Shown here in pieces: positions 1 through 64,000 of a stretch of 64,000 nt of DNA. The DNA comes from Phenylobacterium sp. Its GTDB lineage: Bacteria > Pseudomonadota > Alphaproteobacteria > Caulobacterales > Caulobacteraceae. The stretch lies in the NCBI RefSeq assembly GCF_041919955.1, contig NZ_JAYRSU010000008.1, positions 2,943-66,942 on the forward strand. Direction: 5' to 3'. A program made the translations under genes and the position numbers. The notes below the pieces were generated by a model, which did not search any database, was not told the origin of the DNA, and saw nothing but the letters and a program-made list of their open reading frames with translations. Each line of letters begins with the position of its first letter. Position 1 is the first letter of the stretch.

Positions 1-371
1 TCGGCCGGGTAGCGTTGCAGCGTGCCGCTGAAGAAACGCCCGCCGACAGCCTCGACCGCCCCCTTCAAGGCGCGAACCTGACGCGGACTCCCGGTCACCA
101 GATTGATGAAATCCACTCTGGCGAGTCGAGCGCCCGAGGCGCCTACGGCGGCCTCGACCTCCGCTGTCGAGGCGGTGATGGCGATCACGACGTCGGCGGC
201 GGCGAACAGAGCCGCTGGCGTCTCCACCCATTCGGCCCCAGCGTCGACAAGCGGCGCGGCCCTGGCGGCCGTGCGGTTCCAGACCACGACCGGGCTTCGC
301 ATTTCCAGAAGGCGCGCCGCAATGGCCGAGCCCATGAGGCCAAGCCCCATCACACCGATCGTCTTCGTCAT
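1..371 (-). CDS. NAD(P)-dependent oxidoreductase, imine reductase (IRED)-like / beta-hydroxyacid dehydrogenase fold; 3' end runs off the window
   Basis: Not in the ORF track. Manual translation from ATG at 371: MTKTIGVMGLGLMGSAIAARLLEMRSPVVVWNRTAARAAPLVDAGA...FINLVTGSPRQVRAL...GGRFFSGTLQRYP. GLGxMG and VWNRT Rossmann motifs. Confidence 0.8.
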   Translation of the reverse strand, partial: MTKTIGVMGLGLMGSAIAARLLEMRSPVVVWNRTAARAAPLVDAGAEWVETPAALFAAADVVIAITASTAEVEAAVGASGARLARVDFINLVTGSPRQVRALKGAVEAVGGRFFSGTLQRYPA

Positions 372-646
372 GGTTGCGATTTCCCCAAGCAGGCCGCCAG
401 CAGCGCGGTCGGCCCCTTTGAGCCAGGCGCCGGTCAGGGCATCGCGACGTGAACAGCATCGAGGCGCATCGTCAACGAAATATGATATTTATCGTGTAAT
501 TTTGCGCACAAGTCGCGCACCCGACCTGCATTCAGGAAAATTGCCTGTTCTAGATGGATAATTGTCGCCCTACAGTCAGCGTGCCGACCGCTGCGCGACC
601 AGTCGCAACCACCATAGAGCGCCTAAGCCGAAGGACTGCCGCCGTC

Positions 647-2086
647 ATGACCGATCCGTTCCGACTGGACGCAGCAGCCGGCCAGTTGCTTCGCGCCGGC
701 AAGCCCGCCGAGGCCCTCGCCCTGCTCCGCTCCCGACCTGCGCCGACCCAGGCGTTCGGATTGTCGAGCGCACTGGAACTCGAAGCGCTGATCGCGCTTG
801 GACGTCGCCGGGAGGCCAGAGCGGCCCTCGACGCCGCCCTGACCGTCAAAGAACCGACACCGGACGCTCTGGACGCCCTCGCCTTCTTCGCACGTCAACT
901 GGAACTGCACGACGTCTCCAACCGGCTCTACCAGCGCACGGTCGAGCTCGCCCCGCTCGATCCCAGATACTGGTTCAACCTCGCCACCAGCGAGCGCAGC
1001 CTTGGACGCCTGGAAGCGGCGGCGGACGCCTGCAACCGCGCCCTGGCGCTCGACCCCGATCATCGCGCAGCCCTATTGCTGCGCTCGGAAGTGTCGCGCG
1101 CCACAGCGAGCGCCAATCATGTGGACGACCTGAAGGCCCGGCTGGAGCGACGGCTCCCGCCGGGCGACGAGATCGTTTTCGCCTACGCCCTCGGCAAGGA
1201 ACTCCATGAGCTCGGGCGCTACGATGAGGCCTTCGGAGCTTTCGCCCGCGGCGCGGCCGCCCGGCGCCGCGCTCTCCAGTACGACGTGCGGCAGGACGAG
1301 TTGAAGCTGCAGCGCATTGCAGCAGCGTTTTCGCACGCGCCGCCCCAGCCCCCCCCACTGCCCCCCGGCCGGCACATCTTCATCGTCGGCCTGCCACGGT
1401 CGGGGACGACCCTGACGGAACGGATTCTGGGCGGCCTGCCGAACGTCCGCTCGAACAACGAGACGGACAACGTCTCGACCGCGTTGATGCGCTGGACGCC
1501 TCAAGGACCGGACGACGTGTTCGAGCGCGCCGCCAGGGCCGATTTCGTTCGCATGGGGCAAGACTATGAAGCCTTGGCGGACCTCGACGACTTCAAAGGC
1601 AAGATCATCGAGAAGCTGCCGTTCAACTTTCTCTATGTCGGGGCGATCCTGCGGGCGCTGCCCGACGCCTCGGTGGTCTGGTTGCGCCGCCACCCGATCG
1701 ACAGCTGTTTTGCAATGTTCCGCACACTGTTCGGCGCAGCCTACCCGTTCAGCTACGACTTCGAGGAGCTGGCGAGGTACTTCGCAGCCTACGAACGGCT
1801 GATGGCGCATTGGGTGAACCTCCACCCCCACCGCATACTGCCGGTCGAATACGAGCAGTTGGTCGCCGCGCCGGAGGCGATCGCGCCGCAGCTTGCCAAG
1901 CACTGCGGGCTGCCATGGGACGCCTCAGCGCTTGAGATCAGCCGCAATCGCTCGGCGTCGTTGACGGCAAGCGCGGCCCAGGTGCGCGGGGGCATCTATC
2001 AGTCTTCGTCGGGCATTTGGCGGAGCTACGGAGCGCACCTCCAGCCGCTGGCCGATCTATTGGCGAGGCAGGGCGTCACGCTCTGA
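647..2086 (+). CDS. TPR-repeat sulfotransferase family protein
   Basis: N-terminal TPR-like helices, PAPS-binding loop IFIVGLPRSGTTLTERIL, and EKLP and RHPIDSCFA motifs. Start set at ATG 647 (ORF track starts at 554). Confidence 0.85.
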   Translation: MTDPFRLDAAAGQLLRAGKPAEALALLRSRPAPTQAFGLSSALELEALIALGRRREARAALDAALTVKEPTPDALDALAFFARQLELHDVSNRLYQRTVELAPLDPRYWFNLATSERSLGRLEAAADACNRALALDPDHRAALLLRSEVSRATASANHVDDLKARLERRLPPGDEIVFAYALGKELHELGRYDEAFGAFARGAAARRRALQYDVRQDELKLQRIAAAFSHAPPQPPPLPPGRHIFIVGLPRSGTTLTERILGGLPNVRSNNETDNVSTALMRWTPQGPDDVFERAARADFVRMGQDYEALADLDDFKGKIIEKLPFNFLYVGAILRALPDASVVWLRRHPIDSCFAMFRTLFGAAYPFSYDFEELARYFAAYERLMAHWVNLHPHRILPVEYEQLVAAPEAIAPQLAKHCGLPWDASALEISRNRSASLTASAAQVRGGIYQSSSGIWRSYGAHLQPLADLLARQGVTL

Positions 2087-2105
2087 CCGCGCCGCCATCG
2101 CCGAT

Positions 2106-2137
2106 AAGAAAAGCGGCCCGGAACGTGTCCGGACCGC
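2106..2137 (-). terminator. Rho-independent terminator-like hairpin for the minus-strand TBDR transcript
   Basis: Stem GCGGCCCGGA / TCCGGACCGC (one mismatch), 5-nt loop, and AAGAAAA on the + strand (U-tract on the minus strand). Confidence 0.55.
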
Positions 2138-2190
2138 AAGGGCGACGTCGACAATCGACGCGGGGAGAAAGAGGTTCGCCGTGGGCGACC

Positions 2191-2532
2191 AGAGGCGTTC
2201 AGGCCACGCATGATCTGACGCTGGGCGCCCATGAACTGCGAGCCGCTTGAGGTCACCACCAGGTTTGGCACCTGGCGCGACAGATCCTCTACAGTGGCCA
2301 CGCCGGTGCGCGCGACCTGCGCCGCAGCGACCGCGGTGATGTTGTAGGGGATTTCCGTAACGTCCTGCGCGCGGCGAGCGGCGGTGACGACGACTTCATC
2401 GACGGTCGCGCCTTGTCCCGGCGCGGCTTCCGTCTGGGCGGCGGCGTGACCGCTCGCAATGACCATGAACAGGCCGCTCAGCGCCGACGCGCCGAGGAGC
2501 TGCCTCATTCGACTTTTGCTGTACTCCCGCAC
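2191..2532 (-). pseudogene. TonB-dependent receptor, N-terminal remnant (signal peptide, TonB box, start of plug)
   Basis: GTG start with GGGAGGGA RBS; signal peptide ending HAAAQ; DEVVVTAARRAQDVTEIPYNITAV; RQIMRGLNAS. The reading then runs into non-homologous sequence and the terminator, with no barrel. Confidence 0.85.
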
Positions 2533-2647
2533 GTTTCCCTCCCGAAACCTACGGCGCTACCGAGTTCGCCCTCGTGGCGGAACCCGCTTTCGCAGCGCCA
2601 AGCGACCGCATCGCTAAGCGATTTTTATCAGTTTCACAAAAGATAAA

Positions 2648-2673
2648 TCGAACAAAGATCGATAAAATTTCGC
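2648..2673. promoter_or_regulatory. Phased TCGA-N7-TCGA-N7-TCGC array upstream of the TBDR remnant
   Basis: TCGA ACAAAGA TCGA TAAAATT TCGC in an AT-rich patch. Confidence 0.45.
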
Positions 2674-2849
2674 TTTGTGGCGTAGGCGCCTCGCGCACCG
2701 CCACTTGCGCGGCACATCGGCGGCGATTTGCACGCAAACTCCTCAGCCAGGAGGGAAAAGGGCAAAATTCCGTGTTTTTCGAGAAAATTCCACTCCAAAA
2801 GGTTCGATTGGCCGGGCGCGAGCCGGTGACAGCCGCCCCTTAACCGCTC

Positions 2850-2897
2850 TTGACGCAGATTTCCGTCAAGGCGATGGTCACGATTGAAATCGAATTT
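2850..2897. promoter_or_regulatory. Inverted repeat TTGACG-N8-CGTCAA plus ACGA-N6-TCGA motif upstream of the SDR
   Basis: TTGACG (Caulobacter sigma70 -35-like hexamer) at 2850-2855 and its inverse at 2864-2869; AAATCGAATTT at 2887-2897. Confidence 0.4.
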
Positions 2898-3023
2898 TTT
2901 GCAATATGTAACCGATATCGATTGAATCTAGTGCGGTCGACCGCGACCGCCGGATCGCGACACCAAAGGCACCGCCGGCGCGCCCGCGCCGTCCTGGCTC
3001 AAAAGACAAGGGGACCAAAACCA

Positions 3024-3809
3024 ATGGCCGATCGAGACACCACGGTCCGGCAAATTCCTGCGCCGCTGCAAGGCAAGACCGCGCTCGTCACCGGCGGCAC
3101 GCGCGGCATCGGACGGGGGATCGCGCTGTCGATGGCGGCCGCCGGGGCCTATGTGATCATTTCGGGGCGCGACGAAGCGAACGCCCAGTCCGCGGTCGCT
3201 GAAATCCGCGACGCGGGCGGCCGGGCCGACTATCTGGTGGCCGACCTCTTCGACGAGGCGGCTGTCGACGCCCTGGTGCCGCGGACGATTTCCGAGTTCG
3301 GCGGCCTGGACGTCCTGGTCAACAACGCCGGCATCGACGCGGACGCCCCGGCGCGCGCCTATCCGCTGTCCAGCTGGAAGCGGGTTATGTTCATGAACCT
3401 GGAGGCCCCGTTCCGCCTCTGCATGGCGGCCGGCGAACACTTCTTCGAACGGGGCGGCGGCGCGATCGTAAACATCGCCTCCGTTCTCGGTTCGGTCGCG
3501 ACGGTGGAAGCCGTGGCCTATACGAGCGCCAAGCACGGCTTGCTCGGCCTGACCAAGAACCTCGCCATCGAATGGGCGCGCCATGGAATTCGCGTCAATG
3601 CGGTGGCGCCTGGCCTTATCCAGACCGACATGACCAAGGGCCTGTGGGAAAGTCCGGCCGGGGACGGCTATGTCGCCTCCCGCATTCCCGCCGGCCGGAT
3701 CGGACAGCCGAAGGACATCGGGGCCGCGGTCGTCTTCCTCGCCTCCGACGCCGCCGACTTCATTCATGGCGAGAGCATCACCGTCGACGGCGGCTTCCTG
3801 GCCACCTGA
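3024..3809 (+). CDS. SDR family oxidoreductase (KduD/gluconate 5-dehydrogenase-like)
   Basis: TGGTRGIG, NNAG, YTSAK (YxxxK) and VNAVAPG motifs. ATG 3024 follows a GGGGA RBS. Confidence 0.92.
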   Translation: MADRDTTVRQIPAPLQGKTALVTGGTRGIGRGIALSMAAAGAYVIISGRDEANAQSAVAEIRDAGGRADYLVADLFDEAAVDALVPRTISEFGGLDVLVNNAGIDADAPARAYPLSSWKRVMFMNLEAPFRLCMAAGEHFFERGGGAIVNIASVLGSVATVEAVAYTSAKHGLLGLTKNLAIEWARHGIRVNAVAPGLIQTDMTKGLWESPAGDGYVASRIPAGRIGQPKDIGAAVVFLASDAADFIHGESITVDGGFLAT

Positions 3810-3869
3810 CTGCGCCCTGGAGCCGCTCGGGTCGCCGCGGCGGCCCGGGCCAACCGTTCTGGAGGTCCC

Positions 3870-4682
3870 ATGCAGGCGCCCGCCCCGATCCCCGAAACAA
3901 GCAGGAAGAAGCGGCGCGCCTCACCGCGCCAGCCGTCACGCGGTCGCGGGCTGGCGCGCTATGCTGCGCTTCTGGACGCGGCCCACGACCTCCTCAAGCG
4001 GGAGGCGCCCGACGCCATCGGCCTCTATCAGATCGCCGAGCGGGCCGGCGTACCGCCTGCGTCGGCCTATCACTTCTTTCCGACCAAGGAGGCCGCCTAT
4101 GTCGGCCTGGCGGAACGCTATTGTGACGAGATCGTGCGCATTCACAGCGTGCCGATCCCAGCCCGCGACATTGCGAACTGGCAGGACGTGTTTCGCATCG
4201 ATCTGAGGCGGGCGATGGCCTATTTCAACAGCGAGCCTTCGGCCATGAAGATCCTCTACGGCGGCTACGGCGGCGTAGAGGCGCGGAACATCGACAAGAT
4301 CTTCTCTCGCAAGCTCGCCCAAGCGAACTACAGCCGCCTCGACAAAATCTTCCACATGCCGGTCATGCGCGACGCGGAGAAGAAATTCGAGCTCCGCCTG
4401 GCGATCCTCGACAGCATCTGGGAGGTGTCTGTTCGCCGGCACGGGCATATCACCGAGGACTACTTCACCGAGGCGCTGGACGCCTGCAACGCCTACATCC
4501 GACTGTTTCTGCCAGAACATCTGGAACCACGGGAGATCCTGGTGCGCGCCATGGAGCGCGACGCCGTGGTCCATCTTCATCTTCCCGGCGACCAGATCGA
4601 GATTTCACCACGGGACATCGAACTGGAGCATTGGAATGGCGATGACGGGCCGAGCCCGCCACCGCCCTTCGCCTATTCGTAG
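3870..4682 (+). CDS. TetR/AcrR regulator, paralog 1
   Basis: [31 protein letters not shown]-domain KILYGGYGG is shared with the 7382 and 13568 genes. Confidence 0.9.
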
Positions 4683-5629
4683 TCGATGGCGAAGCTGTAC
4701 TTCGGGTCGTAGTGGGCCTCCCAATAAGACTCCCAGACCTGACGGGTGATCGGCCCGACTTGGCCGCCCCCGACCGGTTGACCGTCGAGTTCTGTGATCG
4801 GCATGACCCCGCCTGCGGTCGTGCAGATGAAAATCTCGTCGGCATGGTAGAGCGCGTCCACCGGCACATAGGTCAGCTCGGCCTTGATCCCCTTGGCGGC
4901 GGCGATTTCCAGGACCGTGCGGCGGGTGACCCCTTCGAGCACGCCACGCGAAGGCGTCGTGAGCGCCCCGTCCCTGACCACGAAGATGTTGTATCCGCCG
5001 CCCTCGGTGATGTTTCCGTCCCCGTCCGGAAGCAGGGAATAGACCGCACCGCGATCCATGGCCTCAAGCCAGCCGCGTACGAAGTCGCCCCACTGCAGGT
5101 TCTTGATCGTCGGGTCCATAGCGCCCGGCGGCGTGCGGCGGACCGTCCGCGTGACGACCGCCTTGCCGCCCGTCGGATGAAGCTGCGGCGGCATCGCCCA
5201 GACGTAGGGCATGACCATCAGGTACAGGCTGTTTTCATAGCTTTGATACTCGCGAATGAACTTCAGGCCGCGCGTGACGATGAGCTCGACATAGGCGTCG
5301 CGGATGCCGCTCTTGACCACCATCTCGATGAGGGTCTTGCGGACGCTCTGGCGATCCAGCGGGATGCGAAGCCGCATCTTTTCGCAGCTTGCTTCGAGGC
5401 GATCGAGGTGATCGTCGAGGCGGAAGAAGCGCCCGTCCCAAACCGCGGGAACATCGTAGGTCAGGTCCGAGCGCAGGAAGCCCTGATCAAGGATCGGGAT
5501 TCGCGCCTCCGCCAGCGGGTAGAGTTCCCCCTGGATCCAGGCCACGCCCCCGGCCAGCGGATTCTCAGACACCTCGAGCGCGCTCCGGCGCGCCTCGTGC
5601 GCTCCAAGCACCTTCTCCATCGAGTACAT
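4673..5629 (-). CDS. PLP fold-type IV aminotransferase, (R)-selective amine transaminase type
   Basis: [30 protein letters not shown] (PLP Lys), LEGVTR, TTAGG. N-terminal helix MYSMEKVL...NPLAGG and C-terminus YSFAIDY resemble fungal R-ATAs as I recall them. Confidence 0.93.
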
Positions 5630-5657
5630 GGCCTTCTCCCGATCGCCCAGAAAATAG

Positions 5658-5734
5658 TCGTCAAATATCTACGATTATGACGAACGATGGCCAATCAAGG
5701 AGAAAATTTCAACACTAAAGTCGTCAATTATCGA
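5658..5734. promoter_or_regulatory. TCGT-N6-TC(G/T)A motifs upstream of the R-ATA
   Basis: TCGT CAAATA TCTA (5658) and TCGT CAATTA TCGA (5721). Confidence 0.5.
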
Positions 5735-5800
5735 ATAATTTGGGACTGGCAGCGGGCTGCACCGGCTGCGGGCGCATTCCCTCCCGCAGCCAGCCAACAA

Positions 5801-7108
5801 TCATTGGCTTGCGGGGGTCTGAACGGGCGCGGCCTGACGGCCAGCGGGCAGCGCCAGGCTGCAGATGGCGGCCGGCAGGTAGACAAGCGCCACAAAGACC
5901 AGGAAGCCGGAGGGGCCCAGATGGTCGAAGCTCCAGCCCGCGAGGCTTCCGCCCGCCGCGTAGCCGGCCTGCAAGGCGAAGTACCATCCGCCATAGGTCA
6001 CGGGAAACACCGCGTCCCCGAACTGGCGTCGGGTGAGCGTGATCCAGAGGACCTCGCCGGCGCCGAAGGCGAAGCCGAGAGCGAGCGCGCCGGCCCCTGC
6101 GAGGATCACGCTCCGGCTCTCAGGGGCGAGCGCCAGGGCAAAGACGCCAAAGCTGATCGCCGCCACGATCGCCAGCGCGCTCCACCTCGCGTTGAAGCGG
6201 TCGAGCATCCAGCCGATCGCGACCGAGCCCGTCGTGCTCCCGCCGGCGGTCATCCCCAGCAGAGTCGCCGCAGCAGCCGGCGAGAAGTGCGCGCGCCGCA
6301 ACAGCGCCAGCTCCTGGGTCAGGACGGCGATCGAAGCCATGCCGGCGCCGATCACCGCGACGAACATGCAGCCAGCCACCCACGGATTGATGGCTTTCAC
6401 GTCGCCGGACTGGGTATTGCCCGACTCGCCGCGCGCCGTCCGCGCGCCGTCGATCTCGCGCGCGGCGATCGGGTCGCCGTCCAGGCCCAGCCCCATCTCC
6501 GTCGGCGACGATGGACCGCGCGACAGGAGCGAGATGGCCACGGCGACCGCCAGAAGGCCGCCGGCGACGACCAGCGTCGCCGGCCGCCATCCCAGCGTCA
6601 GAACCAGCGCCTCAGTGGCCGGTGAGAGGGCCAGTCCGCCGGTCGAACCCCCGGCCCAAACCAGGGCCATGGCTGTGGCAAACCGCCTGGAGAACCAGCG
6701 GGCCGTCAGCATCGGGACAGCCGCGATCGCGAGGACCTTGCCGAAACCCATGACGATGCGCAGCAGATAGAGCTGCCAGAATTCCGTGACGAAGATCAGG
6801 GAGGCCAGCACCAGCGCTTCGGCGCAGAGACCGAACAGGATCAGGCCCCATGGGCTGAAACGCCGCGTCAACGGGCCATAGAACAGCGCCAATGGAGCGA
6901 CCAGCCACATCGCCGAAACGAGGCCGCCGGTTTGCGCCGCGCTCCACCCGTGCTCCTGAGCTAGGGGCTGGGCGACCACGATGAACGAATAAATGCTGGA
7001 GCCGAAGATCGCGAACGTACAGAGGAAGAGCGCCAGAACGACGCGCCATCCGAAGTAGACGCCACGCCCCAAGGACATCGACGCCGCCGCCGGCGGATAT
7101 TCCGTCAT
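5801..7108 (-). CDS. MFS transporter (OFA-like)
   Basis: About 12 hydrophobic segments; YFGWRVV N-terminus; ARWFSRRFATAMAL and GWMLDRFNAR motifs. Confidence 0.9.
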   Translation of the reverse strand: MTEYPPAAASMSLGRGVYFGWRVVLALFLCTFAIFGSSIYSFIVVAQPLAQEHGWSAAQTGGLVSAMWLVAPLALFYGPLTRRFSPWGLILFGLCAEALVLASLIFVTEFWQLYLLRIVMGFGKVLAIAAVPMLTARWFSRRFATAMALVWAGGSTGGLALSPATEALVLTLGWRPATLVVAGGLLAVAVAISLLSRGPSSPTEMGLGLDGDPIAAREIDGARTARGESGNTQSGDVKAINPWVAGCMFVAVIGAGMASIAVLTQELALLRRAHFSPAAAATLLGMTAGGSTTGSVAIGWMLDRFNARWSALAIVAAISFGVFALALAPESRSVILAGAGALALGFAFGAGEVLWITLTRRQFGDAVFPVTYGGWYFALQAGYAAGGSLAGWSFDHLGPSGFLVFVALVYLPAAICSLALPAGRQAAPVQTPASQ

Positions 7109-7381
7109 GCCGCTTTCCTCCCTCAGGGTCGTTCGCCCCGTTTGCGCGACTAGTATCGTCGCGCCACACAGAAAGTCGACAAAATTTGGCTTATTCCGGA
7201 CATTCGCAGATATTTTGAGCGAATTTGCGCATATATGTCGATTTTTATACAGACCAGGTGCAACCTGGACGAAGGCCTCGCCATGCAGCCCTGACCGCCC
7301 CAGGCCCGCATCCTCGGACCCCCAAGGGTTGCCGGGGAACGGCGATGCCGTTTAGCTCAGGCGCGAGGAGAGGAGACCTTG

Positions 7382-8131
7382 ATGCCGAGTCCGACCACCG
7401 CTGACGACGGCGCCTCCAAGCGCAAGCGCCGCGAAGGGCCGCGGACGCCGTCGCGCGGCCGAGGGGTCGCGCGGTACGGGGCGCTGCTGGACGCTACGGA
7501 GGCCCTGCTTCAGGTCGAGAACCCCGACACCATCGGTCTGTATCAAATCGCCGAACAGGCGGGCGTTCCACCTGCTTCGGTTTACCACTTCTTTCCCACA
7601 AAGGAGGCGGCGTATGTCGCCTTGGCTGAGCGCTACCTCGAAGGCCTGATGGAGGTTCACCGCGCGCCGATCGAGGCCCGTCTGCTAGGCGGATGGCAGG
7701 ACCTGCTGCGGATCGATTTCCGGCGGGCGATGGAGTTCTACAACGCCCGGCCGCCCATGAATAAGATTCTCTATGGCGGCTACGGGGGAATTGAGGCGCG
7801 CAACATCGACAAGCTGTTCTCCCTGAAACTGGCGAACGCGCACTACGATCGGCTGGACCGCATCTTCCATATGCCCTTCATGCGCAATCCCGGCGCCTTC
7901 TTCGAGAACCGCCTTGGAATCCTGGACGCGCTCTGGTCGATTTCGGTGCGTCGCTACGGCAGCATCACCGAGGAGTATCTCCTCGAAGCGCAGAGAGCCT
8001 GCAGCGCCTATACGCTGGTCTACCTCCCGCAATATCTCGAACCGCGCGAGTTGCTGGTCGAGGCCGCCGCGCGCGGCGAGGCGTTGACCCTGGCGTTCGA
8101 CCTGCCGGCGCAGGACGAACCCGCGGCCTGA
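7382..8131 (+). CDS. TetR/AcrR regulator, paralog 2
   Basis: [46 protein letters not shown] upstream; TTG 7379 is an alternative start. Confidence 0.9.
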   Translation: MPSPTTADDGASKRKRREGPRTPSRGRGVARYGALLDATEALLQVENPDTIGLYQIAEQAGVPPASVYHFFPTKEAAYVALAERYLEGLMEVHRAPIEARLLGGWQDLLRIDFRRAMEFYNARPPMNKILYGGYGGIEARNIDKLFSLKLANAHYDRLDRIFHMPFMRNPGAFFENRLGILDALWSISVRRYGSITEEYLLEAQRACSAYTLVYLPQYLEPRELLVEAAARGEALTLAFDLPAQDEPAA

Positions 8132-8254
8132 ACCTGCCGCCAGGATGACTTGCACGTCGCCGCTGTGAGAGGGCGCCCGTCCCCGACGTCGCTCATTCGC
8201 CAAACCGCACAAGATGCTGCACGCCAGCGCAATGAGGCCTGCGTGGCCGCATTC

Positions 8255-8344
8255 AAATTCGATTTATTTCGATTAAATATCGACCTTCACCGCGAAAACC
8301 TATTGATGGAGATGAAAAAATAAAATTTCATCGACAAAACTCGG
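8255..8344. promoter_or_regulatory. Phased TCGA array upstream of the second MFS gene
   Basis: TCGA at 8259, 8269 and 8280 (10-11 bp period), plus TCGA CAAAAC TCGG at 8331, in a very AT-rich patch. Confidence 0.55.
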
Positions 8345-8359
8345 TGCGCCTCGGGGGTC

Positions 8360-9562
8360 ATGGCTGTGCAGCAATCTGTCGATCTGGCCCAGGAGACCGC
8401 CCCGTCGCAGCGATCGGTGGACGCGCCGTCCGCCGTCGTTGCAGCGGCATACCTCATCGCCCTCAACCAACTGGTCGCGAACATCCAACCGCTGCTGCTG
8501 GGTGCGCTTGCGACGGATTATGGCTTGAGCGACCGACAGCTCGGCCATGTGAGCGCATTCTACGTCGGCGCAGTCACCCTGTGCACCTTGTCGGCTCCAT
8601 TGTGGATCCGCCGGATCAACTGGCGCCTGGCCACGCTCGTATCCGTCGCAGGCTGCGTCGCGGCCTTCGCCTGGGGCGCGACGCTGAACGGCGTGGGGAT
8701 GTTCCTCTTGCTGTTCGCCATCCTGGGCTTTGCGAAGGGCTTCTTCGGCGCCCCCGCGTTCGCCAGCCTCGGCGACGGTTCGAATCCTGACCGCGGCTAC
8801 GGGCTGTCCACCGTGCTGCAAAGCCTGATCGCCGCGGGCGCGGCGGCTCCAGTGGCGAGCTACATCATTCCGACCTACGGTGTCAGGGGCCTCTTCATTT
8901 CACTCGCCCTCGTCTACGCTACCGGGATCGTGGCCGCGCGGTGGATGCCAGTCGGCGCGCGCTCGCCGCGTGCGGCAAGCCTGAGCCCCGCCGAACCCGG
9001 AGAAGCATTGCTGTCTTGGGCGGCCATTCCGCCCCTGGTCGCGGGGTTCGCCGTCGCGCTGTTCGCCGGAGGGATTCTGGCTTTCTGGTATTTCGTCGAA
9101 CGGATCGGCGTCGCGCGCGGCGTGCCCGCACAGACCATCGGCCTGACCATCAGCCTGGCCGCTTTCGCTTCAATTCTCACCTCGGCGATCAACACCTGGC
9201 TGGGGGGCCGCGTACCGAGCCTTGCGTTCGTCGCCGCCGGGACGGCGCTGCTCCTGGCCTCCTACGCGGTTCTGCTCGTCCCGGGCGATCTGGCCTTTGT
9301 CGCCTGCAACCTGCTGTTCGCCCTCGGCTGGGGGTTTGCGCAGCCGGCCTACTGGACGATCGTCCGCAGGGTCGATCATACGGGGCGGCTGTTTGTGGCG
9401 GCTCCCGCCGCCTCTGGCGCCGCCGGCGTCGCCATCGGAATCTTCGCCGGGCCGGTGATCGAGTCGGGCGGATACTCCGGACTGATAGGCCTCAGCTCGG
9501 CGCTGATCGCGGCGGCCATCCTCTGCATCGTCGGCGTGCTGCGCTTTGCGGCGGCTCGCTGA
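8360..9562 (+). CDS. MFS transporter
   Basis: About 12 TM segments; PLLLGALATDYGLS...WIRRINWR, same subfamily pattern as the MFS domain fused to the P450. Confidence 0.9.
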   Translation: MAVQQSVDLAQETAPSQRSVDAPSAVVAAAYLIALNQLVANIQPLLLGALATDYGLSDRQLGHVSAFYVGAVTLCTLSAPLWIRRINWRLATLVSVAGCVAAFAWGATLNGVGMFLLLFAILGFAKGFFGAPAFASLGDGSNPDRGYGLSTVLQSLIAAGAAAPVASYIIPTYGVRGLFISLALVYATGIVAARWMPVGARSPRAASLSPAEPGEALLSWAAIPPLVAGFAVALFAGGILAFWYFVERIGVARGVPAQTIGLTISLAAFASILTSAINTWLGGRVPSLAFVAAGTALLLASYAVLLVPGDLAFVACNLLFALGWGFAQPAYWTIVRRVDHTGRLFVAAPAASGAAGVAIGIFAGPVIESGGYSGLIGLSSALIAAAILCIVGVLRFAAAR

Positions 9563-9598
9563 TCGGGTTCGCCGATCAGCGCCGTCGAGGCAGCCTGG

Positions 9599-10447
9599 CT
9601 AGTTCAGCAAAGTGATCGGGTCGACCATCTGCCCGTCCACCTCGACCCAGCCCATGTGATTGACGCCTGACGACCAGCCGAGCAGGCGCTGAATTGTCTC
9701 CGGATAGCTGGCCACGACGTCGCGCGACAGCGCCAGGTACATGTTCTCCTCCTGGCGGACATTGGCCGCATCGATCGTGATCGTCAGGCCGGTCCTTAGC
9801 TGGTCGGAGGTCGTGTTGGTCCCGCCGGCGTGATAACAGCTGCCGACGAACAGCAGCGCCGACCCGGACTTCATGATCGTGGGGCGGGCCTCCGACATTT
9901 TCGGGACGCGCTCGTCATCCCAAAGGTGGCTGCCCGGAATAACCAGCGTGCCGCCGTTCTCGGCGGTGAAGTCGGATATCGCCACCATGACCTGGAGGCG
10001 CGCCTCGCGGCCATAGGTCGGATGTCGCCAAAGGAAGGCCGTATCGTCCCGATGCAGCGGCTGGGCTCCCTGGCCGGGCCCGATCTGAATGAGCTGGGTC
10101 ACGCCGATCCGAATGCCGGGATAGAACTCCCGCCTCTGGTCTCCCGCCCCGTAGACCACCGGCCGATTGATCAGCGCTTCGGCTACCGGAAGATATAGGG
10201 GGTGCGTGGCGACGTCGGCCATGCGACGCGAGTGGGCGAAGAGCGCGCTCATCCGCTTGGTCTGAGCGCCCGAAAAGGGATCCCCGCCCGTCGATTTCGC
10301 CGCCAGCTTCGGCAGCAGATCCGCTTTCAGTTCGGAGATCGTTTCCGCGGGGAGAAAGTCCTCGATGATGACTCCTCCATCGCGCTCGAGGATCGCCAGG
10401 ACGTCCTGGGCGGTCGACGCCGCGGTCACCCTCTCGACTTCAGCCAT
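9599..10447 (-). CDS. Phytanoyl-CoA dioxygenase (PhyH) family Fe(II)/2OG dioxygenase
   Basis: QPLHRDD (HxD), AISDFTAENGGTLVIPGSH, CYHAGG (distal His). Confidence 0.92.
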   Translation of the reverse strand: MAEVERVTAASTAQDVLAILERDGGVIIEDFLPAETISELKADLLPKLAAKSTGGDPFSGAQTKRMSALFAHSRRMADVATHPLYLPVAEALINRPVVYGAGDQRREFYPGIRIGVTQLIQIGPGQGAQPLHRDDTAFLWRHPTYGREARLQVMVAISDFTAENGGTLVIPGSHLWDDERVPKMSEARPTIMKSGSALLFVGSCYHAGGTNTTSDQLRTGLTITIDAANVRQEENMYLALSRDVVASYPETIQRLLGWSSGVNHMGWVEVDGQMVDPITLLN

Positions 10448-10521
10448 GACAGTTCACTCCCCTACGGGCGGGCCGGCCAGACACGCCAATCAAACATCGT
10501 TAGTCGCGCTACCGCGACACA

Positions 10522-12051
10522 TCAGACCGTTTCCGAGGATGCGCGCAGGACCTGCGCAGCAGCCTGGCCGTCATATCGGAAGGCGGGACCGTCCAGGTCG
10601 ATCGCCGGAAAGGCTTCCTTGTCGGCCAGATAGTCCTGGCTATGGCGCCATTCGGGATGATCCAGGCTGCGCGGAAGTTGCGGTAGCGCGCGGGTCAGGT
10701 AGCCCGGATTGAAGTTCTCGGGGTCGATCCACGGTCGCCGCGGCAGACGATCGACGTCCGACGGCGGCGAGACCTCCACCCAATTGGCGCCCCGCGCATC
10801 GAGGTGCTCCAGCAGCCGGATCACGAACTGGGCCAACAGGTCCGAACGGAGCGTCCAGCTGGATCGGAAATAGCCGAACACCCAGGCGAGGTTCGGCAGG
10901 CCGCTGAACATCATGCCGCGATAGCCGACGCTGCTCGCGATATCGAAAGGCGCCCCGTCGACCGTAAAGGCGATGTCGCCGAAGACATTCATGTTGAAGC
11001 CGGTGGCCGCGATCACGACGTCCGCCGCCAGGGTCCGGCCTGACTTCAACAGCACTCCGTCGGGAACGAACCGCTCGATCTCGTCGGTGACCATGGCGGC
11101 GCGCCCGGCGCGGATCGCGTGCAGCATGTCGGCGTTCGGCAGGAAGGCCAGGCGCTGGCGCCAGGGCCGGTAGCTGGGCGAGAAGTGCGCCCGCGTGATC
11201 TCCGGCCCTACGATGGCTTCGACCGCCGCCAGCAGCTCGGCGCGGACCTCGTCGGGCGTATCGCGGCAACTGTCCGCGAGCGCAGCCTCCTGGGCGAGGA
11301 TGTCGCGCCGTACGATTTCGTGGATCCAGGCCTCGTCGACTTTCAGCGCCCGCAGCCGATCGGCGAGCTCATTGCTGTTGTCGGCATAGGCGAAATAGGT
11401 CGGCGAGCGCTGCAGCAAGGTGGTTTCCGCGCAGGTCTCGGCGATGTTCGGAACGATGGTCGCCGCTGTCGCGCCCGACCCCACCACCACGACCTTCTTG
11501 CCGGCCAGATCGAGGTCGTCGGGCCACTCCTGGGCGTGCACCAGCCGGCCCGCGAAGTCGGCTTTACCTGGCCAATCGGGCATATGGCCTTCGCGATGGC
11601 GAAAGTATCCCTGGCACATGAACAGGAAGCGGCCGGTGAATACGCGGACGCCGCCATCCGCGGTCTCGGCGATCACCGTCCAGAGGCCCGCCTCGCTGCT
11701 CCATCGCGCGTCCGCTACGCGGTGGCCGAAGCGCATGTGGCGGCGCAGATCGTTCTCGTCCACCGCTTCGCTCAGATAGTTCAGGATCTCCGCCCCTGTG
11801 GCGATCGGAGGGCCCGACCACGGCTTGAACCCGTAGCCGAAGGTGTAGAGGTCGCTGTCCGACCGGATCCCCGGGAAACGGTTGGTGCGCCAGGTTCCCC
11901 CGAACGAGGCCTCCGCATCCAGGATAACGAAGCTCCGTTGCGGCGCATCGCGTCGCAGGTGATAGGCCGCGGCGATCCCGGAGATCCCCGCCCCGACGAT
12001 CAGGACCTCAAAGTGCTCCGGCTTGGCCGCATCGGCGATCTGCGCGCTCAT
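10522..12051 (-). CDS. Flavin monooxygenase / Baeyer-Villiger monooxygenase, EthA/AlmA type
   Basis: GAGISG, FPGIRSDSD, BVMO fingerprint FAGRLVHAQEWP, GSGATA, LQRSPTY. ATG 12051; TTG 12060 is an alternative start. Confidence 0.92.
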   Translation of the reverse strand: MSAQIADAAKPEHFEVLIVGAGISGIAAAYHLRRDAPQRSFVILDAEASFGGTWRTNRFPGIRSDSDLYTFGYGFKPWSGPPIATGAEILNYLSEAVDENDLRRHMRFGHRVADARWSSEAGLWTVIAETADGGVRVFTGRFLFMCQGYFRHREGHMPDWPGKADFAGRLVHAQEWPDDLDLAGKKVVVVGSGATAATIVPNIAETCAETTLLQRSPTYFAYADNSNELADRLRALKVDEAWIHEIVRRDILAQEAALADSCRDTPDEVRAELLAAVEAIVGPEITRAHFSPSYRPWRQRLAFLPNADMLHAIRAGRAAMVTDEIERFVPDGVLLKSGRTLAADVVIAATGFNMNVFGDIAFTVDGAPFDIASSVGYRGMMFSGLPNLAWVFGYFRSSWTLRSDLLAQFVIRLLEHLDARGANWVEVSPPSDVDRLPRRPWIDPENFNPGYLTRALPQLPRSLDHPEWRHSQDYLADKEAFPAIDLDGPAFRYDGQAAAQVLRASSETV

Positions 12052-12142
12052 ATTCGACAATTGTCCGCAATGCTGACGAAGCGGCGGCGCCGGCCTGAAA
12101 AAAGCCCGCAGGCGCCGCTGCGAGAAGGGTTCTCAGGCGCGC

Positions 12143-13036
12143 CTACAGCGCCAGATGCTCTTCCAGAGGCCGCGTATGGGCTCGCCACAGGAAGCCGGGC
12201 TGCTCGCCCTTGTAGGAGATCGAGCGGAACCCGAGGTAGGACTGCAGGCGCTGCGGGTAGGTCCGCGCCTCGTCCGCCGTGATGACATGCGGCCACGCCT
12301 CTTCACCCAGGATGATCCCGGGGCTGAACGCGGTCGACAGCACCCGGCGTCGCCGATCCTTCGTGACGTTGGCGCCGCCGCCGTGCAGCACCTTGCCGCT
12401 GATGCAGAGCACGTCGCCGGGGAACATGGTCGCCGGAATGGTCTGGGACTGTTCTCCCGGCGTCTCGTAAGATTCCCAGTGGTTGCTGCCGGGGATCACG
12501 CGGGTCGCGCCCATTTCCTCGGTGACGTCGGTCAAGGCCAGCAGGAAGTTGACCTGGAGATTCGGACCGCCGGGGCCGCCGACGCCGAGGACCTCCATCA
12601 GGCCGCCGCCATCGCGGTGCAGTTCCTGGGGCCGCTCGCCGGGATAGATCTCGATCCCGTGGCTCGCATACATCGTATGGCTCCCCGCCGGCCCCGGCAT
12701 CATCGCAGCCAGATACTCCCGGATGATCGGTGCGTCGTAAAAGGCCTCCCGCAGGGTGCGGCTGTATTTGACGCAGTGGGCCAGGCGCTTGGTCTTGTGG
12801 CCCATGAAGTCGCCGACGAAGGTCTGTCCGCCATCCGAGAAATTGCCGCCCGCCAACCGATCGAACTCGCGGTCGAGATCGGCGTTGATCGCGGCCACCT
12901 CGGCCGCCGAGAGGGCGGCGGTCAGGATGACGCCTCCCTCCAGTTCGACGACGGCGGCGACCTCTTCGGCCGGCGCCCCGAACGGCAGGCGGCGCATGGT
13001 GGCCGAGGGGCGCGCGGAGACGGCGTTCTGGGACAT
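12143..13036 (-). CDS. PhyH family Fe(II)/2OG dioxygenase (second copy)
   Basis: QELHRDG, ALTDVTEEMGATRVIPGSNHW, VLHGGGAN. Start set at ATG 13036. Confidence 0.92.
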   Translation of the reverse strand: MSQNAVSARPSATMRRLPFGAPAEEVAAVVELEGGVILTAALSAAEVAAINADLDREFDRLAGGNFSDGGQTFVGDFMGHKTKRLAHCVKYSRTLREAFYDAPIIREYLAAMMPGPAGSHTMYASHGIEIYPGERPQELHRDGGGLMEVLGVGGPGGPNLQVNFLLALTDVTEEMGATRVIPGSNHWESYETPGEQSQTIPATMFPGDVLCISGKVLHGGGANVTKDRRRRVLSTAFSPGIILGEEAWPHVITADEARTYPQRLQSYLGFRSISYKGEQPGFLWRAHTRPLEEHLAL

Positions 13037-13097
13037 GTCATTCAAACTCCATTGGAGATCAGATGGGGGCATGGAGATCGCGCACCGCGCCCGGCAC

Positions 13098-13550
13098 TCG
13101 ACAAAAATCGTATGGGGAAGCACTCGGCTTCTGACTCGAAAGCCCACGCCGGTCGGGCCGCCCCTTCACGGCCGCGCCGGGGAATCTCACCGTCATAATA
13201 TTGATCCCAGGGGACAAAATGCCCACCGTCGACGGCCTTTTCATCTCGCGCGTATGGCCGGGACTGCAAGACGCCATGTGAGACCCTCAGCGAGTTTCTC
13301 CCGCTCCTGAAACTGATAGAAAATCAATTTAAATCGAATTTCAAGCGGTTCTTGAGCTTTTCAAAGAATAGCGAGCCGCGCCCACGCTCAGCGCCGGGGC
13401 GCGGCCCCACGCGGCGCCCAGCGCACGCCGCAGCCAATCCGCCTCACGAAGCACGAGCCGACAGCCCGCAGACGCGACCCAAGGCCTGAATTCTTGCCAA
13501 GTTGACGACTTTCCGCCATCTCAGACCGCAGGATAGTTGAATAATATCGA
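13098..13550. promoter_or_regulatory. Three TCGA-N6-type motifs in the divergent PhyH2/TetR3 intergenic region
   Basis: TCGA CAAAAA TCGT (13098), TCAA TTTAAA TCGA (13324), TTGA ATAATA TCGA (13537). Confidence 0.5.
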
Positions 13551-13567
13551 GTGGAGAGACTTGCAGG

Positions 13568-14314
13568 ATGGGGACATCGGACGCCGCCGCGGGGAAGGAG
13601 ACAAAGCCTCGCCGACGCGAAGGTCCGCGCACGCCGTCCCGCGGCCGGGGCCTGCTTCGGTTCAACGCGCTGCTGGACGCGACTGAGAGCCTGCTGCAGT
13701 CGACCAACCCGGACGAGATCGGTCTCTACCAGATCGCCGAGCGAGCCAACGTTCCGCCGCCGTCCGCTTACCACTTCTTTCCGACCAAGGAGGCGGCCTA
13801 CGACGCCCTGGCCCAGCGCTTCATAGTGCAGTTGCTGGACGTCCACAGGACGCCTATCGAAGCGCGCCGCCTGAACAACTGGACCGACCTGTTCCTGATC
13901 GACATCGACCGCGGCCGCGCCTTCTACAATCGCCACCCGCCGGCGCTGAAGATCTTCTACGGCGGCTATGGCGGCGTGAACGCCAAGAACATCGACCGGA
14001 TCGCGGCCGACAAGATCTCGACCTCGAACTACGACCGCATGAACCGCGTCTTCCACATGCCGATCCTTAGCGACACCCATCGCCTGTTCGAAGTGCGCCT
14101 GGGAATCCTCGACGCCATATGGACCCTGTCGGTGCGTCGCCACGGCTACATCACCCAGGACTATCAGGATGAAGCTGTGGAGGCGTGCCTGGCCTATAGC
14201 CGCGTCTACCTGCCGGCCCGGATCGAACGACGCGGCTCGTTGATCCAGGCCGCAGAGCGCGGGGAGAGCGTTACACTGCCCTTCGAGCCGAGCGCCGACG
14301 AACTGGAAGCCTAA
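13568..14314 (+). CDS. TetR/AcrR regulator, paralog 3
   Basis: [39 protein letters not shown]. Confidence 0.9.
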   Translation: MGTSDAAAGKETKPRRREGPRTPSRGRGLLRFNALLDATESLLQSTNPDEIGLYQIAERANVPPPSAYHFFPTKEAAYDALAQRFIVQLLDVHRTPIEARRLNNWTDLFLIDIDRGRAFYNRHPPALKIFYGGYGGVNAKNIDRIAADKISTSNYDRMNRVFHMPILSDTHRLFEVRLGILDAIWTLSVRRHGYITQDYQDEAVEACLAYSRVYLPARIERRGSLIQAAERGESVTLPFEPSADELEA

Positions 14315-14328
14315 CTGCGCCGCACCGC

Positions 14329-16398
14329 TCATCGCCCATGGGTGAACATCTGAGCGTGGGCCGGCGGGGGCCGGCGCGCTTCGGCCAGCAGATAGGCGCG
14401 CAGATCTTCGACATCGGTTTCGTTGAAGTAGCGCCGGAACGAAGCCATGCCCTGGGTCGAGAGCGCGCCCTCCAGGACGATCGCGCGGAACCCTTCAGGC
14501 TCCAGAATCGCCGAGGAACGCGCCAGGACCGGGAAGAACTGTTCGGCTCCGTGACACGTCACGCAGAACTGGTCGGCCAGCGCCTTGCCATGCGCGGGGT
14601 CCCCCTTCGACGGCGTGGCGGAACTGACGTCGAGGCGCGGCGCCACGAAGGGTTCAGGCAAGGCGGGCGGGCGGCCGTCTCCGCCAAGCTTGAAGACCAG
14701 AAGGCGTCCTTGCCTGCGCGGCTCTGGGCCGCCGATCGCGGCCGCGCCTCCATAGCCGACCATCAGAGCGACGAACTGCTCGCGGCCGACCGCGTATGAG
14801 ATCGGCGGAGCGATGGCGGCCGCGCCCACGTCGACGCGCCACAGCTTTGCGCCGCTCGCCGCATCAAAGGCGATCAGGTCGTGGCCCGCGGCGTGAAACA
14901 CCAGATCGCCCGCCGTCGCCAGCACCCCGCTGCGCCACGGCTCGGGAAAGTTCACGGTCCAGCGCGCGCGTTGCAGCACCGGATCCCAGGCGACGAGCGC
15001 GCCGCTCACGGGAGGTTCCCTGCCGTCCGCCGGCGGCGTCGCCGCCCCCTGCCCCATGTTCCATGCGCCAGGGACATAGGTGAAGCGGGCCGGGTCGCTG
15101 TAGCTCATGTGGAGGATCTGCGCCGGGATGTAGACGAGACGCCCCTTCGGATTGAAGGCCATCGGCTGCCAGTTGTGGCCGCCCAGCGCGCCTGGGGTCT
15201 GCAGGTTTTCCCTCAGATATCGCGCGTTCGCCGTCTCGACCGGCCGGCCGGTCCGGAGGTCGATGCGTTCGGCCCAATCGGCCGGGACATACTTCTCCGC
15301 CGAGAGCAGTCGCCCCGAGGCGGCGTCGAGAACGTAGAAGAAGCCGTTCTTGGGCGCCTGCATGACCACGCGGCGCTCGCGCCCGTCGATCGGCAGGTCC
15401 GCCACCATGATGTGCTGGGTCGCCGTGAAGTCCCAGCTTTCGCCCGGCGTGGTCTGGTAGTGCCAGACGTACTGTCCGGTGTCCGGCTTCAGCGCCACGA
15501 TCGACGAAAGGAAGAGGTTGTCGCCGCGCCCGCCGGACCGGATCTTGTGGTTCCAGGGCGAACCGTTGCCGACGCCGACGAACAGAAGATCGAGCTTCGG
15601 ATCGTAGGTGATAGCGTCCCACACCGTGCCGCCGCCGCCCGTCTGGCGCCACGCGCCCTCGCTCCAGGTCGAACCGGCTTTCTCGCGCAGGACGGCGTCA
15701 GAGGCCGCGCCATCGGCGCGCCCCTGGGGGTTGGGCGTGGTGTAGAAGCGCCAGACGAGCTTACCGCTCGCCGCGTCATAGGCCGAGACGTAGCCGCGGA
15801 CGCCATACTCCGCGCCGCCGTTGCCGATGATGATCAGGCCCTTCACCGCCCGCGGCGCGCCGGTGATCGTGTAGGGCTGGCCGGTCGGCGTCGTCTGGAC
15901 GCTCCAGGCCGGCGCGCCGGTCCGGGCGTCGAGCGCGATCAGCCGCCCGTCGAGGGTTCCGACATAGACACGCCCCTTCCACAGCGCCACGCCTCGGTTT
16001 ACCGCGTCGCAACAGGCGTCGAAGCCCTTGGCGCCCAGGACTTTCGGATCGAAGGCCCAGAGCCGCTTGCCGGTCTTGGCGTCGAACGCCAGCACCTTGG
16101 ACCAGGCCGTGGTCGTATAGAGGACCCCGTCCGCGACGAGCGGCGTGGCCTCCTGCCCCCGGTCCGTATCGAGATCGGCCCACCAGGCGACGCCCAGACG
16201 GACGACGTTGTCGCGCTTGATCGCATCGAGCGGCGAAAACCGCTGCTCGGCGTAGTCGCGGCCATAACTCAACCATTCGCCGGCCTTAGCCGCTTCGATG
16301 CGCCTGGCGTCAACGCCCTGACTGCAGGCGCAGAGCAACGACAGCGCCATGAGCGCCGCGCCGCCGATCAACCGTCGGACCTTCAGATTTCCCACCAT
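14329..16398 (-). CDS. Type II quinohemoprotein PQQ-dependent alcohol dehydrogenase (Ca2+ type), exported, possibly lipoprotein
   Basis: Signal ...ALSLLCAC; RGQEATPLV; vicinal CC (DACCDAVNRG); WDFTATQ; C-terminal heme c motif CVTCH. ATG 16398. Confidence 0.93.
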   Translation of the reverse strand: MVGNLKVRRLIGGAALMALSLLCACSQGVDARRIEAAKAGEWLSYGRDYAEQRFSPLDAIKRDNVVRLGVAWWADLDTDRGQEATPLVADGVLYTTTAWSKVLAFDAKTGKRLWAFDPKVLGAKGFDACCDAVNRGVALWKGRVYVGTLDGRLIALDARTGAPAWSVQTTPTGQPYTITGAPRAVKGLIIIGNGGAEYGVRGYVSAYDAASGKLVWRFYTTPNPQGRADGAASDAVLREKAGSTWSEGAWRQTGGGGTVWDAITYDPKLDLLFVGVGNGSPWNHKIRSGGRGDNLFLSSIVALKPDTGQYVWHYQTTPGESWDFTATQHIMVADLPIDGRERRVVMQAPKNGFFYVLDAASGRLLSAEKYVPADWAERIDLRTGRPVETANARYLRENLQTPGALGGHNWQPMAFNPKGRLVYIPAQILHMSYSDPARFTYVPGAWNMGQGAATPPADGREPPVSGALVAWDPVLQRARWTVNFPEPWRSGVLATAGDLVFHAAGHDLIAFDAASGAKLWRVDVGAAAIAPPISYAVGREQFVALMVGYGGAAAIGGPEPRRQGRLLVFKLGGDGRPPALPEPFVAPRLDVSSATPSKGDPAHGKALADQFCVTCHGAEQFFPVLARSSAILEPEGFRAIVLEGALSTQGMASFRRYFNETDVEDLRAYLLAEARRPPPAHAQMFTHGR

Positions 16399-16409
16399 CG
16401 CCAGCCCGA

Positions 16410-16730
16410 TCAGTGCTGGCTTTGCGGAAGACGCACGACCAGGCCGTCCAGCGCATCGACGATCCGGATCTGGCATGAGAGCCGCGAGTTCTCTTCGACG
16501 CCCTCGGCGAACTCCAGCATGCTCTCCTCCATGGCCGTGCGGCCGCCGACCTTCGTGAGCCAGGCCGGCTCCACATAGACGTGGCACGTCGCGCAGGCGC
16601 AGGCGCCGCCGCAGTCGGCGTCGATGCCGGGGACGTTGTTCTTCACGGCCGCGTCCATGACCGTCAGGCCGGCGTTGGCCTCGACGACGTGCGCATCGCC
16701 ACTGTGCTCGATGTAGGTGATTTTCGGCAT
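16410..16730 (-). CDS. fdx: 2Fe-2S ferredoxin (putidaredoxin/adrenodoxin type)
   Basis: [13 protein letters not shown]...SRLSCQI. Confidence 0.95.
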
Positions 16731-16823
16731 GGAGCGTTTCGCCGCCCTCCAGGGGCGCGCCTCTTCAGTATCTGCAGGAGGTTGAATGGTTGCGGAAGGC
16801 GCCTCCCGGCGCCCTCCTGCGGT

Positions 16824-19311
16824 TCAGGGGCGGCCCGAGGCGAGACGGCGCCCCAGCACCATGAACGCGGCGAGGCTGACCGCCGCCGCGCCCGCGAACA
16901 GGGCGTAGAGCGGCATGAAGCCGTGCGCGCCGGTCAGCAGCGAGCCTGCCAGCATCGGCCCGAGCGCGCCGCCGACGGCGAGCGCAGCCGGCATCAGCAC
17001 CGCCACATTGCCGCGGCCGTCCGACGAGGCGATCATCCCCATCTGATAGGCCATGGGGAAGTTCCACAGCCCCCCGGCCAGCACGACGCCGGCCAGATAG
17101 GCGCCGAGGCCCTGGCCCCACTGAAGCGCCGCAACACCGGCGATCGCCAGCAGCATCCCCACCGCCAGAGGCTTCGCACGCCCGAGCTTGTCTCCCAGGA
17201 AGGCGGCCGCGAGGCCCGCCACGCCGCTGACCACCAGGGTGGCGGTCAGGACGCCGTCGGCGGCCTGCGGGCTGACGCCGAACGTCGGGGCGAGTTCGGA
17301 GATGAACGCCCAGAGCGCGGCCAGGCCTGCGAAGGCGACGAACAGCGCCGACAGCCCGAGCCAAGGCGCCCAATCGCGCAGGACCGGCGAGCGGCCGCCG
17401 GCCAGACGCTGCATCGCAAAGCGTCGCTCGGGCGGGGTGAGCGCGCGGCCGGCCGGCATTCCGCGAAGTCCGCAGAGCGTCGCCACGCCAACCATGCCGG
17501 CCAGGGTCAGGACCGCGCCGGAGAACCCCCATCGCGCGGTGACGAACGTCGTCAGGGCCAGCAGGGCGACGATGGCGAGCCCCACCTCGCCTGCGAGCTT
17601 GAAGCCGAACGCCTGGTCAGGCCGATGATGTTCCGAGACCACGGCGATGCAGACGGTGTAGAGCACCCCCAGGCCGGCCCCGGCGATCACCAGGGCCGCC
17701 AGCAGCACCGCGTAGGATCCTACCGCCGCGCAACTCGCCAGGCCCGCCACAGATAGGGCCGAGGCGCCCGCCACCAGGCGGCGCCAGTTGAACCGGTCGA
17801 TCCATAGGTTCGAGGTCGTTGCGACGAGCGCGAAACCCGCCAGGTAGCTGGAGCCGACCAGTCCGATCTGGTTCTCATGAAGACCGAAGCGGGCCGCAGC
17901 GGCGACCAGCAGCGCCGGCATCAGGTTGAAGAGCAGCGCCGCGGCCGCCGATACCGCCGTGGCCGAGGCCAGGACCGTCTTGGACTGCCGATAGAGCGTC
18001 GGCCGCTCGACCGGCGGCGGCGCTTCGGCCGGCGCCGAGCGGGCTGGCAGCGCGCTCGAAGCCGGAATGCGGACCGGGAGGCTGGTGTAGCCTTTGACGA
18101 ATGGCGTGGCCGGGCGAACGGGCTCGCCCATGACCTCGATCACCGGGTAGCGTTTGAGAATCTCTTCCCAGACGATGCGCAACTGCATCTCGGCAAGGCG
18201 GTTGCCCACGCAGCGATGGATGCCGAAGCCGAACGACATGTGCTGGCGCGGTCGCTCGCGGTCGATGATGTAGCGGTCGGGGTTCTCGATCACCGTCTCG
18301 TCACGGTTGCCCGAGACGTACCACATGACCACCTTGTCGCCCTTCTTGATGGTCTTGCCGCCGAGTTCGGTGTCCCGCGTCGCCGTTCGCCGCATGTGCG
18401 CGAGCGGCGTCTGCCAGCGAACCGTCTCGGAGACCATGGACGGGATCAGCTCGGGATGATCGCGCAGCTTCTGGTACTGATCGGGGTTCTGGTTCAGCGC
18501 CAGGACGCTGCCGGTCATGGTGTTCCGGGTCGTGTCGTTGCCGCCGACGATCAGGAGAATGACATTCCCCAGATACTCCATCGGCGACATGTTCCGGGTG
18601 GCCTCGCCGTGCGCCAGCATGGAGATCAGGTTGAAGGCCGGCTCGGCGTTGACCCGTTCGTTCCACAGGCGGACGAAGTAATCGAGGCACTCCATCAGGA
18701 CTGCGGTCTGCTCCTCGACCGTCTCCACCAGCGCCCCGGGCGCCGGCAGGGTCGTGGCGACGTCGGACCAGTAGGTGAGCTTGCGTCGGTCCTCGAACGG
18801 AAAATCGAACAGGGTTCGCCAGCATCTGGGTCGTCAGCTCGATGGAGACCCTGTCGACCCAGTCAAACGTCTCGCCGATGGGCAGCTCGTCCAGGATCTT
18901 CGCTGCGCGTGACCGGATCAGATCTTCCATCCGCGCGAGATTGGCCGGGGCCACGATGGGCGCGACCACCTTGCGCTGGTGATCGTGCTTGGGCGGGTCC
19001 ATGGCGATGAACATCGGCAAGGCGTCCTTCGACAGGTCGTCGAGGATGGCGATGCCGCCGTAGCGGATGTCGGATGAGAACGCCTCGTGGTTGGTGTCGA
19101 CCGCCATGATGTCGTTGAACTTCGTCACCGACCAATAAGGACCGAACTGGCTCTTCGGGCAGAAGTGAACCGGGTCCTCGGCCCGCAGCCGCGCGAAGTA
19201 GGGCCAGTGGCTGTCGGTCCGCCAAAGCTCCGGATTACTGACGTCGATGTCCTCGAGCGCGATTGCAGCCGCATCCAGGCTCTCGCGGGCGACAGCGCCA
19301 TCGTCTGCCAT
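16824..19311 (-). pseudogene. CYP153-family cytochrome P450 fused in frame to a C-terminal MFS transporter; one +1 frameshift at 18815-18816 (real or sequencing error)
   Basis: P450 motifs [48 protein letters not shown]. After LPVRIPA a Pro/Ala linker leads without a stop into about 12 TM segments. Removing one A in GCGAACC restores [16 protein letters not shown] and a single 828-aa ORF. Confidence 0.85.
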
Positions 19312-19362
19312 GGGTCATGCTCCCTGCTGGCCGGTTATATCCGGCTGCATTGCCTAGGTCAT

Positions 19363-19402
19363 TCGTCCTAGATTGAGTAGGACGACCGTCCTAGACTGTC
19401 AA
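19363..19402. promoter_or_regulatory. TetR operator overlapping the P450 promoter
   Basis: Perfect dyads TAGGACG-AC-CGTCCTA (19378-19393) and TCGTCCTA-N7-TAGGACGA (19363-19385). Minus-strand TTGACA at 19397-19402. Confidence 0.75.
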
Positions 19403-19427
19403 GGAAGTCCTGCTATAGGCTGCCCGA

Positions 19428-20075
19428 ATGAGCGACATCGATTTGGCGAAGGCGAATCCGCGAGCGCGGAGGAGCCATGAGGCGGCGGCGGATTCACGGA
19501 GCGTGAGCGAGAAGATCCTCGACAGCGCCGAGATCGTTCTGCGGCGCCACGGCTATGCGGGCTTCTCGACCCGGCGCGTCGCGCAGGAGGCGGCGATTGC
19601 GTTGGGCAACCTCACCTATCACTATCCGACCAAGCCTGAGCTCGTCCAAGCGCTGATCAGCCGGCTGATCACGCGCTATCTGGATCGCTTTCAACAAGTC
19701 CTCAGGACGCCTGGGCGCGGTGTGGAGGATCTGGTTCGCTGGCTGCTGGAAGAGGCCGTCGCAGAAGAAGCGATGTGGCTGTTTCGCGAACTCTGGGCCA
19801 TGGCCCTGCATGACGAGATCGTGCGCGAAGCGATCGACGACCTCTACGATGAGCTGATGGGCAAGGTCGCCGCGACGCTGGAGGCCGCCTACCCCTCGGC
19901 GGACCCGCAGGCCGTGCGGGACCTCGTCCAATTCATCGCCCTGATCTCGGAGGGCAGCACGGTGCTCTACGGGACGAGACGATCCAGGGTCACGCCTCGC
20001 CAACGGATGATCGACCTCGCCGTGCGCCTCACCTCCGTGATCGCGCCCGAACTGGCGCCGGGCGGCGCGTCGTGA
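19428..20075 (+). CDS. TetR/AcrR regulator, divergent from the P450 operon
   Basis: HTH FSTRRVAQEAAIALGNLTYHYPTK. Confidence 0.92.
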   Translation: MSDIDLAKANPRARRSHEAAADSRSVSEKILDSAEIVLRRHGYAGFSTRRVAQEAAIALGNLTYHYPTKPELVQALISRLITRYLDRFQQVLRTPGRGVEDLVRWLLEEAVAEEAMWLFRELWAMALHDEIVREAIDDLYDELMGKVAATLEAAYPSADPQAVRDLVQFIALISEGSTVLYGTRRSRVTPRQRMIDLAVRLTSVIAPELAPGGAS

Positions 20076-20382
20076 GAAAGCGTCGATAGAGACTCGCCGA
20101 CCCCAAACTGCGCGCACCGCCAGCGCAAAGCCTTATCTGTGTTGGCGCAGGTTTGAACTGGCCACTTCGAAGCTTAAAGCTGGCCCTGGCGGAACCTAGT
20201 CCAGCCGCGAATCAGCGTGCGATCTCAATCCGTTAGCCAGGCCTAGAGCCACCGTCCTCGCGAGTTCAACGCAGGTCTCGCGGAGGTTGGCGAAGCCTGG
20301 GGCGCAACGCTCGGGCAGCTCGGCCCTATTCGCCCGACAAGTGGGAATTCGGAGCGCCGACCCGCGCCCTTCTCCAGGGACT

Positions 20383-20463
20383 TGGCGGGAATTCCCGCGC
20401 CCGTCTCCGACCGGGAAAGCTGCACCCCGGTTTCCCTGCTTATCAGGGAAGAACAGGGAGTTT
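20383..20463. repeat. Intergenic CCCGTCTC...TTCCCTG-N5-CAGGGAA...CAGGGA element
   Basis: Perfect inverted repeat TTCCCTG / CAGGGAA (20432-20450) and direct repeat CAGGGA (20454). It recalls a recurring alphaproteobacterial island-end motif (from memory, unverified). Confidence 0.4.
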
Positions 20464-20509
20464 CTCAAGGGCACGAAGGATGGCGCTGGCGCGCCGCGCC
20501 CGCGACGCC

Positions 20510-21121
20510 CTAAGCCCTCGCCTCCTTCCGCGGATGCATGGTCTCCATCAGGCGTCGTAGAAGCCCGATCGATTGCTGGACGTCGCCGACGCCGGGCTCC
20601 AGCACAGTGGAGATCGACAGGCCCCGGATCGCCCAGACGACCAGCCGCATCTCGGCCACGCTGCTTGCGAACTCGGGCGGGAACCACTTGGTCAGGCTTC
20701 GCGCCGCTTTCTTCGAGACCCGCTCGAGCACCGGCGCCAGCCGCGCCGCCATGGCCGGGTCGCTGCGCGAGCCCTGCAGGATCTCCAGCACCGCGACGCC
20801 GGCCGGGCGACTGAGAACCTCCCAGACCACCTCGGGGATGGCGTAGACCCGCTCCAACGGATCGGGGATGGCGGCGTAACGCGCGTCGTAGAGCGCCATC
20901 TCCTCCTCTGCGACGGCCTCCATCACCGCGGCCATCAGGTCGGCGCGAGTCGGGAACTGGTGCAGCATCGCCCCGCGGCTGCCCGAACGGTCGGCGACCA
21001 GCGAGGTGGTCGTCGCCGCATAGCCCAGAGTGTGCAGGCTGGTGATCGCCGTCTCGATCACCCGCGCCCGGGTCCGCGCGCTGCGCTCGGCCTGGGTCAG
21101 TCTGGGCGGTCGTTCGGTCAT
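20510..21121 (-). CDS. TetR/AcrR regulator with an apparent one-codon deletion in the HTH
   Basis: RLTQAERSARTRARVIETA...TTTSLVADRSG-SRGAMLHQFPTRADL. ATG 21121. Confidence 0.85.
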   Translation of the reverse strand: MTERPPRLTQAERSARTRARVIETAITSLHTLGYAATTTSLVADRSGSRGAMLHQFPTRADLMAAVMEAVAEEEMALYDARYAAIPDPLERVYAIPEVVWEVLSRPAGVAVLEILQGSRSDPAMAARLAPVLERVSKKAARSLTKWFPPEFASSVAEMRLVVWAIRGLSISTVLEPGVGDVQQSIGLLRRLMETMHPRKEARA

Positions 21122-21420
21122 CTGCGATTCCTGGCCGGCTGCCCGATATATCCACGCAGCGCGCAGGCCTTCGCAAGGCTGCGCCGACGACCTCAGATAC
21201 ATGCGGTATTGACCGGATGTAAATTGCCGATCTAGTTTGCGCCCGACTCCGGGGCATCGGGGCGCTTCAGAATTCGAGACAGCCGCCGCGGGCGCGCCGC
21301 TTTGCGCCCGCCCCAGTACCCGTTCCTTTCGGCTCCGCCTCCCATTCCGAAGCGCGTCGGCGCGTCATGATATCGATTACACAACCAGGCGGTGAAAAGG
21401 CCGCCGAAACAGGGGGAAAG

Positions 21421-23760
21421 ATGAGCATTTCCATTCGCGGGCTGTTGCTGGCCACTTCGGGCCTGGCCCTCGCGGCACTGGCCGCGCCGGCCGCCGCGCA
21501 GACCACGCCCGACAATATGTTGGCCGAGCTGGTGGTCACCGCCCAGAAGCGGGCCGAGAACGTCCAGGACATTCCCAAGCCCGTCCAGGTCGTCGGGTCC
21601 AACGAACTGGCCCAGAGCAACGTCACCGAGATCTCGGACCTGAAGAAGCTGGTGCCGGCGATTTCCGGGACCGGGCTCAGCATCCGCGGCGTGGCGACCT
21701 CGGCCTCCAGCATCGGGGCCGAGAACAAGGTCGGCGTCACGCTGGACGATGTGCCCCAGCCCTCGCGCGCCACCCTCGCCAACAACCTGATCGACATCGA
21801 GCGGGTCGAGGTGCTGCCCGGGCCGCAAGGCACCCTGTCGGGTCGCAACGCCACCGGCGGCCTGATCAACCTGGTCACCCGCGCGCCGTCCAAGACCTGG
21901 ACCGGCTTCGCCACCGCCATGGTCACCGACGACCACGAACGCCAGTTCGGCGCCTATGTCTCGGGCCCGGTCACCGACTGGGCCGCCTTCAGCCTGTCGG
22001 CCTATTCGCGCCACACCCGCGGCCTGTTGACCAACCTCACCACCGGCACGGACACCTATTCCGAGGTCAGCGGCCTGCGCGGCAAGCTGGAGCTGACCCC
22101 GACCGACGACCTGACCGTCACCCTCACCGCCTTCCATCAGCAGCGCAACGCGGTGGAACAGGGCCTGGGCGCCTTCATCCTCGCCTATTCGTCGATCCCG
22201 ACCTCGCAGATCTTCACGCCCTACGACTTCAACGGCCCGCGTCGGCCGTTCTCGGAGCTGCGCCCGGCCGCCGTCGGTCCCGGCCAGAACGGCTTCTCCT
22301 CGCCGCGCGACTCCAAGAGCCGCACCATGAACGACGGCGGCGTGATCCGGATCGACTACGACCTGGGTGAAAGCACCCTGACCTCGATCACCTCGTACCT
22401 GCGCGAGACCAATCCCTCGCGCACCGACCTGACCGCCTCGACCCTGGTCAACATGGCCATGCGGCCGGACTTCGACGGCTTCGCCCACATCTTCAACAAG
22501 ACCAACTACATGACCCAGGAGGTGCGGCTGACCTCGCCGACCACTACCGCCTTCCAGTACGTGGTCGGCGCCTTCTATTCGAAGACCGAGAACACCTACG
22601 ACTACACTCGCTTCCTGCTGCCGGTGGACTGGCACCGAGTGTTCGGCCAGGAGGCGGTCGCGATCTTCGCCCACGCCTCCTACGACGTCACCGACAAGCT
22701 GACCCTGGCCGGCGGCCTGCGCTACGAGAAGGACGAGATCGACTACGACTGGACCTTCAAGCCGATCGGCGCAACCAGCCGGCGGCTTGAGAACGGCATC
22801 ACAATCCCCTTCCCGAAGATCAACGACCTGATCGTCAGCCGCGGCTCGGCCTCGGGCGACTATGTCAACTACGACATCTCGGCCCAGTATCACCTTACCG
22901 ACGCGATCATGGCCTATGTCACCTATGGCAAGGCCTCGCAGGGGCCGGTCTACGACGCCGAGGACAACACCGTGGCCATGGTGCGCCCGCTCACGGCGCT
23001 CGAGCCTGAGAAGGTGAAGGCCGTCGAGGCGGGCCTGAAGACCGAATGGTTCGACCGTCGCCTAGTGCTGAACGCCAACTATTTCGACAGCCGCTACGAC
23101 AACTACCAGCTCCAGACGATCCTTTACGACGCCACCATGGCCAACACGATCCCGGTGCTGAAGCTGGCCTCGGTCGGCCAGGTGCGCACTCGCGGCGTGG
23201 AGCTGTCGGCCGCGGCCGTGGTGACCAGCGACTTCCGCCTGAACGCGGCGGTCTCCTACACCGACGCCAAGATCGAATCCTTCCCCTACGCTCCCTGCTA
23301 CACCGGCCAGACCGTGGCGCTGGGCTGCGAGACCATCGTGGTTCCGGGCGAGACGGCCGCGCGGCCGGTGCAGCGCGACCTGGCGGGCCGCTCGCTGGCC
23401 AGCGCGCCCAAGTGGCGGGGCACGTTCAGCGGCGCCTACACCTTCCGCCAGCTCGTCGGCGATTACGACCTGATCCTGAGCGGCACGGTCCGCGCCCAGA
23501 GCAAGTCCAACACCGATCTCCTCGGCGACCCAGCCAAGAACCTTGCGGCCACCACCTTCGTCGACGCCGCCGCCAGCCTCACCAACGGGACCTATCGGTT
23601 CGATCTGCTGGCCAACAACCTCTTCGAGGAGAGCGCCGAGACCTACGGCACGACCATGGGCATCTATCAGCCGCCCGCCGGCACGGTGATCCGCACCCGC
23701 ACCGGGATGAGCCGCGACAACACCCGCTACTTCGGGCTGCGCGTCACCGCGACCTACTGA
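21421..23760 (+). CDS. TonB-dependent receptor
   Basis: Signal peptide, ELVVTAQKRAENVQDIP, DIERVEVLPGPQGTLSGRNATGG, C-terminal RYFGLRVTATY. Confidence 0.95.
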   Translation: MSISIRGLLLATSGLALAALAAPAAAQTTPDNMLAELVVTAQKRAENVQDIPKPVQVVGSNELAQSNVTEISDLKKLVPAISGTGLSIRGVATSASSIGAENKVGVTLDDVPQPSRATLANNLIDIERVEVLPGPQGTLSGRNATGGLINLVTRAPSKTWTGFATAMVTDDHERQFGAYVSGPVTDWAAFSLSAYSRHTRGLLTNLTTGTDTYSEVSGLRGKLELTPTDDLTVTLTAFHQQRNAVEQGLGAFILAYSSIPTSQIFTPYDFNGPRRPFSELRPAAVGPGQNGFSSPRDSKSRTMNDGGVIRIDYDLGESTLTSITSYLRETNPSRTDLTASTLVNMAMRPDFDGFAHIFNKTNYMTQEVRLTSPTTTAFQYVVGAFYSKTENTYDYTRFLLPVDWHRVFGQEAVAIFAHASYDVTDKLTLAGGLRYEKDEIDYDWTFKPIGATSRRLENGITIPFPKINDLIVSRGSASGDYVNYDISAQYHLTDAIMAYVTYGKASQGPVYDAEDNTVAMVRPLTALEPEKVKAVEAGLKTEWFDRRLVLNANYFDSRYDNYQLQTILYDATMANTIPVLKLASVGQVRTRGVELSAAAVVTSDFRLNAAVSYTDAKIESFPYAPCYTGQTVALGCETIVVPGETAARPVQRDLAGRSLASAPKWRGTFSGAYTFRQLVGDYDLILSGTVRAQSKSNTDLLGDPAKNLAATTFVDAAASLTNGTYRFDLLANNLFEESAETYGTTMGIYQPPAGTVIRTRTGMSRDNTRYFGLRVTATY

Positions 23761-23806
23761 TCCCAGATCGGAGCCCCGGCGGACCTTCCTCCGCTGAGGT
23801 TTCACA

Positions 23807-23837
23807 GGGCGGCGAGGTGTTCCCCGCTTCGCCGCCC
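23807..23837 (+). terminator. Intercistronic hairpin between the TBDR and GH20 genes (attenuator or mRNA stabiliser)
   Basis: GGGCGGCGAGG...CTTCGCCGCCC stem with no clear U-tract. Confidence 0.4.
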
Positions 23838-23858
23838 GCACCTTTCCCGGAGGCTTCC

Positions 23859-26051
23859 ATGTCCCCTGCCCGCTTCGCTCTAGCCGCCTCCTGCGCAGCG
23901 GCCGCCCTGGCCCTCGGCCCCCCGGCCTTCGCCACCCCCACGCTCATGCCGCTGCCGCAGACGCTGAATCTCGGGGAGGGCGCGCTGCCGATCGCCGGCG
24001 CCTTCGTGGTCGCGTGGGACAAAGGTTGCCGCGACGCCTTTCTCGACCGTGCGCTGACGAGGTTCCAGGCCGATCTGGAGCGTCTCACCGGCGTCGAGCT
24101 CAAGCCTGGCGCCGGCCCGCGGCTGGAGATCGCGTGCCGCCCCGATCCAGCGCGGGCGGGGCTGGAGGCGCGAGAAGCCTACCGTTTGTCGATCACGCCG
24201 CAGGGCGTGCGCCTGGAGGCCGACGGCCCTCTCGGCGTGCTCCGCGGTCTGGCCACCCTGCGCCAGATCGTCGAGACCTCTCCCGTCGGCGTCAGCGCTC
24301 CAACCATGACCGTCGACGACCGGCCTCGTTTCGTCTGGCGCGGGGTGATGATCGACACCGCCCGCCATTTCATGGCCCTGCCGACCCTCAAGCGGCAGAT
24401 CGACGCCATGGAAGCGGTGAAGCTAAACGTCCTGCATCTGCACCTCAGCGACAACGAGGGCTTCCGCGTCGAGAGCCGCCGATACCCGCGTCTGCACGAG
24501 GTCGCCAGCGGCGGCCGCTACTACACCCAGGATCAGATCCGCGAACTGGTCGCCTACGCAGCCGACCGCGGCGTTCGGATCGTTCCCGAGTTCGACGTGC
24601 CCGGCCACACCAAGGCGCTGATCGAGGCGTATCCCGAACTCGGCGCCCGGCCGGCCAAGGCCGCCGGCCCGATGGCGATCGGCGGGCCAGCCCTGAGCCC
24701 CGCTTGCGAGACGACCTACCGCTTCCTCGACCGGTTGTTCGGCGAGATGGCCGACCTGTTTCCCGACGCCTATTTCCATGCCGGCGGCGACGAGGTGAAC
24801 GCCGCCTCCTGGGCCGGGGATCCGCAGATCGACGCGCTCAAGGCCAAGCACGGCCTAGCCGACAAGGCAGCCGTCGAGGCCTATTTCCACGGTCGCATTC
24901 GCGAAATCCTACGCCGGCACGGCAAGACCATGATCGGCTGGGAAGAGGTCGCCGCCAGCGGCGCCCTGCCCCGCGACGTCGTCGTCCAGGCCTGGCAGAC
25001 CTCCAACGCCACGGCGCATGCGACGGCCAAGGGCCACCGCACCATCGTCTCGGCCGGCTACTATCTCGATCTGCTGGACCCGGCCGCCCACCACTACGCC
25101 ATCGACCCGCTGGACACCTCGGCCGCGGGCCTCACGCCGGCCGAGGCCCAGGCCGGTCGTAAGCTGCACCCGCTGGTCGGCCTCATCCTCACCGACGCCC
25201 TCGTCGCCAATCCGCTGCCGGCGCTGACGCAGGAACAGGAGGCGCTGGTCCTGGGCGGCGAGGCGCCGGTGTGGGCCGAGTTGGTCACCGACGAGATGCT
25301 CGACGCGCGCCTTTGGCCGCGCGCGGCGACCCTGGCCGAGCGCTTCTGGTCGCGCCGCGACGTCCGCGATCCGGCCGACATGTACCGCCGCCTGGCCGTG
25401 CAGCAGGACCGCCTGCGGGCCGCCGGTCTGCAGGACCGTGCCAATCGCGCGCGCATGGCCTCGCGCCTGGCGCCGGGGGCGTCCGAGCCGCTGCTCACCC
25501 TGCTCGACCTGGTCGGCTCGGTCCGTCACATGGCCCACGACAAGCGGGTCGCGGCCATCCTGCGCGGCGAAAAGGTCGTCCAACACCTCAACGCCGCGGC
25601 CGACGCCGCGCCGGTCGACAGCCTGGTCGCCCGCGGCTTCGTCGACCGCGCCCGCCGCTACGCCGGCGGCGAGCGCAGTCTCGCACCCTCCCTGCGCGCC
25701 GACTTCGACCTCTGGGACGTCAACCACCGCCGTATGACGGCCATGTCAGCCCAATATCCGTCGCTCGCCGAGGTCCTGCCCGTCTCGGCCGACATCGCCG
25801 AGCTCGCCGCCATCGGAACGCTGGCGCTGGACGCCATCGAGACCGGTCGCCCGCTGACGCCGGAGGCGGCGGCCCGCGGCCAGGCGATCCTGGCGCGATG
25901 CGAGGCCTTCGAAGAGGCTTCCGCCCGGCCGATCTTTGCTTTCTTCGGCAAGCAGCCGCCCGGCGACCTAATCGTCATGGTCACGCCGGGCGTGCGCGCG
26001 CTCCTTGAGAAGGCGGCCGGCCTCAGCGCTAGCGCGGCGATCCCGGGGTGA
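23859..26051 (+). CDS. Beta-N-acetylhexosaminidase, GH20, exported
   Basis: Signal peptide; PRFVWRGVMIDTARHF; KLNVLHLHLSD; catalytic FHAGGDEV; LWPRAATLAERFWS. ATG 23859 follows a GGAGG RBS. Confidence 0.95.
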   Translation: MSPARFALAASCAAAALALGPPAFATPTLMPLPQTLNLGEGALPIAGAFVVAWDKGCRDAFLDRALTRFQADLERLTGVELKPGAGPRLEIACRPDPARAGLEAREAYRLSITPQGVRLEADGPLGVLRGLATLRQIVETSPVGVSAPTMTVDDRPRFVWRGVMIDTARHFMALPTLKRQIDAMEAVKLNVLHLHLSDNEGFRVESRRYPRLHEVASGGRYYTQDQIRELVAYAADRGVRIVPEFDVPGHTKALIEAYPELGARPAKAAGPMAIGGPALSPACETTYRFLDRLFGEMADLFPDAYFHAGGDEVNAASWAGDPQIDALKAKHGLADKAAVEAYFHGRIREILRRHGKTMIGWEEVAASGALPRDVVVQAWQTSNATAHATAKGHRTIVSAGYYLDLLDPAAHHYAIDPLDTSAAGLTPAEAQAGRKLHPLVGLILTDALVANPLPALTQEQEALVLGGEAPVWAELVTDEMLDARLWPRAATLAERFWSRRDVRDPADMYRRLAVQQDRLRAAGLQDRANRARMASRLAPGASEPLLTLLDLVGSVRHMAHDKRVAAILRGEKVVQHLNAAADAAPVDSLVARGFVDRARRYAGGERSLAPSLRADFDLWDVNHRRMTAMSAQYPSLAEVLPVSADIAELAAIGTLALDAIETGRPLTPEAAARGQAILARCEAFEEASARPIFAFFGKQPPGDLIVMVTPGVRALLEKAAGLSASAAIPG

Positions 26052-26288
26052 GGCCGGCCAGGTAGCGCGGTGGTCTTAATATCCTGATCGGACAGCGAGG
26101 CCGCGGTAGTATTCATCGCCTCGGTCGGATCTGGCCGCTCGCCGCGTTTGAAGGCCACAAGCTGTGCGACCCAGATAGGCCTCACCTTGCCCAGCCAGGC
26201 GCGGGCCGACCGACCGGCCCACGAAGCCCTCGCCATGGCAGCCGGCGCAGGCGTCGGTGGCGACCTGCGCCTTGCCCTCGGGCTTCAG
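26029..26288 (-). pseudogene. Cytochrome c4/c553 domain remnant with two frameshifts
   Basis: Manual translation: ACAGCHGEGFVGRSVGPRLAGQGEAYL / VAQLVAFKRGER...MNTTAASLSDQDIKT / YLAGL. CxxCH motif; no start codon. Confidence 0.8.
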
Positions 26289-26498
26289 CTACGCATCGAC
26301 CGCGACCGTATCGTTCGGATCAGGCGTCTGCCGCTCGAAATAGCCGGCCGGAGACTTGATCTGAGGCTCGCTCCAGGCGGTGAGGACAGCAGCCGACTTC
26401 CGCGGCCCGTAGGCGCTGCAGTTTGACAAGCCCGCCTTGCGCGCCCCGTCTGAGAACCAGTTGCCGAAGCCCTTGGCGGTGAAGCCCCGAGCTTCCAC
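26289..26498 (-). mobile_element. Tyrosine (phage) integrase C-terminal fragment
   Basis: FTAKGFGNWFSDGARKAGLSNCSAYGPRK matches the FGNWF...AGL..CSAHGLRK integrase pattern; HxxR has decayed to YxxR. Confidence 0.75.
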
Positions 26499-26602
26499 AC
26501 GGCTCGGCGGCGCGCCGGGGTAGTGGCGCTTCTGGTCCGCGCCAACAGGAGACGAAGGCTTCTAACCGAAGAGCAGACTCAGTTCGCGGCGAGACCGACC
26601 AG

Positions 26603-26914
26603 CTAAACGCGACGGCGCGCGGCGAAGGCTTCAATGCGAGCGCGGGAGTCTGGACCAACGCCTTCGCAGCGATGAACTTCGTGCGCGAGACCAACGGCGA
26701 GCGGCAAGCCGTCCGTGTCCGCCAGCAGGCGTTTATTGGCGGCGTGGCTGAATGGCGAATTCGCTGCGATCTCGGCGCAAAGCGCCGCGACAGCGTCTTC
26801 GAAACCAGCGTCCGGCGCCCAGGTGTCGGCCAACCCCATCTCGACGGCCTGACGCCCGTCATAGGTACGGCAGGTGAACATCATCTCGCGCGCCTTGGGC
26901 AACCCAGCCTGCAA
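26603..26914 (-). pseudogene. Enoyl-CoA hydratase/isomerase C-terminal fragment
   Basis: GLPKAREMMFTCRTYDGRQAVEMGLAD...IAANSPFSHAANKRLL; the N-terminal half is absent. Confidence 0.8.
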
Positions 26915-27059
26915 CCCTCCCGACTGACGCACGACGGCCTTCTTCGCGTTGGGGATGGTTCGGCCGTTCGATTGAGACGCTAGGGATTCCGATCTTCTTC
27001 GACGGTTCTGGAAACCTCTTGGCCTCGACCTCGTCGCGAAACCTCGTGGCCCTAGATCG

Positions 27060-28772
27060 TCAGTCGACAGCCGCGACCGCAGCATCCGGCCGGCGGCTGT
27101 CGGCGCCGCCTTCGAACACGCCCGCCTCGATGACGATCGACTGGGTCGACCCCATGGTGAGGCTGGATCTGGCCTTGTGGCCCTTGGCCTCCATCAACTT
27201 CAGCATATCGATGGGGAAGCCGGGCTCGAACTCCACGGGCGTGTCGCTGGCGGCCTGGAAGATGCGCGGCCGGCTGGTGGCCTCGGCGATGTTGAGCCTG
27301 TGATCGACCACATTGCTGATCAGCTGAGCCATCGCGCCGATGACGCGCGTCCCGCCGGGGGTGCCCGACGCCAACCAGGGCTTGCCGTCCTTGAAGGCGA
27401 TGATCGGGGTGATGGTCGAGATCACCCGCTTGCCCGGCGCCGGCGCATTGGCCGGTTCTGCACCGCTCCACGCGAAGTTGGCCATGGCGTCATTGAGGAA
27501 GAAGCCGGTGCCGGGCGCCATCACGTGCGCCCCGAACGAGGATCCCAGGGTGAAGGTGTTGCTGACGACGTTCCCTTCGGCGTCGGCGACGGAATAGTGG
27601 GTGGTGTCGCGGCTCTCGAAGGTCAGCGGATCGCCTGGGGCCACGGCCTTGTCCATCGCCTTGTCGAGGTCGATCAGCTTGGCCCGTTCGGCCGCATAGG
27701 CCTTGCTGGACAGCCCCCCCACCGGCGGCGTGTACTGGGGCCAGCCGCCCATGAAGCGCGCGCGGTCGGCGAAGACCAGCTTCATCGCCTCGGCCGTGAC
27801 GTGCAGCGACTGGACGCTGTTCTGGCCGTAGTCCGCCATGGGATAGCGTTCGACGATGTTCATCAGCTCGCAAAGCAGCACGCCGGCGGCCGGCGGCGGC
27901 ATGTATGCGACCGGGACGCCCCGATAGTCGCACCATAGCGGTTGCTCGATGCGGATCTGGTAGTCGGCCAAGTCCTGCTGCGTCAGCACGCCGCCGCCGG
28001 CCTGCACGCCGGCCACGACCCGACGCCCGAGCTCGCCGCGATAGAAGGCGTCGGCGCCGCCATCCCGGATCTGACGCAGCGACCAGGCGAGGTCGGGCTG
28101 CTTCAGCCGGTCGCCGGGCGCGTAGGCGCCGCCGCCTGGCCTGTAGAGCGCCTTGGCCGACGGCGCATCGGCGAGCAGCGCCTCGCTGTACACCTGGGTC
28201 GCATAGACCATGTCGTCGGTCAGAACGACGCCGCCCGCGGCCAGGTCCAGGGCCGGCTGCACAAGGTCGCGCCATGGCAGGCGGCCGTATTGCCGATGCA
28301 CTTCGTAGAAGCCTTTCACCGTCCCAGGAACGGCGACGGCGCGGTGGGAGTAGCGCTTGGCTGGGTCGAGCTTGCCGTTGACGCCGACGAGCAGGTCGCC
28401 GCGAGTCGCGGCTGGAGCCTGGCCATAGTAGTCGACGGCGAGCGTCTTCTGCGCCTTGGCCAGATGGACGAGCATGAAACCGCCGCCGCCCAGATTGCCG
28501 GCCCGCGGCAGGGTGACGGCCAGGGCCAGGCCCGTGGCGACCGCCGCATCCACCGCATTGCCGCCCCTGCGCAGGATGTCCGCGCCGATGCGCGAGGCGA
28601 TCTCGCTCTGGCTGACCACCATGCCCTTCCGCCCCATCACCGGATGATGGATCGCGTCATAGTCGAGGATGTACTCTGCGGCGCCCTTGGCTGGCGCTTG
28701 CGCGAAGGCAAGGTGCGGCGCCGTCAGGCTGGCGGCGGCGAGAAGGGCGGCCAGGGTCGCGGGAAGGCGCAT
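27060..28772 (-). CDS. Gamma-glutamyltransferase-family Ntn hydrolase, exported, with divergent substrate pocket
   Basis: Signal peptide; GGNAVDAAVA; GNLGGGGF; nucleophile motif DTTHYSVADAEGN; TPGG oxyanion loop. Confidence 0.93.
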   Translation of the reverse strand: MRLPATLAALLAAASLTAPHLAFAQAPAKGAAEYILDYDAIHHPVMGRKGMVVSQSEIASRIGADILRRGGNAVDAAVATGLALAVTLPRAGNLGGGGFMLVHLAKAQKTLAVDYYGQAPAATRGDLLVGVNGKLDPAKRYSHRAVAVPGTVKGFYEVHRQYGRLPWRDLVQPALDLAAGGVVLTDDMVYATQVYSEALLADAPSAKALYRPGGGAYAPGDRLKQPDLAWSLRQIRDGGADAFYRGELGRRVVAGVQAGGGVLTQQDLADYQIRIEQPLWCDYRGVPVAYMPPPAAGVLLCELMNIVERYPMADYGQNSVQSLHVTAEAMKLVFADRARFMGGWPQYTPPVGGLSSKAYAAERAKLIDLDKAMDKAVAPGDPLTFESRDTTHYSVADAEGNVVSNTFTLGSSFGAHVMAPGTGFFLNDAMANFAWSGAEPANAPAPGKRVISTITPIIAFKDGKPWLASGTPGGTRVIGAMAQLISNVVDHRLNIAEATSRPRIFQAASDTPVEFEPGFPIDMLKLMEAKGHKARSSLTMGSTQSIVIEAGVFEGGADSRRPDAAVAAVD

Positions 28773-28843
28773 GAAAACTCCGGGAAGGACACGGCCCGCG
28801 AGCGGCGATGCGGCGGCTCGCGGGCCTGGTAAAGGCTCTCAGA

Positions 28844-31800
28844 TCAGAAGCTCTTGCTGACCTGCGCGAACCAGTAGCGCCCACGATTGCTGTAGAGCTT
28901 GGTGAAATAGCCGAACGTCTCGTCGGCCAGCGGCGGGTCCTTGTCGGCGATATTGTTCACGCCGACCCGGAAGGCGACGCCGGCCAAGGCCCCCTCTTCC
29001 GGCGCATAGCCGACGGCCGCGTTGAAGGTCAGCCAATCGTCGCCTTTGTAGAGCAGGGCCGAGGAGTCCTTCACCGCCCCGACATAGCGGGCGTAGCCGG
29101 ACACTTCCCACGGACCAGACGACCAGGTGACATAGGCTTGGCCGCGGGTGCGGGGATTGTCGTCCTGCTCGATCAGCGAGCCGCCTGCGCTGGCCGGCAG
29201 GCCGGCGGCCAGAAGCGCGGCCGCCTCGGCCGAGGGCGTCTGGTCGAACTTCTGCAGCAGGGCGACATCGAGGCCCAGGCGGAAGTCGCCGAAGTCCGTA
29301 CCGTCGATGCGCCAGGTCGCGCCCAGGTCGATGCCCTCGATGGTGCGGGAGTCGAGATTGAGGAACTGGTTGGCGATGCGGACCGGCTCGCCCAGCGCAT
29401 TGCGGGTGAGAGCCGGGTTCGGCCCCGAACCGCCGAGCCGGCCGATGGCGTCGAGGTTCAGGTGGTCCTGCGACTCGAACACCCCGACCACGCCCTCCTG
29501 CTCGATGCGCCACCAGTCGACGGAGAACAGGAGGTCAGGCGTCGGCGTAAAGACGATGCCGGCGCTGAAGTTTTCGCTGGTCTCGGACTTGAGCGCCCGG
29601 TTGCCGGCCCGCACGTCCTCGACATTGAACCGATAGGTCGAACAGGCGGAGCGGTTGAGGTTGGCGAACTGCGTAACGCCCTGGGCCACCGCGCAGGCGT
29701 AGTAGTCGGTGAGGTTCTCCTGCACGCGACGGATCTCGGACGCGTTCACCGTCTCGAGGTTCGGCGCGCGGAAGCCCTGGGAATAAGCGGCCCGCACCAG
29801 GAGATAGTCGTTCAGCCGCCAACCCAGCGCCGCCTTCGGGCGGACGATCTGCTCGTCGATGTCGGAATAGTCCTCGAAGCGTGCGGCCAGCTGCAGGTCC
29901 AGGCTGCGGACGAACGGGATGTCGGCCTCTTCGGGGATCAGCTTTGTCTGAAGTTCCGCATACGCCGAGAACACCTTGCGCGAGCCGGACGTATCGGGCG
30001 TCGGGCTGGACCCCATCGCGTCGCTCGTCGGCCCGCCGGAGGTCGCGAAAGTGATCGTGCCATCGATCCGCGGGTCGCGGTCGTCCTTGAAGGTCTCGCG
30101 CCGCCATTCAGCGCCGAAGGCCAGACCGACGTCGCGGCCGGCGAGGGTGAAGGCCTGGGGATTGCTGATCTTGGCGTCCCACAGCGCCAGGCTGGTGGTC
30201 CCATCGCGGGTGATGCTGACCCGCAGCGGATCGACCACCGCGGCCGGGTTCAGGGTCGCGTCGAAGCCGCCCGGATTGGCCAGGTTCCCGCCGTTGAAGG
30301 GATTGTAGGCGCGTGCGGGGTCGCTGCTGTTCAACGCCGCCTGGAGGGCGGTGTTGCTGACGCGGTTGCTTTCGACGTCCTTGGTGCGAGCGTGCGAGTA
30401 GAGCAGCGCGCTCTCCCACGCCCAGCCGCCCAGCTTGCCGCGCACGCCGCTCAGCAGGCGGTAGGCGTCGGAGTCCACGTCGATCCGGCGGCGACCGACA
30501 TCGTCGACGCGCAACCCGACCACGGTGATGGCCTGGGCCGGCCCCGTATATCCCGCCAGTCGCCCAGGGCCGGAGCCGAACGGATTGTAGGGGTTGTTCG
30601 CCCCGATGCTCAGCGGCGCGGAGGTCAGATTCGTAGTGCCGCCGCGGACAGAGCTCGACGTCGCGCCATAGTAGAGCGCCTGGCCGAACCACTCGACACC
30701 GCCGAAGTCATGGCTGGCCACCGCCATCAGGCTGTAGCGGTCGGAGCTGGGCGACATGGTGCGCTCAGGCCCCTCGTCGGTGCGCAGGGTTCCGTCCAGG
30801 GTTGTGGAGCCACCGTCGATACAGACGCTCCCGCCAAGCTGAGCGTCGGAACCGGTGTAGGAACAGGGCTGGATATGAAACGCCGTGAACGACGGTCCAA
30901 AGCCGGTCACGGCGGTCCCGACCCGGCCAGTCAGCCAAGGCGTGAGGCTCGATCGGTTGTCGAAGCTGCCGGCGTACTGCGCTGAAACACGGCTGCTGAG
31001 GTTGTCGGTCGCCGCATAGTCGCGATCGCTGGCGGGCATGTCGGTGCGGCTGAAGTACTCCCCGAACAGCGCGACGTGCGTGGCGCCGTCGTTGAAGCGT
31101 GCGCCCCACTTGGCGCCGAGCGAGGCCTCGGTGAGGTTCGTGCCCTCCGATCCGCCATAACGGGCGACGACCTCGGCGCCGACATAGCCGTCGTCCAGAA
31201 CGTTGTTCAGCACGCCGGCGACAGCGTCGGAGCCGTAGAGCGCCGCCCCGCCGTCCCGCAGGACCTCCAGGCGCTTCAGGGCCGTGGCCGGGATGGTGTT
31301 GAGGTTGACCACCTGGACCGGGACCGAGCCTTCCTGCTGGGTGCCGGGGTGAGCGACCATGCGCCGCCCGTCCAACAGCACCAGCGTGTTGCCAGAACCG
31401 AGCCCGCGCAGGTTCGCCGACGCCACGTCGCCGCGAGCCTGATTGGGGCCCTGCTGCTCGTTGTTGAACGCCTGCCCGCCAGACTGCGGCAGAGCGGCGA
31501 TCATTTCACCCGCCGTGACCGCCCCGCTCATCTCGAGTTCGCTACGATCCACCACCGAGACCGGCAACAGGCCCCGCTCGGTGACGCCGGCGATGTTCGA
31601 GCCGACCACCACGATCTCCTCGATCTCGGCGGGCGCGACGTTCTCCACCGTCCCGGAAGGTGCGACCGGCGCAGCCGCTGTCGACACCTTGCTGACCGTA
31701 GCCGGCGCCGGCGCGCGTTCGATGACGATGGTGCGGCCGCTTTCGCGCGAGCGAAGAGGCTGGCCGGCCAGCAGCCGTTGGACCGCCGCGGAAACGGCCA

Positions 31801-32023
31801 GGTCCCCTTGAATCGCCGGCGCACGCCGCCCATCGACCAGGGCAGGATCGAACAGCACCTCGCGTCCGGCCTGTACGCCAAGCGTGCGCAGAGCCGCGCC
31901 GAGGTCCTGGGCGGGAATGTCGAACTGCGCGCGCACGGGCGCTTGGGCCCAAGCCGCCGATCCGACCAGCGCGACAGCCGCCGAGCTGGCCAAGGCCATG
32001 GTCCTGAGATGATGAACTTGCAT
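28844..32023 (-). CDS. TonB-dependent transducer with N-terminal STN signalling domain
   Basis: FDIPAQDLGAALRTLGVQAG (STN), EEIVVVGS, RLEVLRDGGAALYGSDAVAGV, C-terminal RYWFAQVSKSF. ATG 32023; the ORF-track extension upstream is spurious. Confidence 0.95.
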   Translation of the reverse strand: MQVHHLRTMALASSAAVALVGSAAWAQAPVRAQFDIPAQDLGAALRTLGVQAGREVLFDPALVDGRRAPAIQGDLAVSAAVQRLLAGQPLRSRESGRTIVIERAPAPATVSKVSTAAAPVAPSGTVENVAPAEIEEIVVVGSNIAGVTERGLLPVSVVDRSELEMSGAVTAGEMIAALPQSGGQAFNNEQQGPNQARGDVASANLRGLGSGNTLVLLDGRRMVAHPGTQQEGSVPVQVVNLNTIPATALKRLEVLRDGGAALYGSDAVAGVLNNVLDDGYVGAEVVARYGGSEGTNLTEASLGAKWGARFNDGATHVALFGEYFSRTDMPASDRDYAATDNLSSRVSAQYAGSFDNRSSLTPWLTGRVGTAVTGFGPSFTAFHIQPCSYTGSDAQLGGSVCIDGGSTTLDGTLRTDEGPERTMSPSSDRYSLMAVASHDFGGVEWFGQALYYGATSSSVRGGTTNLTSAPLSIGANNPYNPFGSGPGRLAGYTGPAQAITVVGLRVDDVGRRRIDVDSDAYRLLSGVRGKLGGWAWESALLYSHARTKDVESNRVSNTALQAALNSSDPARAYNPFNGGNLANPGGFDATLNPAAVVDPLRVSITRDGTTSLALWDAKISNPQAFTLAGRDVGLAFGAEWRRETFKDDRDPRIDGTITFATSGGPTSDAMGSSPTPDTSGSRKVFSAYAELQTKLIPEEADIPFVRSLDLQLAARFEDYSDIDEQIVRPKAALGWRLNDYLLVRAAYSQGFRAPNLETVNASEIRRVQENLTDYYACAVAQGVTQFANLNRSACSTYRFNVEDVRAGNRALKSETSENFSAGIVFTPTPDLLFSVDWWRIEQEGVVGVFESQDHLNLDAIGRLGGSGPNPALTRNALGEPVRIANQFLNLDSRTIEGIDLGATWRIDGTDFGDFRLGLDVALLQKFDQTPSAEAAALLAAGLPASAGGSLIEQDDNPRTRGQAYVTWSSGPWEVSGYARYVGAVKDSSALLYKGDDWLTFNAAVGYAPEEGALAGVAFRVGVNNIADKDPPLADETFGYFTKLYSNRGRYWFAQVSKSF

Positions 32024-32094
32024 GCCGCGCCCCCTTTGATCCCTTCCCGCGCGATGCGGGTGTCCAGGCGAAGACGCCAAGGGGCCTTGGCCCC

Positions 32095-33093
32095 TCATCG
32101 CGGTGATGAAGTTTTTTTGTCGTGCGCGGCGCCGATCCGGACCGCGTCGGCGCCGGTCTCCACCGACACCGGATGCGTCAGCGGCAAGGCGCTCAGGAAG
32201 CCGCTGGTCTCCCCGGCATAGAAGACGCCGCTGACCTTCATGCGCGCCACCGCCGGGTCGGTGACGACGATCGGGGTCCGCCGATAGCGGTTCATCTCGG
32301 CCACTGCCTCGGCAAGCGTCGCGGAGGCGAATTCGATGCGCCCCTCGCGCCAGTCGCCCGCAACCGGGCCCGCGGGCCGCAGGATGGCGCTGCGACCGGA
32401 GACGTCGATGCGCTCGCCGGCCCGGACCTCCGAGATCCGCCCCTGGCCGGCGGCCTCCACCGCGACGCGGCCTTCGACGACGGCCACGCGCAGTCCCGTC
32501 TTCTCCAACCGCACATCGAAGGAGGTGCCGACCGCCGTCACCGTGTGCCGACCGGCCGCGACCACGAAAGGCCGGGAGGAGTCCTTGGCGACATCGAACC
32601 ACGCCTCGCCGGAGACGAGCTGAAGACCGCGCCGTCGGGCGGAATAGTCGACCTTGACCTCGGTGGCGGTGTTGAGCAGCAGGCGCGAGCCGTCGGCCAG
32701 GCTTACCGTCGCCCGTTCTCCCACGCCGGTCTTGTAGGTCTGAGGCGATCCTTCGCCGAAGCCTCTGTCGCGCAGCGCCATCAGGCCGAGGCCGCCCCCC
32801 GCCACGACCAGCGCCAGGGTCGCGGCGATCGCCGCCCAACGCCGCGTCGCGCCCTGGGGCCGGGCTGCGAGGGCCTCGGCCCGAAGCATCCTGAGAGTCT
32901 CCGAACCCGCCGCCTCGCCTGAAGCGGCCCACATTCGCTCCACGCTCTCGAACGCCTCGCGATGAGCAGGCGAGGCCTCCAGCCACGCTTCCAGGTCGTG
33001 GGCGTCGGCCACGCCCCAGTTGGCCGAGCGCCGCGCGAGGAAGAGCCGCGAGGCGGCTTCATAGGGATCGATCGCGGTCGTGGTGCGGCTCAT
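32095..33093 (-). CDS. FecR-family anti-sigma factor
   Basis: AWLEASPAHREAF; TGVGERATVSLADGSRLLLN; GEAWFDVAKDSSRPFVV; WREGRIEF. ATG 33093 overlaps the sigma stop codon. Confidence 0.93.
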   Translation of the reverse strand: MSRTTTAIDPYEAASRLFLARRSANWGVADAHDLEAWLEASPAHREAFESVERMWAASGEAAGSETLRMLRAEALAARPQGATRRWAAIAATLALVVAGGGLGLMALRDRGFGEGSPQTYKTGVGERATVSLADGSRLLLNTATEVKVDYSARRRGLQLVSGEAWFDVAKDSSRPFVVAAGRHTVTAVGTSFDVRLEKTGLRVAVVEGRVAVEAAGQGRISEVRAGERIDVSGRSAILRPAGPVAGDWREGRIEFASATLAEAVAEMNRYRRTPIVVTDPAVARMKVSGVFYAGETSGFLSALPLTHPVSVETGADAVRIGAAHDKKTSSPR

Positions 33094-33614
33094 CCCTGGC
33101 TCCCGCGCCTGGCCAGATGGGCCAGGGCCTTGATCATGTGCTTCTCGATTGCGCTTACCGAGACTTGCAGCCTGCGCGCGATCTGGGCGTAGCTCATCTC
33201 CTCGAACCTGTGGAGCGTGAAGACCACGCGCGTGCGCTCGGGCAACTCGTGCAAAGCCCGCTCGACCACCCGCAATTGCTCCTGACCGAGGAACATGCGC
33301 TCCGGCGAGAAGTCGGCCTCGGCGTGCAGCCGCTCGTCGAACAGCGCGTGGGTTCCCCCGCGGCGTGCGGCCCGGCGGAAGCTGTCGTTCAGCACGCTGG
33401 CCGCAACCGTGAAGAGATAGTTCTCCGGCGCCTCCAGCGTCGCGCCCTTGCGGGCGGCGAGCCGCAGGAACACTTCCTGCACCATGTCGTCGATGTCGGC
33501 GGCCGAGCGGACACGCGCACGAAAATAGCGCGCGAGCGGCGCGGCGTACCGGCGCGCCATCTCGTCCACGTTCGCATCGCCCTTCGGCGCCATGTCCTCG
33601 GCTCCAACCGCCAT
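33090..33614 (-). CDS. ECF sigma-70 factor (FecI-like)
   Basis: DIDDMVQEVFLR; LHELPERTRVVFTLHRFEEMSYAQIARRLQVSVSAIEKHM. Confidence 0.93.
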   Translation of the reverse strand: MAVGAEDMAPKGDANVDEMARRYAAPLARYFRARVRSAADIDDMVQEVFLRLAARKGATLEAPENYLFTVAASVLNDSFRRAARRGGTHALFDERLHAEADFSPERMFLGQEQLRVVERALHELPERTRVVFTLHRFEEMSYAQIARRLQVSVSAIEKHMIKALAHLARRGSQG

Positions 33615-33835
33615 TGTAGACGGCGCCCGCGCGCCTTCCCTCAGCGGACACTCGAAAAAAGTAGACGCTTGTCGATCAGCCGACCCAAGACTTCAGCGGA
33701 GGAAGGCGGGCGATCCTCCCCTCGCGGAACCTCGCGAGCATCGCTAGGGTGGAGAACAGTTCGCGCCAAACCGCGGGACCCGCCAGGGGTCGTGTCGGCC
33801 CGCGACCGACTTCAGTGACCCGAGGCAGGCCCGCC

Positions 33836-34171
33836 ATGATTCAGCCAGGTGCGACGTTCAAGGAAAACCTTCAGCAAATCCCCTCGGTGGACGGCGTGCG
33901 GCGCATCGACCTCGTGGACCGCAACGGGGACGTGGTCGGCTGCATTGAGAACCAACCAGGCAAGCAGGGCTCGCTAGCCGTATACCAGTACCTCAAGCAG
34001 ACCTTCGGCGCCCTGGACGGAACCGCGGCCGAGCATGGCCTGGCCGTGTTCGCTGAACATACGGCTGACGCGCGCAACCGCCCGGGCGCGCACCCGAACG
34101 TCGACCGTCTTCTGGAGATCGCCGCCGGCGGGGACCCGCTGCAGGTCGAGATCGTCGCCGACAGCCGCTGA
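33836..34171 (+). CDS. DUF2322 family protein
   Basis: IENQPGKQGSLAVY...FAEHTADARNRPGAHPNVDRL. Confidence 0.85.
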   Translation: MIQPGATFKENLQQIPSVDGVRRIDLVDRNGDVVGCIENQPGKQGSLAVYQYLKQTFGALDGTAAEHGLAVFAEHTADARNRPGAHPNVDRLLEIAAGGDPLQVEIVADSR

Positions 34172-34338
34172 TCCGGCGGTCTAAGTGCCAGCGAGGAAGA
34201 CCCCGCTCGCGCTGCACTGATCCCTTTTCGATCATGGCGGCCGGCTGTTCGTCACGCGCGCGTCATGCACAGCTTGCCTTCACCTTCTCAATCTAGGATC
34301 AGGACCACCCGAGCAAAGATCGACCGAACGGAACCGCC

Positions 34339-35679
34339 TTGCGTACCGCCATTGTCCATCCCGGAGCCGACAACCTCCGCTACGAAATCCGCCAGATCGT
34401 CGAAGTCGCCAAGGCCATCGCGGCCGCAGGCCAGCCGATCCGCTGGGAGAACATCGGCGACCCGGTCGCTAAGGGCGAGCGGCCGCCGGCCTGGATCAAG
34501 GAGATCGTCGGCGAGGTGGCTCGGGACGACCTGAGCTTCGCCTATTCGCCGACTAAGGGCCTCGACGAGACCCGCGCCTACATCGCGAACGAGCGGAACC
34601 TGGAGGGCGGCATCCAGATCACCGCCGAGGACATCCTGTTCTTCAACGGCCTGGGCGACGCCATCTCAACCATCTACGGCGCGCTGCATCCGACCGCCCG
34701 GGTGATCGGGCCGAACCCGGCCTATCCGACCCACTCGTCCGCCGAGGCCGCTCACGCGGGCCTGCCGCACATCACCTATCGCCTGGATCCGCAAGCCGGC
34801 TGGAGGCCGGACCTGGAGGACCTGGAGACCAAGGTCGCCGCCAATCCGCAGATCGCGGCGATCCTGATCATCAACCCCGACAATCCGACCGGCTTCGTCT
34901 ATCCGCAGGAGACCCTGGCGGCGATCGTCGATATCGCCCGCCGCTACGGCCTGTTCCTGATCTCGGACGAGATCTACTCGAACCTAGCCTACGCCGGCTC
35001 CGGCATGCACAAGCTGGCCTCGGTGATCGGCGAGGTGCCGGCCATCGCCATGCGCGGCATCTCCAAGGAATTCCCCTGGCCCGGCGCGCGCTGCGGCTGG
35101 ATCGAGATTTATAATCGCGACCAGGACGCCGACTTCGACCGCTTCGCCCGTTCGCTGCTTGAGACCAAGATGCTGGAGGTCTGCGCCACAACCCTGCCCC
35201 AGCGGGTGCTGCCGAAGGTGATGGGCGATCCGCGCTACTATCCGTATCTGGAAGAGCGCGTAGCGGCCTACGACCGTCGCGCCAAGCGTGCGGCCGAAGT
35301 GCTGTCGGCCATTCCGGAGATCGCCATCCACCCGGCCCGCGGCGCCTTCTACATGACTGCGGTCTTCCGTCACGGCGCGCTGAACCTGGATCAGTCGCTG
35401 CCGGCGACTCCCAGCGCCTCGGCGATCATCGCCCCACATCTCAGCCCGGCGCTCGACCAGAGGTTCGTGCTGCACCTGCTGGCGAACACCGGAATCTGCG
35501 TGGTGCCGCTCTCGACTGGCTTCAACTCTGACCTCCAGGGCTTCCGCTTCACCCTGCTCGAGGCCGACGAGGCGAAGTTCGAAATCCTGCTGACCGATCT
35601 GGCCGCCGCCTTGCGCGCCTACCTGGCGAGCGCCGCCTCGACGGGGAACGTCACGCGGCCGAACGTCACGGCCGCGTAG
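34339..35679 (+). CDS. PLP-dependent aminotransferase class I/II (AlaA-like)
   Basis: NIGDP, INPDNPTG, SDEIY, ISKEFPWPGARCGW. TTG start. Confidence 0.9.
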   Translation: MRTAIVHPGADNLRYEIRQIVEVAKAIAAAGQPIRWENIGDPVAKGERPPAWIKEIVGEVARDDLSFAYSPTKGLDETRAYIANERNLEGGIQITAEDILFFNGLGDAISTIYGALHPTARVIGPNPAYPTHSSAEAAHAGLPHITYRLDPQAGWRPDLEDLETKVAANPQIAAILIINPDNPTGFVYPQETLAAIVDIARRYGLFLISDEIYSNLAYAGSGMHKLASVIGEVPAIAMRGISKEFPWPGARCGWIEIYNRDQDADFDRFARSLLETKMLEVCATTLPQRVLPKVMGDPRYYPYLEERVAAYDRRAKRAAEVLSAIPEIAIHPARGAFYMTAVFRHGALNLDQSLPATPSASAIIAPHLSPALDQRFVLHLLANTGICVVPLSTGFNSDLQGFRFTLLEADEAKFEILLTDLAAALRAYLASAASTGNVTRPNVTAA

Positions 35680-35692
35680 CGTTCCCAGCGCC

Positions 35693-37054
35693 TCAGGCGC
35701 CGAGCGCCTTGAAGACGTCGATCCGCACCGAGCCGAGACGCTGCGCCGACAGGGCCAGATCCGTGCGCGCCGCGACCAGGTCCCGCTGGGCCGTGAGCAG
35801 TTGCAGGAACGAAATCTCGCCCACCCGGTAGCGATGGTCCGCCAGCTGATAGGCGGCTTCGGCCCGCCTCGACGCCTCGGCGAGCGCCAGATTGCGGTCG
35901 GACTCAGCGCCATAAAGGGCGAGCGACCGCTCTACGTCCTTCAGCGCGCCCAGCACCGCACCGTCGAACAGGGCCAGCGAGACCTGGTTCTGCGCGCGGG
36001 CCTGGGCCAGCCGCGCTCGGGCCGCGACGATGTTGGGGAAGTTCCAGGACACCACCGGCCCAACCGAGAACGTCGTCCCCCTTGCACTGGCCAGCTCGCC
36101 TCCAGCGTCCTCAAGCCCCGCCCCCAGCGAGATGCGCGGATAGAGGTCGGCGGTCGCCACGCCGATGCGGGCGGCGTCGGCGGCCAGCCGCCGCTCGGCT
36201 TCGCGCACGTCCGGACGACGGCGCAGCAGGCCGGCGCCGTCACCGACCGGCAAGACCGCCTGCGTCCGGGGCGGACGGACGCAGGCGGTCGCCTCGGCCG
36301 GCGCCTCGGCAGGGGGAACGCCGATCAGGGCGGCCAGGCCGAAGAGGGAGGCCTTGCGCTGGGCCTCGATGGGAGCGACGAGCGCCCGGGCGTTGGCGAC
36401 GTCGGTGGCGGCCTGCTCGACCTCCAGCCGCGACGCCGCGCCGGCGCTTTCCTGGGCGGTGACGAGCTTCAGGCTGTCTTGCGCGACCGCCAGGGCCGAA
36501 CGCGACGCCGCGGCGGCGTCCGCAAAGGCGCAGGCGTCGGCATAGGCGCGCGCGGTCTCCGCCGCGACGGTGACGCGAACCTGATCACGAACCGCCGCCA
36601 CTGCGTCCGCATCGGCCTTGGCCGCGGCGATGGTCGACGAGAGGCGACCGAAGAGATCGACCTCCCAGTTCATCGAGAACCCGGCGCTCCGGACCCAGTC
36701 CTCGCGGCCCTGGCCTTGTGGATCGCCATTGCCATAGCGCGCCTGGGCCGACACCGTGGTCAGCGGCGGCCGCTCGCCCCGCGCTCCGCGCAGAACGGCC
36801 TGCGCACGCAGGAGGTTGGCGTTGGCTGCGCGCAAATCCGTGTTGGCCGCCAACGCCCGCTCGATCAGGGCCTCCAGCACCGGGTCGTGGTAGAGCCGCC
36901 ACCAGTCGGCGACGGGCTCGGCCCCGGTGGTGTCGGCCGGCATGGTCTGGAAGGGACCGGTCGCCGCGGCGACCGGCGCCTGGACGCTCCGCCCGCCTGC
37001 CGAGGCGCAGGCGCTGGTCAGCAGGGCCAACGTCAGGACGATCAGCTTACGCAT
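35693..37054 (-). CDS. RND efflux outer-membrane lipoprotein (NodT/OprM family)
   Basis: Lipobox LTSAC; WEVDLFGRL; LLRRRPDVREAERRL; FKALG. Confidence 0.93.
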   Translation of the reverse strand: MRKLIVLTLALLTSACASAGGRSVQAPVAAATGPFQTMPADTTGAEPVADWWRLYHDPVLEALIERALAANTDLRAANANLLRAQAVLRGARGERPPLTTVSAQARYGNGDPQGQGREDWVRSAGFSMNWEVDLFGRLSSTIAAAKADADAVAAVRDQVRVTVAAETARAYADACAFADAAAASRSALAVAQDSLKLVTAQESAGAASRLEVEQAATDVANARALVAPIEAQRKASLFGLAALIGVPPAEAPAEATACVRPPRTQAVLPVGDGAGLLRRRPDVREAERRLAADAARIGVATADLYPRISLGAGLEDAGGELASARGTTFSVGPVVSWNFPNIVAARARLAQARAQNQVSLALFDGAVLGALKDVERSLALYGAESDRNLALAEASRRAEAAYQLADHRYRVGEISFLQLLTAQRDLVAARTDLALSAQRLGSVRIDVFKALGA

Positions 37055-40000
37055 GGGCGGCCTCCGACAGCGCCTTGGCTCGCTCGCTTTGGGCTTCATG
37101 GCCATGGTCCTTGGCGATCAGGCTGTAGACGGTGGGCAGCACGAACAGGGTGAAGAGCGTGCCGACCAGCATGCCCATCACCACCACGATGCCGATGGCG
37201 AAGCGGCTGGCCGCGCCCGCCCCTGCCGCGAACAGCAGCGGCACCAGACCCGCCACCATGGCCGCGGTGGTCATCAGCACCGGCCGCATCCGCACGGCCG
37301 CGGCCTTGCGGATCGCCTCGGCGCGTCCCACCCCCTCGTGGCGCTGCATTTCGTTGGCGAAGCTCACCATCAGGATGCCGTGCTTGGAGATCAGGCCGAT
37401 CAGCGTCACCAGTCCGATCTGGGTGTAGATATTGAGGGTCGCGAAGCCGAGATAGAGCGGGACCAGGGCGCCGCAGATCGCCAGCGGCACGGTGACCAGG
37501 ATCACCAGCGGATCGCGCACGCTCTCGAACTGCGCGGCCAGCACCAGGAAGATGACGACCAGGGCGAAGGCGAACGAGACGGTCAGGCGATCACCCTCGG
37601 TCACGTACTGGCGACTGTCGGACAGCCAGTCGATCGAGGCGCCCGGCGGCAGGGGCTGAGCCTTCAGGAACTCCACCGCCTGCCCCATGGTGACGTTGGG
37701 CGCCAGTACTGCCGACAGCGTCGCCGAGTTCATCTGGTTGAACTGCGGCAGGCTGTTGGCCTGGGGATGCACCTCGATCCGCGCCACGGTCGCCAGCGGC
37801 ACGAGGTCGCCGCTGGCGGTCTTCACGTAGTACTGGGCGAGGTCTTCAGGCGAGACGCGCCGCTCGCGCGGGACCTGGGTGATCACGTCGTAGGAGCGGT
37901 CGCGCCAGTTGAAGCGGTTGACGTAGTTCTCGCCCACCAGCAGGGCCAGGGTGTCGGCGATGGCCTCCATGCTGACCCCCATCTCGCCGGCCTTGGCCCG
38001 ATCGATGGTGATGCGGGCCTCGGGGCTGTCGAAGGCCAGGTCGCTGTCGACGAAGGCGAACAGGCCGCTGCCCCACGCCGCGCCTTTCACCTTCTCCATC
38101 GCCGCATAGATCGCGGCGAAGTCCTCGGGCGAACGAATGACCATCTGCACCGGCAGTCCGCCGCTGCCGGCGGGCAGCGGCGCCGGCTGAAAGGCGGCGA
38201 CATAGACGCCCGTGACGCCGGCGCCCCGCGCGTTGAGCTGAGCCTGTACATCGTCCGCGCTGCGCTCGCGCTCGCCCCATTCCTTGAGGATCACCCCGCC
38301 GAAGCCGTTGTTGGCCCCGCCGGTTCCGCTCTCGAACCAGCTGCTCACGTATTCCGGCAGGTCGCGGAACATGTGCTCGACCTGATCGGCGTAGCGGGCG
38401 GTGTAATCGACGTTGGCGTACTGCGGCGCCTTGGTCTGGACGAAGACGAAGCCCTGGTCCTCCTGAGGCGCCAGTTCGCGACGGGCGCCGGCGAACAGCA
38501 CGACGATCGCCACCAGCACCATGCCGCCGACCAGCAGCACCGCGCCGCGGGCCTGCAGCGTGCGGCCGAGCAGGCGCTCGTAGCCGGCGGTCAGCGCGCC
38601 CATGCGGTGCTCGATGATCTTGGCAAAGCGGCCTTCCGACACGCGGTCGTTCAGCAGCCACGAACTCATCATCGGCGAAAGGGTCAGGGCGACGACGCCG
38701 GAAACCACCACCGACCCGGCCAGAGTGAACGCGAACTCGCGGAACAGCGCGCCGGTCAGGCCGCCCATCAGGCCGATGGGGGCGTAGACCGCCGCCAGGG
38801 TGATGGTCATGGCGATGACCGGACCGACGATCTCGCGCGCGCCGACCAGCGCCGCGTGGACCGGCGAAAGGCCCTCCTCGATGTGGCGGTGGATGTTCTC
38901 GACCACCACGATGGCGTCGTCGACTACGAGGCCGATGGCCAGCACCATGGCGAGCAGGGTCAGGAGATTCAGCGAGAAGCCGAAGGCCAGCATCAGGGCC
39001 GCCGTGCCGACCAGCGACAGCGGGATGGTGATCACCGGGATCGCCACCGCGCGGAACGAGCCGAGGAACAGGAAGATCACGACCACCACGATGACGACAG
39101 CCTCGACCAGGGTGTGCACTACCTCGGCGATGGAGGCGTTGACGAAGTGGGCCACGTCGAACTGGTTGAAGATCTTCATGCCGGGCGGGGCGACGCGCTG
39201 GATGTCGGGCAGCAGGTCCTTAACCGCCTTGACGATCTCCAGGGGATTGCCGTCGGGGGTCGGCGAGATGCCGATCCAGACCGAGCGGCGTCCGTCGGTC
39301 ATCGCCTGGGTGTCGTAGTTCTGGCCGCCCAGTTCCACGGTCGCGACGTCAGACAGCCGGATCATGCCGCCCGGGCCGCTGCGGATCACCATGTTGCGGA
39401 ACTCGTCGATACCGGTCAGGTCGGTGGCGGCGGTGATATTGATCAGGGTGTCGGCGCCCTTCAGCCGGCCGGGCGCGGCCTGCACGTTGTTGGCGCGCAG
39501 GGCGGCGGCGACCTCGCCGGCGGTCAGGCCGCGGGCGGCCAGCCGCGTGGGATCCAGCCAGACGCGCATGGCCAAGGATTGGGCCCCGCCGATCTCGACC
39601 GAGGCGACGCCCGGCACGGCGGTCACCAGCGGCTGGGCGACGCGGGTGACGAAGTCGGTGATCTGCGGAACAGTCAGGCTGTCGCTGACGAAGGCGACGT
39701 ACTGAACCGCGGCGGCCCCATCGGTGATCTTGGTGATGACCGGATCGGTGGCGCCCGGCGGCAGGCGGTACTTCACCTGCTGGATCTTGGCCAGGATCTC
39801 CGTCATCGACCGGTCGGCGTCGGCGTTGAGGACCAGCTTGGCCTTGATCTGGCTGCGGCCCTGGCTGGAGGTCGAGGTCAGGTACTCGATGCCGTTGGCG
39901 GTCGCGATCGCCTGGGCGATCGGCGTGGTCACGAAACCCTGCATGACGGTCTGGGTCGCGCCGGGGAAGCTGGTGTCGACCACGATGGTCGCGCTTTCCA

Positions 40001-40118
40001 TGCGCGGATATTCGCGCACCGGCAGCGAGAACAGCGCCGCCCCGCCGCTGAGCAGGATCAGCAGGCTGACCACCACGGCCAGGATCGGCCGGCGGATGAA
40101 GAGGTCGGTGAACTTCAT
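37047..40118 (-). CDS. RND efflux permease (AcrB family, MexI/MexW-like)
   Basis: FIRRPILA; AIGLVVDDAIVVVENI; AVRMRPVLMT. 1023 aa. Confidence 0.96.
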   Translation of the reverse strand: MKFTDLFIRRPILAVVVSLLILLSGGAALFSLPVREYPRMESATIVVDTSFPGATQTVMQGFVTTPIAQAIATANGIEYLTSTSSQGRSQIKAKLVLNADADRSMTEILAKIQQVKYRLPPGATDPVITKITDGAAAVQYVAFVSDSLTVPQITDFVTRVAQPLVTAVPGVASVEIGGAQSLAMRVWLDPTRLAARGLTAGEVAAALRANNVQAAPGRLKGADTLINITAATDLTGIDEFRNMVIRSGPGGMIRLSDVATVELGGQNYDTQAMTDGRRSVWIGISPTPDGNPLEIVKAVKDLLPDIQRVAPPGMKIFNQFDVAHFVNASIAEVVHTLVEAVVIVVVVIFLFLGSFRAVAIPVITIPLSLVGTAALMLAFGFSLNLLTLLAMVLAIGLVVDDAIVVVENIHRHIEEGLSPVHAALVGAREIVGPVIAMTITLAAVYAPIGLMGGLTGALFREFAFTLAGSVVVSGVVALTLSPMMSSWLLNDRVSEGRFAKIIEHRMGALTAGYERLLGRTLQARGAVLLVGGMVLVAIVVLFAGARRELAPQEDQGFVFVQTKAPQYANVDYTARYADQVEHMFRDLPEYVSSWFESGTGGANNGFGGVILKEWGERERSADDVQAQLNARGAGVTGVYVAAFQPAPLPAGSGGLPVQMVIRSPEDFAAIYAAMEKVKGAAWGSGLFAFVDSDLAFDSPEARITIDRAKAGEMGVSMEAIADTLALLVGENYVNRFNWRDRSYDVITQVPRERRVSPEDLAQYYVKTASGDLVPLATVARIEVHPQANSLPQFNQMNSATLSAVLAPNVTMGQAVEFLKAQPLPPGASIDWLSDSRQYVTEGDRLTVSFAFALVVIFLVLAAQFESVRDPLVILVTVPLAICGALVPLYLGFATLNIYTQIGLVTLIGLISKHGILMVSFANEMQRHEGVGRAEAIRKAAAVRMRPVLMTTAAMVAGLVPLLFAAGAGAASRFAIGIVVVMGMLVGTLFTLFVLPTVYSLIAKDHGHEAQSERAKALSEAAHA

Positions 40119-40120
40119 GA

Positions 40121-41251
40121 TCAGCCCTTCGCCGCCAGCAGCTTCGAGACCTGCACCGGCGCGCCAGGCTGCACGCGCAGCTGGCCTTCGGTGATCACCA
40201 CGTCGCCCGGCTTCAGGCCGCGGACCACGGCTACGCGGTCGCCGATGCGCCGGCCCGGCGTCACCGGCACGATCTCGGCCTTGCCGCCCTTGGCCGCGTT
40301 GGCGCCGCGGATGACGGTCACGCTCTCGCCTGCCGCCGAGGTCTGGATCGCCGTCGCCGGCACGAGCAGCGCGCCCTTCTCGGGCGGCAGTTCCAGGGCG
40401 ACGGCCACGTACATGCCAGGCCGCAGGATTCGCCCGGCGTTGGGCAGCCTGGCCTGCACCGCGACGTTGCGGGTGTTCTCGCTGACCCGCGGCTCGACCG
40501 CGTTGACCGTGGCGACGAAGACCTTGCCCGGCCAGGCGTCGGCGGTCAGCCGGACTTGGCCGCCGATCTTCAGCCGCGCCAGCTCCTGCTGAGGCACGGT
40601 GAAGTCGACATAGAGGGTGTCGAGGTCGGTCAGGGTGGCGATCGGATCACCGGGGTTCAGGTACTGTCCCAGATCGACCTTGCGCACGCCCAACTCGCCG
40701 GCGAACGGCGCGGAGATCCGCTTCTGGGCGATGCGCGCGTCCAGCTGGCGCACGTTCGCGCGGGCCTGGTCGAGGTCGGCGCGGCGCTCCTCCAGCCGGT
40801 CGCGGGGCTCGGCCCCGGTCGGCATCAGGCTCACCGAACGTTCGTGCCGCAGCCGCGCCAGCTCGGCGCGGGCCTGAGCCGCGGCGCGGTCGGCGCGTTC
40901 GGGCTCGTCATAGAGCTGCACGAGCGGCGCGCCGGCCCCGACCCGCGTCCCGGCGTCGAAGTGGATGGCCACGACCCGCCCGGCGGTTTCCGGGCTGAGC
41001 ACCACCTGGCGCACCGCGCGCAAGCTGCCCACCGCCTCGAGCGCAGCCGGCGCGTCGCTGGCGGTCACCACGGTGGCGACCACCGGCAGGGCCTGCGCGG
41101 GGGGCGGAGCGGCTGGCGCGGCGCGCACCGTGCGCCAGCCATAGAGCCCGCCCAGCAGGACGGCCGTCGCCAGTCCGGCGACGATCATGGGTTTGGACGC
41201 GCCGCCCGGCCGGCGCGGCGCGCCATCAGGAACGTTGCGAGACGTCGGCAT
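40121..41251 (-). CDS. RND periplasmic adaptor (membrane fusion protein)
   Basis: ISAPFAGELG; LRPGMY; GLKPGDVVITEGQ. Confidence 0.94.
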   Translation of the reverse strand: MPTSRNVPDGAPRRPGGASKPMIVAGLATAVLLGGLYGWRTVRAAPAAPPPAQALPVVATVVTASDAPAALEAVGSLRAVRQVVLSPETAGRVVAIHFDAGTRVGAGAPLVQLYDEPERADRAAAQARAELARLRHERSVSLMPTGAEPRDRLEERRADLDQARANVRQLDARIAQKRISAPFAGELGVRKVDLGQYLNPGDPIATLTDLDTLYVDFTVPQQELARLKIGGQVRLTADAWPGKVFVATVNAVEPRVSENTRNVAVQARLPNAGRILRPGMYVAVALELPPEKGALLVPATAIQTSAAGESVTVIRGANAAKGGKAEIVPVTPGRRIGDRVAVVRGLKPGDVVITEGQLRVQPGAPVQVSKLLAAKG

Positions 41252-41275
41252 GGGAGCCCCCTTGTCGGAGAGAAA

Positions 41276-41292
41276 ATCGACTTAGAGTCGAT
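41276..41292. promoter_or_regulatory. Probable TetR operator of the RND operon
   Basis: Perfect dyad ATCGACT-TAG-AGTCGAT between the divergent MFP and TetR genes. Confidence 0.7.
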
Positions 41293-41372
41293 ATTGTTGC
41301 GAATAGCTATTAATTCAAGGGGCGACGTCAAGTCGCTCGCGCCGGCGCGGCGAAGGGGGCTAGAAAAGACCG

Positions 41373-42029
41373 ATGATGAGGAAGGACATCGGGCGCGTGC
41401 GCCGCCGCGGCCGCCCGCCGGTCAGGACCGTCGGAGCCCCAGCCCGTCCGAGGTCTTCCGAGACGCGCCGCGCCCACCTGCTTGACGCAGCGGCGAAGCT
41501 CTTCGTCGAGCGCGACGCCGCCGAGGTGACCATCGACGACATCGCCGCCGAGGCCGGCGTCGCCAAGGGCACGTTCTACCACTACTTCGCGACCAAGGCG
41601 GACCTGCTGGGCGGGCTGCAGCACCGCTTCATCGACGCCTTCGACCGGCGGCTGGAGACGGCGGTCGGCGCTCACGCGCCGGGCGACTGGAACGGCAAGC
41701 TCGCCGCCTGGGTCGAGGCGACGATCACCGCCCTCTTCGAGATGCAGGCGCTGCACGACGTGGCCTTCCACCAGGCGCCCTCGCACGGAGCGCCGCAGTT
41801 CGCGCAGTTGCCCTTCGTAACACGTCTGGCCGAATTGCTGGCGGGCGGGGAAGACGCCGGCGCCTGGCGGGTCGGCGATCCCCTGGCGGTGGCTCTGATG
41901 GTGTTCCACGGCCTGCACGGCGTGGCCGATGAGACCGCCATCGCCCGGAGCATGGACGCGCAGAGCCTGCGCGCGCTGTGCGTGCAACTCGTCTGCGGCA
42001 TGGTCGGATCGGCGCCGGCCGAACGATAG
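41373..42029 (+). CDS. TetR/AcrR regulator of the RND pump
   Basis: HTH VTIDDIAAEAGVAKGTFYHYFATK. Confidence 0.92.
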   Translation: MMRKDIGRVRRRGRPPVRTVGAPARPRSSETRRAHLLDAAAKLFVERDAAEVTIDDIAAEAGVAKGTFYHYFATKADLLGGLQHRFIDAFDRRLETAVGAHAPGDWNGKLAAWVEATITALFEMQALHDVAFHQAPSHGAPQFAQLPFVTRLAELLAGGEDAGAWRVGDPLAVALMVFHGLHGVADETAIARSMDAQSLRALCVQLVCGMVGSAPAER

Positions 42030-42148
42030 ACAGGGCGAAACCGGGGCCACCGAAACACTCCCATGATGTCAGGGAGCAGCTTCGTAAAACCTCAAGCACA
42101 CTTGAGGTAAAGCGGAATTTTTTTCGGATGGCCCTGGAAGACGCCGGA

Positions 42149-43834
42149 CTAGGAGAACGCGCCCTGCTCGAGCAGGTCCGCCGCATGGTTGGCGGTGCGT
42201 GCCGAGAGCGCCATGTAGGTGAGCGAGGGGTTCATCGAGGCGCTGGAGGTCATCACCGAGCCGTCGGAGCAGAAGAGGTTCGGGACCTCATGCGCCTGGC
42301 CCCAGCCGTTGAAGACCGAGGTCGCCGGATCGCGGCCCATGCGGGCCGTGCCCATCTCGTGGATGCGATCGCCCGGCGGGGTCAGCTTGGCGCCGGCCTC
42401 CTCCCACGGCGAGATGTCGACGCAGCCGGCGGCGGCGAGCATCTCGGCTGCGTCGCGGGCGGCCTCGCGCATCATCGCCTTCTCGTTCGGGCCATGCTCG
42501 GCGGCGATGTGAGGGAGAGGCACGCCCCAGGAATCGACTCGCGCCGACAGGGTGACGCGGTTGTCGGGATTGGGCAGGACCTCGCCGAACGGCGCCAGGG
42601 ACATGACCCATACGCGCCGCGGCTTGCCGCTGTCGTCGAGTTCGCCGCCAGGCCGGCGGAACCGGCTGGCGCCGCCCTGAATGCCGAAGCCGCGCAGGTA
42701 AGGCTTGTCGGTCTCGGTGATGTTCGAATAGCGCGGGATGTAGATGCCGGTCGGACGATCGGCCTGGTAGGGCTGATCCTCGAACCCGTTATAGGTCCCG
42801 AGCAGCGGCGCGCAGCCGACGTGATCCATGAGGTTGCGGCCGACCTGGTCGCTGCCGTTGGCCAGGCCCCGGGGGAACGCCTCGGAGCGCGAGTTCAGCA
42901 GCAGGGCGGCGGTGTTGATGGTCGAGGCGTTGAGGAACACCAGGCGCGCCTCATAGGTCACGCCCTGCTTGCTCAGGCGGTCGACCGTGCGCACGCCGGT
43001 GGCGCGGTTCGTCACCGGATCGTAGGTCACGCTCTCGACGATGGCGTCTGTGATGACGGTCAGGTTGCCGGTCGCCCGGGCGGCCGGCAACGTCGCGGCC
43101 AGCGAGGAGAAATAGGCGCCGAGCGGGCAGCCGTGGGCGCAGCGGACATAGCCCTCGCAGCGCTTTCGCCCCAGGTCCATCTGCGGCTTGGCCACCCGGC
43201 TGAGGTTGGCGGTGCGCCCCATGAGGAAGCGCCGGGTCGGGAACGCCGCCTCGATGCGCGCCTTGGCGTCCTCCTCCACGCAGTTGAAGGGGAACGGCGG
43301 CAGGAAGTCGCCGTCGGGAAGCTGGGGGACCTCGTCGTAGTCGCCGCTGACGCCGGCGAAGGCCTCGACGTGGTCGTACCAGGGCTCCAGGTCCTCGTAG
43401 CGGATCGGCCAGTCGACGCCGTGCCCGTCCTTCAGATTGGATTCGAAGTCGTCCGGCGCCCAGCGGTAGGACTGCCGCGCCCAGGTCAGGGAGCGGCCGC
43501 CCAGGTGATAGCCGCGGATCCAGCGATAGGGCTTTCCGGGCTCGGTCTCGTAGGGATGGTCGTGGTCGCTGACCCAGAACTTCTTGTTCGAGTTGAACAT
43601 CGCGTAGCTGACCCCCTCGTAATAGGGGTAGTGCAGCTGGCGCTCCTCGAGCAGGATCTGGTCCTCGAACCGGCGCAGGCGGCCGGCGATCTCGTGGCTG
43701 TAGTCGGGCCCGTGCTCGATGTTCGGGCCACGCTCCAGCATCAGCACCTTCAGGCCCCGCTCGCACAGCTCCTTGGCGACCCAGCCGCCGCTGATGCCTG
43801 ACCCCACCACGATCGCGTCGAACTGCATCGTCAA
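42149..43834 (-). CDS. GMC oxidoreductase (glycoside 3-dehydrogenase-like)
   Basis: VVGSGISGGWVAKEL; RGYHLGGRSLTWARQ; GRNLMDH; IHEMGTARMG. Confidence 0.92.
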   Translation of the reverse strand: MTMQFDAIVVGSGISGGWVAKELCERGLKVLMLERGPNIEHGPDYSHEIAGRLRRFEDQILLEERQLHYPYYEGVSYAMFNSNKKFWVSDHDHPYETEPGKPYRWIRGYHLGGRSLTWARQSYRWAPDDFESNLKDGHGVDWPIRYEDLEPWYDHVEAFAGVSGDYDEVPQLPDGDFLPPFPFNCVEEDAKARIEAAFPTRRFLMGRTANLSRVAKPQMDLGRKRCEGYVRCAHGCPLGAYFSSLAATLPAARATGNLTVITDAIVESVTYDPVTNRATGVRTVDRLSKQGVTYEARLVFLNASTINTAALLLNSRSEAFPRGLANGSDQVGRNLMDHVGCAPLLGTYNGFEDQPYQADRPTGIYIPRYSNITETDKPYLRGFGIQGGASRFRRPGGELDDSGKPRRVWVMSLAPFGEVLPNPDNRVTLSARVDSWGVPLPHIAAEHGPNEKAMMREAARDAAEMLAAAGCVDISPWEEAGAKLTPPGDRIHEMGTARMGRDPATSVFNGWGQAHEVPNLFCSDGSVMTSSASMNPSLTYMALSARTANHAADLLEQGAFS

Positions 43835-44607
43835 CCTTGCGCCTCGCGACCGTCCGCCTCGAACAGCGCGACGGCCTGCCTGAGCGCGGCGATGGGCTCG
43901 CCGCGCGGAATGAACTCGTGGCCGACCCAGCGGTCGTAGCCCAGATGGCGGAGCAGACCGGCGATGGCGCGCCAGTTGATCTCCTGCCGGTCGTCCAGGT
44001 CGCGCCGCCCCGGCGCGCCGGCCGTGTGGACATGGCCGATCAGCTCGAGGTTGGCCTTGATGGTGCGGCTGAGATCGCCCTCCATCAACTGCATATGGTA
44101 GCCGTCATAGAGCAGCCGGAGCGTCGGGGAGCCGACCCCGCGCACCACCGCCGCGCCGAAGGCGGTGCGGTCGCACTGCTGGCCCGGATGGTCGACCTTG
44201 CTGTTGAGCAGCTCGATGAGCAGCCGAACCCCGGCGCCCTCAGCGTGCGACACCACCGGGGCCAGGCCCTCGACGCAGGCGGCGATGGCGCGTGCATCGT
44301 CGCCGTCGCCGAAGCGGTTTCCGGCGAAGACGATCACCGCCTCGACGCCGCCCTGGACGGCCGCGTCGATCTGGCGGCGCACCTCGGCTTGCAGCGCGGC
44401 ATGGCGCGAGGGGTCGTTGAACCCCTCCTCCAGCTTGTGGCCGCTGGTGTTGACGAGCGTCAGGCCCACGTCGCGGGCGATGGGCCGCAGGTCCTGCGGC
44501 AGCATCTCGACGCCCTGGACGCCGGCGGCGGCGGCCTGGCGCAGGAACGGCGCGGGCTCGATCTCGCGCCCCATGGCGAACGACCACCAGGTAAAGCTCT
44601 GCCGCAT
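43831..44607 (-). CDS. Hydroxypyruvate isomerase / sugar-phosphate isomerase-epimerase TIM barrel
   Basis: ELLNSKVDHPG; LLYDGYHMQLMEGD; HVHTAGAPGR; GHEF. Stop overlaps the GMC start. Confidence 0.88.
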   Translation of the reverse strand: MRQSFTWWSFAMGREIEPAPFLRQAAAAGVQGVEMLPQDLRPIARDVGLTLVNTSGHKLEEGFNDPSRHAALQAEVRRQIDAAVQGGVEAVIVFAGNRFGDGDDARAIAACVEGLAPVVSHAEGAGVRLLIELLNSKVDHPGQQCDRTAFGAAVVRGVGSPTLRLLYDGYHMQLMEGDLSRTIKANLELIGHVHTAGAPGRRDLDDRQEINWRAIAGLLRHLGYDRWVGHEFIPRGEPIAALRQAVALFEADGREAQG

Positions 44608-44900
44608 CGCTACGCGCCCGCTCCCCTTCCCGGTGTCTGCTTCGATCATGGTTTCCGCCCTGCGGCCGCCCGTCCAGGGGCGACCGTCGCTTGTTGCGCC
44701 TCAATGGCCATACAATCGATTACACGGCAAGGTGCGGCGGAACTTTGGCGGCGGGGGTCGGCGCCTGGCCTTGGACGCTCGGCGCTACGCCAAGCCGAGA
44801 GAGAGGCAGGCGGCGGGCCGGCGCGCGACGTCGGAGGGCGCGGGACTGGCCAAGGGCCGATCGCGGGCTTCGGTCCGTTGTGCACACCGCGATGTCCGTT

Positions 44901-45248
44901 TCAGGCGCGCACGTGCCGCCGCGCCTCACGCGATAGCCGCGAGTAGAGGACGTTCCGCCGGTCGATCTGGCGAAGATGTTCAAGGAAGCATGTGGAGACT
45001 GCGTTTGCGAGTTGGTCATCAACAGCGACAGCCTGCTCGACAAACTCCGCCAGACCTTCGATCTGATCTTGAGTCGCCTCCTCCGCGCCGAACGCGGCGG
45101 AAAACTCCAGCACAATCCCGTGCAGGCTCCGATCGCCGCCTTGCACTTCCCTCGTGAGTTCATCATCGCCGAACATCGGAAAGAGGGACTGAAGGCGCGT
45201 CAGAAGATGGCTTGGTTTTGTGGGGCGCTGCTCGTAGGTCCTGGGCAA
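44901..45248 (-). CDS. Small acidic hypothetical protein, DUF7674/immunity-like
   Basis: C-terminal LANAVSTCFLEHL pattern. Start uncertain. Confidence 0.5.
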   Translation of the reverse strand: MPRTYEQRPTKPSHLLTRLQSLFPMFGDDELTREVQGGDRSLHGIVLEFSAAFGAEEATQDQIEGLAEFVEQAVAVDDQLANAVSTCFLEHLRQIDRRNVLYSRLSREARRHVRA

Positions 45249-45480
45249 GATACGGCTCCCGCGAAGTGGCTGGAACGCTTTACGTCGAGCGTGCTGGGCT
45301 CACGTGGTTTGCACCATTCTACCAGTTCGGTTCGTACTGCTTCACAAGCCGCCGGCTTGAAGAGACGCTGATCGGCTGTCGGTCGGGCAACGCTCGATGG
45401 CCGCGCCCTCCCCTTTAGCGGACAATCAATCCCTAGGCGCGAAGCATGAGCGCCAGCGAAACTCTGGTCAGGGCGGATCG

Positions 45481-46017
45481 ATGAAGAGGGGCAAGAAGAG
45501 CGCCGCGGGTCTTCGAGCCATCCGGACGCTCGCCGAGATCAGCACGAGCTACGAGCTCGATGCTTCTCAGCCTCGGTTCACTTCCGTCGCTGCGCGTGAC
45601 GTGGATGACGACACCCTGCTGCATCGGGCGGTGTTCGGCGAGAACCGAAGGGACGTAGAAGACCTGCTGCGCCTCGGCGCCGACGTGAACGCCCATGGGG
45701 ACATGGGACATACGCCGCTGCACTACGCGGCGATGCAGGGACACCTGAATCTGGTCGAAATTCTCCTCGCTGCGGGCGCCAGTCCTTCGGCGCTGAACGA
45801 GTGGGGGCAGACCCCGGCGGTAACCGCCGAGCTGGGGGGACATGTCGAAGTCGCCCGCCTGCTGCGGTCGCCGCGAGGGCGGCAGAGGGGCCCACCTCGG
45901 GCCTTGGGGAGCTCGGTCGTCATGGACCTGCGCCGAGACAGCTACGGGCGCACCGCCGTCATTGGCTCGCCGGCGCTCGCCGGACGGCCATCAGGCAGAA
46001 GATCGCCGCCGCGATGA
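45481..46017 (+). CDS. Short ankyrin-repeat protein
   Basis: DTLLHRAV...GADVNAHGDMGHTPLHYAA...NEWGQTP: about three ankyrin repeats. Confidence 0.85.
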   Translation: MKRGKKSAAGLRAIRTLAEISTSYELDASQPRFTSVAARDVDDDTLLHRAVFGENRRDVEDLLRLGADVNAHGDMGHTPLHYAAMQGHLNLVEILLAAGASPSALNEWGQTPAVTAELGGHVEVARLLRSPRGRQRGPPRALGSSVVMDLRRDSYGRTAVIGSPALAGRPSGRRSPPR

Positions 46018-46474
46018 GACCGACGCCGCCCATCATCACAGCGCCGCCAAGCACGCCGGGCAAGTCAGCCCAGGTTCGCTCCGTGTTGGGGACAATCATC
46101 TCGCCGTTCACGACGTAGCGCCGGCTTGGATCGGGCGGCCATAGCCCGGCGACCAGGAAGGGGACCGCCCCCAGCGAAAATCCGATGGCCAGCGCAGACC
46201 AGCCGTTCAGCCATCGCCAGCGGTATCGGCTGAACCCGACCAGGATCGGCGTGATGACCACCGCTTCGACGGCGAGGCACACGCCGCCTCCCATCACGAG
46301 GAGCAGCACCCATAAATCAATGGCGCTCGACGCATCGAAGTCTTCTGCAGGAGGCGAAAGGACCGCTGACATCGCAACGAATAGCCAAAACGCGGTCAGC
46401 GCGACGACCGGGGCCACGATGTACGCGAGGCCGATCACCCACCACCGGCGAAGTTCGAGAGCGCTCCTGGACAT
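45959..46474 (-). CDS. Hypothetical integral membrane protein (about 4 TM)
   Basis: Four hydrophobic stretches; no recognisable family. Confidence 0.65.
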   Translation of the reverse strand: MSRSALELRRWWVIGLAYIVAPVVALTAFWLFVAMSAVLSPPAEDFDASSAIDLWVLLLVMGGGVCLAVEAVVITPILVGFSRYRWRWLNGWSALAIGFSLGAVPFLVAGLWPPDPSRRYVVNGEMIVPNTERTWADLPGVLGGAVMMGGVGLIAAAIFCLMAVRRAPASQ

Positions 46475-46555
46475 TCAGCAGCTTTGCCATGGGGGCGCAT
46501 TGCTGTCGAACTTGCGCCGCTCTCGTCCGCCGCCAGGCGCGTTGCGGGGACTCCC

Positions 46556-47731
46556 CTACGCCACCACGCTGATCGGCTTGTGGGTGAGGTAGCGGTCGAC
46601 GGCGGCGTCGTCGAGGTCGACGCCCCAGCCGGGGCCGGTGGGGACGTGGCCGAAGCCGTCCTGGTAGGTGATGCGGTCCAGGATCAGGTCGTCCTCCAGC
46701 ATCAGGTGCCCCTGCAGCTCGGTCGCGTGGCGGATGTTGCGCGCGCGGGCGGCGTGCATGTGCAGGATCACGGCGCTGCCGACGCCCGAGGGCTGGTTGT
46801 GCAGGACCACATCGAGGCCGCGCGCCGCGGCGTAGTCGATGGCGCGCAGGGCGCGGCTCATGCCGCCCGGGCGCTCGGCGTTGAGGCCGAAGGTGCGCAC
46901 GGCGTCCATCTCGGCCAGGGTGTGCAGGTCGCGCAGGCCGAAGGCGCCCTCGTGCGCCATCAGCGGAATGCGGGTCTGGGCCTGGAGCTTGGCCATGCCG
47001 GCGAAGTCGTCGGCGCGCACCGGCTGTTCGGCGAAGTCGATCCCGTAGGGGGCGATGGCGTCGAGCACGGCCAGGGCCTGGTTGGGGCCATAGGCCTGGT
47101 TGAAGTCGACCCGCAGAGCGACGTCGGGGCCGACCAGCTCGCGCATGGCCGACATGATCGCCACGTCCTGCGTCAGGCCGTCGCCGAGCTTGCAGCGGAA
47201 GGCGCGCACGCCCATGGCGAGGCCCTGGCGGGCCAGGGCGCAGATGACGTCCACCGAGGCCAGCGGCAGCACCATGCAGAGCGGAACCTTGTCGAGCTGG
47301 GCGCCGCCGCAGAGGTCATGGACCGGCCGCCCGATGCTGCGCGCGGCGACGTCGTGCAGGGCGAGGTCGAGCACGCCCTTGGCCATTTCGTTGCGGGCGA
47401 CGTTGTCGTCGAACTTGGCGTTGATCGCCTCGATGTCGAAGGCCGAGCGGCCGAGCACGAAGCGCGCGAGGTGGTCGCGGATGAGGTCGGCCATCAGGAT
47501 CGGCGAGACGCCGCTCTCGACCAGCCAGACGAAGGCCTCGCCGACGCCGGCGACGCCGCCCTCGGTGGTCATGCGGCAGATCAGGAAATCGCCGCCCAGC
47601 CAGTGGTCGTCGACATTGAGGCTCATGGCGACCTTGCCGCTGCCGCCCTGGAGCGCGGCGCGGACCTCCTCGCGGAACGGCACGTGCAGCGGATAGAGGT
47701 CGATGCGGACGATCGGGTCGCGCGGGCTCAT
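46556..47731 (-). CDS. Enolase superfamily (mandelate racemase/muconate lactonizing enzyme subgroup) with non-canonical active site
   Basis: GVGEA; AKGVLDLALHD; FRCKLG; RVDFNQ; FAEQP; VPTGPGWG. ATG 47731. Confidence 0.9.
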   Translation of the reverse strand: MSPRDPIVRIDLYPLHVPFREEVRAALQGGSGKVAMSLNVDDHWLGGDFLICRMTTEGGVAGVGEAFVWLVESGVSPILMADLIRDHLARFVLGRSAFDIEAINAKFDDNVARNEMAKGVLDLALHDVAARSIGRPVHDLCGGAQLDKVPLCMVLPLASVDVICALARQGLAMGVRAFRCKLGDGLTQDVAIMSAMRELVGPDVALRVDFNQAYGPNQALAVLDAIAPYGIDFAEQPVRADDFAGMAKLQAQTRIPLMAHEGAFGLRDLHTLAEMDAVRTFGLNAERPGGMSRALRAIDYAAARGLDVVLHNQPSGVGSAVILHMHAARARNIRHATELQGHLMLEDDLILDRITYQDGFGHVPTGPGWGVDLDDAAVDRYLTHKPISVVA

Positions 47732-48825
47732 CGGGTCAGCCTTTCTTCGAGATCGGGGGCGGCCAGGCCGCTCAGAGCTTGGGCGAAGACCTGGCGGCCG
47801 CGCGCCAGGACGGCTTCGCGCCAGGCGGGATCGGCGGGATAGAAGGCGGCCAGCAGCCGCGCCTTGATCGCCCTGCCCCGCTCGCCGGCCAGGTCGCCGT
47901 GATGGACCAGCCAATTGTCCTCGATCATGGCGCCCAGCACGGCCTCCCCCGGCTCGGTGCCGTATTCGAGCGTCATGGGCACGACGCGCACGCCGGCAAG
48001 CTGCGTCTCCATCGCCCCGTTCATGTAGCCGCCGAGGATGGTGTCGGCCGCCGAGCGCGGCCGCGGGGTGACGAACATCGGGCCGAACCACTGGGCGGTC
48101 AGGGCCTTGTGCGGCTCGTCGTCGCCAGCGGCCATCATCAGCATGCCGACGCCGCTTTCGCCGAGGCCGCTGTGCAGGTCGATCTGAACGACCACGCGGC
48201 GGCCGGCGAGGCGCCGGGCCCAGAGCTCCTCCACCGCCCGCCGCGACCAGCTGGGGCCCGCGCCGCCGTACTGGACGCCGCGCGGGAAGGCGTACTGGCC
48301 GCCTGAGACGGCCTTCATCATGGTCAGGTAGTCGCTCTGGGCTCGCATCCGGTCGAGCTCGGCGGCGATGGCGGCGAGCGCGCCGTCCGGCAGCTCCTCC
48401 GGGTTCAACAGGGCGTCGATAGCGGCGTAGGCCTCGTTCGCAGGGGCGCCGGCGGCGAAGTCGATGAAGTTGCGGTTGAGGTCGACATTGTCCTCGTTCA
48501 CCCGGCGCAGGTGCGAGAAGCCGTAGGGATTGACCGCATGGACCAGCATCAGGGCGGTGTCCGGCGGCAGGTCCGGGGCGTCCTGGACGAACTGGAGCTG
48601 AAGGGCCGAGCCGCAGAAGCCCTCCACGCCGTGGACGCCGCTGGAGATGGTCAGCACGCGGCCGGCGTCCTGCGGACCGCGCCAGAGCACGTCCATGTAA
48701 AGCGGCGCGCCGTCGGCGCCGGCCTGCGGGTGGTCGAGCGCCTCGTGCGTCCAGCCGCCGGCGGCGTCCGCGGCCGCGAGCAGGCGGTTGCGCGCCTCGC
48801 GATAGTCTTGCGAATAACAGGTCAT
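47728..48825 (-). CDS. DUF2817 / M14 zinc carboxypeptidase-like protein
   Basis: SGVHGVEG (HxxE); NPYGFSHLRRVNEDNVDLNRNF; DLHSG. Confidence 0.88.
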   Translation of the reverse strand: MTCYSQDYREARNRLLAAADAAGGWTHEALDHPQAGADGAPLYMDVLWRGPQDAGRVLTISSGVHGVEGFCGSALQLQFVQDAPDLPPDTALMLVHAVNPYGFSHLRRVNEDNVDLNRNFIDFAAGAPANEAYAAIDALLNPEELPDGALAAIAAELDRMRAQSDYLTMMKAVSGGQYAFPRGVQYGGAGPSWSRRAVEELWARRLAGRRVVVQIDLHSGLGESGVGMLMMAAGDDEPHKALTAQWFGPMFVTPRPRSAADTILGGYMNGAMETQLAGVRVVPMTLEYGTEPGEAVLGAMIEDNWLVHHGDLAGERGRAIKARLLAAFYPADPAWREAVLARGRQVFAQALSGLAAPDLEERLTR

Positions 48826-50435
48826 GCGGCGGCGTCCGTCTGGATGAAGGCGCCGGCGATCATGGTGCGCAGCACCGCGATCTGGCCGATGCGCTCGGGC
48901 GGGACGTCCAGGGGGCTGGCGCTGAGGACCACCAGGTCGGCGACCTTGCCGGCCTCGAGCGTCCCCTTCTCGGCCTCCTCGAACTGGATGAAGGCGGCGT
49001 TGCGGGTGAACATCGCCACCGCCTGCTCGGGGGTCACGCCCTGTTCGGGATGGAAGCCGCCGCGATTGACCGCATAGTCGATGGCCGCGATCACGTCGGG
49101 CCGCTCGATGGGCGCGTCAGACGAGCCGGCGAGCGCGATCCCGGCGGCCAGGAAGTCGCGGAACGGATAGACGTGCGGCGTCCGCTCCGGCCCCAGCCGG
49201 GCGGGCAGCCAGTCCTTCTCCGAGCGGATGAACAGCGGCTGGGTGCAGACCTGCAAGCCGATGCGGGCGATCCGCGCGATCATCCGGGGATCGGCGATGG
49301 AGGCGTGCTCGATGCGATGGCGATGGTCGTCGCGCGGATGCTCGGCCAACAGGCGCTCGAACAGCCGCACGCAGTTGGCGACGCCCTGATCGCCGATGGC
49401 GTGGATGCAGACCTGGTAGCCGGCCAGGTGGGCGGCCTCCATCCGGCGATAGATCTCGTCGTCCGGCAGGGTCATGTAGCCATGGGTGCAGGCTTTGTCG
49501 GCGTAGGGCTCGCTCATGCAGGCGGTGCAGGAACCGAAGGTGCCGTCGGCGAAGATCTTGATCGCCCGCGCTCGGGTGCGTTTGGCGGGATCGTTCAGCG
49601 GTGAGTCGATGACCGCGCGCACGCCGTCCAGGGTCTTGCCGATGACGATGGCGTAGATGGATTGCGGCATGCGGTCCCGCACCATCTGGACGACCATGCT
49701 TTCCATCCGGGCCGAGGCGCCGCCCGGCCCTTCCTCGTCACTCTGCATCATGGCCCCGATGGAGGTGACGCCGCCGGCGGCCAGGGCGGCGAAGCAGGCG
49801 CGGCTGGCCTCGAACATCCGTGCAGGATCGGGACCGGGCATGTGGCCGAGCGGCAGGCCGGTCGCAGCCTCGTAGAATATCCCATCGAGCCGGCCCCGCG
49901 CGTCGCGGCCGAGCGAGCCGCCCGGCGGGGCCTCGACGTCTTCGCCGACACCCGCCGCAGCCAGCGCCGCGGAGTTGACGATCACCGCGTGACCGTCGCG
50001 GGTGTAGACCAGGGCCGGACGATCAGGGAACCAGACGTCCAGTACGGCGCGGTCCAGCCGCTCGGCGGGCGGCAGGCGCTTGGCCTCGAACTGAACGCCG
50101 ATCAGCCACTCGGCGTCGGTCAGCCGCGGTTCGAGCGCATCGAGACTGGCGCGGACCTGGGCCAGCGAGGTCGCGTCTTCCAGATCCGCATTGGCGGCGA
50201 AGAACATCATCGGCAGCGGATGCAGGTGGGGGTCGATGAAGCCCGGCAGCAGGGCGCGGCCGGCCAGGTCGATCTCTTCCGGCGCAGCGCCTACTTCGCG
50301 CGCCTGCGCGCGCGCCGCATCCAGGTCGCCGACGAAGGTGATGCGGTCGCCTGTGGTGAGCAGCGCCTGCGCGCCGGGCGCGCCATCGGCCATGGTGACG
50401 ATCGGGCCGCCGTGAAACAGAAATGAGCTCGCCAC
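48822..50435 (-). CDS. Metal-dependent amidohydrolase (YtcJ/NfdA-like, Amidohydro_3)
   Basis: PGFIDPHLH; KIFADG; HAIGD; RHRIEHA; SSDAP. GTG 50435 follows a GGAG RBS; TTG 50456 is an alternative start. Confidence 0.92.
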   Translation of the reverse strand: MASSFLFHGGPIVTMADGAPGAQALLTTGDRITFVGDLDAARAQAREVGAAPEEIDLAGRALLPGFIDPHLHPLPMMFFAANADLEDATSLAQVRASLDALEPRLTDAEWLIGVQFEAKRLPPAERLDRAVLDVWFPDRPALVYTRDGHAVIVNSAALAAAGVGEDVEAPPGGSLGRDARGRLDGIFYEAATGLPLGHMPGPDPARMFEASRACFAALAAGGVTSIGAMMQSDEEGPGGASARMESMVVQMVRDRMPQSIYAIVIGKTLDGVRAVIDSPLNDPAKRTRARAIKIFADGTFGSCTACMSEPYADKACTHGYMTLPDDEIYRRMEAAHLAGYQVCIHAIGDQGVANCVRLFERLLAEHPRDDHRHRIEHASIADPRMIARIARIGLQVCTQPLFIRSEKDWLPARLGPERTPHVYPFRDFLAAGIALAGSSDAPIERPDVIAAIDYAVNRGGFHPEQGVTPEQAVAMFTRNAAFIQFEEAEKGTLEAGKVADLVVLSASPLDVPPERIGQIAVLRTMIAGAFIQTDAAA

Positions 50436-50465
50436 GGCTGTCCGTCTCTCCCGCAAATCGCAATA

Positions 50466-50477
50466 TAGTAATTACTA
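50466..50477. promoter_or_regulatory. Perfect 12-bp palindrome upstream of the amidohydrolase operon
   Basis: TAGTAATTACTA. Confidence 0.55.
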
Positions 50478-50653
50478 GGTTCCAGCCTGTGCGGGGTCAA
50501 TTGGCGGTGTGACGCGGCAAGGCCTCAAAAGCTCGCCGCGGAGGCGCGGCCTGTTGCGGACCGCCGCCGCTCGCCGCACGCTCACCTCCATGCGACGGGG
50601 CCGGGGCGACGGGCCATGCCAAAGCGCCTGTCCAACCGCGACGGAGACCCTCC

Positions 50654-51013
50654 TTGTTCACCTGTGTCATCCGCTATCATGTCGATCTCGAAGAGCTGCA
50701 GGCGTTCCGAGAATACGCGCGGGCCTGGATCGGGCTGATCCGCAAGTACGGCGGAATCCACCACGGCTACTTCGTACCCGGAACCGGCGACGAGGTTCTG
50801 CCGGCGACGACCTTCAGCTTTCCCGGACTGGGAACCGCCGCCCCGGCGGATGTGGCGTTCGCGCTCTTCAGCTTTCCCGACATCGCGGCCTACGAACGCT
50901 ATCGCGTAGCGGTGGCCGAGGACGAGGCCTGCAAGGCGGCCACAGCGAAGTTCAACGAAACGCCGTGCTTTTCGGGCTACGAGCGCTCATTCCTCATCCC
51001 CATGTTCGATTGA
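50654..51013 (+). CDS. NIPSNAP family protein
   Basis: FTCVIRYHVD...YARAWIGLIRKYGGIHHGYF...ALFSFPDIAAYERYR. Confidence 0.8.
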   Translation: MFTCVIRYHVDLEELQAFREYARAWIGLIRKYGGIHHGYFVPGTGDEVLPATTFSFPGLGTAAPADVAFALFSFPDIAAYERYRVAVAEDEACKAATAKFNETPCFSGYERSFLIPMFD

Positions 51014-51016
51014 GCG

Positions 51017-51619
51017 TCAGAAGAGGTCGAGCACAGCGGCGAGGGCTGTGGCGGTGCGGTCGAGGACTTCCGCCTCGCCGGCGAAGTCGGTCTCGAACAG
51101 CATCTCGACGGCGGCATAGCCGAGATGCAACGCCAGCCCCGCGCGCACTCTCAGCGTCTCGCCGTCAGAGGCCAGGCCCTGTTCGGCGAAGTAGTCGACC
51201 AACAGGACGGCCATGCGCTCCTGGTGTCTCAAGCGCACGTCGCGCAGTTCGGGAATGGCGCGAAGGGCGACGAGCAGTTCGAAGCCGCCGGTGAAGGCGC
51301 GGCTCATTCGCAGCGACTCGCTGAGCATGTCGCGGCAGATGGCGCGCAGGTCGTCCGGCGTGCGGACGCGTCGTCCGGTGTCGGTGCGGATCGCGGTGCT
51401 CTGGGCGCTCAGCATACGTTCGCCCAGCTCGCGCAGCAGCGCATGCTTGTTGGGGAAGTAGTGATAGAAGGTCGGCGGGGTCAGGCCTGCTCGTTCGGCC
51501 ACGGCGTTGGAATTGACGCCCTCAACCCCTGTCTCGGCGAGCAGCGCCTGGGCGGCCGTAACGAGGCGCTCGATGCCGCTGGGCTTCGCACCGGGACGCG
51601 CTTTTTGCTTCGAGCTCAT
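51017..51619 (-). CDS. TetR/AcrR regulator
   Basis: VNSNAVAERAGLTPPTFYHYFPNKHAL. ATG 51619. Confidence 0.9.
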   Translation of the reverse strand: MSSKQKARPGAKPSGIERLVTAAQALLAETGVEGVNSNAVAERAGLTPPTFYHYFPNKHALLRELGERMLSAQSTAIRTDTGRRVRTPDDLRAICRDMLSESLRMSRAFTGGFELLVALRAIPELRDVRLRHQERMAVLLVDYFAEQGLASDGETLRVRAGLALHLGYAAVEMLFETDFAGEAEVLDRTATALAAVLDLF

Positions 51620-51707
51620 AGGTCGATCTAGGGGCGCCGCCCCAGGCGGGCAAGACGCGCCCCTGCGATCGTCCTCGCCGCGCGCCGGGCCCATTTAAGA
51701 TACTTTC

Positions 51708-51721
51708 GAGTTGACATATTA
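51708..51721 (+). promoter_or_regulatory. TTGACA-containing element upstream of the TBDR, near-identical to 56005-56018
   Basis: GAGTTGACATATTA. Confidence 0.55.
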
Positions 51722-51808
51722 TCCCCTCCCAAAATAACGCTGTGCGCCACAGCCGGACGCCCACGCGCCCAAGGGCCGCGCAGGGCGCAGATTTCAGGGG
51801 GGAATGAT

Positions 51809-54124
51809 ATGATCCACACAGCTCTCACGCGCTCGGCCTTGAAGCGCGCGCTGTTCGCCGGCGCGGCCGCGGGCCTCACGCTGGGCGCGGCCTCGGCGGC
51901 GGGCGCCCAGGCGGCGGACGACACGACCACGCTCGGCGAGCTGGTCGTCACCGCCCAGAAGCGCTCCGAGCGCCTGCAGGACGTGCCGGTCTCGGTGAAC
52001 GTCGTCTCTGCCCAGGCCCTGGCCGACAGCCACGTCTCGGGCCTGCAGCAGCTTCAGCAGCTCTCGCCGTCGCTGGGCTTCACCCCCTCGGCCAACACCC
52101 GCGGCCAGGGGCTGTCGGTGCGTGGTCTCGGCACGCTCAACTTCTCGGACGGCGTGGAGCCGACTGTTTCGGTCGTGCTGGACGGCGTCGTCATCGGCCG
52201 CAGCGCCGGCTCGTTCTTCGACTTCAACGACGTCGAGCGGATCGAGGTGCTGCGCGGGCCGCAGGGCATGCTGTTCGGCAAGAACGCCGCTGCCGGCGTC
52301 ATCAACATCGTCACCGCCCGCCCCAACCTGACGGAAGTCGAGGCCGACGCCTCGATCAGCTATGCGACCTTCGATGAAGTTCGCGCCAAGGGCTCGGTCT
52401 CGGTGCCGATCAAGAGCGGCGAACTGGCCGCACGGATCTCGGGTTTCTACAATGAATCCGAGGGCTTCATCACCAACCGCTTCGACGGCAAGAAATATAA
52501 CGGCCTCAATTCCTACGGCCTGCGCGGCAAGCTGGTCTGGAGCCCGACCGACAGCTTCGACCTCTACGCCACCCTCGACTACAGCCGCGCCGACCAGGAC
52601 TGCTGCGTCAGCACGGTGCGGTCGATCCTGCCGACCACCCGTTATCTGGGTCCCACCGGCCCGACCCGCGCCTCGCTCTTCACCGGCGTCAATGTCGGCC
52701 CTTTCAGCCGTGAGGCGAACTTCGACGGCCGCGCCTTCAACGACCAGAACACCTGGGGCGCCTCGGTCGAGATGAACAAGGAGTTCGAGGCCTTCACCCT
52801 GACCTCGATCACCGCCTACCGGGCCTTCGAGGTCGAGGACAACAACGACGCCGACGGCGGCCGCCTGGCCCTGCTGAACGTCAACAGCGCCCACCAGAAG
52901 CAGGACCAGTTCACCCAGGAACTGCGCATCACCTCCCCGACCGGCCAGCGGCTGGAGTACGTGGCGGGCCTGTTCTACTTCGACCAGGACGTCTCCACGA
53001 CGACCGAGGTGCGCGGCAATTTCGGCCAGGTCCTGCCGGCCGGCGCCTACCTCCAGAATTTCATCGACCGGGCGATCAGCACCCGCAACTACGCCGTCTT
53101 CGGCCAGGCGACCTTCAACGTCACCGACGAGCTGAGGCTGATCGGCGGCCTGCGCTACACCAACGAAGAGCTGAAGGCCCGCTTCCTGCGCACCATCCCG
53201 ACCGGCGCCTTGGGCGCGGTCCCGGGCCTGGGCGGCCCCGCGCTCAACGCCCCGAACCTGCACGCCAAGGACGACGACCTCTCGGGCAAGCTTGGCGTGC
53301 AGTACAAGTTCAACAGCGACGTCATGGCCTACGCGACCTACTCGCGCGGCTACAAGGGCCAGGCGATCAACCTGCTGAACAACCTCAGCGCCGCCACCGT
53401 GAACTCGGGCCAATACGTCCTCGCGCCCGAGCGGGTGAACAACTACGAGGTCGGCCTGCGCACCACGCCGTTCGACCGCCAGGTGATCTTCAACGTCACG
53501 CTGTTCCAGACCGAGATCGAGAACTTCCAGGCTCAGACCTTCGATGCGAACACCACCAGCTTCGCCCTGGCCAACGCCGGCAAGCTGCGCTCGCGCGGGG
53601 TCGAGCTGGAGACCCAGTACCGCCCCAACCAGGCCTTCCAGTTCTCGGGCAACGTCGCCTATGCCGACACCCGCGTCGAAGGCTTCGCCCCGGCCTGCTA
53701 CCCCGGCCAGACGGCGGCGCTCGGCTGCGTGGGCGGGCGCCAGGAGGTCACCGGCAGCGCCCTGACCAATGCGCCCATGTGGTCCTACACCCTGGCCGCC
53801 AGCTACAACCGCGCGCTGGAATCCATCCCGTTCGACCTGACGGCCGACCTCTCCTACAGCTACCGCTCGTCGGTGTTCTTCACCTTCCGCGACCCCAACA
53901 CCGTCCAGCCCGGCTACGGCCTGCTGAACCTGAACGTCGGGCTGAAGAGCCAGGACGGCCGCTACGGCGTCACCGTCTTCGCGCGCAACCTGCTGGACGA
54001 GCAGTTCGTCTCGGGCATCGGCACCGGCTTCCTGGACACCAACGCCACCGGCGCCGGCTACACCCAGAGCATGACCGTCGACGCGTTCCGCCGGGTCGGC
54101 GTCGAGGCCCGTATGCACTTCTGA
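51809..54124 (+). CDS. TonB-dependent receptor
   Basis: Signal peptide; ELVVTAQKRSERLQDVP; ERIEVLRGPQGMLFGKNAAAG; C-terminal RMHF. Confidence 0.95.
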   Translation: MIHTALTRSALKRALFAGAAAGLTLGAASAAGAQAADDTTTLGELVVTAQKRSERLQDVPVSVNVVSAQALADSHVSGLQQLQQLSPSLGFTPSANTRGQGLSVRGLGTLNFSDGVEPTVSVVLDGVVIGRSAGSFFDFNDVERIEVLRGPQGMLFGKNAAAGVINIVTARPNLTEVEADASISYATFDEVRAKGSVSVPIKSGELAARISGFYNESEGFITNRFDGKKYNGLNSYGLRGKLVWSPTDSFDLYATLDYSRADQDCCVSTVRSILPTTRYLGPTGPTRASLFTGVNVGPFSREANFDGRAFNDQNTWGASVEMNKEFEAFTLTSITAYRAFEVEDNNDADGGRLALLNVNSAHQKQDQFTQELRITSPTGQRLEYVAGLFYFDQDVSTTTEVRGNFGQVLPAGAYLQNFIDRAISTRNYAVFGQATFNVTDELRLIGGLRYTNEELKARFLRTIPTGALGAVPGLGGPALNAPNLHAKDDDLSGKLGVQYKFNSDVMAYATYSRGYKGQAINLLNNLSAATVNSGQYVLAPERVNNYEVGLRTTPFDRQVIFNVTLFQTEIENFQAQTFDANTTSFALANAGKLRSRGVELETQYRPNQAFQFSGNVAYADTRVEGFAPACYPGQTAALGCVGGRQEVTGSALTNAPMWSYTLAASYNRALESIPFDLTADLSYSYRSSVFFTFRDPNTVQPGYGLLNLNVGLKSQDGRYGVTVFARNLLDEQFVSGIGTGFLDTNATGAGYTQSMTVDAFRRVGVEARMHF

Positions 54125-54127
54125 CGC

Positions 54128-54162
54128 AAAAAGGCCGGCTCGCACCACGGCGAGCCGGCTTT
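54128..54162. terminator. Bidirectional Rho-independent terminator between the convergent TBDR and sulfatase genes
   Basis: AAAAAGGCCGGCTCGC-loop-GCGAGCCGGCTTT. Confidence 0.75.
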
Positions 54163-54211
54163 CACGATCTTCCCCCTCGGGCGCTGCGCAGGCCGCGCCC
54201 TTCTTTTTTGC

Positions 54212-55906
54212 CTACTCGTCGAAGTAGCGGGCGAAGCGGCAGAGCAGGTCCGAGGGCTGGGCCAGCGGGCCTGAGCCATAGCGCTCCCACTCCTGCGCCC
54301 ACAGCCGTTGAAGCCGCGCCAGCACCTGCGGATGGCGCTGCGCCAGGTCGACCGTCTCGGCGTAGTCGACCTCGGTGTTGTAGAGTTCCCAGCGGTCGGC
54401 CTCGAACGGCGTTCCGCACTTGTGCATGGCCACCGCGCGCCAGCCGCCGTCGGTGATCGCCCGATTGCCGCGCAGCTCGAAGTATTGGGTGGTGCGGGCC
54501 GGAGCCCGCGGATTGGCGAAGCTCGCCCCGAACGAACGGCCGGCCACCGGCAACTGGCGCTCGCCATCGACGACTTCGGCGAACCTCGCGCCCGCCGCCT
54601 CCAGCAGGGTCGGGCCGATGTCGATGACGTCGACATATTGGCTGCGGACGGCGCCGCCATCCTTGATCCTCGCCGGCCAGCTGACGATCAGCGGCGTGCG
54701 CACCCCGCCCAGATAGGGCCATAGCTTATAGCGGCGGAAGGGCGTCACGCCGGCCATGGCCCACGGCCGCGGATAGGCCGCCTGGGTTTGCGCCGTGCCG
54801 AGTTCGGCCAGCCGGGCGCGTTGCTTGGCGGGCGCCAGGGTGTTGGGCCGGTAGAGCCCGTTGAACTCGCCCGCTTGCCCGGCCTCCGAAGCCGCGCCGT
54901 TGTCGGAGAAGAGGACGACGAGGGTGTCGTCGTCGAGGATGTCGAGCAGCCGTCCGACCTGCTCGTCGGCGTGTTGCATGAAGCCCGCATAGACTTCCAT
55001 ATAGCGGGTGAAGACCGCCTTTTCGTCCTCACTCAGCGCGGTCCAGGGACGGTCGCCCTCGTTAGGGGGCGGCAGGGCGGTGTCGGCGGGGATCACGCCC
55101 AGCTCTTTCATCCGCGCGAAGCGCTGGCGGCGGATCTCGTCCCAGCCCTTGTCGTAGACCCCGGCATAGGCGTCGGCGTAGCGGGCCGGAACCTGCAGCG
55201 GCGCATGCGCGACGCCCAGCGCCAGGTGCAGGAAGAACGGCTGGTCGGGCGCCTTGCGGCGATGTTCGCCGACCAGAGCGATCGCCTTGTCCGCCAAGTC
55301 GCTGGACAGGTGATAGTCGGCCGGCAGCGTCGGGCGGATGTAGCCGTTGTTCTCGACCAGATCGGGTCTGTACTGGTCCGTCCAGCCGCGCGCGAAGCCG
55401 TAGAAATAGTCGAAGCCGCGTTGCAGCGGCCAGTCGCCGCGCTCGGCGTCCGCGCCCAACTGCTCCTTGGGGATCAGGTGCCACTTGCCGACGATCCAGT
55501 TGGCGTAGCCGGCGCCCTTCAGAGCCTGGGCGAAGGTCTGGGCGTTGTGCGGGATGTGGAAGGCGTTCTTCGGGAACGAGCCTGCCGGGGCGACCATGCC
55601 GAGGTCGGGGACGTCGGGCATGTTCACCGTGTGGCCGTTGCGACCGGTGAACATCGCCGCCCGGGTGGTCGAGCACACCGCCTTGGTGTCGAAGCGGTTG
55701 TAGCGCAGGCCTCTGGCGGCCAGGCGATCCATGTTCGGCGTGCGGATCTCCGAGCCGAAGCATCCGAGATCTGAGAAACCCACGTCGTCCAGCACTATGG
55801 TGACGATGTTCGGCCGCTTGGCCGCCTTGCGCGGCGCGGCCGTGGCCGCCCGAGCCAATGCGGTGGACGCCAACAGCGAGGTGAGCAGGACGCGGCGGTG
55901 GATCAT
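54212..55906 (-). CDS. Arylsulfatase (formylglycine type), probably Tat-exported
   Basis: HRRVLL signal; PNIVTIVLDDVGFSD; CSTTRAAMFTGR; GKWH; FSDNG; WELYN. Confidence 0.92.
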   Translation of the reverse strand: MIHRRVLLTSLLASTALARAATAAPRKAAKRPNIVTIVLDDVGFSDLGCFGSEIRTPNMDRLAARGLRYNRFDTKAVCSTTRAAMFTGRNGHTVNMPDVPDLGMVAPAGSFPKNAFHIPHNAQTFAQALKGAGYANWIVGKWHLIPKEQLGADAERGDWPLQRGFDYFYGFARGWTDQYRPDLVENNGYIRPTLPADYHLSSDLADKAIALVGEHRRKAPDQPFFLHLALGVAHAPLQVPARYADAYAGVYDKGWDEIRRQRFARMKELGVIPADTALPPPNEGDRPWTALSEDEKAVFTRYMEVYAGFMQHADEQVGRLLDILDDDTLVVLFSDNGAASEAGQAGEFNGLYRPNTLAPAKQRARLAELGTAQTQAAYPRPWAMAGVTPFRRYKLWPYLGGVRTPLIVSWPARIKDGGAVRSQYVDVIDIGPTLLEAAGARFAEVVDGERQLPVAGRSFGASFANPRAPARTTQYFELRGNRAITDGGWRAVAMHKCGTPFEADRWELYNTEVDYAETVDLAQRHPQVLARLQRLWAQEWERYGSGPLAQPSDLLCRFARYFDE

Positions 55907-56004
55907 GGCGGGCTCCTGGATACGATCCGCCCGCCGAGGCTGCGAGCGGGGCCTCGTGCAGACGGCCAGCGCCGCCCTCCACCGCAGGTTTCGGCCTGCG
56001 CGAC

Positions 56005-56018
56005 TATTATGTCAACTC
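56005..56018 (-). promoter_or_regulatory. TTGACA-containing element upstream of the sulfatase
   Basis: Minus strand reads GAGTTGACATAATA, 13/14 identical to 51708-51721. Confidence 0.55.
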
Positions 56019-56032
56019 TATAGCATCGTAAT

Positions 56033-56638
56033 TCAACGCGCGCCGGGCGGGGCCAGCAGGCTCTGGATCAGCGTCCGCAGCTCCTCGTCGCTGACGGGCC
56101 AGTTCAGCGAAAGGAAGTTGCGCGCGATGCCGTTCAGGACATTTAGGATCACCGGCGCCGGCAGCGCCGGCGGCGGCTCCATTCGCGCCAGCGCCTCGGC
56201 CAGCGCGCCGGAGTTGCGACCGCGGCGGAACCGCGAGCCGGCTGTCATCGCGGCGCCGATCTCCGTGTTCACCCGGCCCTCCGTCTGCAACGCCACCGAA
56301 CAGGCGCCGAGTTGGGGATGGGTGTAGAGCTCGATGAGCTTGTGGGCGAAGACCTCCAGGTCCGCCGCGGGCGCGCCGGTGTCCTTGAACTCGGCGTCGT
56401 TCCAGACTTCGAGGAAGGCTTCGACCACACAGGCCGTCGGGGTCTCCCAGCGGCGATAGAAGCTGGCCTTGGTGACGCCCGCCTCGGCGCAGACCCGCTC
56501 CAGGGTCATGCCTGAGAACCCGTGCCGGGCCAGCACCGACAGGGCGGCGGCCTTGATCCGCCCTTCGAGCGCAGTGTCACGCGGGCGGCCGCGCCCACGC
56601 CGCGCCGGCTCGGCCGTCTTGGCCTCGGTCGAACTCAT
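56033..56638 (-). CDS. TetR/AcrR regulator
   Basis: GRGRPRD...MTLERVCAEAGVTKASFYRRW. Confidence 0.9.
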   Translation of the reverse strand: MSSTEAKTAEPARRGRGRPRDTALEGRIKAAALSVLARHGFSGMTLERVCAEAGVTKASFYRRWETPTACVVEAFLEVWNDAEFKDTGAPAADLEVFAHKLIELYTHPQLGACSVALQTEGRVNTEIGAAMTAGSRFRRGRNSGALAEALARMEPPPALPAPVILNVLNGIARNFLSLNWPVSDEELRTLIQSLLAPPGAR

Positions 56639-56735
56639 GACCTTGGATATCTCCCGCACCGAATCCGCGCCGGCCAGGCGGGGCCGGCGCACGCCTCCAG
56701 AGGCCCCTCCTGCCCAGCTCCGTCAACCCCTGCGC

Positions 56736-58340
56736 CTAGGCCAGCTGCGCCTCGACGCTGGCGCGGGCGGCGGGATAGTCGGCCTTGCCGTTCGCCGCGC
56801 GCAGGTTGCGGTCGGCGATGACGATGCGCTTGGGAGTCTTGTAGCCGGCCAGGGTCTTGCGCACGTGGGCGCGCAAGGCCTCCTCGTCCAGCGCCGCGCC
56901 CTCGGCCAGGCGCACCACGCCAGTGACCGCCTGCCCCCACTTCTCGTCGGGCAGGCCGATGACCAGGGCGTCCTCGACGCTGGGGTGGGTCTTCAGCGCC
57001 TCCTCGACCTCTTCGGGAAAGACCTTCTCGCCGGCGGTGTTGATGCAGGCGCTGCCGCGGCCCAGCAGGGTCAGCGAGCCGTCCGGCTCGACCACGCACC
57101 AGTCGCCAGGGATCGAGTAGCGCACGCCGCCGATGGTGCGGAAGGTGCGCGCGGTCTTCTCCTCGTCCTTGTAGTAGCCGAGCGGATTGGGCGGGCCGAT
57201 GGCGACGATCCCGGGCACGCCCGAGCCGGGCTCCACCGGCCGGTCCTGCTCGTCGAACACCTTGCACCGCTCGCCCAGCATGAACTTGGCGGTCTGCACC
57301 TCCATGCCCTTGGCCATCAGCGACACGCCCATGCCCAGCGCCTCGGACGAGGAGAAGGCGTCCGACAGCACCGCCTGCGGCATGTGCTCCAGCATCCCCT
57401 GCTTGACCTCGTAGGACCACATGACCCCCGACGAGACGATCATCTTCACCGACGAGACGTCCCAGCGGCCCGGATGCGCATTCAGGGCGTTGAGGATCGG
57501 GGTGGCGAAGGAGTCGCCGACGATCACCAGGGTGTCGGGCTGGTTTCGGTCGATGGCGGCCAGCAGTTCCTCAGCCTCGAACTTCACGCCTTCGAGCGTG
57601 ATGACCGTGCCGCCGCCCAGCATGGCGTTCATGCCGGTGAGCAGGCCGGTGCCGTGCATCAGCGGCGGGGCGGGCAGGACGCGTCCCTGCGGCCCGACGG
57701 CCTTAACGTGCTCGGCCAGGGCCTCGAGCGTCTCCGGCACCGAGCCCATCTTGCGGGCCGCCGCCAGGGTGATCTCGCGCAGGTCGTGATGCGTCCACAT
57801 CACGCCCTTGGGCATGCCGGTGGTGCCGCCGGTATAGATGAAGAACTCGTCCTCGCCCGACCGCTCAATGCCGAGCGGCGAACCGTCGCCCTCCGCCGCC
57901 AGGTCCTCGAACCGCTCGGCGAAGTCGGCGACCTGACCGTCGTTGCTGACCTCAACCCAGGTCTTCACCTTGGGCAGGCGCGGGCGGATCTGCTCGATCG
58001 CATCGCGGAACTCCGAGGCGTAGACCACCGTCTGGGCGTCGGAATTGTCGAAGATGTACCAGACCTCTTCGGGGGTGTAGCGGTAGTTGACGTTGACGTG
58101 GGTCAGCCGCGCCTTCCAGCCGGCCGCGACCGACATGAGGTATTCGGGCCGGTTGCGCATGTAGATCGCGATCTTGTCGCGAGGTCGCGCGCCGCGGGCG
58201 ATCAGGGCGCGGGCCAGGTTGTTGGTCGCCGCCCTCGCCTCTCCCAGTGTGATGATCCGCTCGCCGTGGATGAAGGCCGGATGATCCTGGGGCAGGACCG
58301 GCTCCACGGCGTCGAGAATGTCTCCGAAATTCCAGGGCAT
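56736..58340 (-). CDS. Acyl-CoA synthetase (FadD19-like AMP-binding protein)
   Basis: YTGGTTGMPKG; SSSE; PGD; RGSACINTAGEKVFPEEVE; YKTPK. Confidence 0.93.
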   Translation of the reverse strand: MPWNFGDILDAVEPVLPQDHPAFIHGERIITLGEARAATNNLARALIARGARPRDKIAIYMRNRPEYLMSVAAGWKARLTHVNVNYRYTPEEVWYIFDNSDAQTVVYASEFRDAIEQIRPRLPKVKTWVEVSNDGQVADFAERFEDLAAEGDGSPLGIERSGEDEFFIYTGGTTGMPKGVMWTHHDLREITLAAARKMGSVPETLEALAEHVKAVGPQGRVLPAPPLMHGTGLLTGMNAMLGGGTVITLEGVKFEAEELLAAIDRNQPDTLVIVGDSFATPILNALNAHPGRWDVSSVKMIVSSGVMWSYEVKQGMLEHMPQAVLSDAFSSSEALGMGVSLMAKGMEVQTAKFMLGERCKVFDEQDRPVEPGSGVPGIVAIGPPNPLGYYKDEEKTARTFRTIGGVRYSIPGDWCVVEPDGSLTLLGRGSACINTAGEKVFPEEVEEALKTHPSVEDALVIGLPDEKWGQAVTGVVRLAEGAALDEEALRAHVRKTLAGYKTPKRIVIADRNLRAANGKADYPAARASVEAQLA

Positions 58341-58400
58341 CGCTCACCTCCCGTCCGCGCCCCGGTCTTCGCCGGGTGCGCGTGTGACTGACCTGGGATG

Positions 58401-59618
58401 CTATCGACCATTCCTGACGTCGCGGAAGGGAATATCTCTGTCGACTTCCGGCTCCTTGGGCAGACCCAGGACCCGCTCGCCGATGATGTTGCGCTGGATC
58501 TGGTCTGTGCCGCCCCCGATCGAGGTGAAGTAAGCGTTGAGCGCCAGGAAGTTGGCGTCCTCGGCCCGTGGGTGATCGGGACCTTCCAACAGGCTGCCCG
58601 CGCCCAGGATCGCTGCGCGCACCCGCGCCTCCTCGTGCAGGATGCGGCTCATGGCCAGCTTGCCAAGGCTCATCACCGGCGAGGAACTGCCCTGGGCCAG
58701 GTCGGCCTTGGCGCGGGCCGTGTTGAGGGCGTTCAGCCGCTTGTAGGCGATGACCTGGGCGATGTCCTGCCGCAGCAGCGGGTCCTCCAGGCGCCCCGCC
58801 TCGCGCGCCAGCGCAATCAGCGGTTCCTCGGTCTTCGATTCCGCCGCGCCGCTGCGCGGCCCTCGCGCGCCCTCGCCCATCACCGAGCGCTCGTAGGCCA
58901 GCGCGGTCTGCAGCACCCCCCAGCCCTCGCCCAGGTTCTTGAGCAGGTTCTCCTCGGGGACGACCGCCTCGGTGATGAACACCTCGTTGAAGTGGCGCTC
59001 GTCGGTAATCTGCCGCAGCGGCCGCACCTCGACCCCCGGCTGCTTCATCGGCAGGAAGAAGAAGCTGATGCCCTTGTGCTTGGGAACGTCCCAATCGGTG
59101 CGCGCGATCAGCATGCCGTAGTCGGCGGTGGCCGCGCCGGACGTCCACACCTTTTGGCCCGTCACCACGAAGTGGTCGCCCTGGCGGTCGGCCCGCGTGC
59201 GGATGCCGGCCAGGTCCGATCCCGCGCCCGGCTCGGAATAGAGGAGGCACATGCCGACCTCCTGGCGCAGCAGCGGCAGGATCAGCTTCTGCTTCAGCGC
59301 CTCGGTCCCGCAGGCCAGCAGGGTGTTGGCCCAAAGGTTTGTCCGATCCTGGCCCGTACCCGGCGCGCCGACGGCGGCGAATTCGCGCTCGATGATCTTG
59401 GCCTGGGCGTTGGAAAGCCCGCGCCCCGACCATTCCGGCGACCAGCGCGGAACCGCCCAGCGCGCCTCGACCACCTTGGCCATCCAGGCCTTCTGCTCGG
59501 CCGAGACGGTCCAGCCGGCCCCCTCGCCGCCGCTGCGCTTGGGCAGCCCTTTCCAGTTGTCGGCCAGCCAGGCGCGGACCTCGTCGCGCAGGGCCTCGTC
59601 GGTGACGGTCTCCACCAT
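58401..59618 (-). CDS. Acyl-CoA dehydrogenase
   Basis: YSEPGAGSDLA; GQKVWTS; FNEVF; IGGGTDQIQRNII. Confidence 0.93.
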   Translation of the reverse strand: MVETVTDEALRDEVRAWLADNWKGLPKRSGGEGAGWTVSAEQKAWMAKVVEARWAVPRWSPEWSGRGLSNAQAKIIEREFAAVGAPGTGQDRTNLWANTLLACGTEALKQKLILPLLRQEVGMCLLYSEPGAGSDLAGIRTRADRQGDHFVVTGQKVWTSGAATADYGMLIARTDWDVPKHKGISFFFLPMKQPGVEVRPLRQITDERHFNEVFITEAVVPEENLLKNLGEGWGVLQTALAYERSVMGEGARGPRSGAAESKTEEPLIALAREAGRLEDPLLRQDIAQVIAYKRLNALNTARAKADLAQGSSSPVMSLGKLAMSRILHEEARVRAAILGAGSLLEGPDHPRAEDANFLALNAYFTSIGGGTDQIQRNIIGERVLGLPKEPEVDRDIPFRDVRNGR

Positions 59619-59620
59619 GG

Positions 59621-60718
59621 TCAGGCTCCCAGCGCCTTAAGGAAACGTTCGCGGTGCAGGTTCGAGGCGCCGAACAGCTGCGCCCCCGAGCGGGCCCGCC
59701 GCAGATAGAGGTGGGCGGGGTGCTCCCAGGTGAAGGCGATGCCGCCGTGCATCTGCACCGCGTCGGCCGTGGTCCGCACATAGGCGTCGGCGCAGGCGAA
59801 GGCGGCCAGGGCGACGGCGGCCTCGGCGTCCGGGGCGGCGTCGGCCAGCTTGGCCGCGGCGTTGCGCGCCGCCGAGATCGCGCTCTCGCTCTCAAGCAGC
59901 AGGTCGGCGGCCATGTGCTTGATCGCCTGGAACGAGCCGATGGCGCGGCCGAACTGGAAGCGGGTCTTGGCGTAGTCGACGGTGAACGCCAGGCACCGCT
60001 GGGCGCCGCCGGCTTGGTCTCCGGCCAGGGCGACCAGAGCCAGGTCGAGCGCGGCCTGCACCGCCGGCCAGGCCGCGCCCTGCAGCCGCCGCGCGGGCGT
60101 CTCCTCGAAGGTGATCCGCGCCAGCCGCAGGGTGTGGTCGAAGGTCGGAAGGGCCGCGATCTCTACGCCGGCCGCATCGGGCGCGACCTCGAAGACCGCC
60201 AGGCCGTCCGGCGCATGGGCCAGCACCAGCAGCACGCCGGCGTTCTGGCCGTGGAGGACATAGCTCGCAAGGCCGCTGAGCGCGCCCCCGGCCGAGGCGC
60301 TCACCGCCACGCCCTCGGGCGACCAGCTTCCGGCGTCGCCGGTCAGGGCGGCGGCGGCCAGGGTGGTCCCGGCGGCCATGCCCGGCAGCAGCCGCGCCTT
60401 GGCCTCGGCGTCGTCCAACCCCTGGAGCAGCCCGGCCGCCAGCACGCTGGAGCCCAGCAGGGGCGCGCAGAGCAGGCTGGCGCCGGCCGCCTCCATGACG
60501 TTTTCCAGCTCCAGCGGCCCGGCCCCCGCGCCGCCATAGGCCTCTTCGATCACCAGGCCGGCGACCCCCATGTCCGAAAGCTGGGCCCACAACGCCTCGT
60601 CGTAGCCACTAGCGGTCTCCATCGTCCGGCGGACATCCGCCTCGGTGCTGCGGTCGGCGAGCAGACGGGTGACCGCATCCCTCAGCGCCGTACGTTCCTC
60701 TGCCGACAGGCTCGCCAC
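59621..60718 (-). CDS. Acyl-CoA dehydrogenase (partner subunit of a probable heteromeric pair)
   Basis: RFQFGRAIGSFQAIKH; HGGIAFTWEH. GTG 60718 follows a GGAG RBS. Confidence 0.9.
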   Translation of the reverse strand: MASLSAEERTALRDAVTRLLADRSTEADVRRTMETASGYDEALWAQLSDMGVAGLVIEEAYGGAGAGPLELENVMEAAGASLLCAPLLGSSVLAAGLLQGLDDAEAKARLLPGMAAGTTLAAAALTGDAGSWSPEGVAVSASAGGALSGLASYVLHGQNAGVLLVLAHAPDGLAVFEVAPDAAGVEIAALPTFDHTLRLARITFEETPARRLQGAAWPAVQAALDLALVALAGDQAGGAQRCLAFTVDYAKTRFQFGRAIGSFQAIKHMAADLLLESESAISAARNAAAKLADAAPDAEAAVALAAFACADAYVRTTADAVQMHGGIAFTWEHPAHLYLRRARSGAQLFGASNLHRERFLKALGA

Positions 60719-60740
60719 GTCGCGCTCTCCTTGATTATCG

Positions 60741-60753
60741 GACGGCTTCCGTC
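60741..60753. promoter_or_regulatory. Dyad between the divergent ACAD and TetR starts; candidate operator
   Basis: GACGG-CTT-CCGTC. Confidence 0.5.
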
Positions 60754-60760
60754 TAAAAAT

Positions 60761-61396
60761 ATGCACATGGCGGATGTGATCGCAAGCAGGAGCGCCGGCC
60801 GGGGCCGGCCGCGCGATCCGGGACTGGAAGACCGCGTCTTCGACGCCGCCATCGCCCTCTATGCCGAGGCGGGCTGGGCCGGCTTTTCCTTCGAGGCCCT
60901 TGCCAGGCGCTCGGGCGTCGGCAAGGCTGGGCTCTATCGCCGCTGGAGCGACCGCCAGGAGCTGCTGCGCCAGACGCTGGAGGCCCGCTGGCTGGCCCCG
61001 GCTAGGATCGAGACCGGCGCCCTGCGCGGCGACCTGCTGGCCCTGGCCCGCCAGGTCTTCGCCGCCTATGCCGGCGAAAACGCCCGCGTCGCTCGCTGGA
61101 TGGCGATGGACGGCGAGCGTCATCCCGAGGTCCGCAGCGCCACCGCCCCCTATGTCGAGACGACCATTCGCCAGGGCCGCGCCATCGTGCGGCGCGCCAT
61201 CGCCCGTGGCGAGATCGCCGGCGGGACCAATCCGGGCCTGCTGATGGACCTGGTGGTCGGCGGCGTGATCAATCACGTGGCCACCACCCCCTTGCGTTTA
61301 CGCGGCGCGATGGTCGCAAAGATGGACGCCTTCACCACCGACCTGGTCGACACGGCGCTGAGAGGGATCGGCGCCGCCCCGAGCGAGGACAGATGA
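60761..61396 (+). CDS. TetR/AcrR regulator
   Basis: GRGRPRDP...FSFEALARRSGVGKAGLYRRW. Confidence 0.9.
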   Translation: MHMADVIASRSAGRGRPRDPGLEDRVFDAAIALYAEAGWAGFSFEALARRSGVGKAGLYRRWSDRQELLRQTLEARWLAPARIETGALRGDLLALARQVFAAYAGENARVARWMAMDGERHPEVRSATAPYVETTIRQGRAIVRRAIARGEIAGGTNPGLLMDLVVGGVINHVATTPLRLRGAMVAKMDAFTTDLVDTALRGIGAAPSEDR

Positions 61397-62931
61397 GCAT
61401 CAGCGACAACACTCCCGTCATCATCGGCGTCGGCGAGGCCTCAGAGCGGATCGGCGCGCCCGGCTACGCCGCGCTGTCGCCGGCCGCCCTCGCGGCCGGC
61501 GCCGCCAAGGCCGCTATCGAGGACGCCGGGGCCGGCGACATCGCCGGCCAGATCGACGTCATCGCCGCCATCCGTCAATTCGAGGTCTCCGGCCCCGGCG
61601 CCAAGCCGCCGTTCGGCGCCGCCGACAACTTCCCCCGCTCGGTCGCCGCCCGCATCGGGGCTGATCCGCGCCATGCGATCCTGGAGATCGTCGGCGGCCA
61701 GGGGCCACAGCACCTGGTGAACGAGTTCGCCCACGCCATCGCCGCCGGCGAGACCCGCATGGCGCTGATGGTCGGTTCCGAGGCGATCTCCACCGTTCGC
61801 CACCTGGCGACCCAGGGCGAGAGCCGCGATTGGAGCGAGGCGATCGGCGGTCAGCTTGAGGACCGCGGCTACGGACTGGAAGGGCTGCTGACCTCCGACC
61901 TTGCCGGCCACGGCGCGCGCACGCCGATCTCGGTCTACGCCCTGTTCGAGAACGCCCGCCGCGCACGCATGGGCAAGGATCGGGCGAGCTACGGCCTGGA
62001 GATGGGCGAGTTGTTCGCCCCCTTCACCAAGGTCGCTCACGGAAACCCCCACGCCATGAGCCAGGAGGTCTACACGCCCGAGGAGCTGGCGACCGTAACC
62101 GGCCCCAACCGCCTGACCAGCGATCCCTTCCCCCGCCGGATGGTTGCGCGCGACCAGGCGAACCAGGGCGCGGCAGTGCTGATGACCTCGGCCGGAAAGG
62201 CGCGCGAACTGGGCGTGCCCGAGGATCGCTGGATCTATCTTTGGGGCGGGGCGGACGTGAAAGAGCGCACGCCCGTCCAGCGACAGGACCTGTCGAAGAG
62301 CCCGGCCTCGACCGCCGCCGTCCAGCGCGCCCTGGACGCGGCGGGCGTGCGTCTTTCCGACATCGGCGTCTTCGACCTCTATTCCTGCTTTCCGATCGCG
62401 GTGTTCAACATCTGCGACGCCCTGGGCCTCTCGCCGACCGATCCGCGCGGTCTGACGGTGACCGGCGGCCTGCCGTTCTTCGGCGGCGCAGGGAACAACT
62501 ACTCCATGCACGCCATCGCCGAGATGGTCCGCCGCCTGCGCGCAAAGCCGGATACGGTGGGTCTGGTCGGCGCCAACGGCGGCTTCCTGTCGAAATATTC
62601 CGTGGGCGTCTATTCGGCCAAGGCCCGCGACTTCGCACCGTTCGATTCCAAGCCGCTGCAGGCCGAAGTTGATAGCTGGGCGGCGCCGGCTCTCGACCAG
62701 GCCTATTCCGGCGAGGCGGCGGTAGAGACCTACACCATCGACTATGCCGGCCCCGCCCCGCGCGGGGTGGTGGTCGCCCGCACGCCCGCCGGCGCCCGGA
62801 TCATCGCCATGACGCCGCCCGACGACGCCGCGGTGGTCGGCGAAATGATCGCGACCGACCCGCTGGGCCGCCGCGCCATCCTGGCTCCCGGCGAGGGCGG
62901 CAAGGTGCTGGTGACGGGGCTCGCGGGCTGA
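61393..62931 (+). CDS. Thiolase-like protein (acetyl-CoA acetyltransferase family, non-canonical)
   Basis: PVIIGVGE; NQGAAVLMTS; DLYSCFP; LTVTGGLPFFGGAGNNY. Confidence 0.85.
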   Translation: MSISDNTPVIIGVGEASERIGAPGYAALSPAALAAGAAKAAIEDAGAGDIAGQIDVIAAIRQFEVSGPGAKPPFGAADNFPRSVAARIGADPRHAILEIVGGQGPQHLVNEFAHAIAAGETRMALMVGSEAISTVRHLATQGESRDWSEAIGGQLEDRGYGLEGLLTSDLAGHGARTPISVYALFENARRARMGKDRASYGLEMGELFAPFTKVAHGNPHAMSQEVYTPEELATVTGPNRLTSDPFPRRMVARDQANQGAAVLMTSAGKARELGVPEDRWIYLWGGADVKERTPVQRQDLSKSPASTAAVQRALDAAGVRLSDIGVFDLYSCFPIAVFNICDALGLSPTDPRGLTVTGGLPFFGGAGNNYSMHAIAEMVRRLRAKPDTVGLVGANGGFLSKYSVGVYSAKARDFAPFDSKPLQAEVDSWAAPALDQAYSGEAAVETYTIDYAGPAPRGVVVARTPAGARIIAMTPPDDAAVVGEMIATDPLGRRAILAPGEGGKVLVTGLAG

Positions 62932-63353
62932 TGGACGCGACCGTGCAGGACCTGAACAAGACCCTCGGCTTCGTGCGCCGCGTCTCCATGGATCCGGAAG
63001 GCCGCGCCGTCATCGAATACGAGGCCGGCATGCACATGTGCCACTCGGGCGGCGTGGTGCAGGGCGGCTTCGTCACCGGCTGGATCGACGCGGCGATGGC
63101 GCATGCGGCCATGGCCATGGCCGGCCCGGACGTCACCCCGATGTCGCTGGAGCTGAAGGTCAGCTTCTTCGCGCCGGCCAGACCCGGCCGGGTGATCGCC
63201 GAGGCCTGGGTCGAGCGGCGGGGCAAGCGCACCTGCTTCTTCGAAGGCCGTTTGCTGGACGGCGAGGGCAAGGTGCTGGCCAAGGCCAGCTCCACCCTGA
63301 TGTTGGCCGCCCGCGACCGCGTCGAAGCGGCGGCGAAGGCCGCAGCGCAGTAG
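62931..63353 (+). CDS. PaaI-family thioesterase
   Basis: HSGGVVQGGFVTGWIDAAM; ELKVSFFAPA. Confidence 0.88.
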   Translation: MDATVQDLNKTLGFVRRVSMDPEGRAVIEYEAGMHMCHSGGVVQGGFVTGWIDAAMAHAAMAMAGPDVTPMSLELKVSFFAPARPGRVIAEAWVERRGKRTCFFEGRLLDGEGKVLAKASSTLMLAARDRVEAAAKAAAQ

Positions 63354-63359
63354 GCGACC

Positions 63360-63830
63360 CTAGAGCGCTGAAATGTCGAGTCGGGCCAACCGAGCCCGGC
63401 GTTCGGCGTAACGGTCACCGAGCGCCGCAGTGCTCAGGAACGTGGCGAGGATGCGCTCGGCCACGGCGGGCTCGGTGACGTCGGCGCCCAGCACCAGCAC
63501 GTTGGCGTCGCCATGCTCGCGAGCGGGGGCGGCTTCCTCCAGCGTGTGCAGCAGCGTGGCGCGGACGAAGGGGAAACGGTTGGCGGTGATCGCCATCATC
63601 TGCCCGCTTCCGCAGATCCCCACGGCGAAGTCCGACCGGCCGGCCTTCAGCTCGGCCGCCAAGCGCAGCGCATAGTCCATGGCGTTGACTCGCTCGCCTT
63701 CGCTGTCGGCCCCGCAGTCGGTCACCCCATAGCCGTTGGCGGCCAGCCAGGCCTTCAGCCGCGCCTTCAGGGCGACTCCACGATGGTCGGTCGCAATGGC
63801 GATCGGCTTGTCGGTCAGCTTGCGGATCAT
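63360..63830 (-). CDS. rpiB: RpiB/LacA/LacB sugar-phosphate isomerase
   Basis: ATDHRG; DY; GICGSG; ANRF; HGDANVLVLG. ATG 63830. Confidence 0.85.
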   Translation of the reverse strand: MIRKLTDKPIAIATDHRGVALKARLKAWLAANGYGVTDCGADSEGERVNAMDYALRLAAELKAGRSDFAVGICGSGQMMAITANRFPFVRATLLHTLEEAAPAREHGDANVLVLGADVTEPAVAERILATFLSTAALGDRYAERRARLARLDISAL

Positions 63831-63871
63831 GGCGCGACCGTAGCGTCCCCGCCGGCCTTCCGCCATCGGCG

Positions 63872-64000
63872 TTAGGGGGTGGGCTGGGACGCGGCCCGCG
63901 CCTCGACGGACGGTGCGAAACCAACGGCGCGGGCGCGGGCCTCGCCGCGAGCCATCTCCTTCACAAGATCGGCGACATAGAGGTTGAAGTCGACCTGAAT
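63872..64000 (-). CDS. C-terminus of a gene entering from the right edge, probably a flavin-containing monooxygenase
   Basis: IQVDFNLYVADLVKEMARGEARAR...TAA, like FMO C-termini (QVDF..Y..DL.KE). Confidence 0.5.
   Translation of the reverse strand: MQVDFNLYVADLVKEMARGEARARAVGFAPSVEARAASQPTP

Follow-up and report, generated by a model that had tools for sequence, protein, structure and literature searches.

A conserved, partly decayed Phenylobacterium gene island, putatively for amine uptake and deamination, with likeness to the bacterial fumonisin-degradation cluster

R-selective amine transaminases (R-ATAs) are known as biocatalysts acting on artificial amines, among them the enzymes of Aspergillus terreus (4CE5) and Thermomyces stellatus (6XWB), PDB 9K35 and a Shinella enzyme whose natural role and gene neighbourhood are not discussed in PMC8048526. 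An R-ATA gene lies within positions 1-14,314 of a 64,000-nucleotide stretch of a Phenylobacterium contig (the window), raising the question of whether it forms a functional unit with its neighbours, and for which substrate. An earlier note had proposed a regulon for the catabolism of chiral or cyclic amines (alkaloids), and every gene it listed has been found, all of them as GC3-supported open reading frames with Pfam matches above the curated cut-offs. Since the gene grouping recurs across other alphaproteobacterial genera, the island is not a chance neighbourhood, and the genes constitute a functional unit. It appears to be a real and conserved island for the uptake and deamination of an amine, presumably under TetR control, from which R-ATAs gain a genomic context. 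Judged by sequence, the bacterial fumonisin-degradation (fum) cluster is the nearest system to have been characterised.

The R-ATA (318 aa, fold type IV; 4673..5629, minus strand) was identified by Pfam Aminotran_4 and PDB matches, where the solved (R)-selective transaminase 9k35 scores 631 bits at about 86% identity and 13 other R-ATA structures, 6xwb, 4ce5 and 4cmd among them, score above 450 bits. It shares all signature residues of the known enzymes (R53..Y58-D-V60, Y113-V-E115, K176 and E209), so that its assignment holds at the sequence level; identity to the fungal R-ATAs is roughly 65-70%, which is our own reading of the alignment and not a reported figure. Unlike those biocatalysts, it is encoded within a conserved and, by all appearances, regulated island. 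The transcript evidence amounts to no more than a pair of short cDNA-like contigs from the R-ATA gene. In intact relatives the island continues beyond the left edge of the window, where a class III aminotransferase is found with 620 bits to PDB 6hbs, 'aminopentol aminotransferase', and 66% identity to FumI, the aminopentol aminotransferase of the canonical fum cluster. [quoted passage not shown] The FumI family is very large, with 5,143 of the 8,000 candidates scored reaching E <= 1e-60, and an identity of 66% would not fix the substrate. In the closest clade, a DadA-type D-amino-acid dehydrogenase (664 bits, cut-off 383) and RidA lie beside the R-ATA, an arrangement which fits D-alanine removal and thus the deaminating direction. 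The catabolic role foreseen for the R-ATA is consistent with these sister-locus genes as well as with the receptor and the MFS carriers of the locus itself.

Three regulators with Pfam TetR_N domains are encoded on the plus strand: TetR-1 (270 aa, 3870..4682), TetR-2 (249 aa, 7382..8131, in an open reading frame at 7379-8131) and TetR-3 (248 aa, 13568..14314). Their description as paralogues is borne out by identities of 53-59% (59% and 53% against TetR-1), and they share a recognition helix that is nearly invariant across this TetR family. The TetR of the fum cluster is 46-47% identical to all three (E 1e-55 to 1e-66; TetR-1, 46%, E 1e-55). Two more TetRs at 19.4-21.2 kb are unrelated to them, at 19-21% identity.

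The remaining genes comprise enzymes, transporters and a sulfotransferase. A cytoplasmic TPR-sulfotransferase (479 aa; 647..2086, plus strand; Sulfotransfer_3 148 bits, plus TPR) carries the PAPS-loop GLPRSGTT and bears a distant likeness, at about 35 bits, to the protein-tyrosine sulfotransferases (TPST) in the PDB. A terminator-like G+C-rich hairpin followed by a T run (2113..2137) separates it from the convergent gene of a TonB-dependent receptor (TBDR). The short-chain dehydrogenase/reductase (SDR, 261 aa; 3024..3809, plus strand; adh_short_C2 216 bits), which is also called as 261 aa in L001-L007, is probably co-transcribed with TetR-1. Two MFS_1 transporters are present, one of oxalate/formate or monocarboxylate type (MFS1, 435 aa; 5801..7108, minus strand) with a weak NCBIfam match to an L-lactate MFS transporter, and the other (MFS2, 400 aa) at 8360..9562 on the plus strand. 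PhyH-1 (282 aa; 9599..10447, minus strand; Pfam PhyH 106 bits), a PhyH-family Fe(II)/2-oxoglutarate dioxygenase, retains an intact HxD...H triad and Arg (H132, D134, H206, R218), with DhiD, SwnH1/2 and EasH as its best PDB matches. PhyH-2 (297 aa; 12143..13036, minus strand; Pfam PhyH) shares 53% identity with a third PhyH, which intact alleles encode beyond the left edge of the window, and is separated by a terminator-like hairpin (12105..12124, minus strand) from a 509-aa flavin monooxygenase (10522..12051, minus strand). Both type I fingerprints, GGTWRTNRFPGIRSD and FAGRLVHAQEWP, together with two Rossmann motifs, mark the latter as a type I Baeyer-Villiger monooxygenase (BVMO), putatively of the EthA type named earlier. 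A TetR-family protein next to a BVMO that is about 500 aa long and has the type I fingerprints recalls EthR/EthA of Mycobacterium tuberculosis, in which a TetR repressor controls a type I BVMO. EthR is indeed among the PDB matches of the window TetR profile, although only through the N-terminal DNA-binding domain, the ligand-binding domains being unrelated; unlike EthA, the BVMO here is one of eleven genes and is rare in sister loci.

In this strain the island copy is partly decayed, with two deletions (2.14 kb and 1.37 kb) having destroyed three genes, those of the receptor, the IRED-like enzyme and the FumI-like aminotransferase; neither this decay nor the leftward continuation had been recognised in the earlier note. 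The TBDR remnant that had been noticed is real: its first 108 or so codons (2185..2508, minus strand) persist as a Plug fragment in an open reading frame at 2026-2532(-). The intact allele encodes an 808-aa receptor, of which 2,142 bp are missing at a junction at 2192/2193 (blastn against L001; tblastn of TBDR residues 1-108). This junction is spanned by the X1 contig, and contigs from three other metagenomes break exactly there. Intact loci are carried by, for example, Sphingopyxis soli BL03 and Phenylobacterium sp. VNQ135. The IRED/RedAm-like NAD(P)H oxidoreductase gene is represented in the window by a 5' part of 123 codons (1..371, minus strand; N-terminus of Pfam NAD_binding_2); a 1,366-bp deletion, with its junction 121 nt beyond the left window edge, cuts the gene off after codon 164. 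As this deletion is visible in a contig (L090) that is 100% identical to window positions 1-5118, the truncation belongs to this strain. With the three genes lost, what remains is at best a reduced pathway of R-ATA, BVMO, PhyH, SDR and MFS. The surviving genes show pN/pS values of 0 to 0.3 against the intact allele, their differences being mostly synonymous.

The IRED character suggested for the truncated gene does stand in its full-length orthologue (L001 17403-18260), which combines NAD_binding_2 with RedAm-like_C (PF21761; 44.8 bits, cut-off 27), the domains of imine reductases and reductive aminases (3ZHB, 5G6R), and has an Asp aligned with that of IRED-type structures. No Lys occurs in its stretch GADAAIPNVLDAS, which we take to be the expected place of the catalytic Lys of hydroxyacid dehydrogenases. 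Identity to IRED structures is only about 30-35%, and the nearest structures are named generically as NAD(P)-dependent oxidoreductase or hypothetical protein; unlike the IREDs, the copy in this strain ends before the catalytic region.

Conservation of the grouping was assessed from two independent anchors. Around the R-ATA (genes up to 10 kb away in 80 species genomes), a FumI-type aminotransferase occurs in 48/80 genomes, in 26 of which the R-ATA directly follows it on the same strand; the TetR family occurs in 23/80 and the receptor-sulfotransferase pair in 8/80. Clear IRED-like orthologues (44-51% identity) are found in 3/80 loci and weaker ones (about 30%) in 3 more, and the BVMO in only 3/80. 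Of the 44 metagenome loci around the TetR family, 31 contain the TBDR, 28 the sulfotransferase, 22 the FumI-type aminotransferase, 13 the R-ATA, about 12 a PhyH gene and 2 an IRED-like match. Homologues do neighbour each other in other genera. The most conserved core consists of TetR, receptor and sulfotransferase. Sister loci also hold genes for an acyl-CoA dehydrogenase, a thioesterase and a hydroxyacyl-CoA dehydrogenase.

The shared intergenic motif described earlier is likewise real. A matrix (PWM) of TCGATwwwwATCGA type, built from 12 sites of other genera only, gives 10 sites above threshold in the 64 kb, all intergenic and all between 476 and 13,555; the remaining 50 kb is free of them. 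At least one site accompanies each transcription unit of the island, which together with the recurrence of the gene set supports the idea of a functional unit. A weak site (476..500, minus strand, 16.3) lies in the divergent IRED-like/sulfotransferase promoter region, one (2612..2636, minus strand, 18.0) between the TBDR remnant and the SDR, and one (2907..2931, plus strand, 16.8) upstream of the SDR start. Two minus-strand sites (5652-5676 and 5715-5739; 19.5 and 21.5) are placed 23-110 nt upstream of the R-ATA start, and a further one (7232..7256, minus strand), whose core, CTGTATAAAAATCGAC, is nearly identical to a site of the fum cluster, in the divergent MFS1/TetR-2 region. MFS2 is preceded by two plus-strand sites (8254-8278 and 8316-8340; 28.2 and 21.1), the former being one of the two best scores in the window, and PhyH-2 by one (13319..13343, plus strand, 28.5). 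The last (13531..13555, minus strand) lies 13 nt upstream of TetR-3, suggesting autoregulation. Elsewhere the motif precedes R-ATA, DadA, TBDR, MFS and aminotransferase genes, standing 10-50 nt upstream of the R-ATA in L020, L034, L035, L037, L041 and others, and in the fum cluster it occupies the divergent MFS/aminotransferase region. Motif and TetR co-occur with an odds ratio of 8.2 (p = 2e-4, the loci not being independent); the window TetRs are putative binders of the motif. Several Mesorhizobium loci carry the motif before the R-ATA, yet have no such TetR within 10 kb, and TTGACG-like sequences that overlap part of the motif could simply be -35 promoter boxes.

The likeness to the fum cluster of Sphingopyxis MTA144 (GenBank FJ426269; Heinl et al. 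2010; copy analysed here, L088) includes both gene families and layout. That cluster comprises a carboxylesterase, tricarballylate genes, LysR, TetR, MFS, an aminotransferase, a TBDR and a TPP enzyme. Common to both systems are the FumI-family class III aminotransferase and the same-family TetR, as well as an outer-membrane TonB-dependent receptor, an MFS carrier, divergent promoters and, between the MFS and aminotransferase genes, an operator-like site of the same core; the receptor and MFS of the fum cluster are not orthologous to those of the island, giving no match by tblastn. R-ATA, three PhyH dioxygenases, BVMO, SDR, the IRED-like gene and the TPR-sulfotransferase belong to the island and not to the fum cluster, and three TetR paralogues take the place of one TetR plus a LysR. 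The island lacks the carboxylesterase (FumD), the tricarballylate genes, the Zn-ADH and the TPP enzyme, and for want of the carboxylesterase, the tricarballylate genes and the TPP enzyme fumonisin itself is an unlikely substrate. The closest system, through FumI and TetR, is one acting on aminopentol, which suggests amino alcohols or amines that are open-chain and bear a methyl group beside the amine.

The explanation that we favour, with about even confidence, is an inducible island for the uptake and catabolism of a probably lipophilic compound from outside the cell, either a primary amine or a vicinal amino alcohol, with a CH3-CH(NH2)-R head; substrate class, order of steps and direction of flux are all putative. 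Sphingoid-like compounds such as 1-deoxysphingoid bases or hydrolysed fumonisins would be candidate substrates rather than alkaloids. In the intact version, the amine would cross the outer membrane through the TonB-dependent receptor and the inner membrane through the MFS carriers, and would be converted to a methyl ketone by two aminotransferases of opposite stereopreference, the FumI-type class III enzyme and the fold-IV R-ATA, with pyruvate as the acceptor. D-alanine formed by the R-ATA could be returned to pyruvate by the DadA-type dehydrogenase and RidA of the sister loci. The type I BVMO might form an acetate ester from the ketone or acyloin, SDR and PhyH dioxygenases might oxidise or hydroxylate the chain, and the IRED-like enzyme might handle cyclic imines arising spontaneously from amino-ketone intermediates. 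Three fum-family TetR repressors would act on the TCGATwwwwATCGA-type sites before every transcription unit until released by the substrate or an intermediate. The BVMO and IRED-like genes are rare in sister loci (3/80 and 6/80), so these later steps do not amount to a conserved pathway.

The originally proposed regulon for cyclic or chiral alkaloid amines (piperidines, pyrrolidines, indolizidines) is, in our view, unlikely. It would combine hydroxylation or demethylation by PhyH, amine/imine interconversion by the IRED-like enzyme, deamination of a ring-opened amino ketone by the R-ATA and cleavage by the BVMO, a coherent chemistry which amounts to known transaminase-IRED cascades in reverse. 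Enzymes of swainsonine (SwnH1/SwnH2) and ergot alkaloids (EasH) are among the best solved PhyH relatives, although at only about 30% identity and with meroterpenoid and quinolone enzymes in the same match lists. The intact orthologue with its RedAm-like C-terminal domain and IRED-type Asp argues for an imine step, as does the joint presence of IRED-like, PhyH, R-ATA and SDR genes in L010, L013, L015 and L149; against it, the IRED-like gene is a minor accessory (3/80 clear orthologues, 3 weaker, 2/44 TetR loci) that is truncated here, and the BVMO is scarce (3/80). Nothing specific points to an alkaloid: the fum aminotransferase and TetR, the sole relatives of the locus to have been characterised, work on an open-chain aminopolyol, and an alkyl chain suits the fatty-acid-type genes of the sister loci better than a ring.

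A peptide-tyrosine-sulfotransferase-like protein has no place in the amine scheme, and the TetR-receptor-sulfotransferase core may serve something besides amine catabolism, with the aminotransferases as add-ons. Taken further, this would make the core a system for uptake or signalling of another ligand, such as a sulfated peptide or scarce nutrient, with the amine genes as loosely attached accessories merely sharing a regulator, which we consider quite unlikely. The wide variation in enzyme content between loci, the likeness of the sulfotransferase domain to protein-tyrosine sulfotransferases, its TPR protein-binding domain, and marine-contig TetRs, only 30% identical, that adjoin sulfotransferase and receptor homologues without any aminotransferase are all in its favour. 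Nonetheless, the motif precedes aminotransferase, DadA, MFS and dioxygenase genes besides the receptor, half of the TetR loci contain a FumI-type aminotransferase, and the fum cluster, the one characterised member, pairs this TetR family and motif with amine catabolism and has no sulfotransferase. A cluster that tailors and exports a secondary metabolite, itself made by genes elsewhere in the genome, with an aminating transaminase and exporting MFS proteins, is very improbable: TetR and MFS pairs often denote efflux, the R-ATA is about 65-70% identical (our alignment reading) to fungal enzymes and the closest solved PhyH relatives are fungal biosynthetic dioxygenases, but neither the 64-kb window nor the sister loci hold a PKS, NRPS, terpene cyclase or other biosynthetic core enzyme, a TonB-dependent receptor implies import, DadA and RidA suit deamination, and the characterised relative is catabolic.

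Just beyond the reported span, a quinohaemoprotein PQQ alcohol dehydrogenase (689 aa; 14329..16398, minus strand; Pfam PQQ and cytochrome c domains) is a possible associate of the island, a homologue of 46% identity lying no more than 8 kb from the TetR-family gene in 3/44 loci and weaker matches of 35% in 2 further ones.

Since the G+C content of the window is high (63-73%), real genes were told from spurious ORFs by third-position G+C, and the ORFs were annotated with Pfam and NCBIfam. All of the genes that the earlier note had listed for 1-14314 have been recovered in this way as annotated ORFs with GC3 support. The first 123 codons of a NAD_binding_2 oxidoreductase, the IRED-like gene (Pfam; 1-371, minus strand), run off the left end and are followed by a cytoplasmic protein with TPR and sulfotransferase domains (Pfam; 647-2086, plus strand) and a short ORF carrying a fragment of a TonB-dependent receptor Plug domain (Pfam; 2026-2532, minus strand). 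An SDR (3024-3809) and the regulator TetR-1 (3870-4682), both on the plus strand, precede a class IV aminotransferase (4673-5629) and the transporter MFS-1 (5801-7108), both on the minus strand. The remainder of the island comprises TetR-2 (7382-8131) and MFS-2 (8360-9562) on the plus strand, the dioxygenase PhyH-1 (9599-10447), a flavin monooxygenase (10522-12051) and PhyH-2 (12143-13036) on the minus strand, and finally TetR-3 (13568-14314, plus strand). TetR-1 shares 59% and 53% identity with the other two island regulators, making these true paralogues, and the TetR genes at 19428-20075 and 20510-21202 are unrelated to them. Beyond these two unrelated genes come a TonB-dependent receptor gene that is intact (21367-23760) and then a GH20 hexosaminidase gene, and 19428-23760 looks like a separate uptake locus. 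The genes in the rest of the window are ordinary chromosomal ones (PQQ-ADH, ferredoxin, P450, receptors, GH20, gamma-glutamyltranspeptidase, RND pump and others). The nearest relatives of the individual proteins occur in Sphingopyxis, Phenylobacterium and Caulobacteraceae, and the source organism, an alphaproteobacterium, has been found in metagenomes of activated sludge, lake water, soil and wastewater.

Every sequence criterion assigns the class IV aminotransferase to the R-selective amine transaminases (R-ATAs). Its fold type IV aminotransferase domain (PF01063) scores 158.8 bits against a cut-off of 28.5, and the protein matches PDB 9k35, an '(R)-selective transaminase', with 631 bits and about 86% identity. 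The fungal 6xwb, 4ce5 and 4cmd are among thirteen further R-ATA structures that score 435-495 bits, whereas branched-chain aminotransferases (BCAT) reach at most 175 bits, D-amino-acid transaminases at most 105 and ADCL 68. The R-ATA fingerprint, said to have been defined by Hohne et al. in 2010, reportedly consists of H/R..Y-x-V, (F/Y)-V-E, a flipping Arg and the catalytic Lys and Glu; it is complete in the alignments as LR53SDLTY58DV60, AY113VE115, FIR126E, TIK176NLQWGD and NITE209GGG. As read from the alignment, the fungal R-ATAs are roughly 65-70% identical to the window protein (6xwb at 494 bits, 4ce5 at 475 bits), an unusually high value between a bacterium and fungi which suggests transfer between kingdoms.

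The flavin monooxygenase was searched for FxGxxxHxxxW(P/D) and (A/G)GxWxxxx(F/Y)P(G/M)xxxD and contains both type I Baeyer-Villiger fingerprints, GGTWRTNRFPGIRSD and FAGRLVHAQEWP, together with two Rossmann motifs (VGAGISG and VGSGATA); the PDB matches to this monooxygenase (BVMO) are confined to its N-terminal 250 residues. In PhyH-1, PhyH-2 and a third PhyH encoded left of the window, the HxD...H iron triad (H132, D134, H206) and the 2-oxoglutarate-binding R218 are invariant; the PhyH domain scores in Pfam are 82-106 bits. The best solved relatives of these proteins, at about 30% identity, are dioxygenases of fungal secondary metabolism (DhiD, SwnH1/2, EasH, PrhA and AsqJ). The TPR-sulfotransferase resembles peptide-tyrosine sulfotransferases. 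For the IRED-like protein, the orthologue from an intact allele combines PF03446 (64 bits) with the RedAm-like C-terminal domain PF21761 (44.8 bits), and its NVLDAS stretch, in which no Lys occurs, lies opposite the Asp of IRED-type proteins in the alignment (9kbb, ...alhDla...). Imine reductases and reductive aminases are expected to have an Asp or Tyr where beta-hydroxyacid dehydrogenases have their catalytic Lys. The island TetRs carry the TetR_N helix-turn-helix domain (Pfam); their best PDB match is 3bni (57 bits), the other matches cover the N-terminal domain only, and no solved structure is close to the ligand domain.

The left end of the window does not mark the end of the island. On the right, a single contig was recovered through the ferredoxin gene, and it stops at that gene. 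Contigs encoding exactly the same R-ATA protein include the intact allele L001, which lies on a 1.44-Mb metagenome contig and matches the window with 97.6-98.8% identity along 15.6 kb. To the left, this allele encodes a full-length IRED-like oxidoreductase of 285 aa (NAD_binding_2 and RedAm-like_C), a class III aminotransferase of 429 aa and the third PhyH. The receptor of L001 is likewise intact, with 808 aa; in the window a deletion of 2,142 bp, joined at 2192/2193, has left a remnant of it. Metagenome contigs from lake, soil and wastewater break exactly at this junction, and hence represent the intact allele, whereas the activated-sludge contig L090 crosses it and represents the deleted one. 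L090 is 100% identical to 1-5118 of the window and adds 473 nt on the left, in which a second deletion, of 1,366 bp, is visible. Through this deletion the IRED-like gene stops after codon 164, short of the NVLDAS stretch, and the class III aminotransferase is missing its first 247 codons; the IRED-like copy of the source strain is thus devoid of the RedAm-like C-terminal domain and does not have the full IRED domain pair. Because of the two deletions, the receptor, the IRED-like gene and the class III aminotransferase are pseudogenes in the source strain. The surviving island genes differ from those of L001 mostly by synonymous changes (pN/pS 0-0.31). The window copy is decaying and is therefore a poor model for experiments.

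Homologues of the island genes are neighbours in other genomes, contrary to the outcome that would have refuted the reading of the earlier note, as has been observed in two surveys anchored on different proteins. The first covered the neighbours within 10 kb of the R-ATA in 80 species-level genomes. A FumI-type class III aminotransferase, of the kind found left of the window, was present in 48 of these and directly adjacent on the same strand in 26, the island TetR family occurred in 23, the SDR in 17 and the pair of receptor and sulfotransferase in 8; PhyH (6/80), IRED-like (6/80) and BVMO (3/80) genes were also detected. By gene content, the R-ATA loci form three groups. Loci from Caulobacterales and Hyphomonadaceae (L013-L016) possess nearly the whole island set. 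Those of Sphingopyxis comprise the R-ATA, an MFS transporter, sulfotransferase, receptor, two TetRs and a second MFS, with the addition of an acyl-CoA dehydrogenase, a DadA-type D-amino-acid dehydrogenase (664 bits against a cut-off of 383), RidA, another 2-oxoglutarate dioxygenase, a thioesterase and a P450. In the Sphingomonadales and Caulobacterales clade (L008-L016, L020, L023), DadA-type genes lie beside the R-ATA in 11 loci and RidA-family genes in 6; both are absent from the window. The third group, from Rhizobiales, Rhodobacterales and Dongia, has a different module around an adjacent pair of FumI-type aminotransferase and R-ATA, consisting of a family-5 ABC binding protein, a fused E1 (in 35 of the 80 R-ATA loci), an AcoC-type E2, 3-oxo-tetronate kinase, class II aldolase and acyl-CoA dehydrogenase, as seen in L034, L045, L048, L056, L059, L073 and about 30 other loci.

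The second, independent survey was anchored on the TetRs and covered 44 loci of at least 8 kb on metagenome contigs. The receptor was found in 31 of these loci, the sulfotransferase in 28, the FumI-type aminotransferase in 22, the R-ATA in 13 and PhyH in about 12. Within the locus family, the best conserved core is the trio of TetR, TPR-sulfotransferase and receptor. This trio may be a module with a purpose other than amine catabolism, a reading supported by distant TetR loci that are devoid of aminotransferases. On the marine metagenome contigs L157-L162, TetRs about 30% identical to those of the window lie beside homologues of the TPR-sulfotransferase and receptor, with no aminotransferases. 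Three TetRs of the family also share a stretch of about 50 kb on another metagenome contig (VFQM010000019.1, with L102, L109 and L111; see also VFQO010000016.1), where receptor, sulfotransferase or aminotransferase genes lie next to every one of them, so the multiplied regulator is not peculiar to the window.

The intergenic motif that the earlier note had described as shared within the island proved to be real and to extend to other genera, where the palindromic TCGAT-N4-ATCGA recurs in AT-rich intergenic DNA, often 10-50 nt before the R-ATA start. Exact palindrome counting was swamped by GC-rich noise, and the motif emerged from inspection of TCGAT-N4-ATCGA instances, from which a matrix of 25 columns was built on twelve sites, none of them from the window. 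Applied to the 64-kb window, this matrix detects ten sites above threshold, all intergenic and all between 476 and 13,555, with at least one for each island transcription unit and none in the other 50 kb, a result that also holds with a uniform background. In other loci the motif precedes genes for R-ATA, DadA, receptor, MFS, aminotransferase, thioesterase, BVMO and P450. Almost the same core is found in the divergent region between the MFS and aminotransferase genes of the bacterial fumonisin degradation (fum) cluster (CTGTATAAAAATCCAC, against CTGTATAAAAATCGAC at 7232-7256 of the window). Within the TetR family the recognition helix hardly varies (LYQIAE.AGVPPASVYHFFP), in keeping with a single shared operator, and motif and TetR co-occur with an odds ratio of 8.2; judged from these sequence features, the island TetRs would be the proteins that bind the motif. 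Several Mesorhizobium loci have the motif with no TetR of the family within 10 kb, and the nitroreductase adjoining the R-ATA there, considered as an alternative regulator, is not one. Some copies of the motif overlap TTGACG-like sequences, possibly -35 boxes; in a scan for consensus sigma-70 promoters, matches were no more numerous than in shuffled sequence. The putative co-regulation of the island rests on the motif; public RNA runs yielded only two short cDNA-like contigs, both on the R-ATA.

The class III aminotransferase located just left of the window in intact alleles matches PDB 6hbs, 'aminopentol aminotransferase', with 620 bits; that structure is FumI from Sphingopyxis sp. MTA144. 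With pyruvate as the amino acceptor, FumI converts hydrolysed fumonisin B1, B2 and B3 to the 2-ketone by taking off their C2 amino group (PMC3136697). A canonical fum cluster, L088, was retrieved through a homologue and encodes a Zn-ADH, a tricarballylate carrier, CitB, a TcuA-like flavoprotein, a carboxylesterase, LysR, TetR, MFS, aminotransferase, TonB-dependent receptor and a TPP enzyme. Its aminotransferase is 66% identical to that of the intact island, and its TetR is 46-47% identical to all three window TetRs over about 213 residues (E 1e-55 to 1e-66), whereas its receptor and MFS are not orthologous to those of the island. The carboxylesterase FumD has no match in the window or in the 44 TetR loci, and across the 80 R-ATA loci there are two weak matches, at 30-32% identity; the tricarballylate utilisation genes and the TPP enzyme have no matches in the window or in either set of loci. 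Only the aminotransferase and the TetR are held in common with the fum cluster, and the island is therefore a relative and not a member. Fumonisin itself is an unlikely substrate, given the absence of the esterase and tricarballylate genes. Within a large and diverse family of loci, presumably TetR-controlled, the fum cluster is a special case, one that is used for a commercial mycotoxin-detoxifying enzyme, and the family could be a place to look for enzymes that act on other sphingoid-like toxins.

R-ATAs and imine reductases are workhorses of industrial chiral-amine synthesis, and we know of no natural substrate for either. A paper on R-ATAs (PMC8048526) mentions no natural role or substrate of these enzymes. 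The evidence reported here supports the earlier note in part: the island is read as a regulated amine-catabolic locus and provides a genomic context for R-ATAs, but the evidence points to fumonisin-like or sphingoid-like open-chain amines rather than to alkaloids. The alkaloid scheme, in which hydroxylation or demethylation by PhyH, interconversion of cyclic amine and imine by the IRED, deamination by the R-ATA and ketone cleavage by the BVMO would follow one another, is a chemically sound but less likely alternative; it depends on the two rarest components, the IRED-like enzyme and the BVMO, and on fungal enzymes of mixed kinds to which the PhyH proteins are 30% similar. A biosynthetic role is unlikely, and a biosynthetic gene cluster was rejected, as no biosynthetic core enzyme occurs anywhere in the 64-kb window.

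For open-chain amines, the most likely working can be proposed as follows. Both aminotransferase families act on an amine-bearing carbon next to a small group. R-ATAs have a small pocket with room for hardly more than a methyl. In FumI the site of action is C2, adjoining the terminal methyl (PMC3136697). With their presumed opposite stereopreference, the two together would deaminate either epimer of CH3-CH(NH2)-R to a methyl ketone. The R-ATA would form D-alanine from pyruvate, while DadA and RidA would return pyruvate and release ammonia; the presence of DadA and RidA beside the R-ATA in the closest clade is therefore a strong hint of a deaminating flux. With a 3-hydroxyl substrate, of the fumonisin or 1-deoxysphingoid type, the product would be an acyloin. 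The cut next to the carbonyl could be made by the BVMO here, by the TPP enzyme in the fum cluster and by an acetoin-dehydrogenase-like complex in Rhizobiales, a putative parallel across the locus types. A receptor for passage of the outer membrane, along with fatty-acid-type genes at the sister loci, hints at a substrate that is large or lipophilic. The parts played by the SDR, the PhyH enzymes and the IRED-like enzyme can only be guessed at, and that of the TPR-sulfotransferase most of all.

Taken jointly, it is possible, if rather doubtful as a whole, that this locus family reveals the natural job of R-ATAs. Alphaproteobacteria would use the R-ATA together with an S-selective FumI-type aminotransferase encoded in the same operon or island, joined in the closest clade by DadA and RidA to recycle D-alanine, and would thereby deaminate both C2 epimers of alanine-derived lipid amines, with 1-deoxysphingoid bases, fumonisin-like aminopolyols and their relatives as candidates. 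A dedicated TetR family and a conserved operator would control the process, and the methyl ketone or acyloin would then be cleaved interchangeably by a BVMO, a TPP enzyme or an acetoin-dehydrogenase-like complex. The conserved pair of R-ATA and FumI-type aminotransferase, linked to the fum cluster as the only characterised relative, constitutes a concrete and testable context, and cultured strains with intact loci, among them Sphingopyxis soli BL03 and Phenylobacterium sp. VNQ135, exist for testing it.

Some further features of the region have been noted. A P450 gene (16824-19270, minus strand) is apparently split by a frameshift near 18.80-18.82 kb, with homologue residues 40-189 aligning in one frame and 185-437 in another, and its 3' part runs into an MFS transporter ORF without a stop codon, which points either to a third lesion close to the island or to an error in the assembly. 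Within the 530 nt between PhyH-2 and TetR-3 (13037-13567; 2350-2586 in L002), gene callers predict a small ORF of 72-78 aa, which has no match in Pfam and adjoins the strongest operator-like site. The overall G+C content of the island (63-66%) is a few points under that of the rest of the window (mostly 67-73%), and 100-nt stretches with a G+C content below 52% number 58 in the island (1-14400) against 3 in the other 50 kb, which may reflect its regulatory regions or a foreign origin.

Follow-up and report, generated by a model that had tools for sequence, protein, structure and literature searches.

A palindromic TCGA dyad as the predicted shared operator of three TetR paralogs in an amine-degradation island of Phenylobacterium sp.

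A degenerate 14-bp palindrome recurs in the promoter regions of a 14.4-kb gene island in Phenylobacterium sp., within a stretch of 64,000 nucleotides that was analysed as a whole (here called the window). With a probability of about 80%, we take this dyad to be an operator shared by three TetR-family proteins for ligand-released repression of the island. The island, a horizontally acquired set of amine-degradation genes, is most likely controlled by three related TetR repressors through this dyad, and the operator would be a well-supported but ordinary regulatory site of a small, uncharacterised TetR clade.

Three TetR genes, and no other regulator genes, are present in the island:

3870..4682, plus strand: TetR-A gene, 270 aa, Pfam TetR_N; downstream of and co-transcribed with the SDR gene (3024-3809)
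7379..8131, plus strand: TetR-B gene, 250 aa (ATG at 7382), Pfam TetR_N; divergent from MFS1 and upstream of MFS2
13568..14314, plus strand: TetR-C gene, 248 aa, Pfam TetR_N; divergent from the PhyH2-FMO-PhyH1 genes

All three proteins match PF00440 above its gathering score (34.6, 31.7, and 29.0 bits, with a cutoff of 24). They matched neither a curated NCBIfam family nor a Pfam C-terminal domain, and sequence searches of curated families and solved structures returned no informative relative. The clade is small: in a set of 1.84 billion representative proteins, only 32 clusters (50% identity) match at E<=1e-30. Pairwise, the three TetRs are 53 to 59% identical (TetR-A and TetR-B, 59%); their helix-turn-helix (HTH) regions are nearly invariant, as they are across 24 homologs, and their recognition helices differ at only one position each. 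A phylogenetic tree placed them in three subclades, where each grouped more closely with regulators from other genera than with the other two, with TetR-A sister to a Sphingopyxis clade and TetR-C sister to the regulator of a Hyphomonadaceae locus (L010). Judged by this tree, the three are long-separated paralogs that belong to different subclades rather than products of recent duplication. The AlphaFold model of TetR-B (pLDDT 89.7) contains ten helices, with residues 1 to 27 disordered and residues 6 to 17 below a pLDDT of 50, and the top 50 Foldseek matches in the PDB were all TetR-family chains. TetR-B is thus modelled as an all-helical TetR fold with a disordered, arginine-rich N terminus. 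The R-x-P-S-R-G-R-G arm directly before helix 1 is kept in the close clade, and R22, P24, and R28 are kept across the 24 homologs.

A preliminary description of this DNA had reported TCGW-N6-TCGW pairs at 13 positions, interpreted them as a shared operator of the three paralogs in helically phased arrays, and proposed a MEME-type search. In our hands, a home-made EM search of six island gaps recovered general AT-richness only, so orthologous clusters were used instead. They define the operator unit as TCGA(T/C)A-WW-T(A/G)TCGA, in which two TCGA cores lie exactly 10 bp apart and both spacer and flanks are AT-rich. Since TCGA is self-complementary, direct and inverted readings of the dyad coincide, and the unit is a 14-bp inverted repeat. 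For genome scoring we used a weight matrix trained solely on sites from other genomes. The predicted operators in the island are as follows:

482..495: ATGATATTTATCGT, centre at −66 from the sulfotransferase/TPR ATG (554); 21.6 bits, genome rank 5
555..568: TGGATAATTGTCGC, an operator-like sequence that overlaps the start codon of the sulfotransferase gene; 15.1 bits, rank 36, two mismatches
2618..2672: a group of three sites, weaker or overlapping, at 2618, 2648/9 (N7 spacing), and 2659, ahead of the start (2532, minus strand) of the truncated TonB-receptor gene; 14.4, 17.2, and 13.7 bits
2880..2925: ACGATTGAAATCGA (2880) and CCGATATCGATTGA (2912), 138 and 106 bp upstream of the SDR ATG (3024); 14.5 and 16.2 bits
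5658..5671: proximal operator TCGTCAAATATCTA of the class-IV aminotransferase gene (AT4), centre at −36 from the ATG (5629, minus strand); 19.9 bits, rank 9
5721..5734: distal AT4 operator TCGTCAATTATCGA, centre at −98; 27.8 bits, rank 3, one mismatch
7176..7251: TCGACAAAATTTGG (7176) and CGCATATATGTCGA / TCGATTTTTATACA (7228/7238), in the MFS1/TetR-B divergent gap; 15.0, 15.5, and 15.0 bits
8259..8283: three TCGA cores (8259, 8269, and 8280) making two overlapping operators upstream of MFS2 (ATG 8360); 30.2 bits (genome rank 1) and 16.0 bits
8321..8344: proximal MFS2 sites TAAAATTTCATCGA and TCGACAAAACTCGG, with the core at 8331 in common; 18.3 and 4.6 bits
12054..12067: TCGACAATTGTCCG, abutting the FMO ATG (12051, minus strand); 18.4 bits, rank 15
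13098..13111: TCGACAAAAATCGT, centre at −68 from the likely PhyH2 ATG (13036, minus strand); 12.0 bits, rank 113
13324..13337: TCAATTTAAATCGA, including AAATCGAATTT, in the PhyH2/TetR-C divergent gap; 29.8 bits, genome rank 2
13537..13550: TTGAATAATATCGA, centre at −24 from the TetR-C start (13568); 14.9 bits, rank 41

Eleven of the 13 positions first described hold, and about seven further sites had been overlooked (555, 2618, 2659, 2912, 7228/7238, 8321, and 12054). The sites at 482, 2648/9, 2880, 5658, 5721, 7176, 8259, 8269/70, 13098, 13324, and 13537 rank between 1 and 113 among 4.15 million genome positions. Two positions failed: 459 matches TCGW-N6-TCGW strictly but has a GC-rich spacer and scores −1.2 bits, and 7146 reaches 2.1 bits and is unsupported as a site. 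The position 8331 is weak alone, but its TCGA forms the right half of the stronger site at 8321. Strict TCGW-N6-TCGW, on either strand, is found solely at 459, 2880 (read as WCGA), 5721, 8259, and 13098, and an N7 version at 2648 and 8269; elsewhere one good core faces a degenerate partner 10 bp away, namely ATGA at 482, TCTA at 5658, TTGG at 7176, TCGG at 8331, TCAA at 13324, and TTGA at 13537. As described earlier, the word AAATCGAATTT lies at 2887, 13331, and (reverse) 8255, the first of these within the 2880 site; these are its only three copies in the entire 4.15-Mb genome, all in island intergenic DNA. The word TCGACAAAA indeed occurs at 7176, 8331, and 13098; it is also present at 4339 within the TetR-A gene and has 13 copies genome-wide.

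Window sites are more degenerate than ortholog sites, the best having one mismatch to the consensus and most having two to five, and some of the degenerate ones may be non-functional. Within the site at 482, GATATTTATCG is identical to a site in a Rhizobiaceae locus (L013). The site at 12054 lies downstream of a terminator-like hairpin (12124-12105) and leaves no space for a ribosome-binding site ahead of the FMO ATG. The site at 13098 is intergenic once the PhyH2 start codon is set at 13036, and the one at 13537 is a probable autoregulation site of TetR-C. Every one of the six promoter-bearing gaps has a site, as does the FMO start, and the short 3' gaps of the island have none. By position, each transcription unit of the island, those of TetR-B and TetR-C among them, has predicted operators 10 to 140 bp ahead of its start codon, and the orthologous clusters follow this pattern too. 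A relaxed tblastn search of the gaps for gene relics gave a single weak match, an FMO-like stretch at 7185-7337.

Within the 4.15-Mb genome, the island contains 20 of the 113 matches of at least 12 bits, compared with 0.39 expected by length and ~2.6 if all matches fell in AT-rich patches; the other 49.6 kb of the window contain none. Ranks 1, 2, 3, 5, and 9 all lie inside the island, where intergenic DNA is unusually AT-rich and the matrix scores partly reward AT-richness. In the island, the N6 dyad is 32-fold and TCGA 3.3-fold more dense than in the other AT-rich patches of the genome. Island intergenic DNA supplies 9 of the genome's 500 AT-rich patches, a typical target of xenogeneic silencers, and 24 genomes of the same genus lack the island. 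Both observations would suit a chromosomal global regulator or AT-rich-DNA silencer of the MucR or GapR type as the binder, with the TetRs using another site. We consider such a binder very improbable: the best matrix matches concentrate in the island rather than across the genome's other AT-rich patches, and an HTH dimer reads a dyad of just this kind, 14 bp long with its cores 10 bp apart. The top off-island matches (C8:75541, C6:55826, and others) fall in unrelated loci, for example, a rhamnose-type locus, and give no evidence for a wider regulon. Finally, the motif accompanies the TetR clade across orders with differing chromosomal backgrounds. Sites for CcrM or restriction-type methylation were rejected as an explanation, because GANTC is not common to the sites and methylation leaves the fixed 10-bp dyad unexplained.

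Comparative support for the shared-operator reading comes from orthologous clusters. The same palindrome occurs in the promoter gaps of the same cluster, beside orthologs of the TetR genes, in at least five other lineages, which include Sphingopyxis, Phenylobacterium, Caulobacter, Hyphomonadaceae, and Rhizobiaceae; there it precedes genes for the TetR, TonB receptor, sulfotransferase, AT4, MFS, PhyH, and SDR. With a consensus picked by eye from some of the same sequences, the orthologous loci yielded 22 matches at 11 or more of 12 positions versus 0.31 expected from 40-nt block shuffles, an enrichment of ~70-fold. In their AT-rich patches, the TCGA-to-TCGA distance peaks at 10 (14 pairs versus 0 to 2 at neighbouring distances). 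The exact pattern is ~280 times denser near TetR genes of the clade than across 401 genomes of the order. Order-wide, TCGAYAWWTRTCGA was found in 53 of 401 genomes versus 8 for its reversed control, a result used solely as a background rate; general order-wide enrichment was rejected, since the ratio is accounted for by the 2.6-fold higher frequency of TCGA relative to AGCT in this genome. Among 20 order-wide matches fetched, 19 fall in GC-rich DNA that looks coding and has no TetR homolog close by, and the one that adjoins a TetR homolog is the sole one with typical AT-rich flanks. Taken with the near-identical HTH regions, this comparative evidence upholds the original proposal that the three paralogs share one operator, as far as sequence can show.

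Two flavours of half-site are present in the island, TCGAT(A/T) at 482, 2880, 8259, and 13324 and TCG(A/T)CA at 5658, 5721, 7176, 8331, 12054, and 13098. Each paralog might therefore prefer its own variant (TCGATW-type versus TCGWCA-type), making three separate modules whose sites are not shared. The scattering of the TetRs over three subclades nearer to other genera fits a mosaic of three such modules, and distant homolog loci (L025, L026, and L028) show clade-specific inner positions, such as TCGAC-N4-GTCGA. Against this partition stand the single-position differences between the recognition helices and the mixing of flavours within sites and promoters, as in TCGTCA/TATCGA at 5721 and TCGACA/AATCGT at 13098. 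In addition, the clusters of most other genomes contain just one clade member, so that one regulator type serves all cluster promoters, and both flavours are used even there. On balance, partition is unlikely, though it deserves to be taken seriously.

The halves TCGACA and TTGACG (the latter also as TTGACGA) resemble the −35 hexamers TTGACA and TTGACG, and a consensus scan took TCGACA at 7241 as a −35 element. The dyads could then be promoter elements in AT-rich UP-element DNA or leftover duplicated promoter DNA, since the TetR genes are paralogous and their upstream DNA could be partly so. Yet similarity between sites ends at operator length (~22 to 30 bp), the motif is symmetric with a second core at a fixed 10 bp, neither of which a −35 element needs, and the paralogs are ancient. 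Furthermore, in AT4 promoters of five lineages, the palindrome lies 7 to 8 bp upstream of a separate TTGAC-like hexamer in otherwise diverged surroundings, and the 5721 site likewise lies 8 bp upstream of a TTGAAA hexamer. We thus give the promoter-element explanation very little credence. In the window, where promoters were placed from sequence only, the sigma-70 consensus scan found sites no more numerous than in its shuffles.

In several promoters, the best site is found ahead of the likely −35 element and not over the core promoter, which is not the classic position for a repressor; in the five AT4 lineages, its centre would be near −50 if the hexamer is the −35 element. This geometry would suit TetRs that act at least partly as activators or anti-silencers from upstream of −35 rather than as simple repressors, and some TetR-family proteins, such as LuxR/HapR (PMC8034623) and RutR (PMC4325133), both activate and repress. 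We regard activation as improbable, because most promoters also have a proximal site near the start codon (5658, 8321/8331, 13537, 12054, and 555) and because TetR proteins that are encoded beside the catabolic or transport genes they regulate are, to our knowledge, almost always repressors released by a ligand.

The earlier claim of helically phased arrays was only partly supported. Overlapping cores 10 to 11 bp apart occur at 8259-8283, 2649/2659, and 7228/7238; the three-core layout of 8259-8283 recurs in a Caulobacter locus (L008), and three-core arrays are also found in L006 and L013. Site pairs 62 to 63 bp apart are present in three window promoters, 5658/5721 (63 bp), 7176/7238 (62 bp), and 8259/8321 (62 bp), and in two other genomes. 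Site distances cluster at multiples of ~10.5 bp, with five pairs at 62 to 63 bp (nominal Rayleigh p ~1e-4, from few and non-independent pairs), but the orthologous loci show no clear 20- to 21-bp peak in core-to-core distance. Helical phasing, including that of the 62- to 63-bp pairs, is suggestive only.

The proposed mechanism is a standard TetR switch. A TetR homodimer would place its two HTH motifs in successive major grooves centred on the two cores, while the disordered R-x-P-S-R-G-R-G arm probably extends into the minor groove, narrow in this AT-rich DNA, as the SimR arm does. In the unliganded state, the repressors would occupy one to three operators per island promoter region and block transcription of the sulfotransferase/TPR, TonB-receptor remnant, SDR-TetR-A, class-IV aminotransferase, MFS1/TetR-B, MFS2, FMO, and PhyH2/TetR-C units. 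The releasing ligand would be a substrate or intermediate of the pathway, presumably an amine, ketone, or alcohol, that binds the C-terminal pocket. With recognition helices that are all but identical, the paralogs probably recognise a common set of sites and cross-regulate, and their diverged ligand domains may provide different inputs. A more elaborate version, which we think doubtful, would have three TetRs in a mosaic island, with one DNA-reading head and different ligand pockets, compete for the same operators. Each promoter would then integrate up to three signals, with AND-logic derepression or mixed dimers, and same-face operator pairs 62 to 63 bp apart, bracketing core promoters, would form a small repression loop via dimer-dimer contacts. 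Such multi-signal integration and looping, if true, would be unusual for the TetR family.

The arrangement resembles TetR/tetO in the N-terminal TetR_N HTH and all-helical ligand domain of the regulators and in a short palindrome with half-site centres ~10 bp apart, placed in gaps of adjacent or divergent targets, including the regulator's own gene. It differs in its operator, TCGAYA-WW-TRTCGA, which is absent from the searchable literature (none of its six consensus 14-mers was found there, and a keyword search on the gene cluster returned nothing relevant), and in that three paralogs with the same recognition helix would serve ~8 promoters in one island. EthR of Mycobacterium tuberculosis is a TetR repressor of the EthA-type flavin monooxygenase gene ethA and binds cooperatively as several dimers to one long 55-bp operator region. 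The TetR-B model has EthR structures among its nearest structural neighbours, at an identity of only 15 to 16%; the island likewise holds an FMO/EthA-like monooxygenase gene with a predicted operator at its start, and core arrays and site pairs in several promoters, whereas its sites are discrete 14-bp palindromes. SimR of Streptomyces antibioticus is a TetR-family repressor whose flexible, arginine-rich N-terminal extension binds the minor groove (PMC3241653), and similar N-terminal contacts have been reported for Vibrio LuxR (PMC8034623). The island TetRs have a comparable disordered, arginine-rich and clade-conserved segment, KRKRREGPRTPSRGRG, directly before helix 1. The AT-rich spacers and flanks of their operators are compatible with minor-groove contact, which is inferred here by analogy; no close sequence relation to SimR was detectable.

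Altogether, this work provides a concrete candidate operator for a small, uncharacterised group of TetR proteins and outlines their predicted conserved regulon. This is a mobile cluster that encodes two PhyH dioxygenases, an EthA-like monooxygenase, transporters, and a TonB receptor besides a class-IV aminotransferase that is highly conserved. The predicted sites place the sulfotransferase/TPR gene and the receptor remnant in the same predicted regulon. The three natural repressor/operator parts are potential inducible promoters or biosensors for amine-type substrates, and the island offers a small natural system in which to learn whether repressor paralogs that share an operator keep their input signals apart or pool them.

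The island fills the first 14.4 kb of the window (contig C8, 2943-66942), in a genome of 4.15 Mb and 68% GC. Its gene products, as assigned by Pfam, are as follows.

Genes of the island (window coordinates, strand, product)
554-2086, plus: TPR-sulfotransferase
2026-2532, minus: TonB-dependent receptor, Plug fragment, 168 aa
3024 (ATG)-3809, plus: SDR
3870-4682, plus: TetR-A
4673-5629, minus: class-IV aminotransferase (AT4)
5801-7108, minus: MFS1
7379-8131, plus: TetR-B
8360-9562, plus: MFS2
9599-10447, minus: PhyH1
10522-12051, minus: FMO/EthA-like monooxygenase
12143-13036, minus: PhyH2
13568-14314, plus: TetR-C

A PQQ alcohol dehydrogenase gene comes next after TetR-C. Since none of 24 same-genus genomes carries TetR-A, TetR-B, or TetR-C, the island is accessory. 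Nine of the 500 AT-rich patches in the genome (≤37.5% GC over 40 nt) lie in its intergenic DNA, compared to four in the remaining 50 kb of the window; these gaps fit a foreign origin and suggest possible targets of nucleoid-associated silencers.

Because TCGA is self-complementary, the seemingly direct TCGW-N6-TCGW dyad noted earlier in these gaps is an inverted repeat, TCGATA-NN-TATCGA. Genes for TetR orthologs of other genera also have the dyad upstream, with copies at a Caulobacter locus (TTCGTTATTTATCGATTATAGATCGAG), a Phenylobacterium locus (ATCGTTATTTATCGAATATAG), and a Rhizobiaceae locus (ATCGATATTTATCGCTTAAAT). Across 27 loci encoding a TetR relative, there were 22 matches at 11 or more of 12 positions (shuffling within 40-nt blocks predicts 0.31) and 51 at 10 or more (5.4 predicted). 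A consensus-free test of the AT-rich patches of 24 nonredundant loci gave TCGA-to-TCGA distances that peak at precisely 10 bp (14 pairs versus 0 to 2 at adjacent distances). In sites picked on the two TCGA cores alone, T and A follow the first core and the center is W rich; thus, the consensus is TCGA(T/C)A-WW-T(A/G)TCGA. At loci of more distant homologs, the cores and spacing are retained and the inner bases differ, e.g., TCGAC-N4-GTCGA.

A weight matrix derived solely from sites of other genomes was scored at each of the genome's 4.15 million positions. As a result, sites at 8259, 13324, 5721, 482, and 5658 ranked 1, 2, 3, 5, and 9, respectively, and 20 of the 113 matches of at least 12 bits fell in the island, versus 0.39 expected by length and about 2.6 if all such matches were confined to AT-rich patches. 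At this threshold, the remaining 49.6 kb of the window had no match, and sites in the island still took ranks 1, 2, and 4 when the background model was AT-rich. The N6 dyad is enriched 11-fold in the island relative to the rest of the genome's intergenic DNA. It is enriched 32-fold over the genome's other AT-rich patches, and TCGA alone 3.3-fold; hence, AT-richness alone does not account for the signal, and the dyad is not equally frequent in AT-rich promoters genome-wide. Binding of the palindrome by another factor or by a xenogeneic silencer is therefore improbable, and the island contains no regulator gene besides the three TetRs. The fourth-ranked match in the genome, TCGAAAATGATTGA at C8:75541, lies 8.6 kb past the window end between divergent genes that, judged from their N-terminal sequences alone, encode a sugar kinase and a rhamnulose-1-phosphate aldolase/SDR-type protein; it is probably another regulator's site, outside the island regulon.

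The preliminary description had listed the dyad at 13 places. In strict form it is present only at 459, 2880, 5721, 8259, and 13098, with N7 spacing at 2648 and 8269; the remaining places combine one good core with a degenerate partner 10 bp off. By the weight matrix, 11 of the 13 held up and 459 and 7146 did not. The site at 8331 is weak by itself, but its core doubles as the right-hand half of the 8321 site, and the matrix added sites at 555, 2618, 2659, 2912, 7228/7238, 8321, and 12054. Both recurrent words proved accurate: AAATCGAATTT has three copies in the whole genome, every one in an island gap, and TCGACAAAA is exact at 7176, 8331, and 13098, with a further copy inside TetR-A at 4339 and 13 genome-wide.

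Each island transcription unit has at least one predicted site centered 10 to 140 bp upstream of the start codon; promoter positions here are themselves predictions from sequence. The regions upstream of TetR-B and TetR-C themselves include such sites, and TetR-A would be transcribed by read-through from the SDR promoter. That the TetRs activate from upstream positions is a slim prospect. The array at 8259-8283 comprises three cores spaced 10 and 11 bp apart, a layout identical at the Caulobacter locus. Distances between separate sites group at multiples of about 10.5 bp (nominal Rayleigh P ~ 1e-4, from few and partly dependent pairs), and five pairs lie 62 to 63 bp apart: 5658/5721, 7176/7238, and 8259/8321 in the window and one each in the orthologous loci L010 and L011. 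With pairs so few and partly interdependent, the proposed helical phasing is suggestive only. Downstream of PhyH2, a terminator-like hairpin (12124-12105, minus strand) separates this gene from FMO, whose ATG at 12051 is abutted by an operator-like sequence (12054-12067) and has no visible ribosome-binding site upstream. TGGATAATTGTCGC at 555-568 differs from the consensus at two positions and overlaps the sulfotransferase/TPR ATG; either an operator covers the translation start or the true start codon lies further downstream.

The receptor gene (2026-2532, minus strand) is shortened to 168 codons, retains only the Plug domain, and is now convergent with the sulfotransferase gene, whereas the orthologous gene of Sphingopyxis and related loci encodes 847 aa and runs divergently from the sulfotransferase gene. 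Thus, the island's outer membrane importer was lost through rearrangement. The remnant retains operator-like sites upstream (2618-2672). Window sites are more degenerate than those of orthologs, and so some may be decaying, like the receptor gene. In the gap between MFS1 and TetR-B, 7176-7207 is 75% identical to 4339-4370 in the TetR-A coding sequence, and the translation of 7185-7337 weakly resembles FMO residues 395 to 453 (E = 5e-4 in a tiny database); these similarities may be relics of older genes or chance.

As judged by tblastn, the island corresponds to a mobile cluster conserved in other lineages. Copies of TetR, TonB receptor, sulfotransferase/TPR, MFS1, AT4, MFS2, PhyH1/2, SDR, and PQQ-ADH co-occur in Sphingopyxis, Phenylobacterium, Caulobacter, and Hyphomonadaceae, and in Rhizobiaceae AT4 is again accompanied by TetR. 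The AT4 proteins of the Sphingopyxis, Phenylobacterium, and Hyphomonadaceae loci are 79 to 87% identical to the window's, while the neighboring TetRs reach only about 60%, which suggests unusually strong constraint on the enzyme or its recent transfer. The palindromes occupy gaps between these same genes. The AT4 promoters of five lineages place the end of the palindrome 7 to 8 bp upstream of a TTGAC(A/G/A) hexamer, in surroundings that have otherwise diverged; we accordingly give little credence to the sites being promoter elements or duplicated DNA. Few genomes have a close TetR homolog: one is present in 6 of 401 in the order, and at E ≤ 1e-30 only 32 representative clusters match among 1.84 billion proteins. 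The 0.395 Mb surrounding these TetR genes contain the exact pattern 5 times, versus ~62 occurrences in ~1,360 Mb order-wide, a density about 280-fold higher, and of 20 order-wide matches examined, the single one in a taaTCGATA...TATCGAtta context adjoins a TetR homolog. In Sphingopyxis and Rhizobiaceae clusters (L005, L006, and L029, ~6250-6940; L013 and L014, ~5990-6630), a second TetR gene adjoins the clade member; it is a much more distant relative, 31 to 39% identical.

TetR-A, TetR-B, and TetR-C share 53 to 59% pairwise identity, an almost identical helix-turn-helix, and an arginine-rich stretch ahead of helix 1. The TetR-B model has a ten-helix TetR fold (pLDDT 89.7; residues 1 to 27 disordered), and its structural neighbors are TetR-family chains only, the nearest being 3bni, 3bhq, EthR, and FrrA; neither a matching curated family nor a solved close relative was found for these proteins. 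Maximum-likelihood analysis places TetR-A as sister to Sphingopyxis regulators (support 96/87) and TetR-C as sister to a Hyphomonadaceae regulator (99/97), with TetR-B on a separate branch inside the same 12-member clade. Since they are not mutual closest relatives, the three are old paralogs, and the island resembles a mosaic assembled from three modules or the product of an old triplication. Clusters in most other genomes contain just one member of the clade; therefore, the promoters there all depend on a regulator of one type. Partitioning of site variants among the three paralogs is conceivable but rather unlikely.

Altogether, a motif that is specific to the island, conserved, and found together with the TetR clade supports, at the sequence level, the shared operator originally proposed. 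Standard TetR repression is the best-supported reading, within which we infer binding, repression, a ligand, and cross-talk. SimR contacts the minor groove through its arm (PMC3241653); by analogy, the arginine-rich arm of these TetRs would probably contact the AT-rich minor groove. The consensus 14-mers matched nothing in searchable papers; the island's TetR/operator set is new in itself and of a very well known kind. Dimers of these TetRs would bind the palindrome and shut the promoters, and a pathway compound would release them, opening the promoters.

Follow-up and report, generated by a model that had tools for sequence, protein, structure and literature searches.

A predicted (R)-selective amine transaminase in a cluster of catabolic-type genes of Phenylobacterium sp.

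Gene content of the locus

The 64-kb stretch of Phenylobacterium DNA analysed here (the window) carries the gene of a predicted (R)-selective amine transaminase (R-ATA), which is part of a catabolic-type gene cluster spanning 16 kb. The features of this cluster are as follows.

within 1..2508 (left edge), minus strand: RedAm-like NAD(P) oxidoreductase gene, first 372 nt; left edge of the cluster
647-2086, plus strand: TPR-sulfotransferase; left edge of the cluster
2189-2508, minus strand: remnant of a TonB-dependent receptor gene, about 107 codons; the receptor is deleted in this strain
3024..3809, plus strand: short-chain dehydrogenase/reductase (SDR); PF13561/PF00106, generic by PDB comparison
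3870..4682, plus strand: second TetR-family regulator; its gene converges on that of the R-ATA and overlaps the 3' end of the latter by 10 bp
4673..5629, minus strand: R-ATA gene; intact ORF with ATG start, 318 aa, predicted fold-type IV PLP-dependent (R)-selective amine transaminase
5630..5800, minus strand: AT-rich spacer of 171 bp separating the MFS and R-ATA genes, from the sequence
5801..7108, minus strand: MFS transporter; same strand as the R-ATA gene and immediately upstream of it, PF07690 with E=1e-26
7109..7378, no strand: divergent intergenic region between the MFS and TetR genes, with a sigma-70-like site (7241-7212, minus) and an inverted repeat (7197-7229)
7379..8131, plus strand: TetR-family regulator, PF00440; divergent from the MFS/R-ATA pair
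8360-9562, plus strand: MFS protein (Pfam); start of the rest of the cluster, 8360..16587
9599-10447, minus strand: PhyH-type Fe/2OG dioxygenase (Pfam, PDB)
10522-12060, minus strand: BVMO/FMO-type flavin monooxygenase (Pfam, PDB)
12143-13147, minus strand: PhyH protein (Pfam)
13568-14314, plus strand: TetR protein (Pfam)
14329-16587, minus strand: PQQ quinohaemoprotein alcohol dehydrogenase (Pfam, PDB)

The order of these genes is identical in sister strains and is not conserved outside the species, but homologs of the MFS, SDR, TetR, PhyH and TPR-sulfotransferase genes adjoin R-ATA orthologs that are at least 76% identical, in shuffled order. Eight of the closest genome loci have an MFS homolog (48-55% identity) near the R-ATA gene, and the MFS protein encoded at 5801..7108 is a candidate importer of the R-ATA substrate. 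TetR paralogs of about 60% identity likewise recur near R-ATA orthologs, the regulator encoded at 7379..8131 being a candidate repressor, and SDR homologs of 54-66% identity adjoin R-ATA orthologs. The cluster of one 84%-identical R-ATA ortholog adjoins conjugation genes (TrbI, AlpA, DUF3363), and more distant orthologs are located on plasmids.

The sequence GGGAGAAGG sits a few bases 5' of the R-ATA start codon. The spacer upstream contains the element (A/T)TTGACGACT twice (5655-5666 and 5718-5729; 4 matches observed against 0.96 expected) and an imperfect inverted repeat (5719-5747), and with these weak consensus matches it is possibly the gene's own promoter or operator. The sigma-70-like site at 7241-7212 is the only one on the minus strand of the divergent region and is a consensus match only, the scans for sigma-70 sites and terminators having given counts no higher than those of shuffled controls.

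A protein identical to the R-ATA is encoded on nine contigs from other samples, and the runs in which the locus occurs (24 are listed, all of them metagenome or unclassified contig sets and none marked RNA) come from activated sludge, lake water, soil and wastewater, so that the gene is intact and maintained. The initial annotation had placed it in a catabolic island. The neighbouring genes fit the word catabolic, whereas an island is not demonstrated, because markers of mobile elements were not found: there is no tRNA gene in the 64-kb window and no integrase or transposase among the window ORFs scanned with Pfam, the left border of the cluster lying outside the window. A search for upstream sequence anchored on the sulfotransferase gene yielded just one contig of 5.6 kb. 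GC3 is lower in the 12 genes of the cluster (1-16.6 kb; 0.81-0.86, mean 0.83; GC 65.9%) than in 15 genes between 21 and 63 kb (0.87-0.95, mean 0.91; GC 69.1%), but the gap is small, and low expression might also account for it. A genomic island is thus weakly supported.

Family membership, fold and closest relatives

Membership was judged by the definition of fold-type IV (R)-selective amine transaminases given by Hohne 2010 and Telzerow 2020, with motif rules in which motif 1 occupies positions 31-40 and motif 2 positions 95-97 (PMC8048526). The relevant parts of the ORF, all on the minus strand, are listed below, 4CE5 being the structure of the Aspergillus terreus enzyme.

5573..5620: N-terminal helix, codons 4-19; aligns with the N-termini of 4CE5 and 9K35, predicted helix with pLDDT 90-97
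5444..5473: R-ATA motif 1, [HR]-x4-Y-x-[VT]-x-[HSAPT], codons 53-62; regular-expression match, rule of PMC8048526
5285..5293: R-ATA motif 2, [YF]-V-[EAQN] as YVE, codons 113-115; regular-expression match, rule of PMC8048526
5228..5269: active-site loop, codons 121-134, from alignments; carboxylate-binding Arg126 at 5252-5254
5102..5104: catalytic PLP-binding lysine, codon 176; equivalent to K180 of 4CE5 and invariant in 121 homologs

All the published sequence features of R-ATAs were found: a class IV domain (PF01063, residues 60-280, E=2.4e-46 with Pfam), the lysine, both motifs, the arginine and the helix, with no long gaps. The four motifs quoted in the initial annotation are present in the 318-aa ORF (LRSDLTYDV at 52-60, YVELIVTRG at 113-121, FIRE at 124-127 and KNLQWGD at 176-182), and every residue it had named as a determinant aligns with 4CE5 as it stated (H55 with R53, Y60 with Y58, F115 with Y113, E117 with E115, R128 with R126, K180 with K176 and W184 with W180). 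These are not chance matches, because all of them fall within an alignment that spans the full length of the protein (E=2e-158; 319 aa aligned at 63% identity) and contains just two gaps of 2 residues each. The alignment also covers residues 3-30, which pair with the N-terminus of 4CE5, and the impression that the whole protein, including the N-terminal helix, tracks the fungal sequence is thereby borne out. Such a helix is typical of R-ATAs and absent from BCAT and DAAT; it is characteristic of the fungal-type clade and not obligatory for R-ATAs (PMC8048526).

Arg126 is at least 90% conserved among homologs. Compared with the fungal and the remaining alphaproteobacterial members, the active-site loop in which it lies lacks 2 residues, a feature common to 9K35 and the Caulobacterales/Sphingopyxis subclade, and the fungal loop KGVRGTRPEDIVNN is replaced by a different, 11-residue stretch in the Phenylobacterium enzyme. 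Judged from the alignments, the substrate scope could differ from that of the biochemically best-known members, and the shorter loop of the subclade may help the engineering of substrate scope.

A structure was predicted with AF2 from an alignment of 121 sequences (pLDDT 90.3; helix at residues 4-19 with pLDDT 90-97), an earlier model from 13 sequences with a mean pLDDT of 60 having been discarded. Foldseek searches with this model returned fold-type IV enzymes only, and the titles of the best 23 chains all name (R)-selective transaminases, omega-transaminases or engineered forms of these (TM 0.95-0.97), 9K35 superposing with a TM of 0.97 and an rmsd of 1.5 A at 84% identity.

The ORF might instead encode an alpha-amino-acid transaminase of the BCAT or D-amino-acid type, or an aminodeoxychorismate lyase (ADCL), that merely resembles R-ATAs and is inactive on carboxylate-free amines. 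Pfam recognises only the generic class IV domain, relatives are named 'branched-chain aminotransferase/ADC lyase' or 'aminotransferase class IV' in databases, and the use of D-alanine/pyruvate by R-ATAs brings D-amino-acid chemistry within their repertoire. However, none of the NCBIfam models for BCAT, DAAT and ADCL reaches its cut-off on this protein, the scores being 2-7 fold below, and the motifs diagnostic of those subfamilies, namely Y.R (BCAT), Y.Q and R.H (the DAAT carboxylate trap) and RGY (ADCL), have zero occurrences anywhere in the protein by regular-expression search, whereas both R-ATA motifs are present. In the PDB sequence ranking, 9K35 comes first (E=3.4e-189). R-ATA structures from fungi, Ancylobacter and Shinella come next (1e-130 to 1e-148; 1.5e-141 for 4CE5), and Arthrobacter-type R-ATAs (1e-82), BCAT (1e-50) and DAAT (1e-29) stand further down. 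Clustering with BCAT or DAAT, named in the initial annotation as the outcome that would speak against it, was not observed either: in a neighbour-joining (NJ) tree rooted with outgroups (seven clusters of 40-47% identity, the whole R-ATA clade being one 50%-identity cluster), the R-ATA ingroup, including this protein, has a bootstrap of 100. Motif rules, PDB ranking, fold search and outgroup tree thus agree with the earlier assignment away from BCAT, DAAT and ADCL, and an enzyme of one of those kinds is very unlikely here. The protein belongs to the R-ATA family, of which it has the catalytic residues and the fold. It is very probably a homodimeric PLP-dependent fold-type IV (R)-selective amine:pyruvate transaminase, (R)-enantioselectivity being predicted from homologs of 60-85% identity.

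The enzyme is not new in kind, since an 85%-identical homolog has been solved and bacterial structures are available from Shinella, Ancylobacter and Sphingopyxis; by itself it adds little, being one more wild-type R-ATA. The closest structure, 9K35 ((R)-selective transaminase, released 2025), shares 85% identity over the full length, the same motifs, the short loop and the subclade, and differs by about 47 substitutions and by its host, Sphingopyxis instead of Phenylobacterium. Its PDB title names Sphingopyxis sp., and it is 96% identical to the ortholog of Sphingopyxis soli; no paper describing it was found in the literature search. In Sphingopyxis genomes related to 9K35, the MFS, sulfotransferase, TetR, TonB receptor and DAO plus RidA genes are partly shared in a different order, and no FumI-like gene was found within 8 kb at the Sphingopyxis loci closest to it.

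The fungal R-ATAs are 58-64% identical (AT-omegaTA of A. terreus, 4CE5, 63%; 4CHI, 4CMD, 6FTE, 6XWB and 6SNL) with TM values of 0.95-0.96, and share the N-terminal helix; the determinants are conserved or conservatively replaced, H55R and F115Y relative to the A. terreus enzyme both being permitted by the R-ATA motifs. They differ in forming a separate monophyletic clade and in their eukaryotic genomic setting. The enzymes of Shinella sp. (6XU3) and Ancylobacter lacus (9VQK/9WF1) have the same family and motifs (60-63% identity, TM 0.95-0.96). These types and the bacterial R-ATAs of Hohne 2010 fall in other subclades, and their genes lie in ABC-transporter-linked operons (E1 alpha/beta, SBP, FumI-like aminotransferase, R-ATA), often on plasmids, whereas the Phenylobacterium gene lies in a TonB/MFS/TetR-type cluster. 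More distant, as a distinct subfamily that shares the fold and the (R)-selective amine:pyruvate chemistry, are the enzyme of Arthrobacter sp. KNK168 (3WWH; parent of ATA-117) and its actinobacterial relatives from Mycobacterium vanbaalenii, Mycolicibacterium neoaurum and Pseudonocardia (41-46% identity, TM 0.86-0.88); the alignment with these begins at residue 22 of our protein and leaves the N-terminal segment unaligned.

Place of the fungal enzymes in the R-ATA clade

The initial annotation had called the enzyme fungal-type and had proposed BLASTP and phylogeny as a test of transfer between bacteria and fungi. The bacterial membership of the family is established (PMC7228992, PMC8048526), R-ATAs of Hyphomonas neptunium, Mesorhizobium loti, Labrenzia, Jannaschia and others having been known since Hohne 2010 (PMC7228992). 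The protein is 81-87% identical to orthologs from Sphingopyxis, Caulobacter and Phenylobacterium, with a best match of 87% in a scan of 185,579 representative genomes in which the Phenylobacterium source species was not among the matches, and its mean identity to 18 fungal sequences is 62%. In the NJ tree it groups with 9K35 in a Caulobacterales/Sphingopyxis clade (85% support), and the fungal R-ATAs form one separate monophyletic clade that excludes it (bootstrap 100). The special link to fungi implied by the earlier label is therefore not retained, the closest relatives being bacterial (85% for 9K35 of Sphingopyxis against a mean of 62% for fungi). The clade is widespread in Alphaproteobacteria, mainly alphaproteobacterial and often plasmid-borne, with the fungi as one branch; the label 'fungal-type', which we correct accordingly, reflects which enzymes got studied first.

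A recent acquisition of the gene from a fungus, or a role of this bacterial lineage as direct donor of the fungal genes, could draw on the rooted tree, in which the fungal clade falls within the alphaproteobacterial radiation, on a 98%-supported split that groups the fungi with Caulobacterales and Ancylobacter, and on the intronless A. terreus gene (978 nt for 325 aa). These observations make one ancient bacteria-to-fungi transfer plausible for the family as a whole. For the gene studied here, however, the separate fungal clade and the much higher identity to bacterial orthologs argue against a recent transfer, and its GC3 of 0.84 is that of its bacterial neighbours. Nor is a donor of the fungal branch named, because the deep NJ nodes at its attachment have only 6-27% support; the fungal loops are most like that of Ancylobacter, and the subclade of our protein has its own 2-residue deletion. 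A recent acquisition from a fungus or a direct donor role of this lineage is thus extremely improbable.

Recurring FumI-family partner and possible role

To our knowledge, what R-ATAs act on in nature has yet to be established. The gene neighbourhood proved informative in this respect, as had been anticipated in the initial annotation: a gene for a FumI-family (aminopentol aminotransferase) class III aminotransferase lies within 8 kb of the R-ATA gene at 48 of 80 species-level loci, and directly upstream of it on the same strand at 26 of the 80. Matches to a FumI-like gene, DAO, RidA or alanine racemase were not found inside the 64-kb window. In the sister strain L001, the FumI-like copy of this lineage (64% identical to FumI) lies in the same cluster, about 0.8-2 kb beyond the window start and about 7.5 kb from the R-ATA gene. 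The FumI-like copy on a Shinella plasmid has no close solved relative other than FumI (E=2.6e-133; HemL scores 1e-49). The recurrence of the neighbours is established: taken together, the window and the 80 related loci associate the R-ATA with a FumI-family aminotransferase, uptake systems and enzymes that cleave or oxidise methyl ketones and acyloins. These neighbours narrow the question of the natural substrate to a small set of compounds and knock-outs that can be tested.

FumI of Sphingopyxis sp. MTA144 (6HBS) is likened here to the neighbouring class III aminotransferase and not to the R-ATA ORF. It is a fold-type I enzyme, in contrast to the fold-type IV R-ATA, and its target in hydrolysed fumonisin B1 is the 2-amino group, which sits on a (2S) centre. 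Its preferred acceptor is pyruvate (PMC9858248, PMC3136697), which is also the acceptor of characterised R-ATAs, and FumI homologs of 62-74% identity, one of them from Phenylobacterium, deaminate hydrolysed fumonisin B1 (PMC9858248, PMC3136697). The fumonisin (fum) cluster of strain MTA144 also includes the carboxylesterase FumD and the tricarballylate utilisation genes FumE/F/G (PMC3136697). No Pfam families of esterases, tricarballylate dehydrogenase or CitB-like proteins were found within 10 kb of the R-ATA gene in the window and L001, and the identification of the locus as a fum cluster was rejected, since only the FumI-like gene is shared. We know of no class IV transaminase described in the fum cluster, and no paper linking R-selective class IV transaminases to fumonisin or FumI was found in the literature searched.

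From these gene associations, a catabolic pathway in vivo is quite possible, although somewhat short of probable. An amine would be taken up by the adjacent MFS transporter under the control of the flanking TetR regulators and converted by the R-ATA into a (methyl) ketone. According to the established chemistry of the family, Lys176 would hold PLP as internal aldimine, and the small pocket would take the smaller substituent, typically methyl, of an (R)-primary amine and the large pocket the bulky one. The amine would pass its amino group to PLP and depart as ketone; the resulting PMP would then aminate pyruvate to D-alanine, whose carboxylate would be bound by Arg126 on a loop from the other subunit. 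Enzymes of the cluster that could degrade the ketone are the Baeyer-Villiger-type monooxygenase, the SDR, the PhyH dioxygenases and the PQQ alcohol dehydrogenase, and the FumI-family class III aminotransferase beyond the window start might handle the opposite amine configuration. The clusters of sister genera contain a DAO-family flavoprotein with RidA, or an alanine racemase with DAO, which fits a recycling of D-alanine to pyruvate. Against the pathway speak the variable gene order outside the species, the deletion of the TonB receptor in this strain, the position of the FumI-like gene beyond the window, the missing matches to DAO, RidA and alanine racemase within it, and the Sphingopyxis loci closest to 9K35, where no FumI-like gene was found within 8 kb.

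Because transaminases are reversible, the enzyme may also work in the aminating direction, in a small biosynthetic cluster making an (R)-amine natural product (e.g. alkaloid-like or an amino-lipid) that is exported by the MFS pumps. The nearest solved relatives of the PhyH-type dioxygenase are fungal tailoring oxygenases of alkaloids and meroterpenoids (DhiD, SwnH1/2, EasH, AsqJ), the RedAm-like reductase, P450 and sulfotransferase are typical tailoring enzymes as well, and TetR-plus-MFS pairs often signal export. Yet a scaffold-forming enzyme (PKS, NRPS or terpene cyclase) is absent from the cluster and its relatives, which are linked to uptake components (TonB-dependent receptors and, in other taxa, ABC substrate-binding proteins) and to PQQ alcohol dehydrogenase, acyl-CoA dehydrogenase, acetoin-dehydrogenase-like E1/E2, DAO and RidA, and the family of the partner aminotransferase is known solely from a degradative pathway. 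We consider biosynthesis unlikely and favour the catabolic pathway.

More tentatively, the R-ATA clade and the FumI family may be a functionally coupled stereocomplementary pair, both using pyruvate, one acting on (R)- and the other on (S)-type amines to give a single ketone or acyloin product. If true, this would provide the long-sought natural role of the 'fungal-type' R-ATAs. The shared substrates would be methyl-carbinamine or vicinal amino-alcohol compounds, perhaps lipids resembling 1-deoxysphingoids or aminopentol in Caulobacterales and Sphingopyxis and, in Rhizobiales and Rhodobacterales, a polar amine of smaller size. The product would be cleaved by the acetoin-dehydrogenase-like E1/E2 or, in this window, by the Baeyer-Villiger monooxygenase, and the by-product D-alanine would be recycled by a DadA-like flavoprotein with RidA.

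Family assignment of the amine transaminase

The gene for the (R)-selective amine transaminase (R-ATA) is an intact ORF of 318 codons on the minus strand (4673-5629), which starts with ATG and is preceded by GGGAGAAGG a few bases 5' of the start codon. The four R-ATA motifs quoted in the initial annotation are all present, at residues 52-60, 113-121, 124-127 and 176-182, within a full-length alignment with the Aspergillus terreus R-ATA (PDB 4CE5; 319 residues, 63% identity, E=2e-158, two 2-residue gaps). The determinants named for the A. terreus enzyme all have a counterpart in the window protein (H55 as R53, Y60 as Y58, F115 as Y113, E117 as E115, R128 as R126, K180 as K176 and W184 as W180). 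The likeness to the fungal enzyme had been judged by eye to include the N-terminal helix; it extends over this whole alignment, and an AlphaFold model (121 homologs, mean pLDDT 90.3) predicts the helix at residues 4-19.

When the protein was compared with solved structures, the best match was 9K35 (E=3.4e-189), entitled 'Crystal structure of a (R)-selective transaminase (RTA) from Sphingopyxis sp.', followed by the fungal, Ancylobacter and Shinella R-ATAs (E 1e-130 to 1e-148) and, lower, by Arthrobacter-type R-ATAs (1e-82), BCAT (1e-50 or worse), DAAT (1e-29) and ADCL (1e-18). A Foldseek search with the model also placed 9K35 first (TM 0.97, 84% identity); chains 2-23 were all R-selective transaminases from fungi, Ancylobacter lacus or Shinella, or engineered variants thereof, and Arthrobacter-type enzymes came next (TM 0.87). 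PF01063 was the only Pfam match, and the NCBIfam models for BCAT, DAAT and ADCL all scored far under their cut-offs. The Hohne rules for R-ATA membership, restated by Telzerow et al. 2020 (PMC8048526), were applied as well: motif 1, [HR]-x4-Y-x-[VT]-x-[HSAPT], and motif 2, [YF]-V-[EAQN], are both matched, and YxR, YxQ, RxH and RGY are absent from the whole protein. In a tree with seven outgroup clusters (40-47% identity), the ingroup support was 100. These analyses agree on an R-ATA rather than a BCAT, DAAT or ADCL, and the protein is thus predicted, by every criterion of sequence and modelled structure, to belong to the R-ATA family. The family assignment is correct, and the enzyme is a further member of an already known family.

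The active-site loop of the protein (5228-5269, codons 121-134) is two residues shorter than that of all other sampled members outside its subclade. The short loop, KF[IV]REY--QSYE-N, in which the arginine is retained, is common to the window R-ATA, 9K35 and 15 more Caulobacterales/Sphingopyxis sequences, and the loop is longer in all sampled fungal and other alphaproteobacterial members. The loop sequence closest in look to the fungal one is that of the Ancylobacter R-ATAs.

Relationship to bacterial and fungal R-ATAs

At E<=1e-40 the protein database contains 3630 relatives. Identity is 67-85% for the best 120 of these, and the named ones among the 120 belong to Phenylobacterium, Caulobacteraceae, Alphaproteobacteria and Ancylobacter. 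With no more than two exact peptide patterns, at least 221 R-ATA loci were detected in species-representative bacterial genomes. The top genome matches were Sphingopyxis soli (87%), Sphingopyxis MAGs (85-86%), Caulobacter (83%), Phenylobacterium (81-83%) and Hyphomonadaceae (76-80%), followed by Ancylobacter (61-70%), Mesorhizobium (58-65%), Shinella (60-63%), Rhodobacterales (57-61%) and a few Burkholderiales; 9K35 and the S. soli ortholog share 96% identity. Proteins that fall into 90%-identity clusters together with those of the window carry the name Phenylobacterium sp., and the locus was also found in metagenomes from activated sludge, lake water, soil and wastewater. The Hohne 2010 set already included bacterial R-ATAs of the same clade (Hyphomonas, Mesorhizobium, Labrenzia, Jannaschia and others; PMC7228992), and a Shinella R-ATA structure dates from 2020.

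The entire clade forms a single cluster at 50% identity. The mean identity between the window protein and 18 named fungal sequences is 62%. By neighbour-joining, the fungal R-ATAs form a monophyletic group (bootstrap 100), the window protein and 9K35 share a Caulobacterales/Sphingopyxis clade (support 85-88%), and a 98% split separates fungi, Caulobacterales and Ancylobacter from Mesorhizobium, Shinella and Rhodobacterales. The phylogeny proposed as a check for bacteria-fungi transfer therefore leaves the window gene outside the fungal clade, and 'fungal-type' fits by history only: the nearest relatives are bacterial. In the outgroup tree the fungal branch falls within the alphaproteobacterial radiation, with a support of only 6-27% at the deep nodes. 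One old bacteria-fungi transfer is plausible for the family, and the window gene itself has, judging from these trees, no part in it. The named fungal homologs retrieved are, we presume, all filamentous ascomycetes (Pezizomycotina). The A. terreus gene (contig L093, 10001-10978) has no intron (978 nt for 325 aa); on that contig an SDR gene is called next, about 2 kb 3', with an amino-acid permease beyond.

The gene cluster around the R-ATA gene

Genes of the cluster in the window
1-372, minus strand: RedAm-like oxidoreductase gene, 5' end
647-2086, plus strand: TPR-sulfotransferase
2189-2508, minus strand: TonB-dependent receptor gene, remnant
3024-3809, plus strand: SDR
3870-4682, plus strand: TetR
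4673-5629, minus strand: R-ATA
5801-7108, minus strand: MFS transporter
7379-8131, plus strand: TetR
8360-9562, plus strand: MFS transporter
9599-10447, minus strand: PhyH-type dioxygenase
10522-12060, minus strand: BVMO/FMO-type monooxygenase
12143-13147, minus strand: PhyH-type dioxygenase
13568-14314, plus strand: TetR
14329-16587, minus strand: PQQ quinohaemoprotein alcohol dehydrogenase

The locus had been called a catabolic island. A catabolic-type gene cluster is a fair description, and an island is a weaker reading: GC3 is lower in 12 cluster genes (0.81-0.86) than in 15 genes elsewhere in the window (0.87-0.95), but no tRNA was found in the 64-kb window, and the window ORFs scanned include neither an integrase nor a transposase. 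An 84%-identical ortholog on a metagenomic contig (L088) lies in a cluster adjoining TrbI, SLT, peptidase S26, AlpA and DUF3363 genes (17366-20981), and these conjugative/integrative element genes hint that the cluster can be mobile. A RES-Xre toxin-antitoxin pair is also located there. More distant orthologs are plasmid-borne in Agrobacterium, Shinella, Sinorhizobium and Rhizobium.

Compared with four sister-strain contigs (98-99% identical), 2139 nt are absent from the window, and with them all but the first ~107 codons of the gene for an 808-aa TonB-dependent receptor, located between the SDR and sulfotransferase genes. The junction lies at 2189-2193, where the flanks overlap by 5 nt (compare 13123-15549 of the sister-strain contig L001). 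As the same 168-aa remnant ORF is found between the sulfotransferase and SDR genes in an independent Logan contig (L090), the deletion looks like a natural polymorphism and not an assembly error. Beyond the cluster lies a minus-strand homolog of cytochrome P450 that shares 61-65% identity with the P450 of the Phenylobacterium VNQ135 cluster. Its coding sequence changes reading frame near 18815 (18063-19302 and 16824-18728), and no stop codon separates its 3' part from an MFS-like ORF; the homolog may be a pseudogene with a frameshift or a fusion, or a sequencing error may be the cause.

The MFS gene at 5801-7108 and the R-ATA gene have the same direction and are separated by an AT-rich spacer of 171 bp, in which (A/T)TTGACGACT occurs twice on the minus strand (5655-5666 and 5718-5729). 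A third copy of TTGACGACT (A/T/G at the first position) lies at 13500-13511 on the plus strand, just 5' of the TetR gene at 13568. The motif has 4 matches in the window versus 0.96 expected, a number reached by no shuffle, and could be a -35-like promoter element or a shared operator. The divergent MFS/TetR region contains an inverted repeat (7197-7229) and the sole minus-strand sigma-70-like site of the region (7241-7212), from a scan whose match counts did not exceed those of shuffled controls.

Recurrent neighbours and possible role

In the closest subclade, MFS (48-55%), SDR (54-66%), TetR (about 60%), TPR-sulfotransferase (44-65%), PhyH (53-64%) and TonB-dependent receptor genes recur beside the R-ATA gene in shuffled order. 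The cluster often also includes a DAO-family (DadA-like) flavoprotein and RidA, or alanine racemase and DAO, which would fit a recycling of D-alanine, the expected by-product, to pyruvate.

In 48 of the 80 species-level loci (L007-L086), the R-ATA gene has a class III aminotransferase (AT) gene of the FumI family within 8 kb. The two genes are within 2 kb of each other in 38 loci, and in 26 the AT gene is directly upstream on the same strand. In the sister strain L001 (98-99% DNA identity) the AT gene is located at 18520-19809, about 7.5 kb from the R-ATA gene; this place falls just outside the window, about 0.8-2 kb past its position 1. The sole close solved relative of its product is the 'aminopentol aminotransferase' 6HBS (E=1.6e-185, 64% identity), that is FumI of Sphingopyxis sp. 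MTA144, an enzyme for which pyruvate is the acceptor of the 2-amino group from hydrolysed fumonisin B1 (PMC3136697). Homologs of 62-74% identity, one from Phenylobacterium, catalyse the same deamination (PMC9858248). FumI is likewise the only close solved relative of the class III AT of a Shinella plasmid (2.6e-133 versus 1e-49 for HemL). In Rhizobiales, Rhodobacterales and relatives, often on plasmids, the operon order is conserved: a fused E1 alpha/beta thiamine enzyme, a family-5 substrate-binding protein, the FumI-like AT and the R-ATA. Genes for an acetoin-dehydrogenase-type E2, an acyl-CoA dehydrogenase, a four-carbon acid-sugar kinase-like protein and a class II aldolase are found nearby. 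This layout suggests a conversion of an amino-alcohol to an acyloin, followed by C-C cleavage. No link between fumonisin or FumI and R-selective class IV transaminases was found in the literature searched. The recurrent pairing of R-ATA genes with FumI-family AT genes provides a concrete, testable way toward the natural substrates of R-ATAs.

Loci with recurrent partners of the R-ATA gene
DAO/RidA or alanine racemase/DAO genes, further contigs: L087, 5372-7030; L088, 5416-7040; L089, 18506-20969
DAO/RidA or alanine racemase/DAO genes, species-level loci: L007, L008, L010, L011, L013
Conserved operon, Agrobacterium sp. T29 plasmid: L091, 1-9963
Conserved operon, Shinella sp. HZN7 pShin-08: L092, 1-9978
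Conserved operon, species-level loci: L033-L086

By analogy with known R-ATAs, the enzyme would, with high confidence, catalyse a ping-pong PLP transamination between (R)-amine plus pyruvate and ketone plus D-alanine, with Lys176 as catalytic base, Arg126 binding the carboxylate and a small pocket accommodating the methyl group. With moderate to low confidence, the R-ATA may carry out the entry step, an (R)-specific deamination, of an uptake and degradation cluster under TetR control, in which the FumI-like enzyme would handle the opposite amine configuration. The methyl ketone or acyloin product would then pass to the BVMO-type monooxygenase, SDR, PhyH and PQQ-ADH, or in other taxa to the acetoin-dehydrogenase-like E1/E2. 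Several observations count against this catabolic role: gene order is fluid, the TonB receptor is lost in the window strain, no DAO, RidA or alanine racemase gene was found in the window, and the Sphingopyxis loci nearest 9K35 have no FumI-like neighbour. A biosynthetic role is a less probable alternative. It would fit the PhyH dioxygenase at 9599-10447, the one of the two copies that was searched, whose nearest solved relatives are DhiD, SwnH1/H2 (swainsonine), EasH, AsqJ and SptF (E 1e-25 to 1e-32), which are fungal tailoring oxygenases of secondary metabolism (alkaloids, meroterpenoids) and not bacterial ectoine or phytanoyl-CoA hydroxylases.
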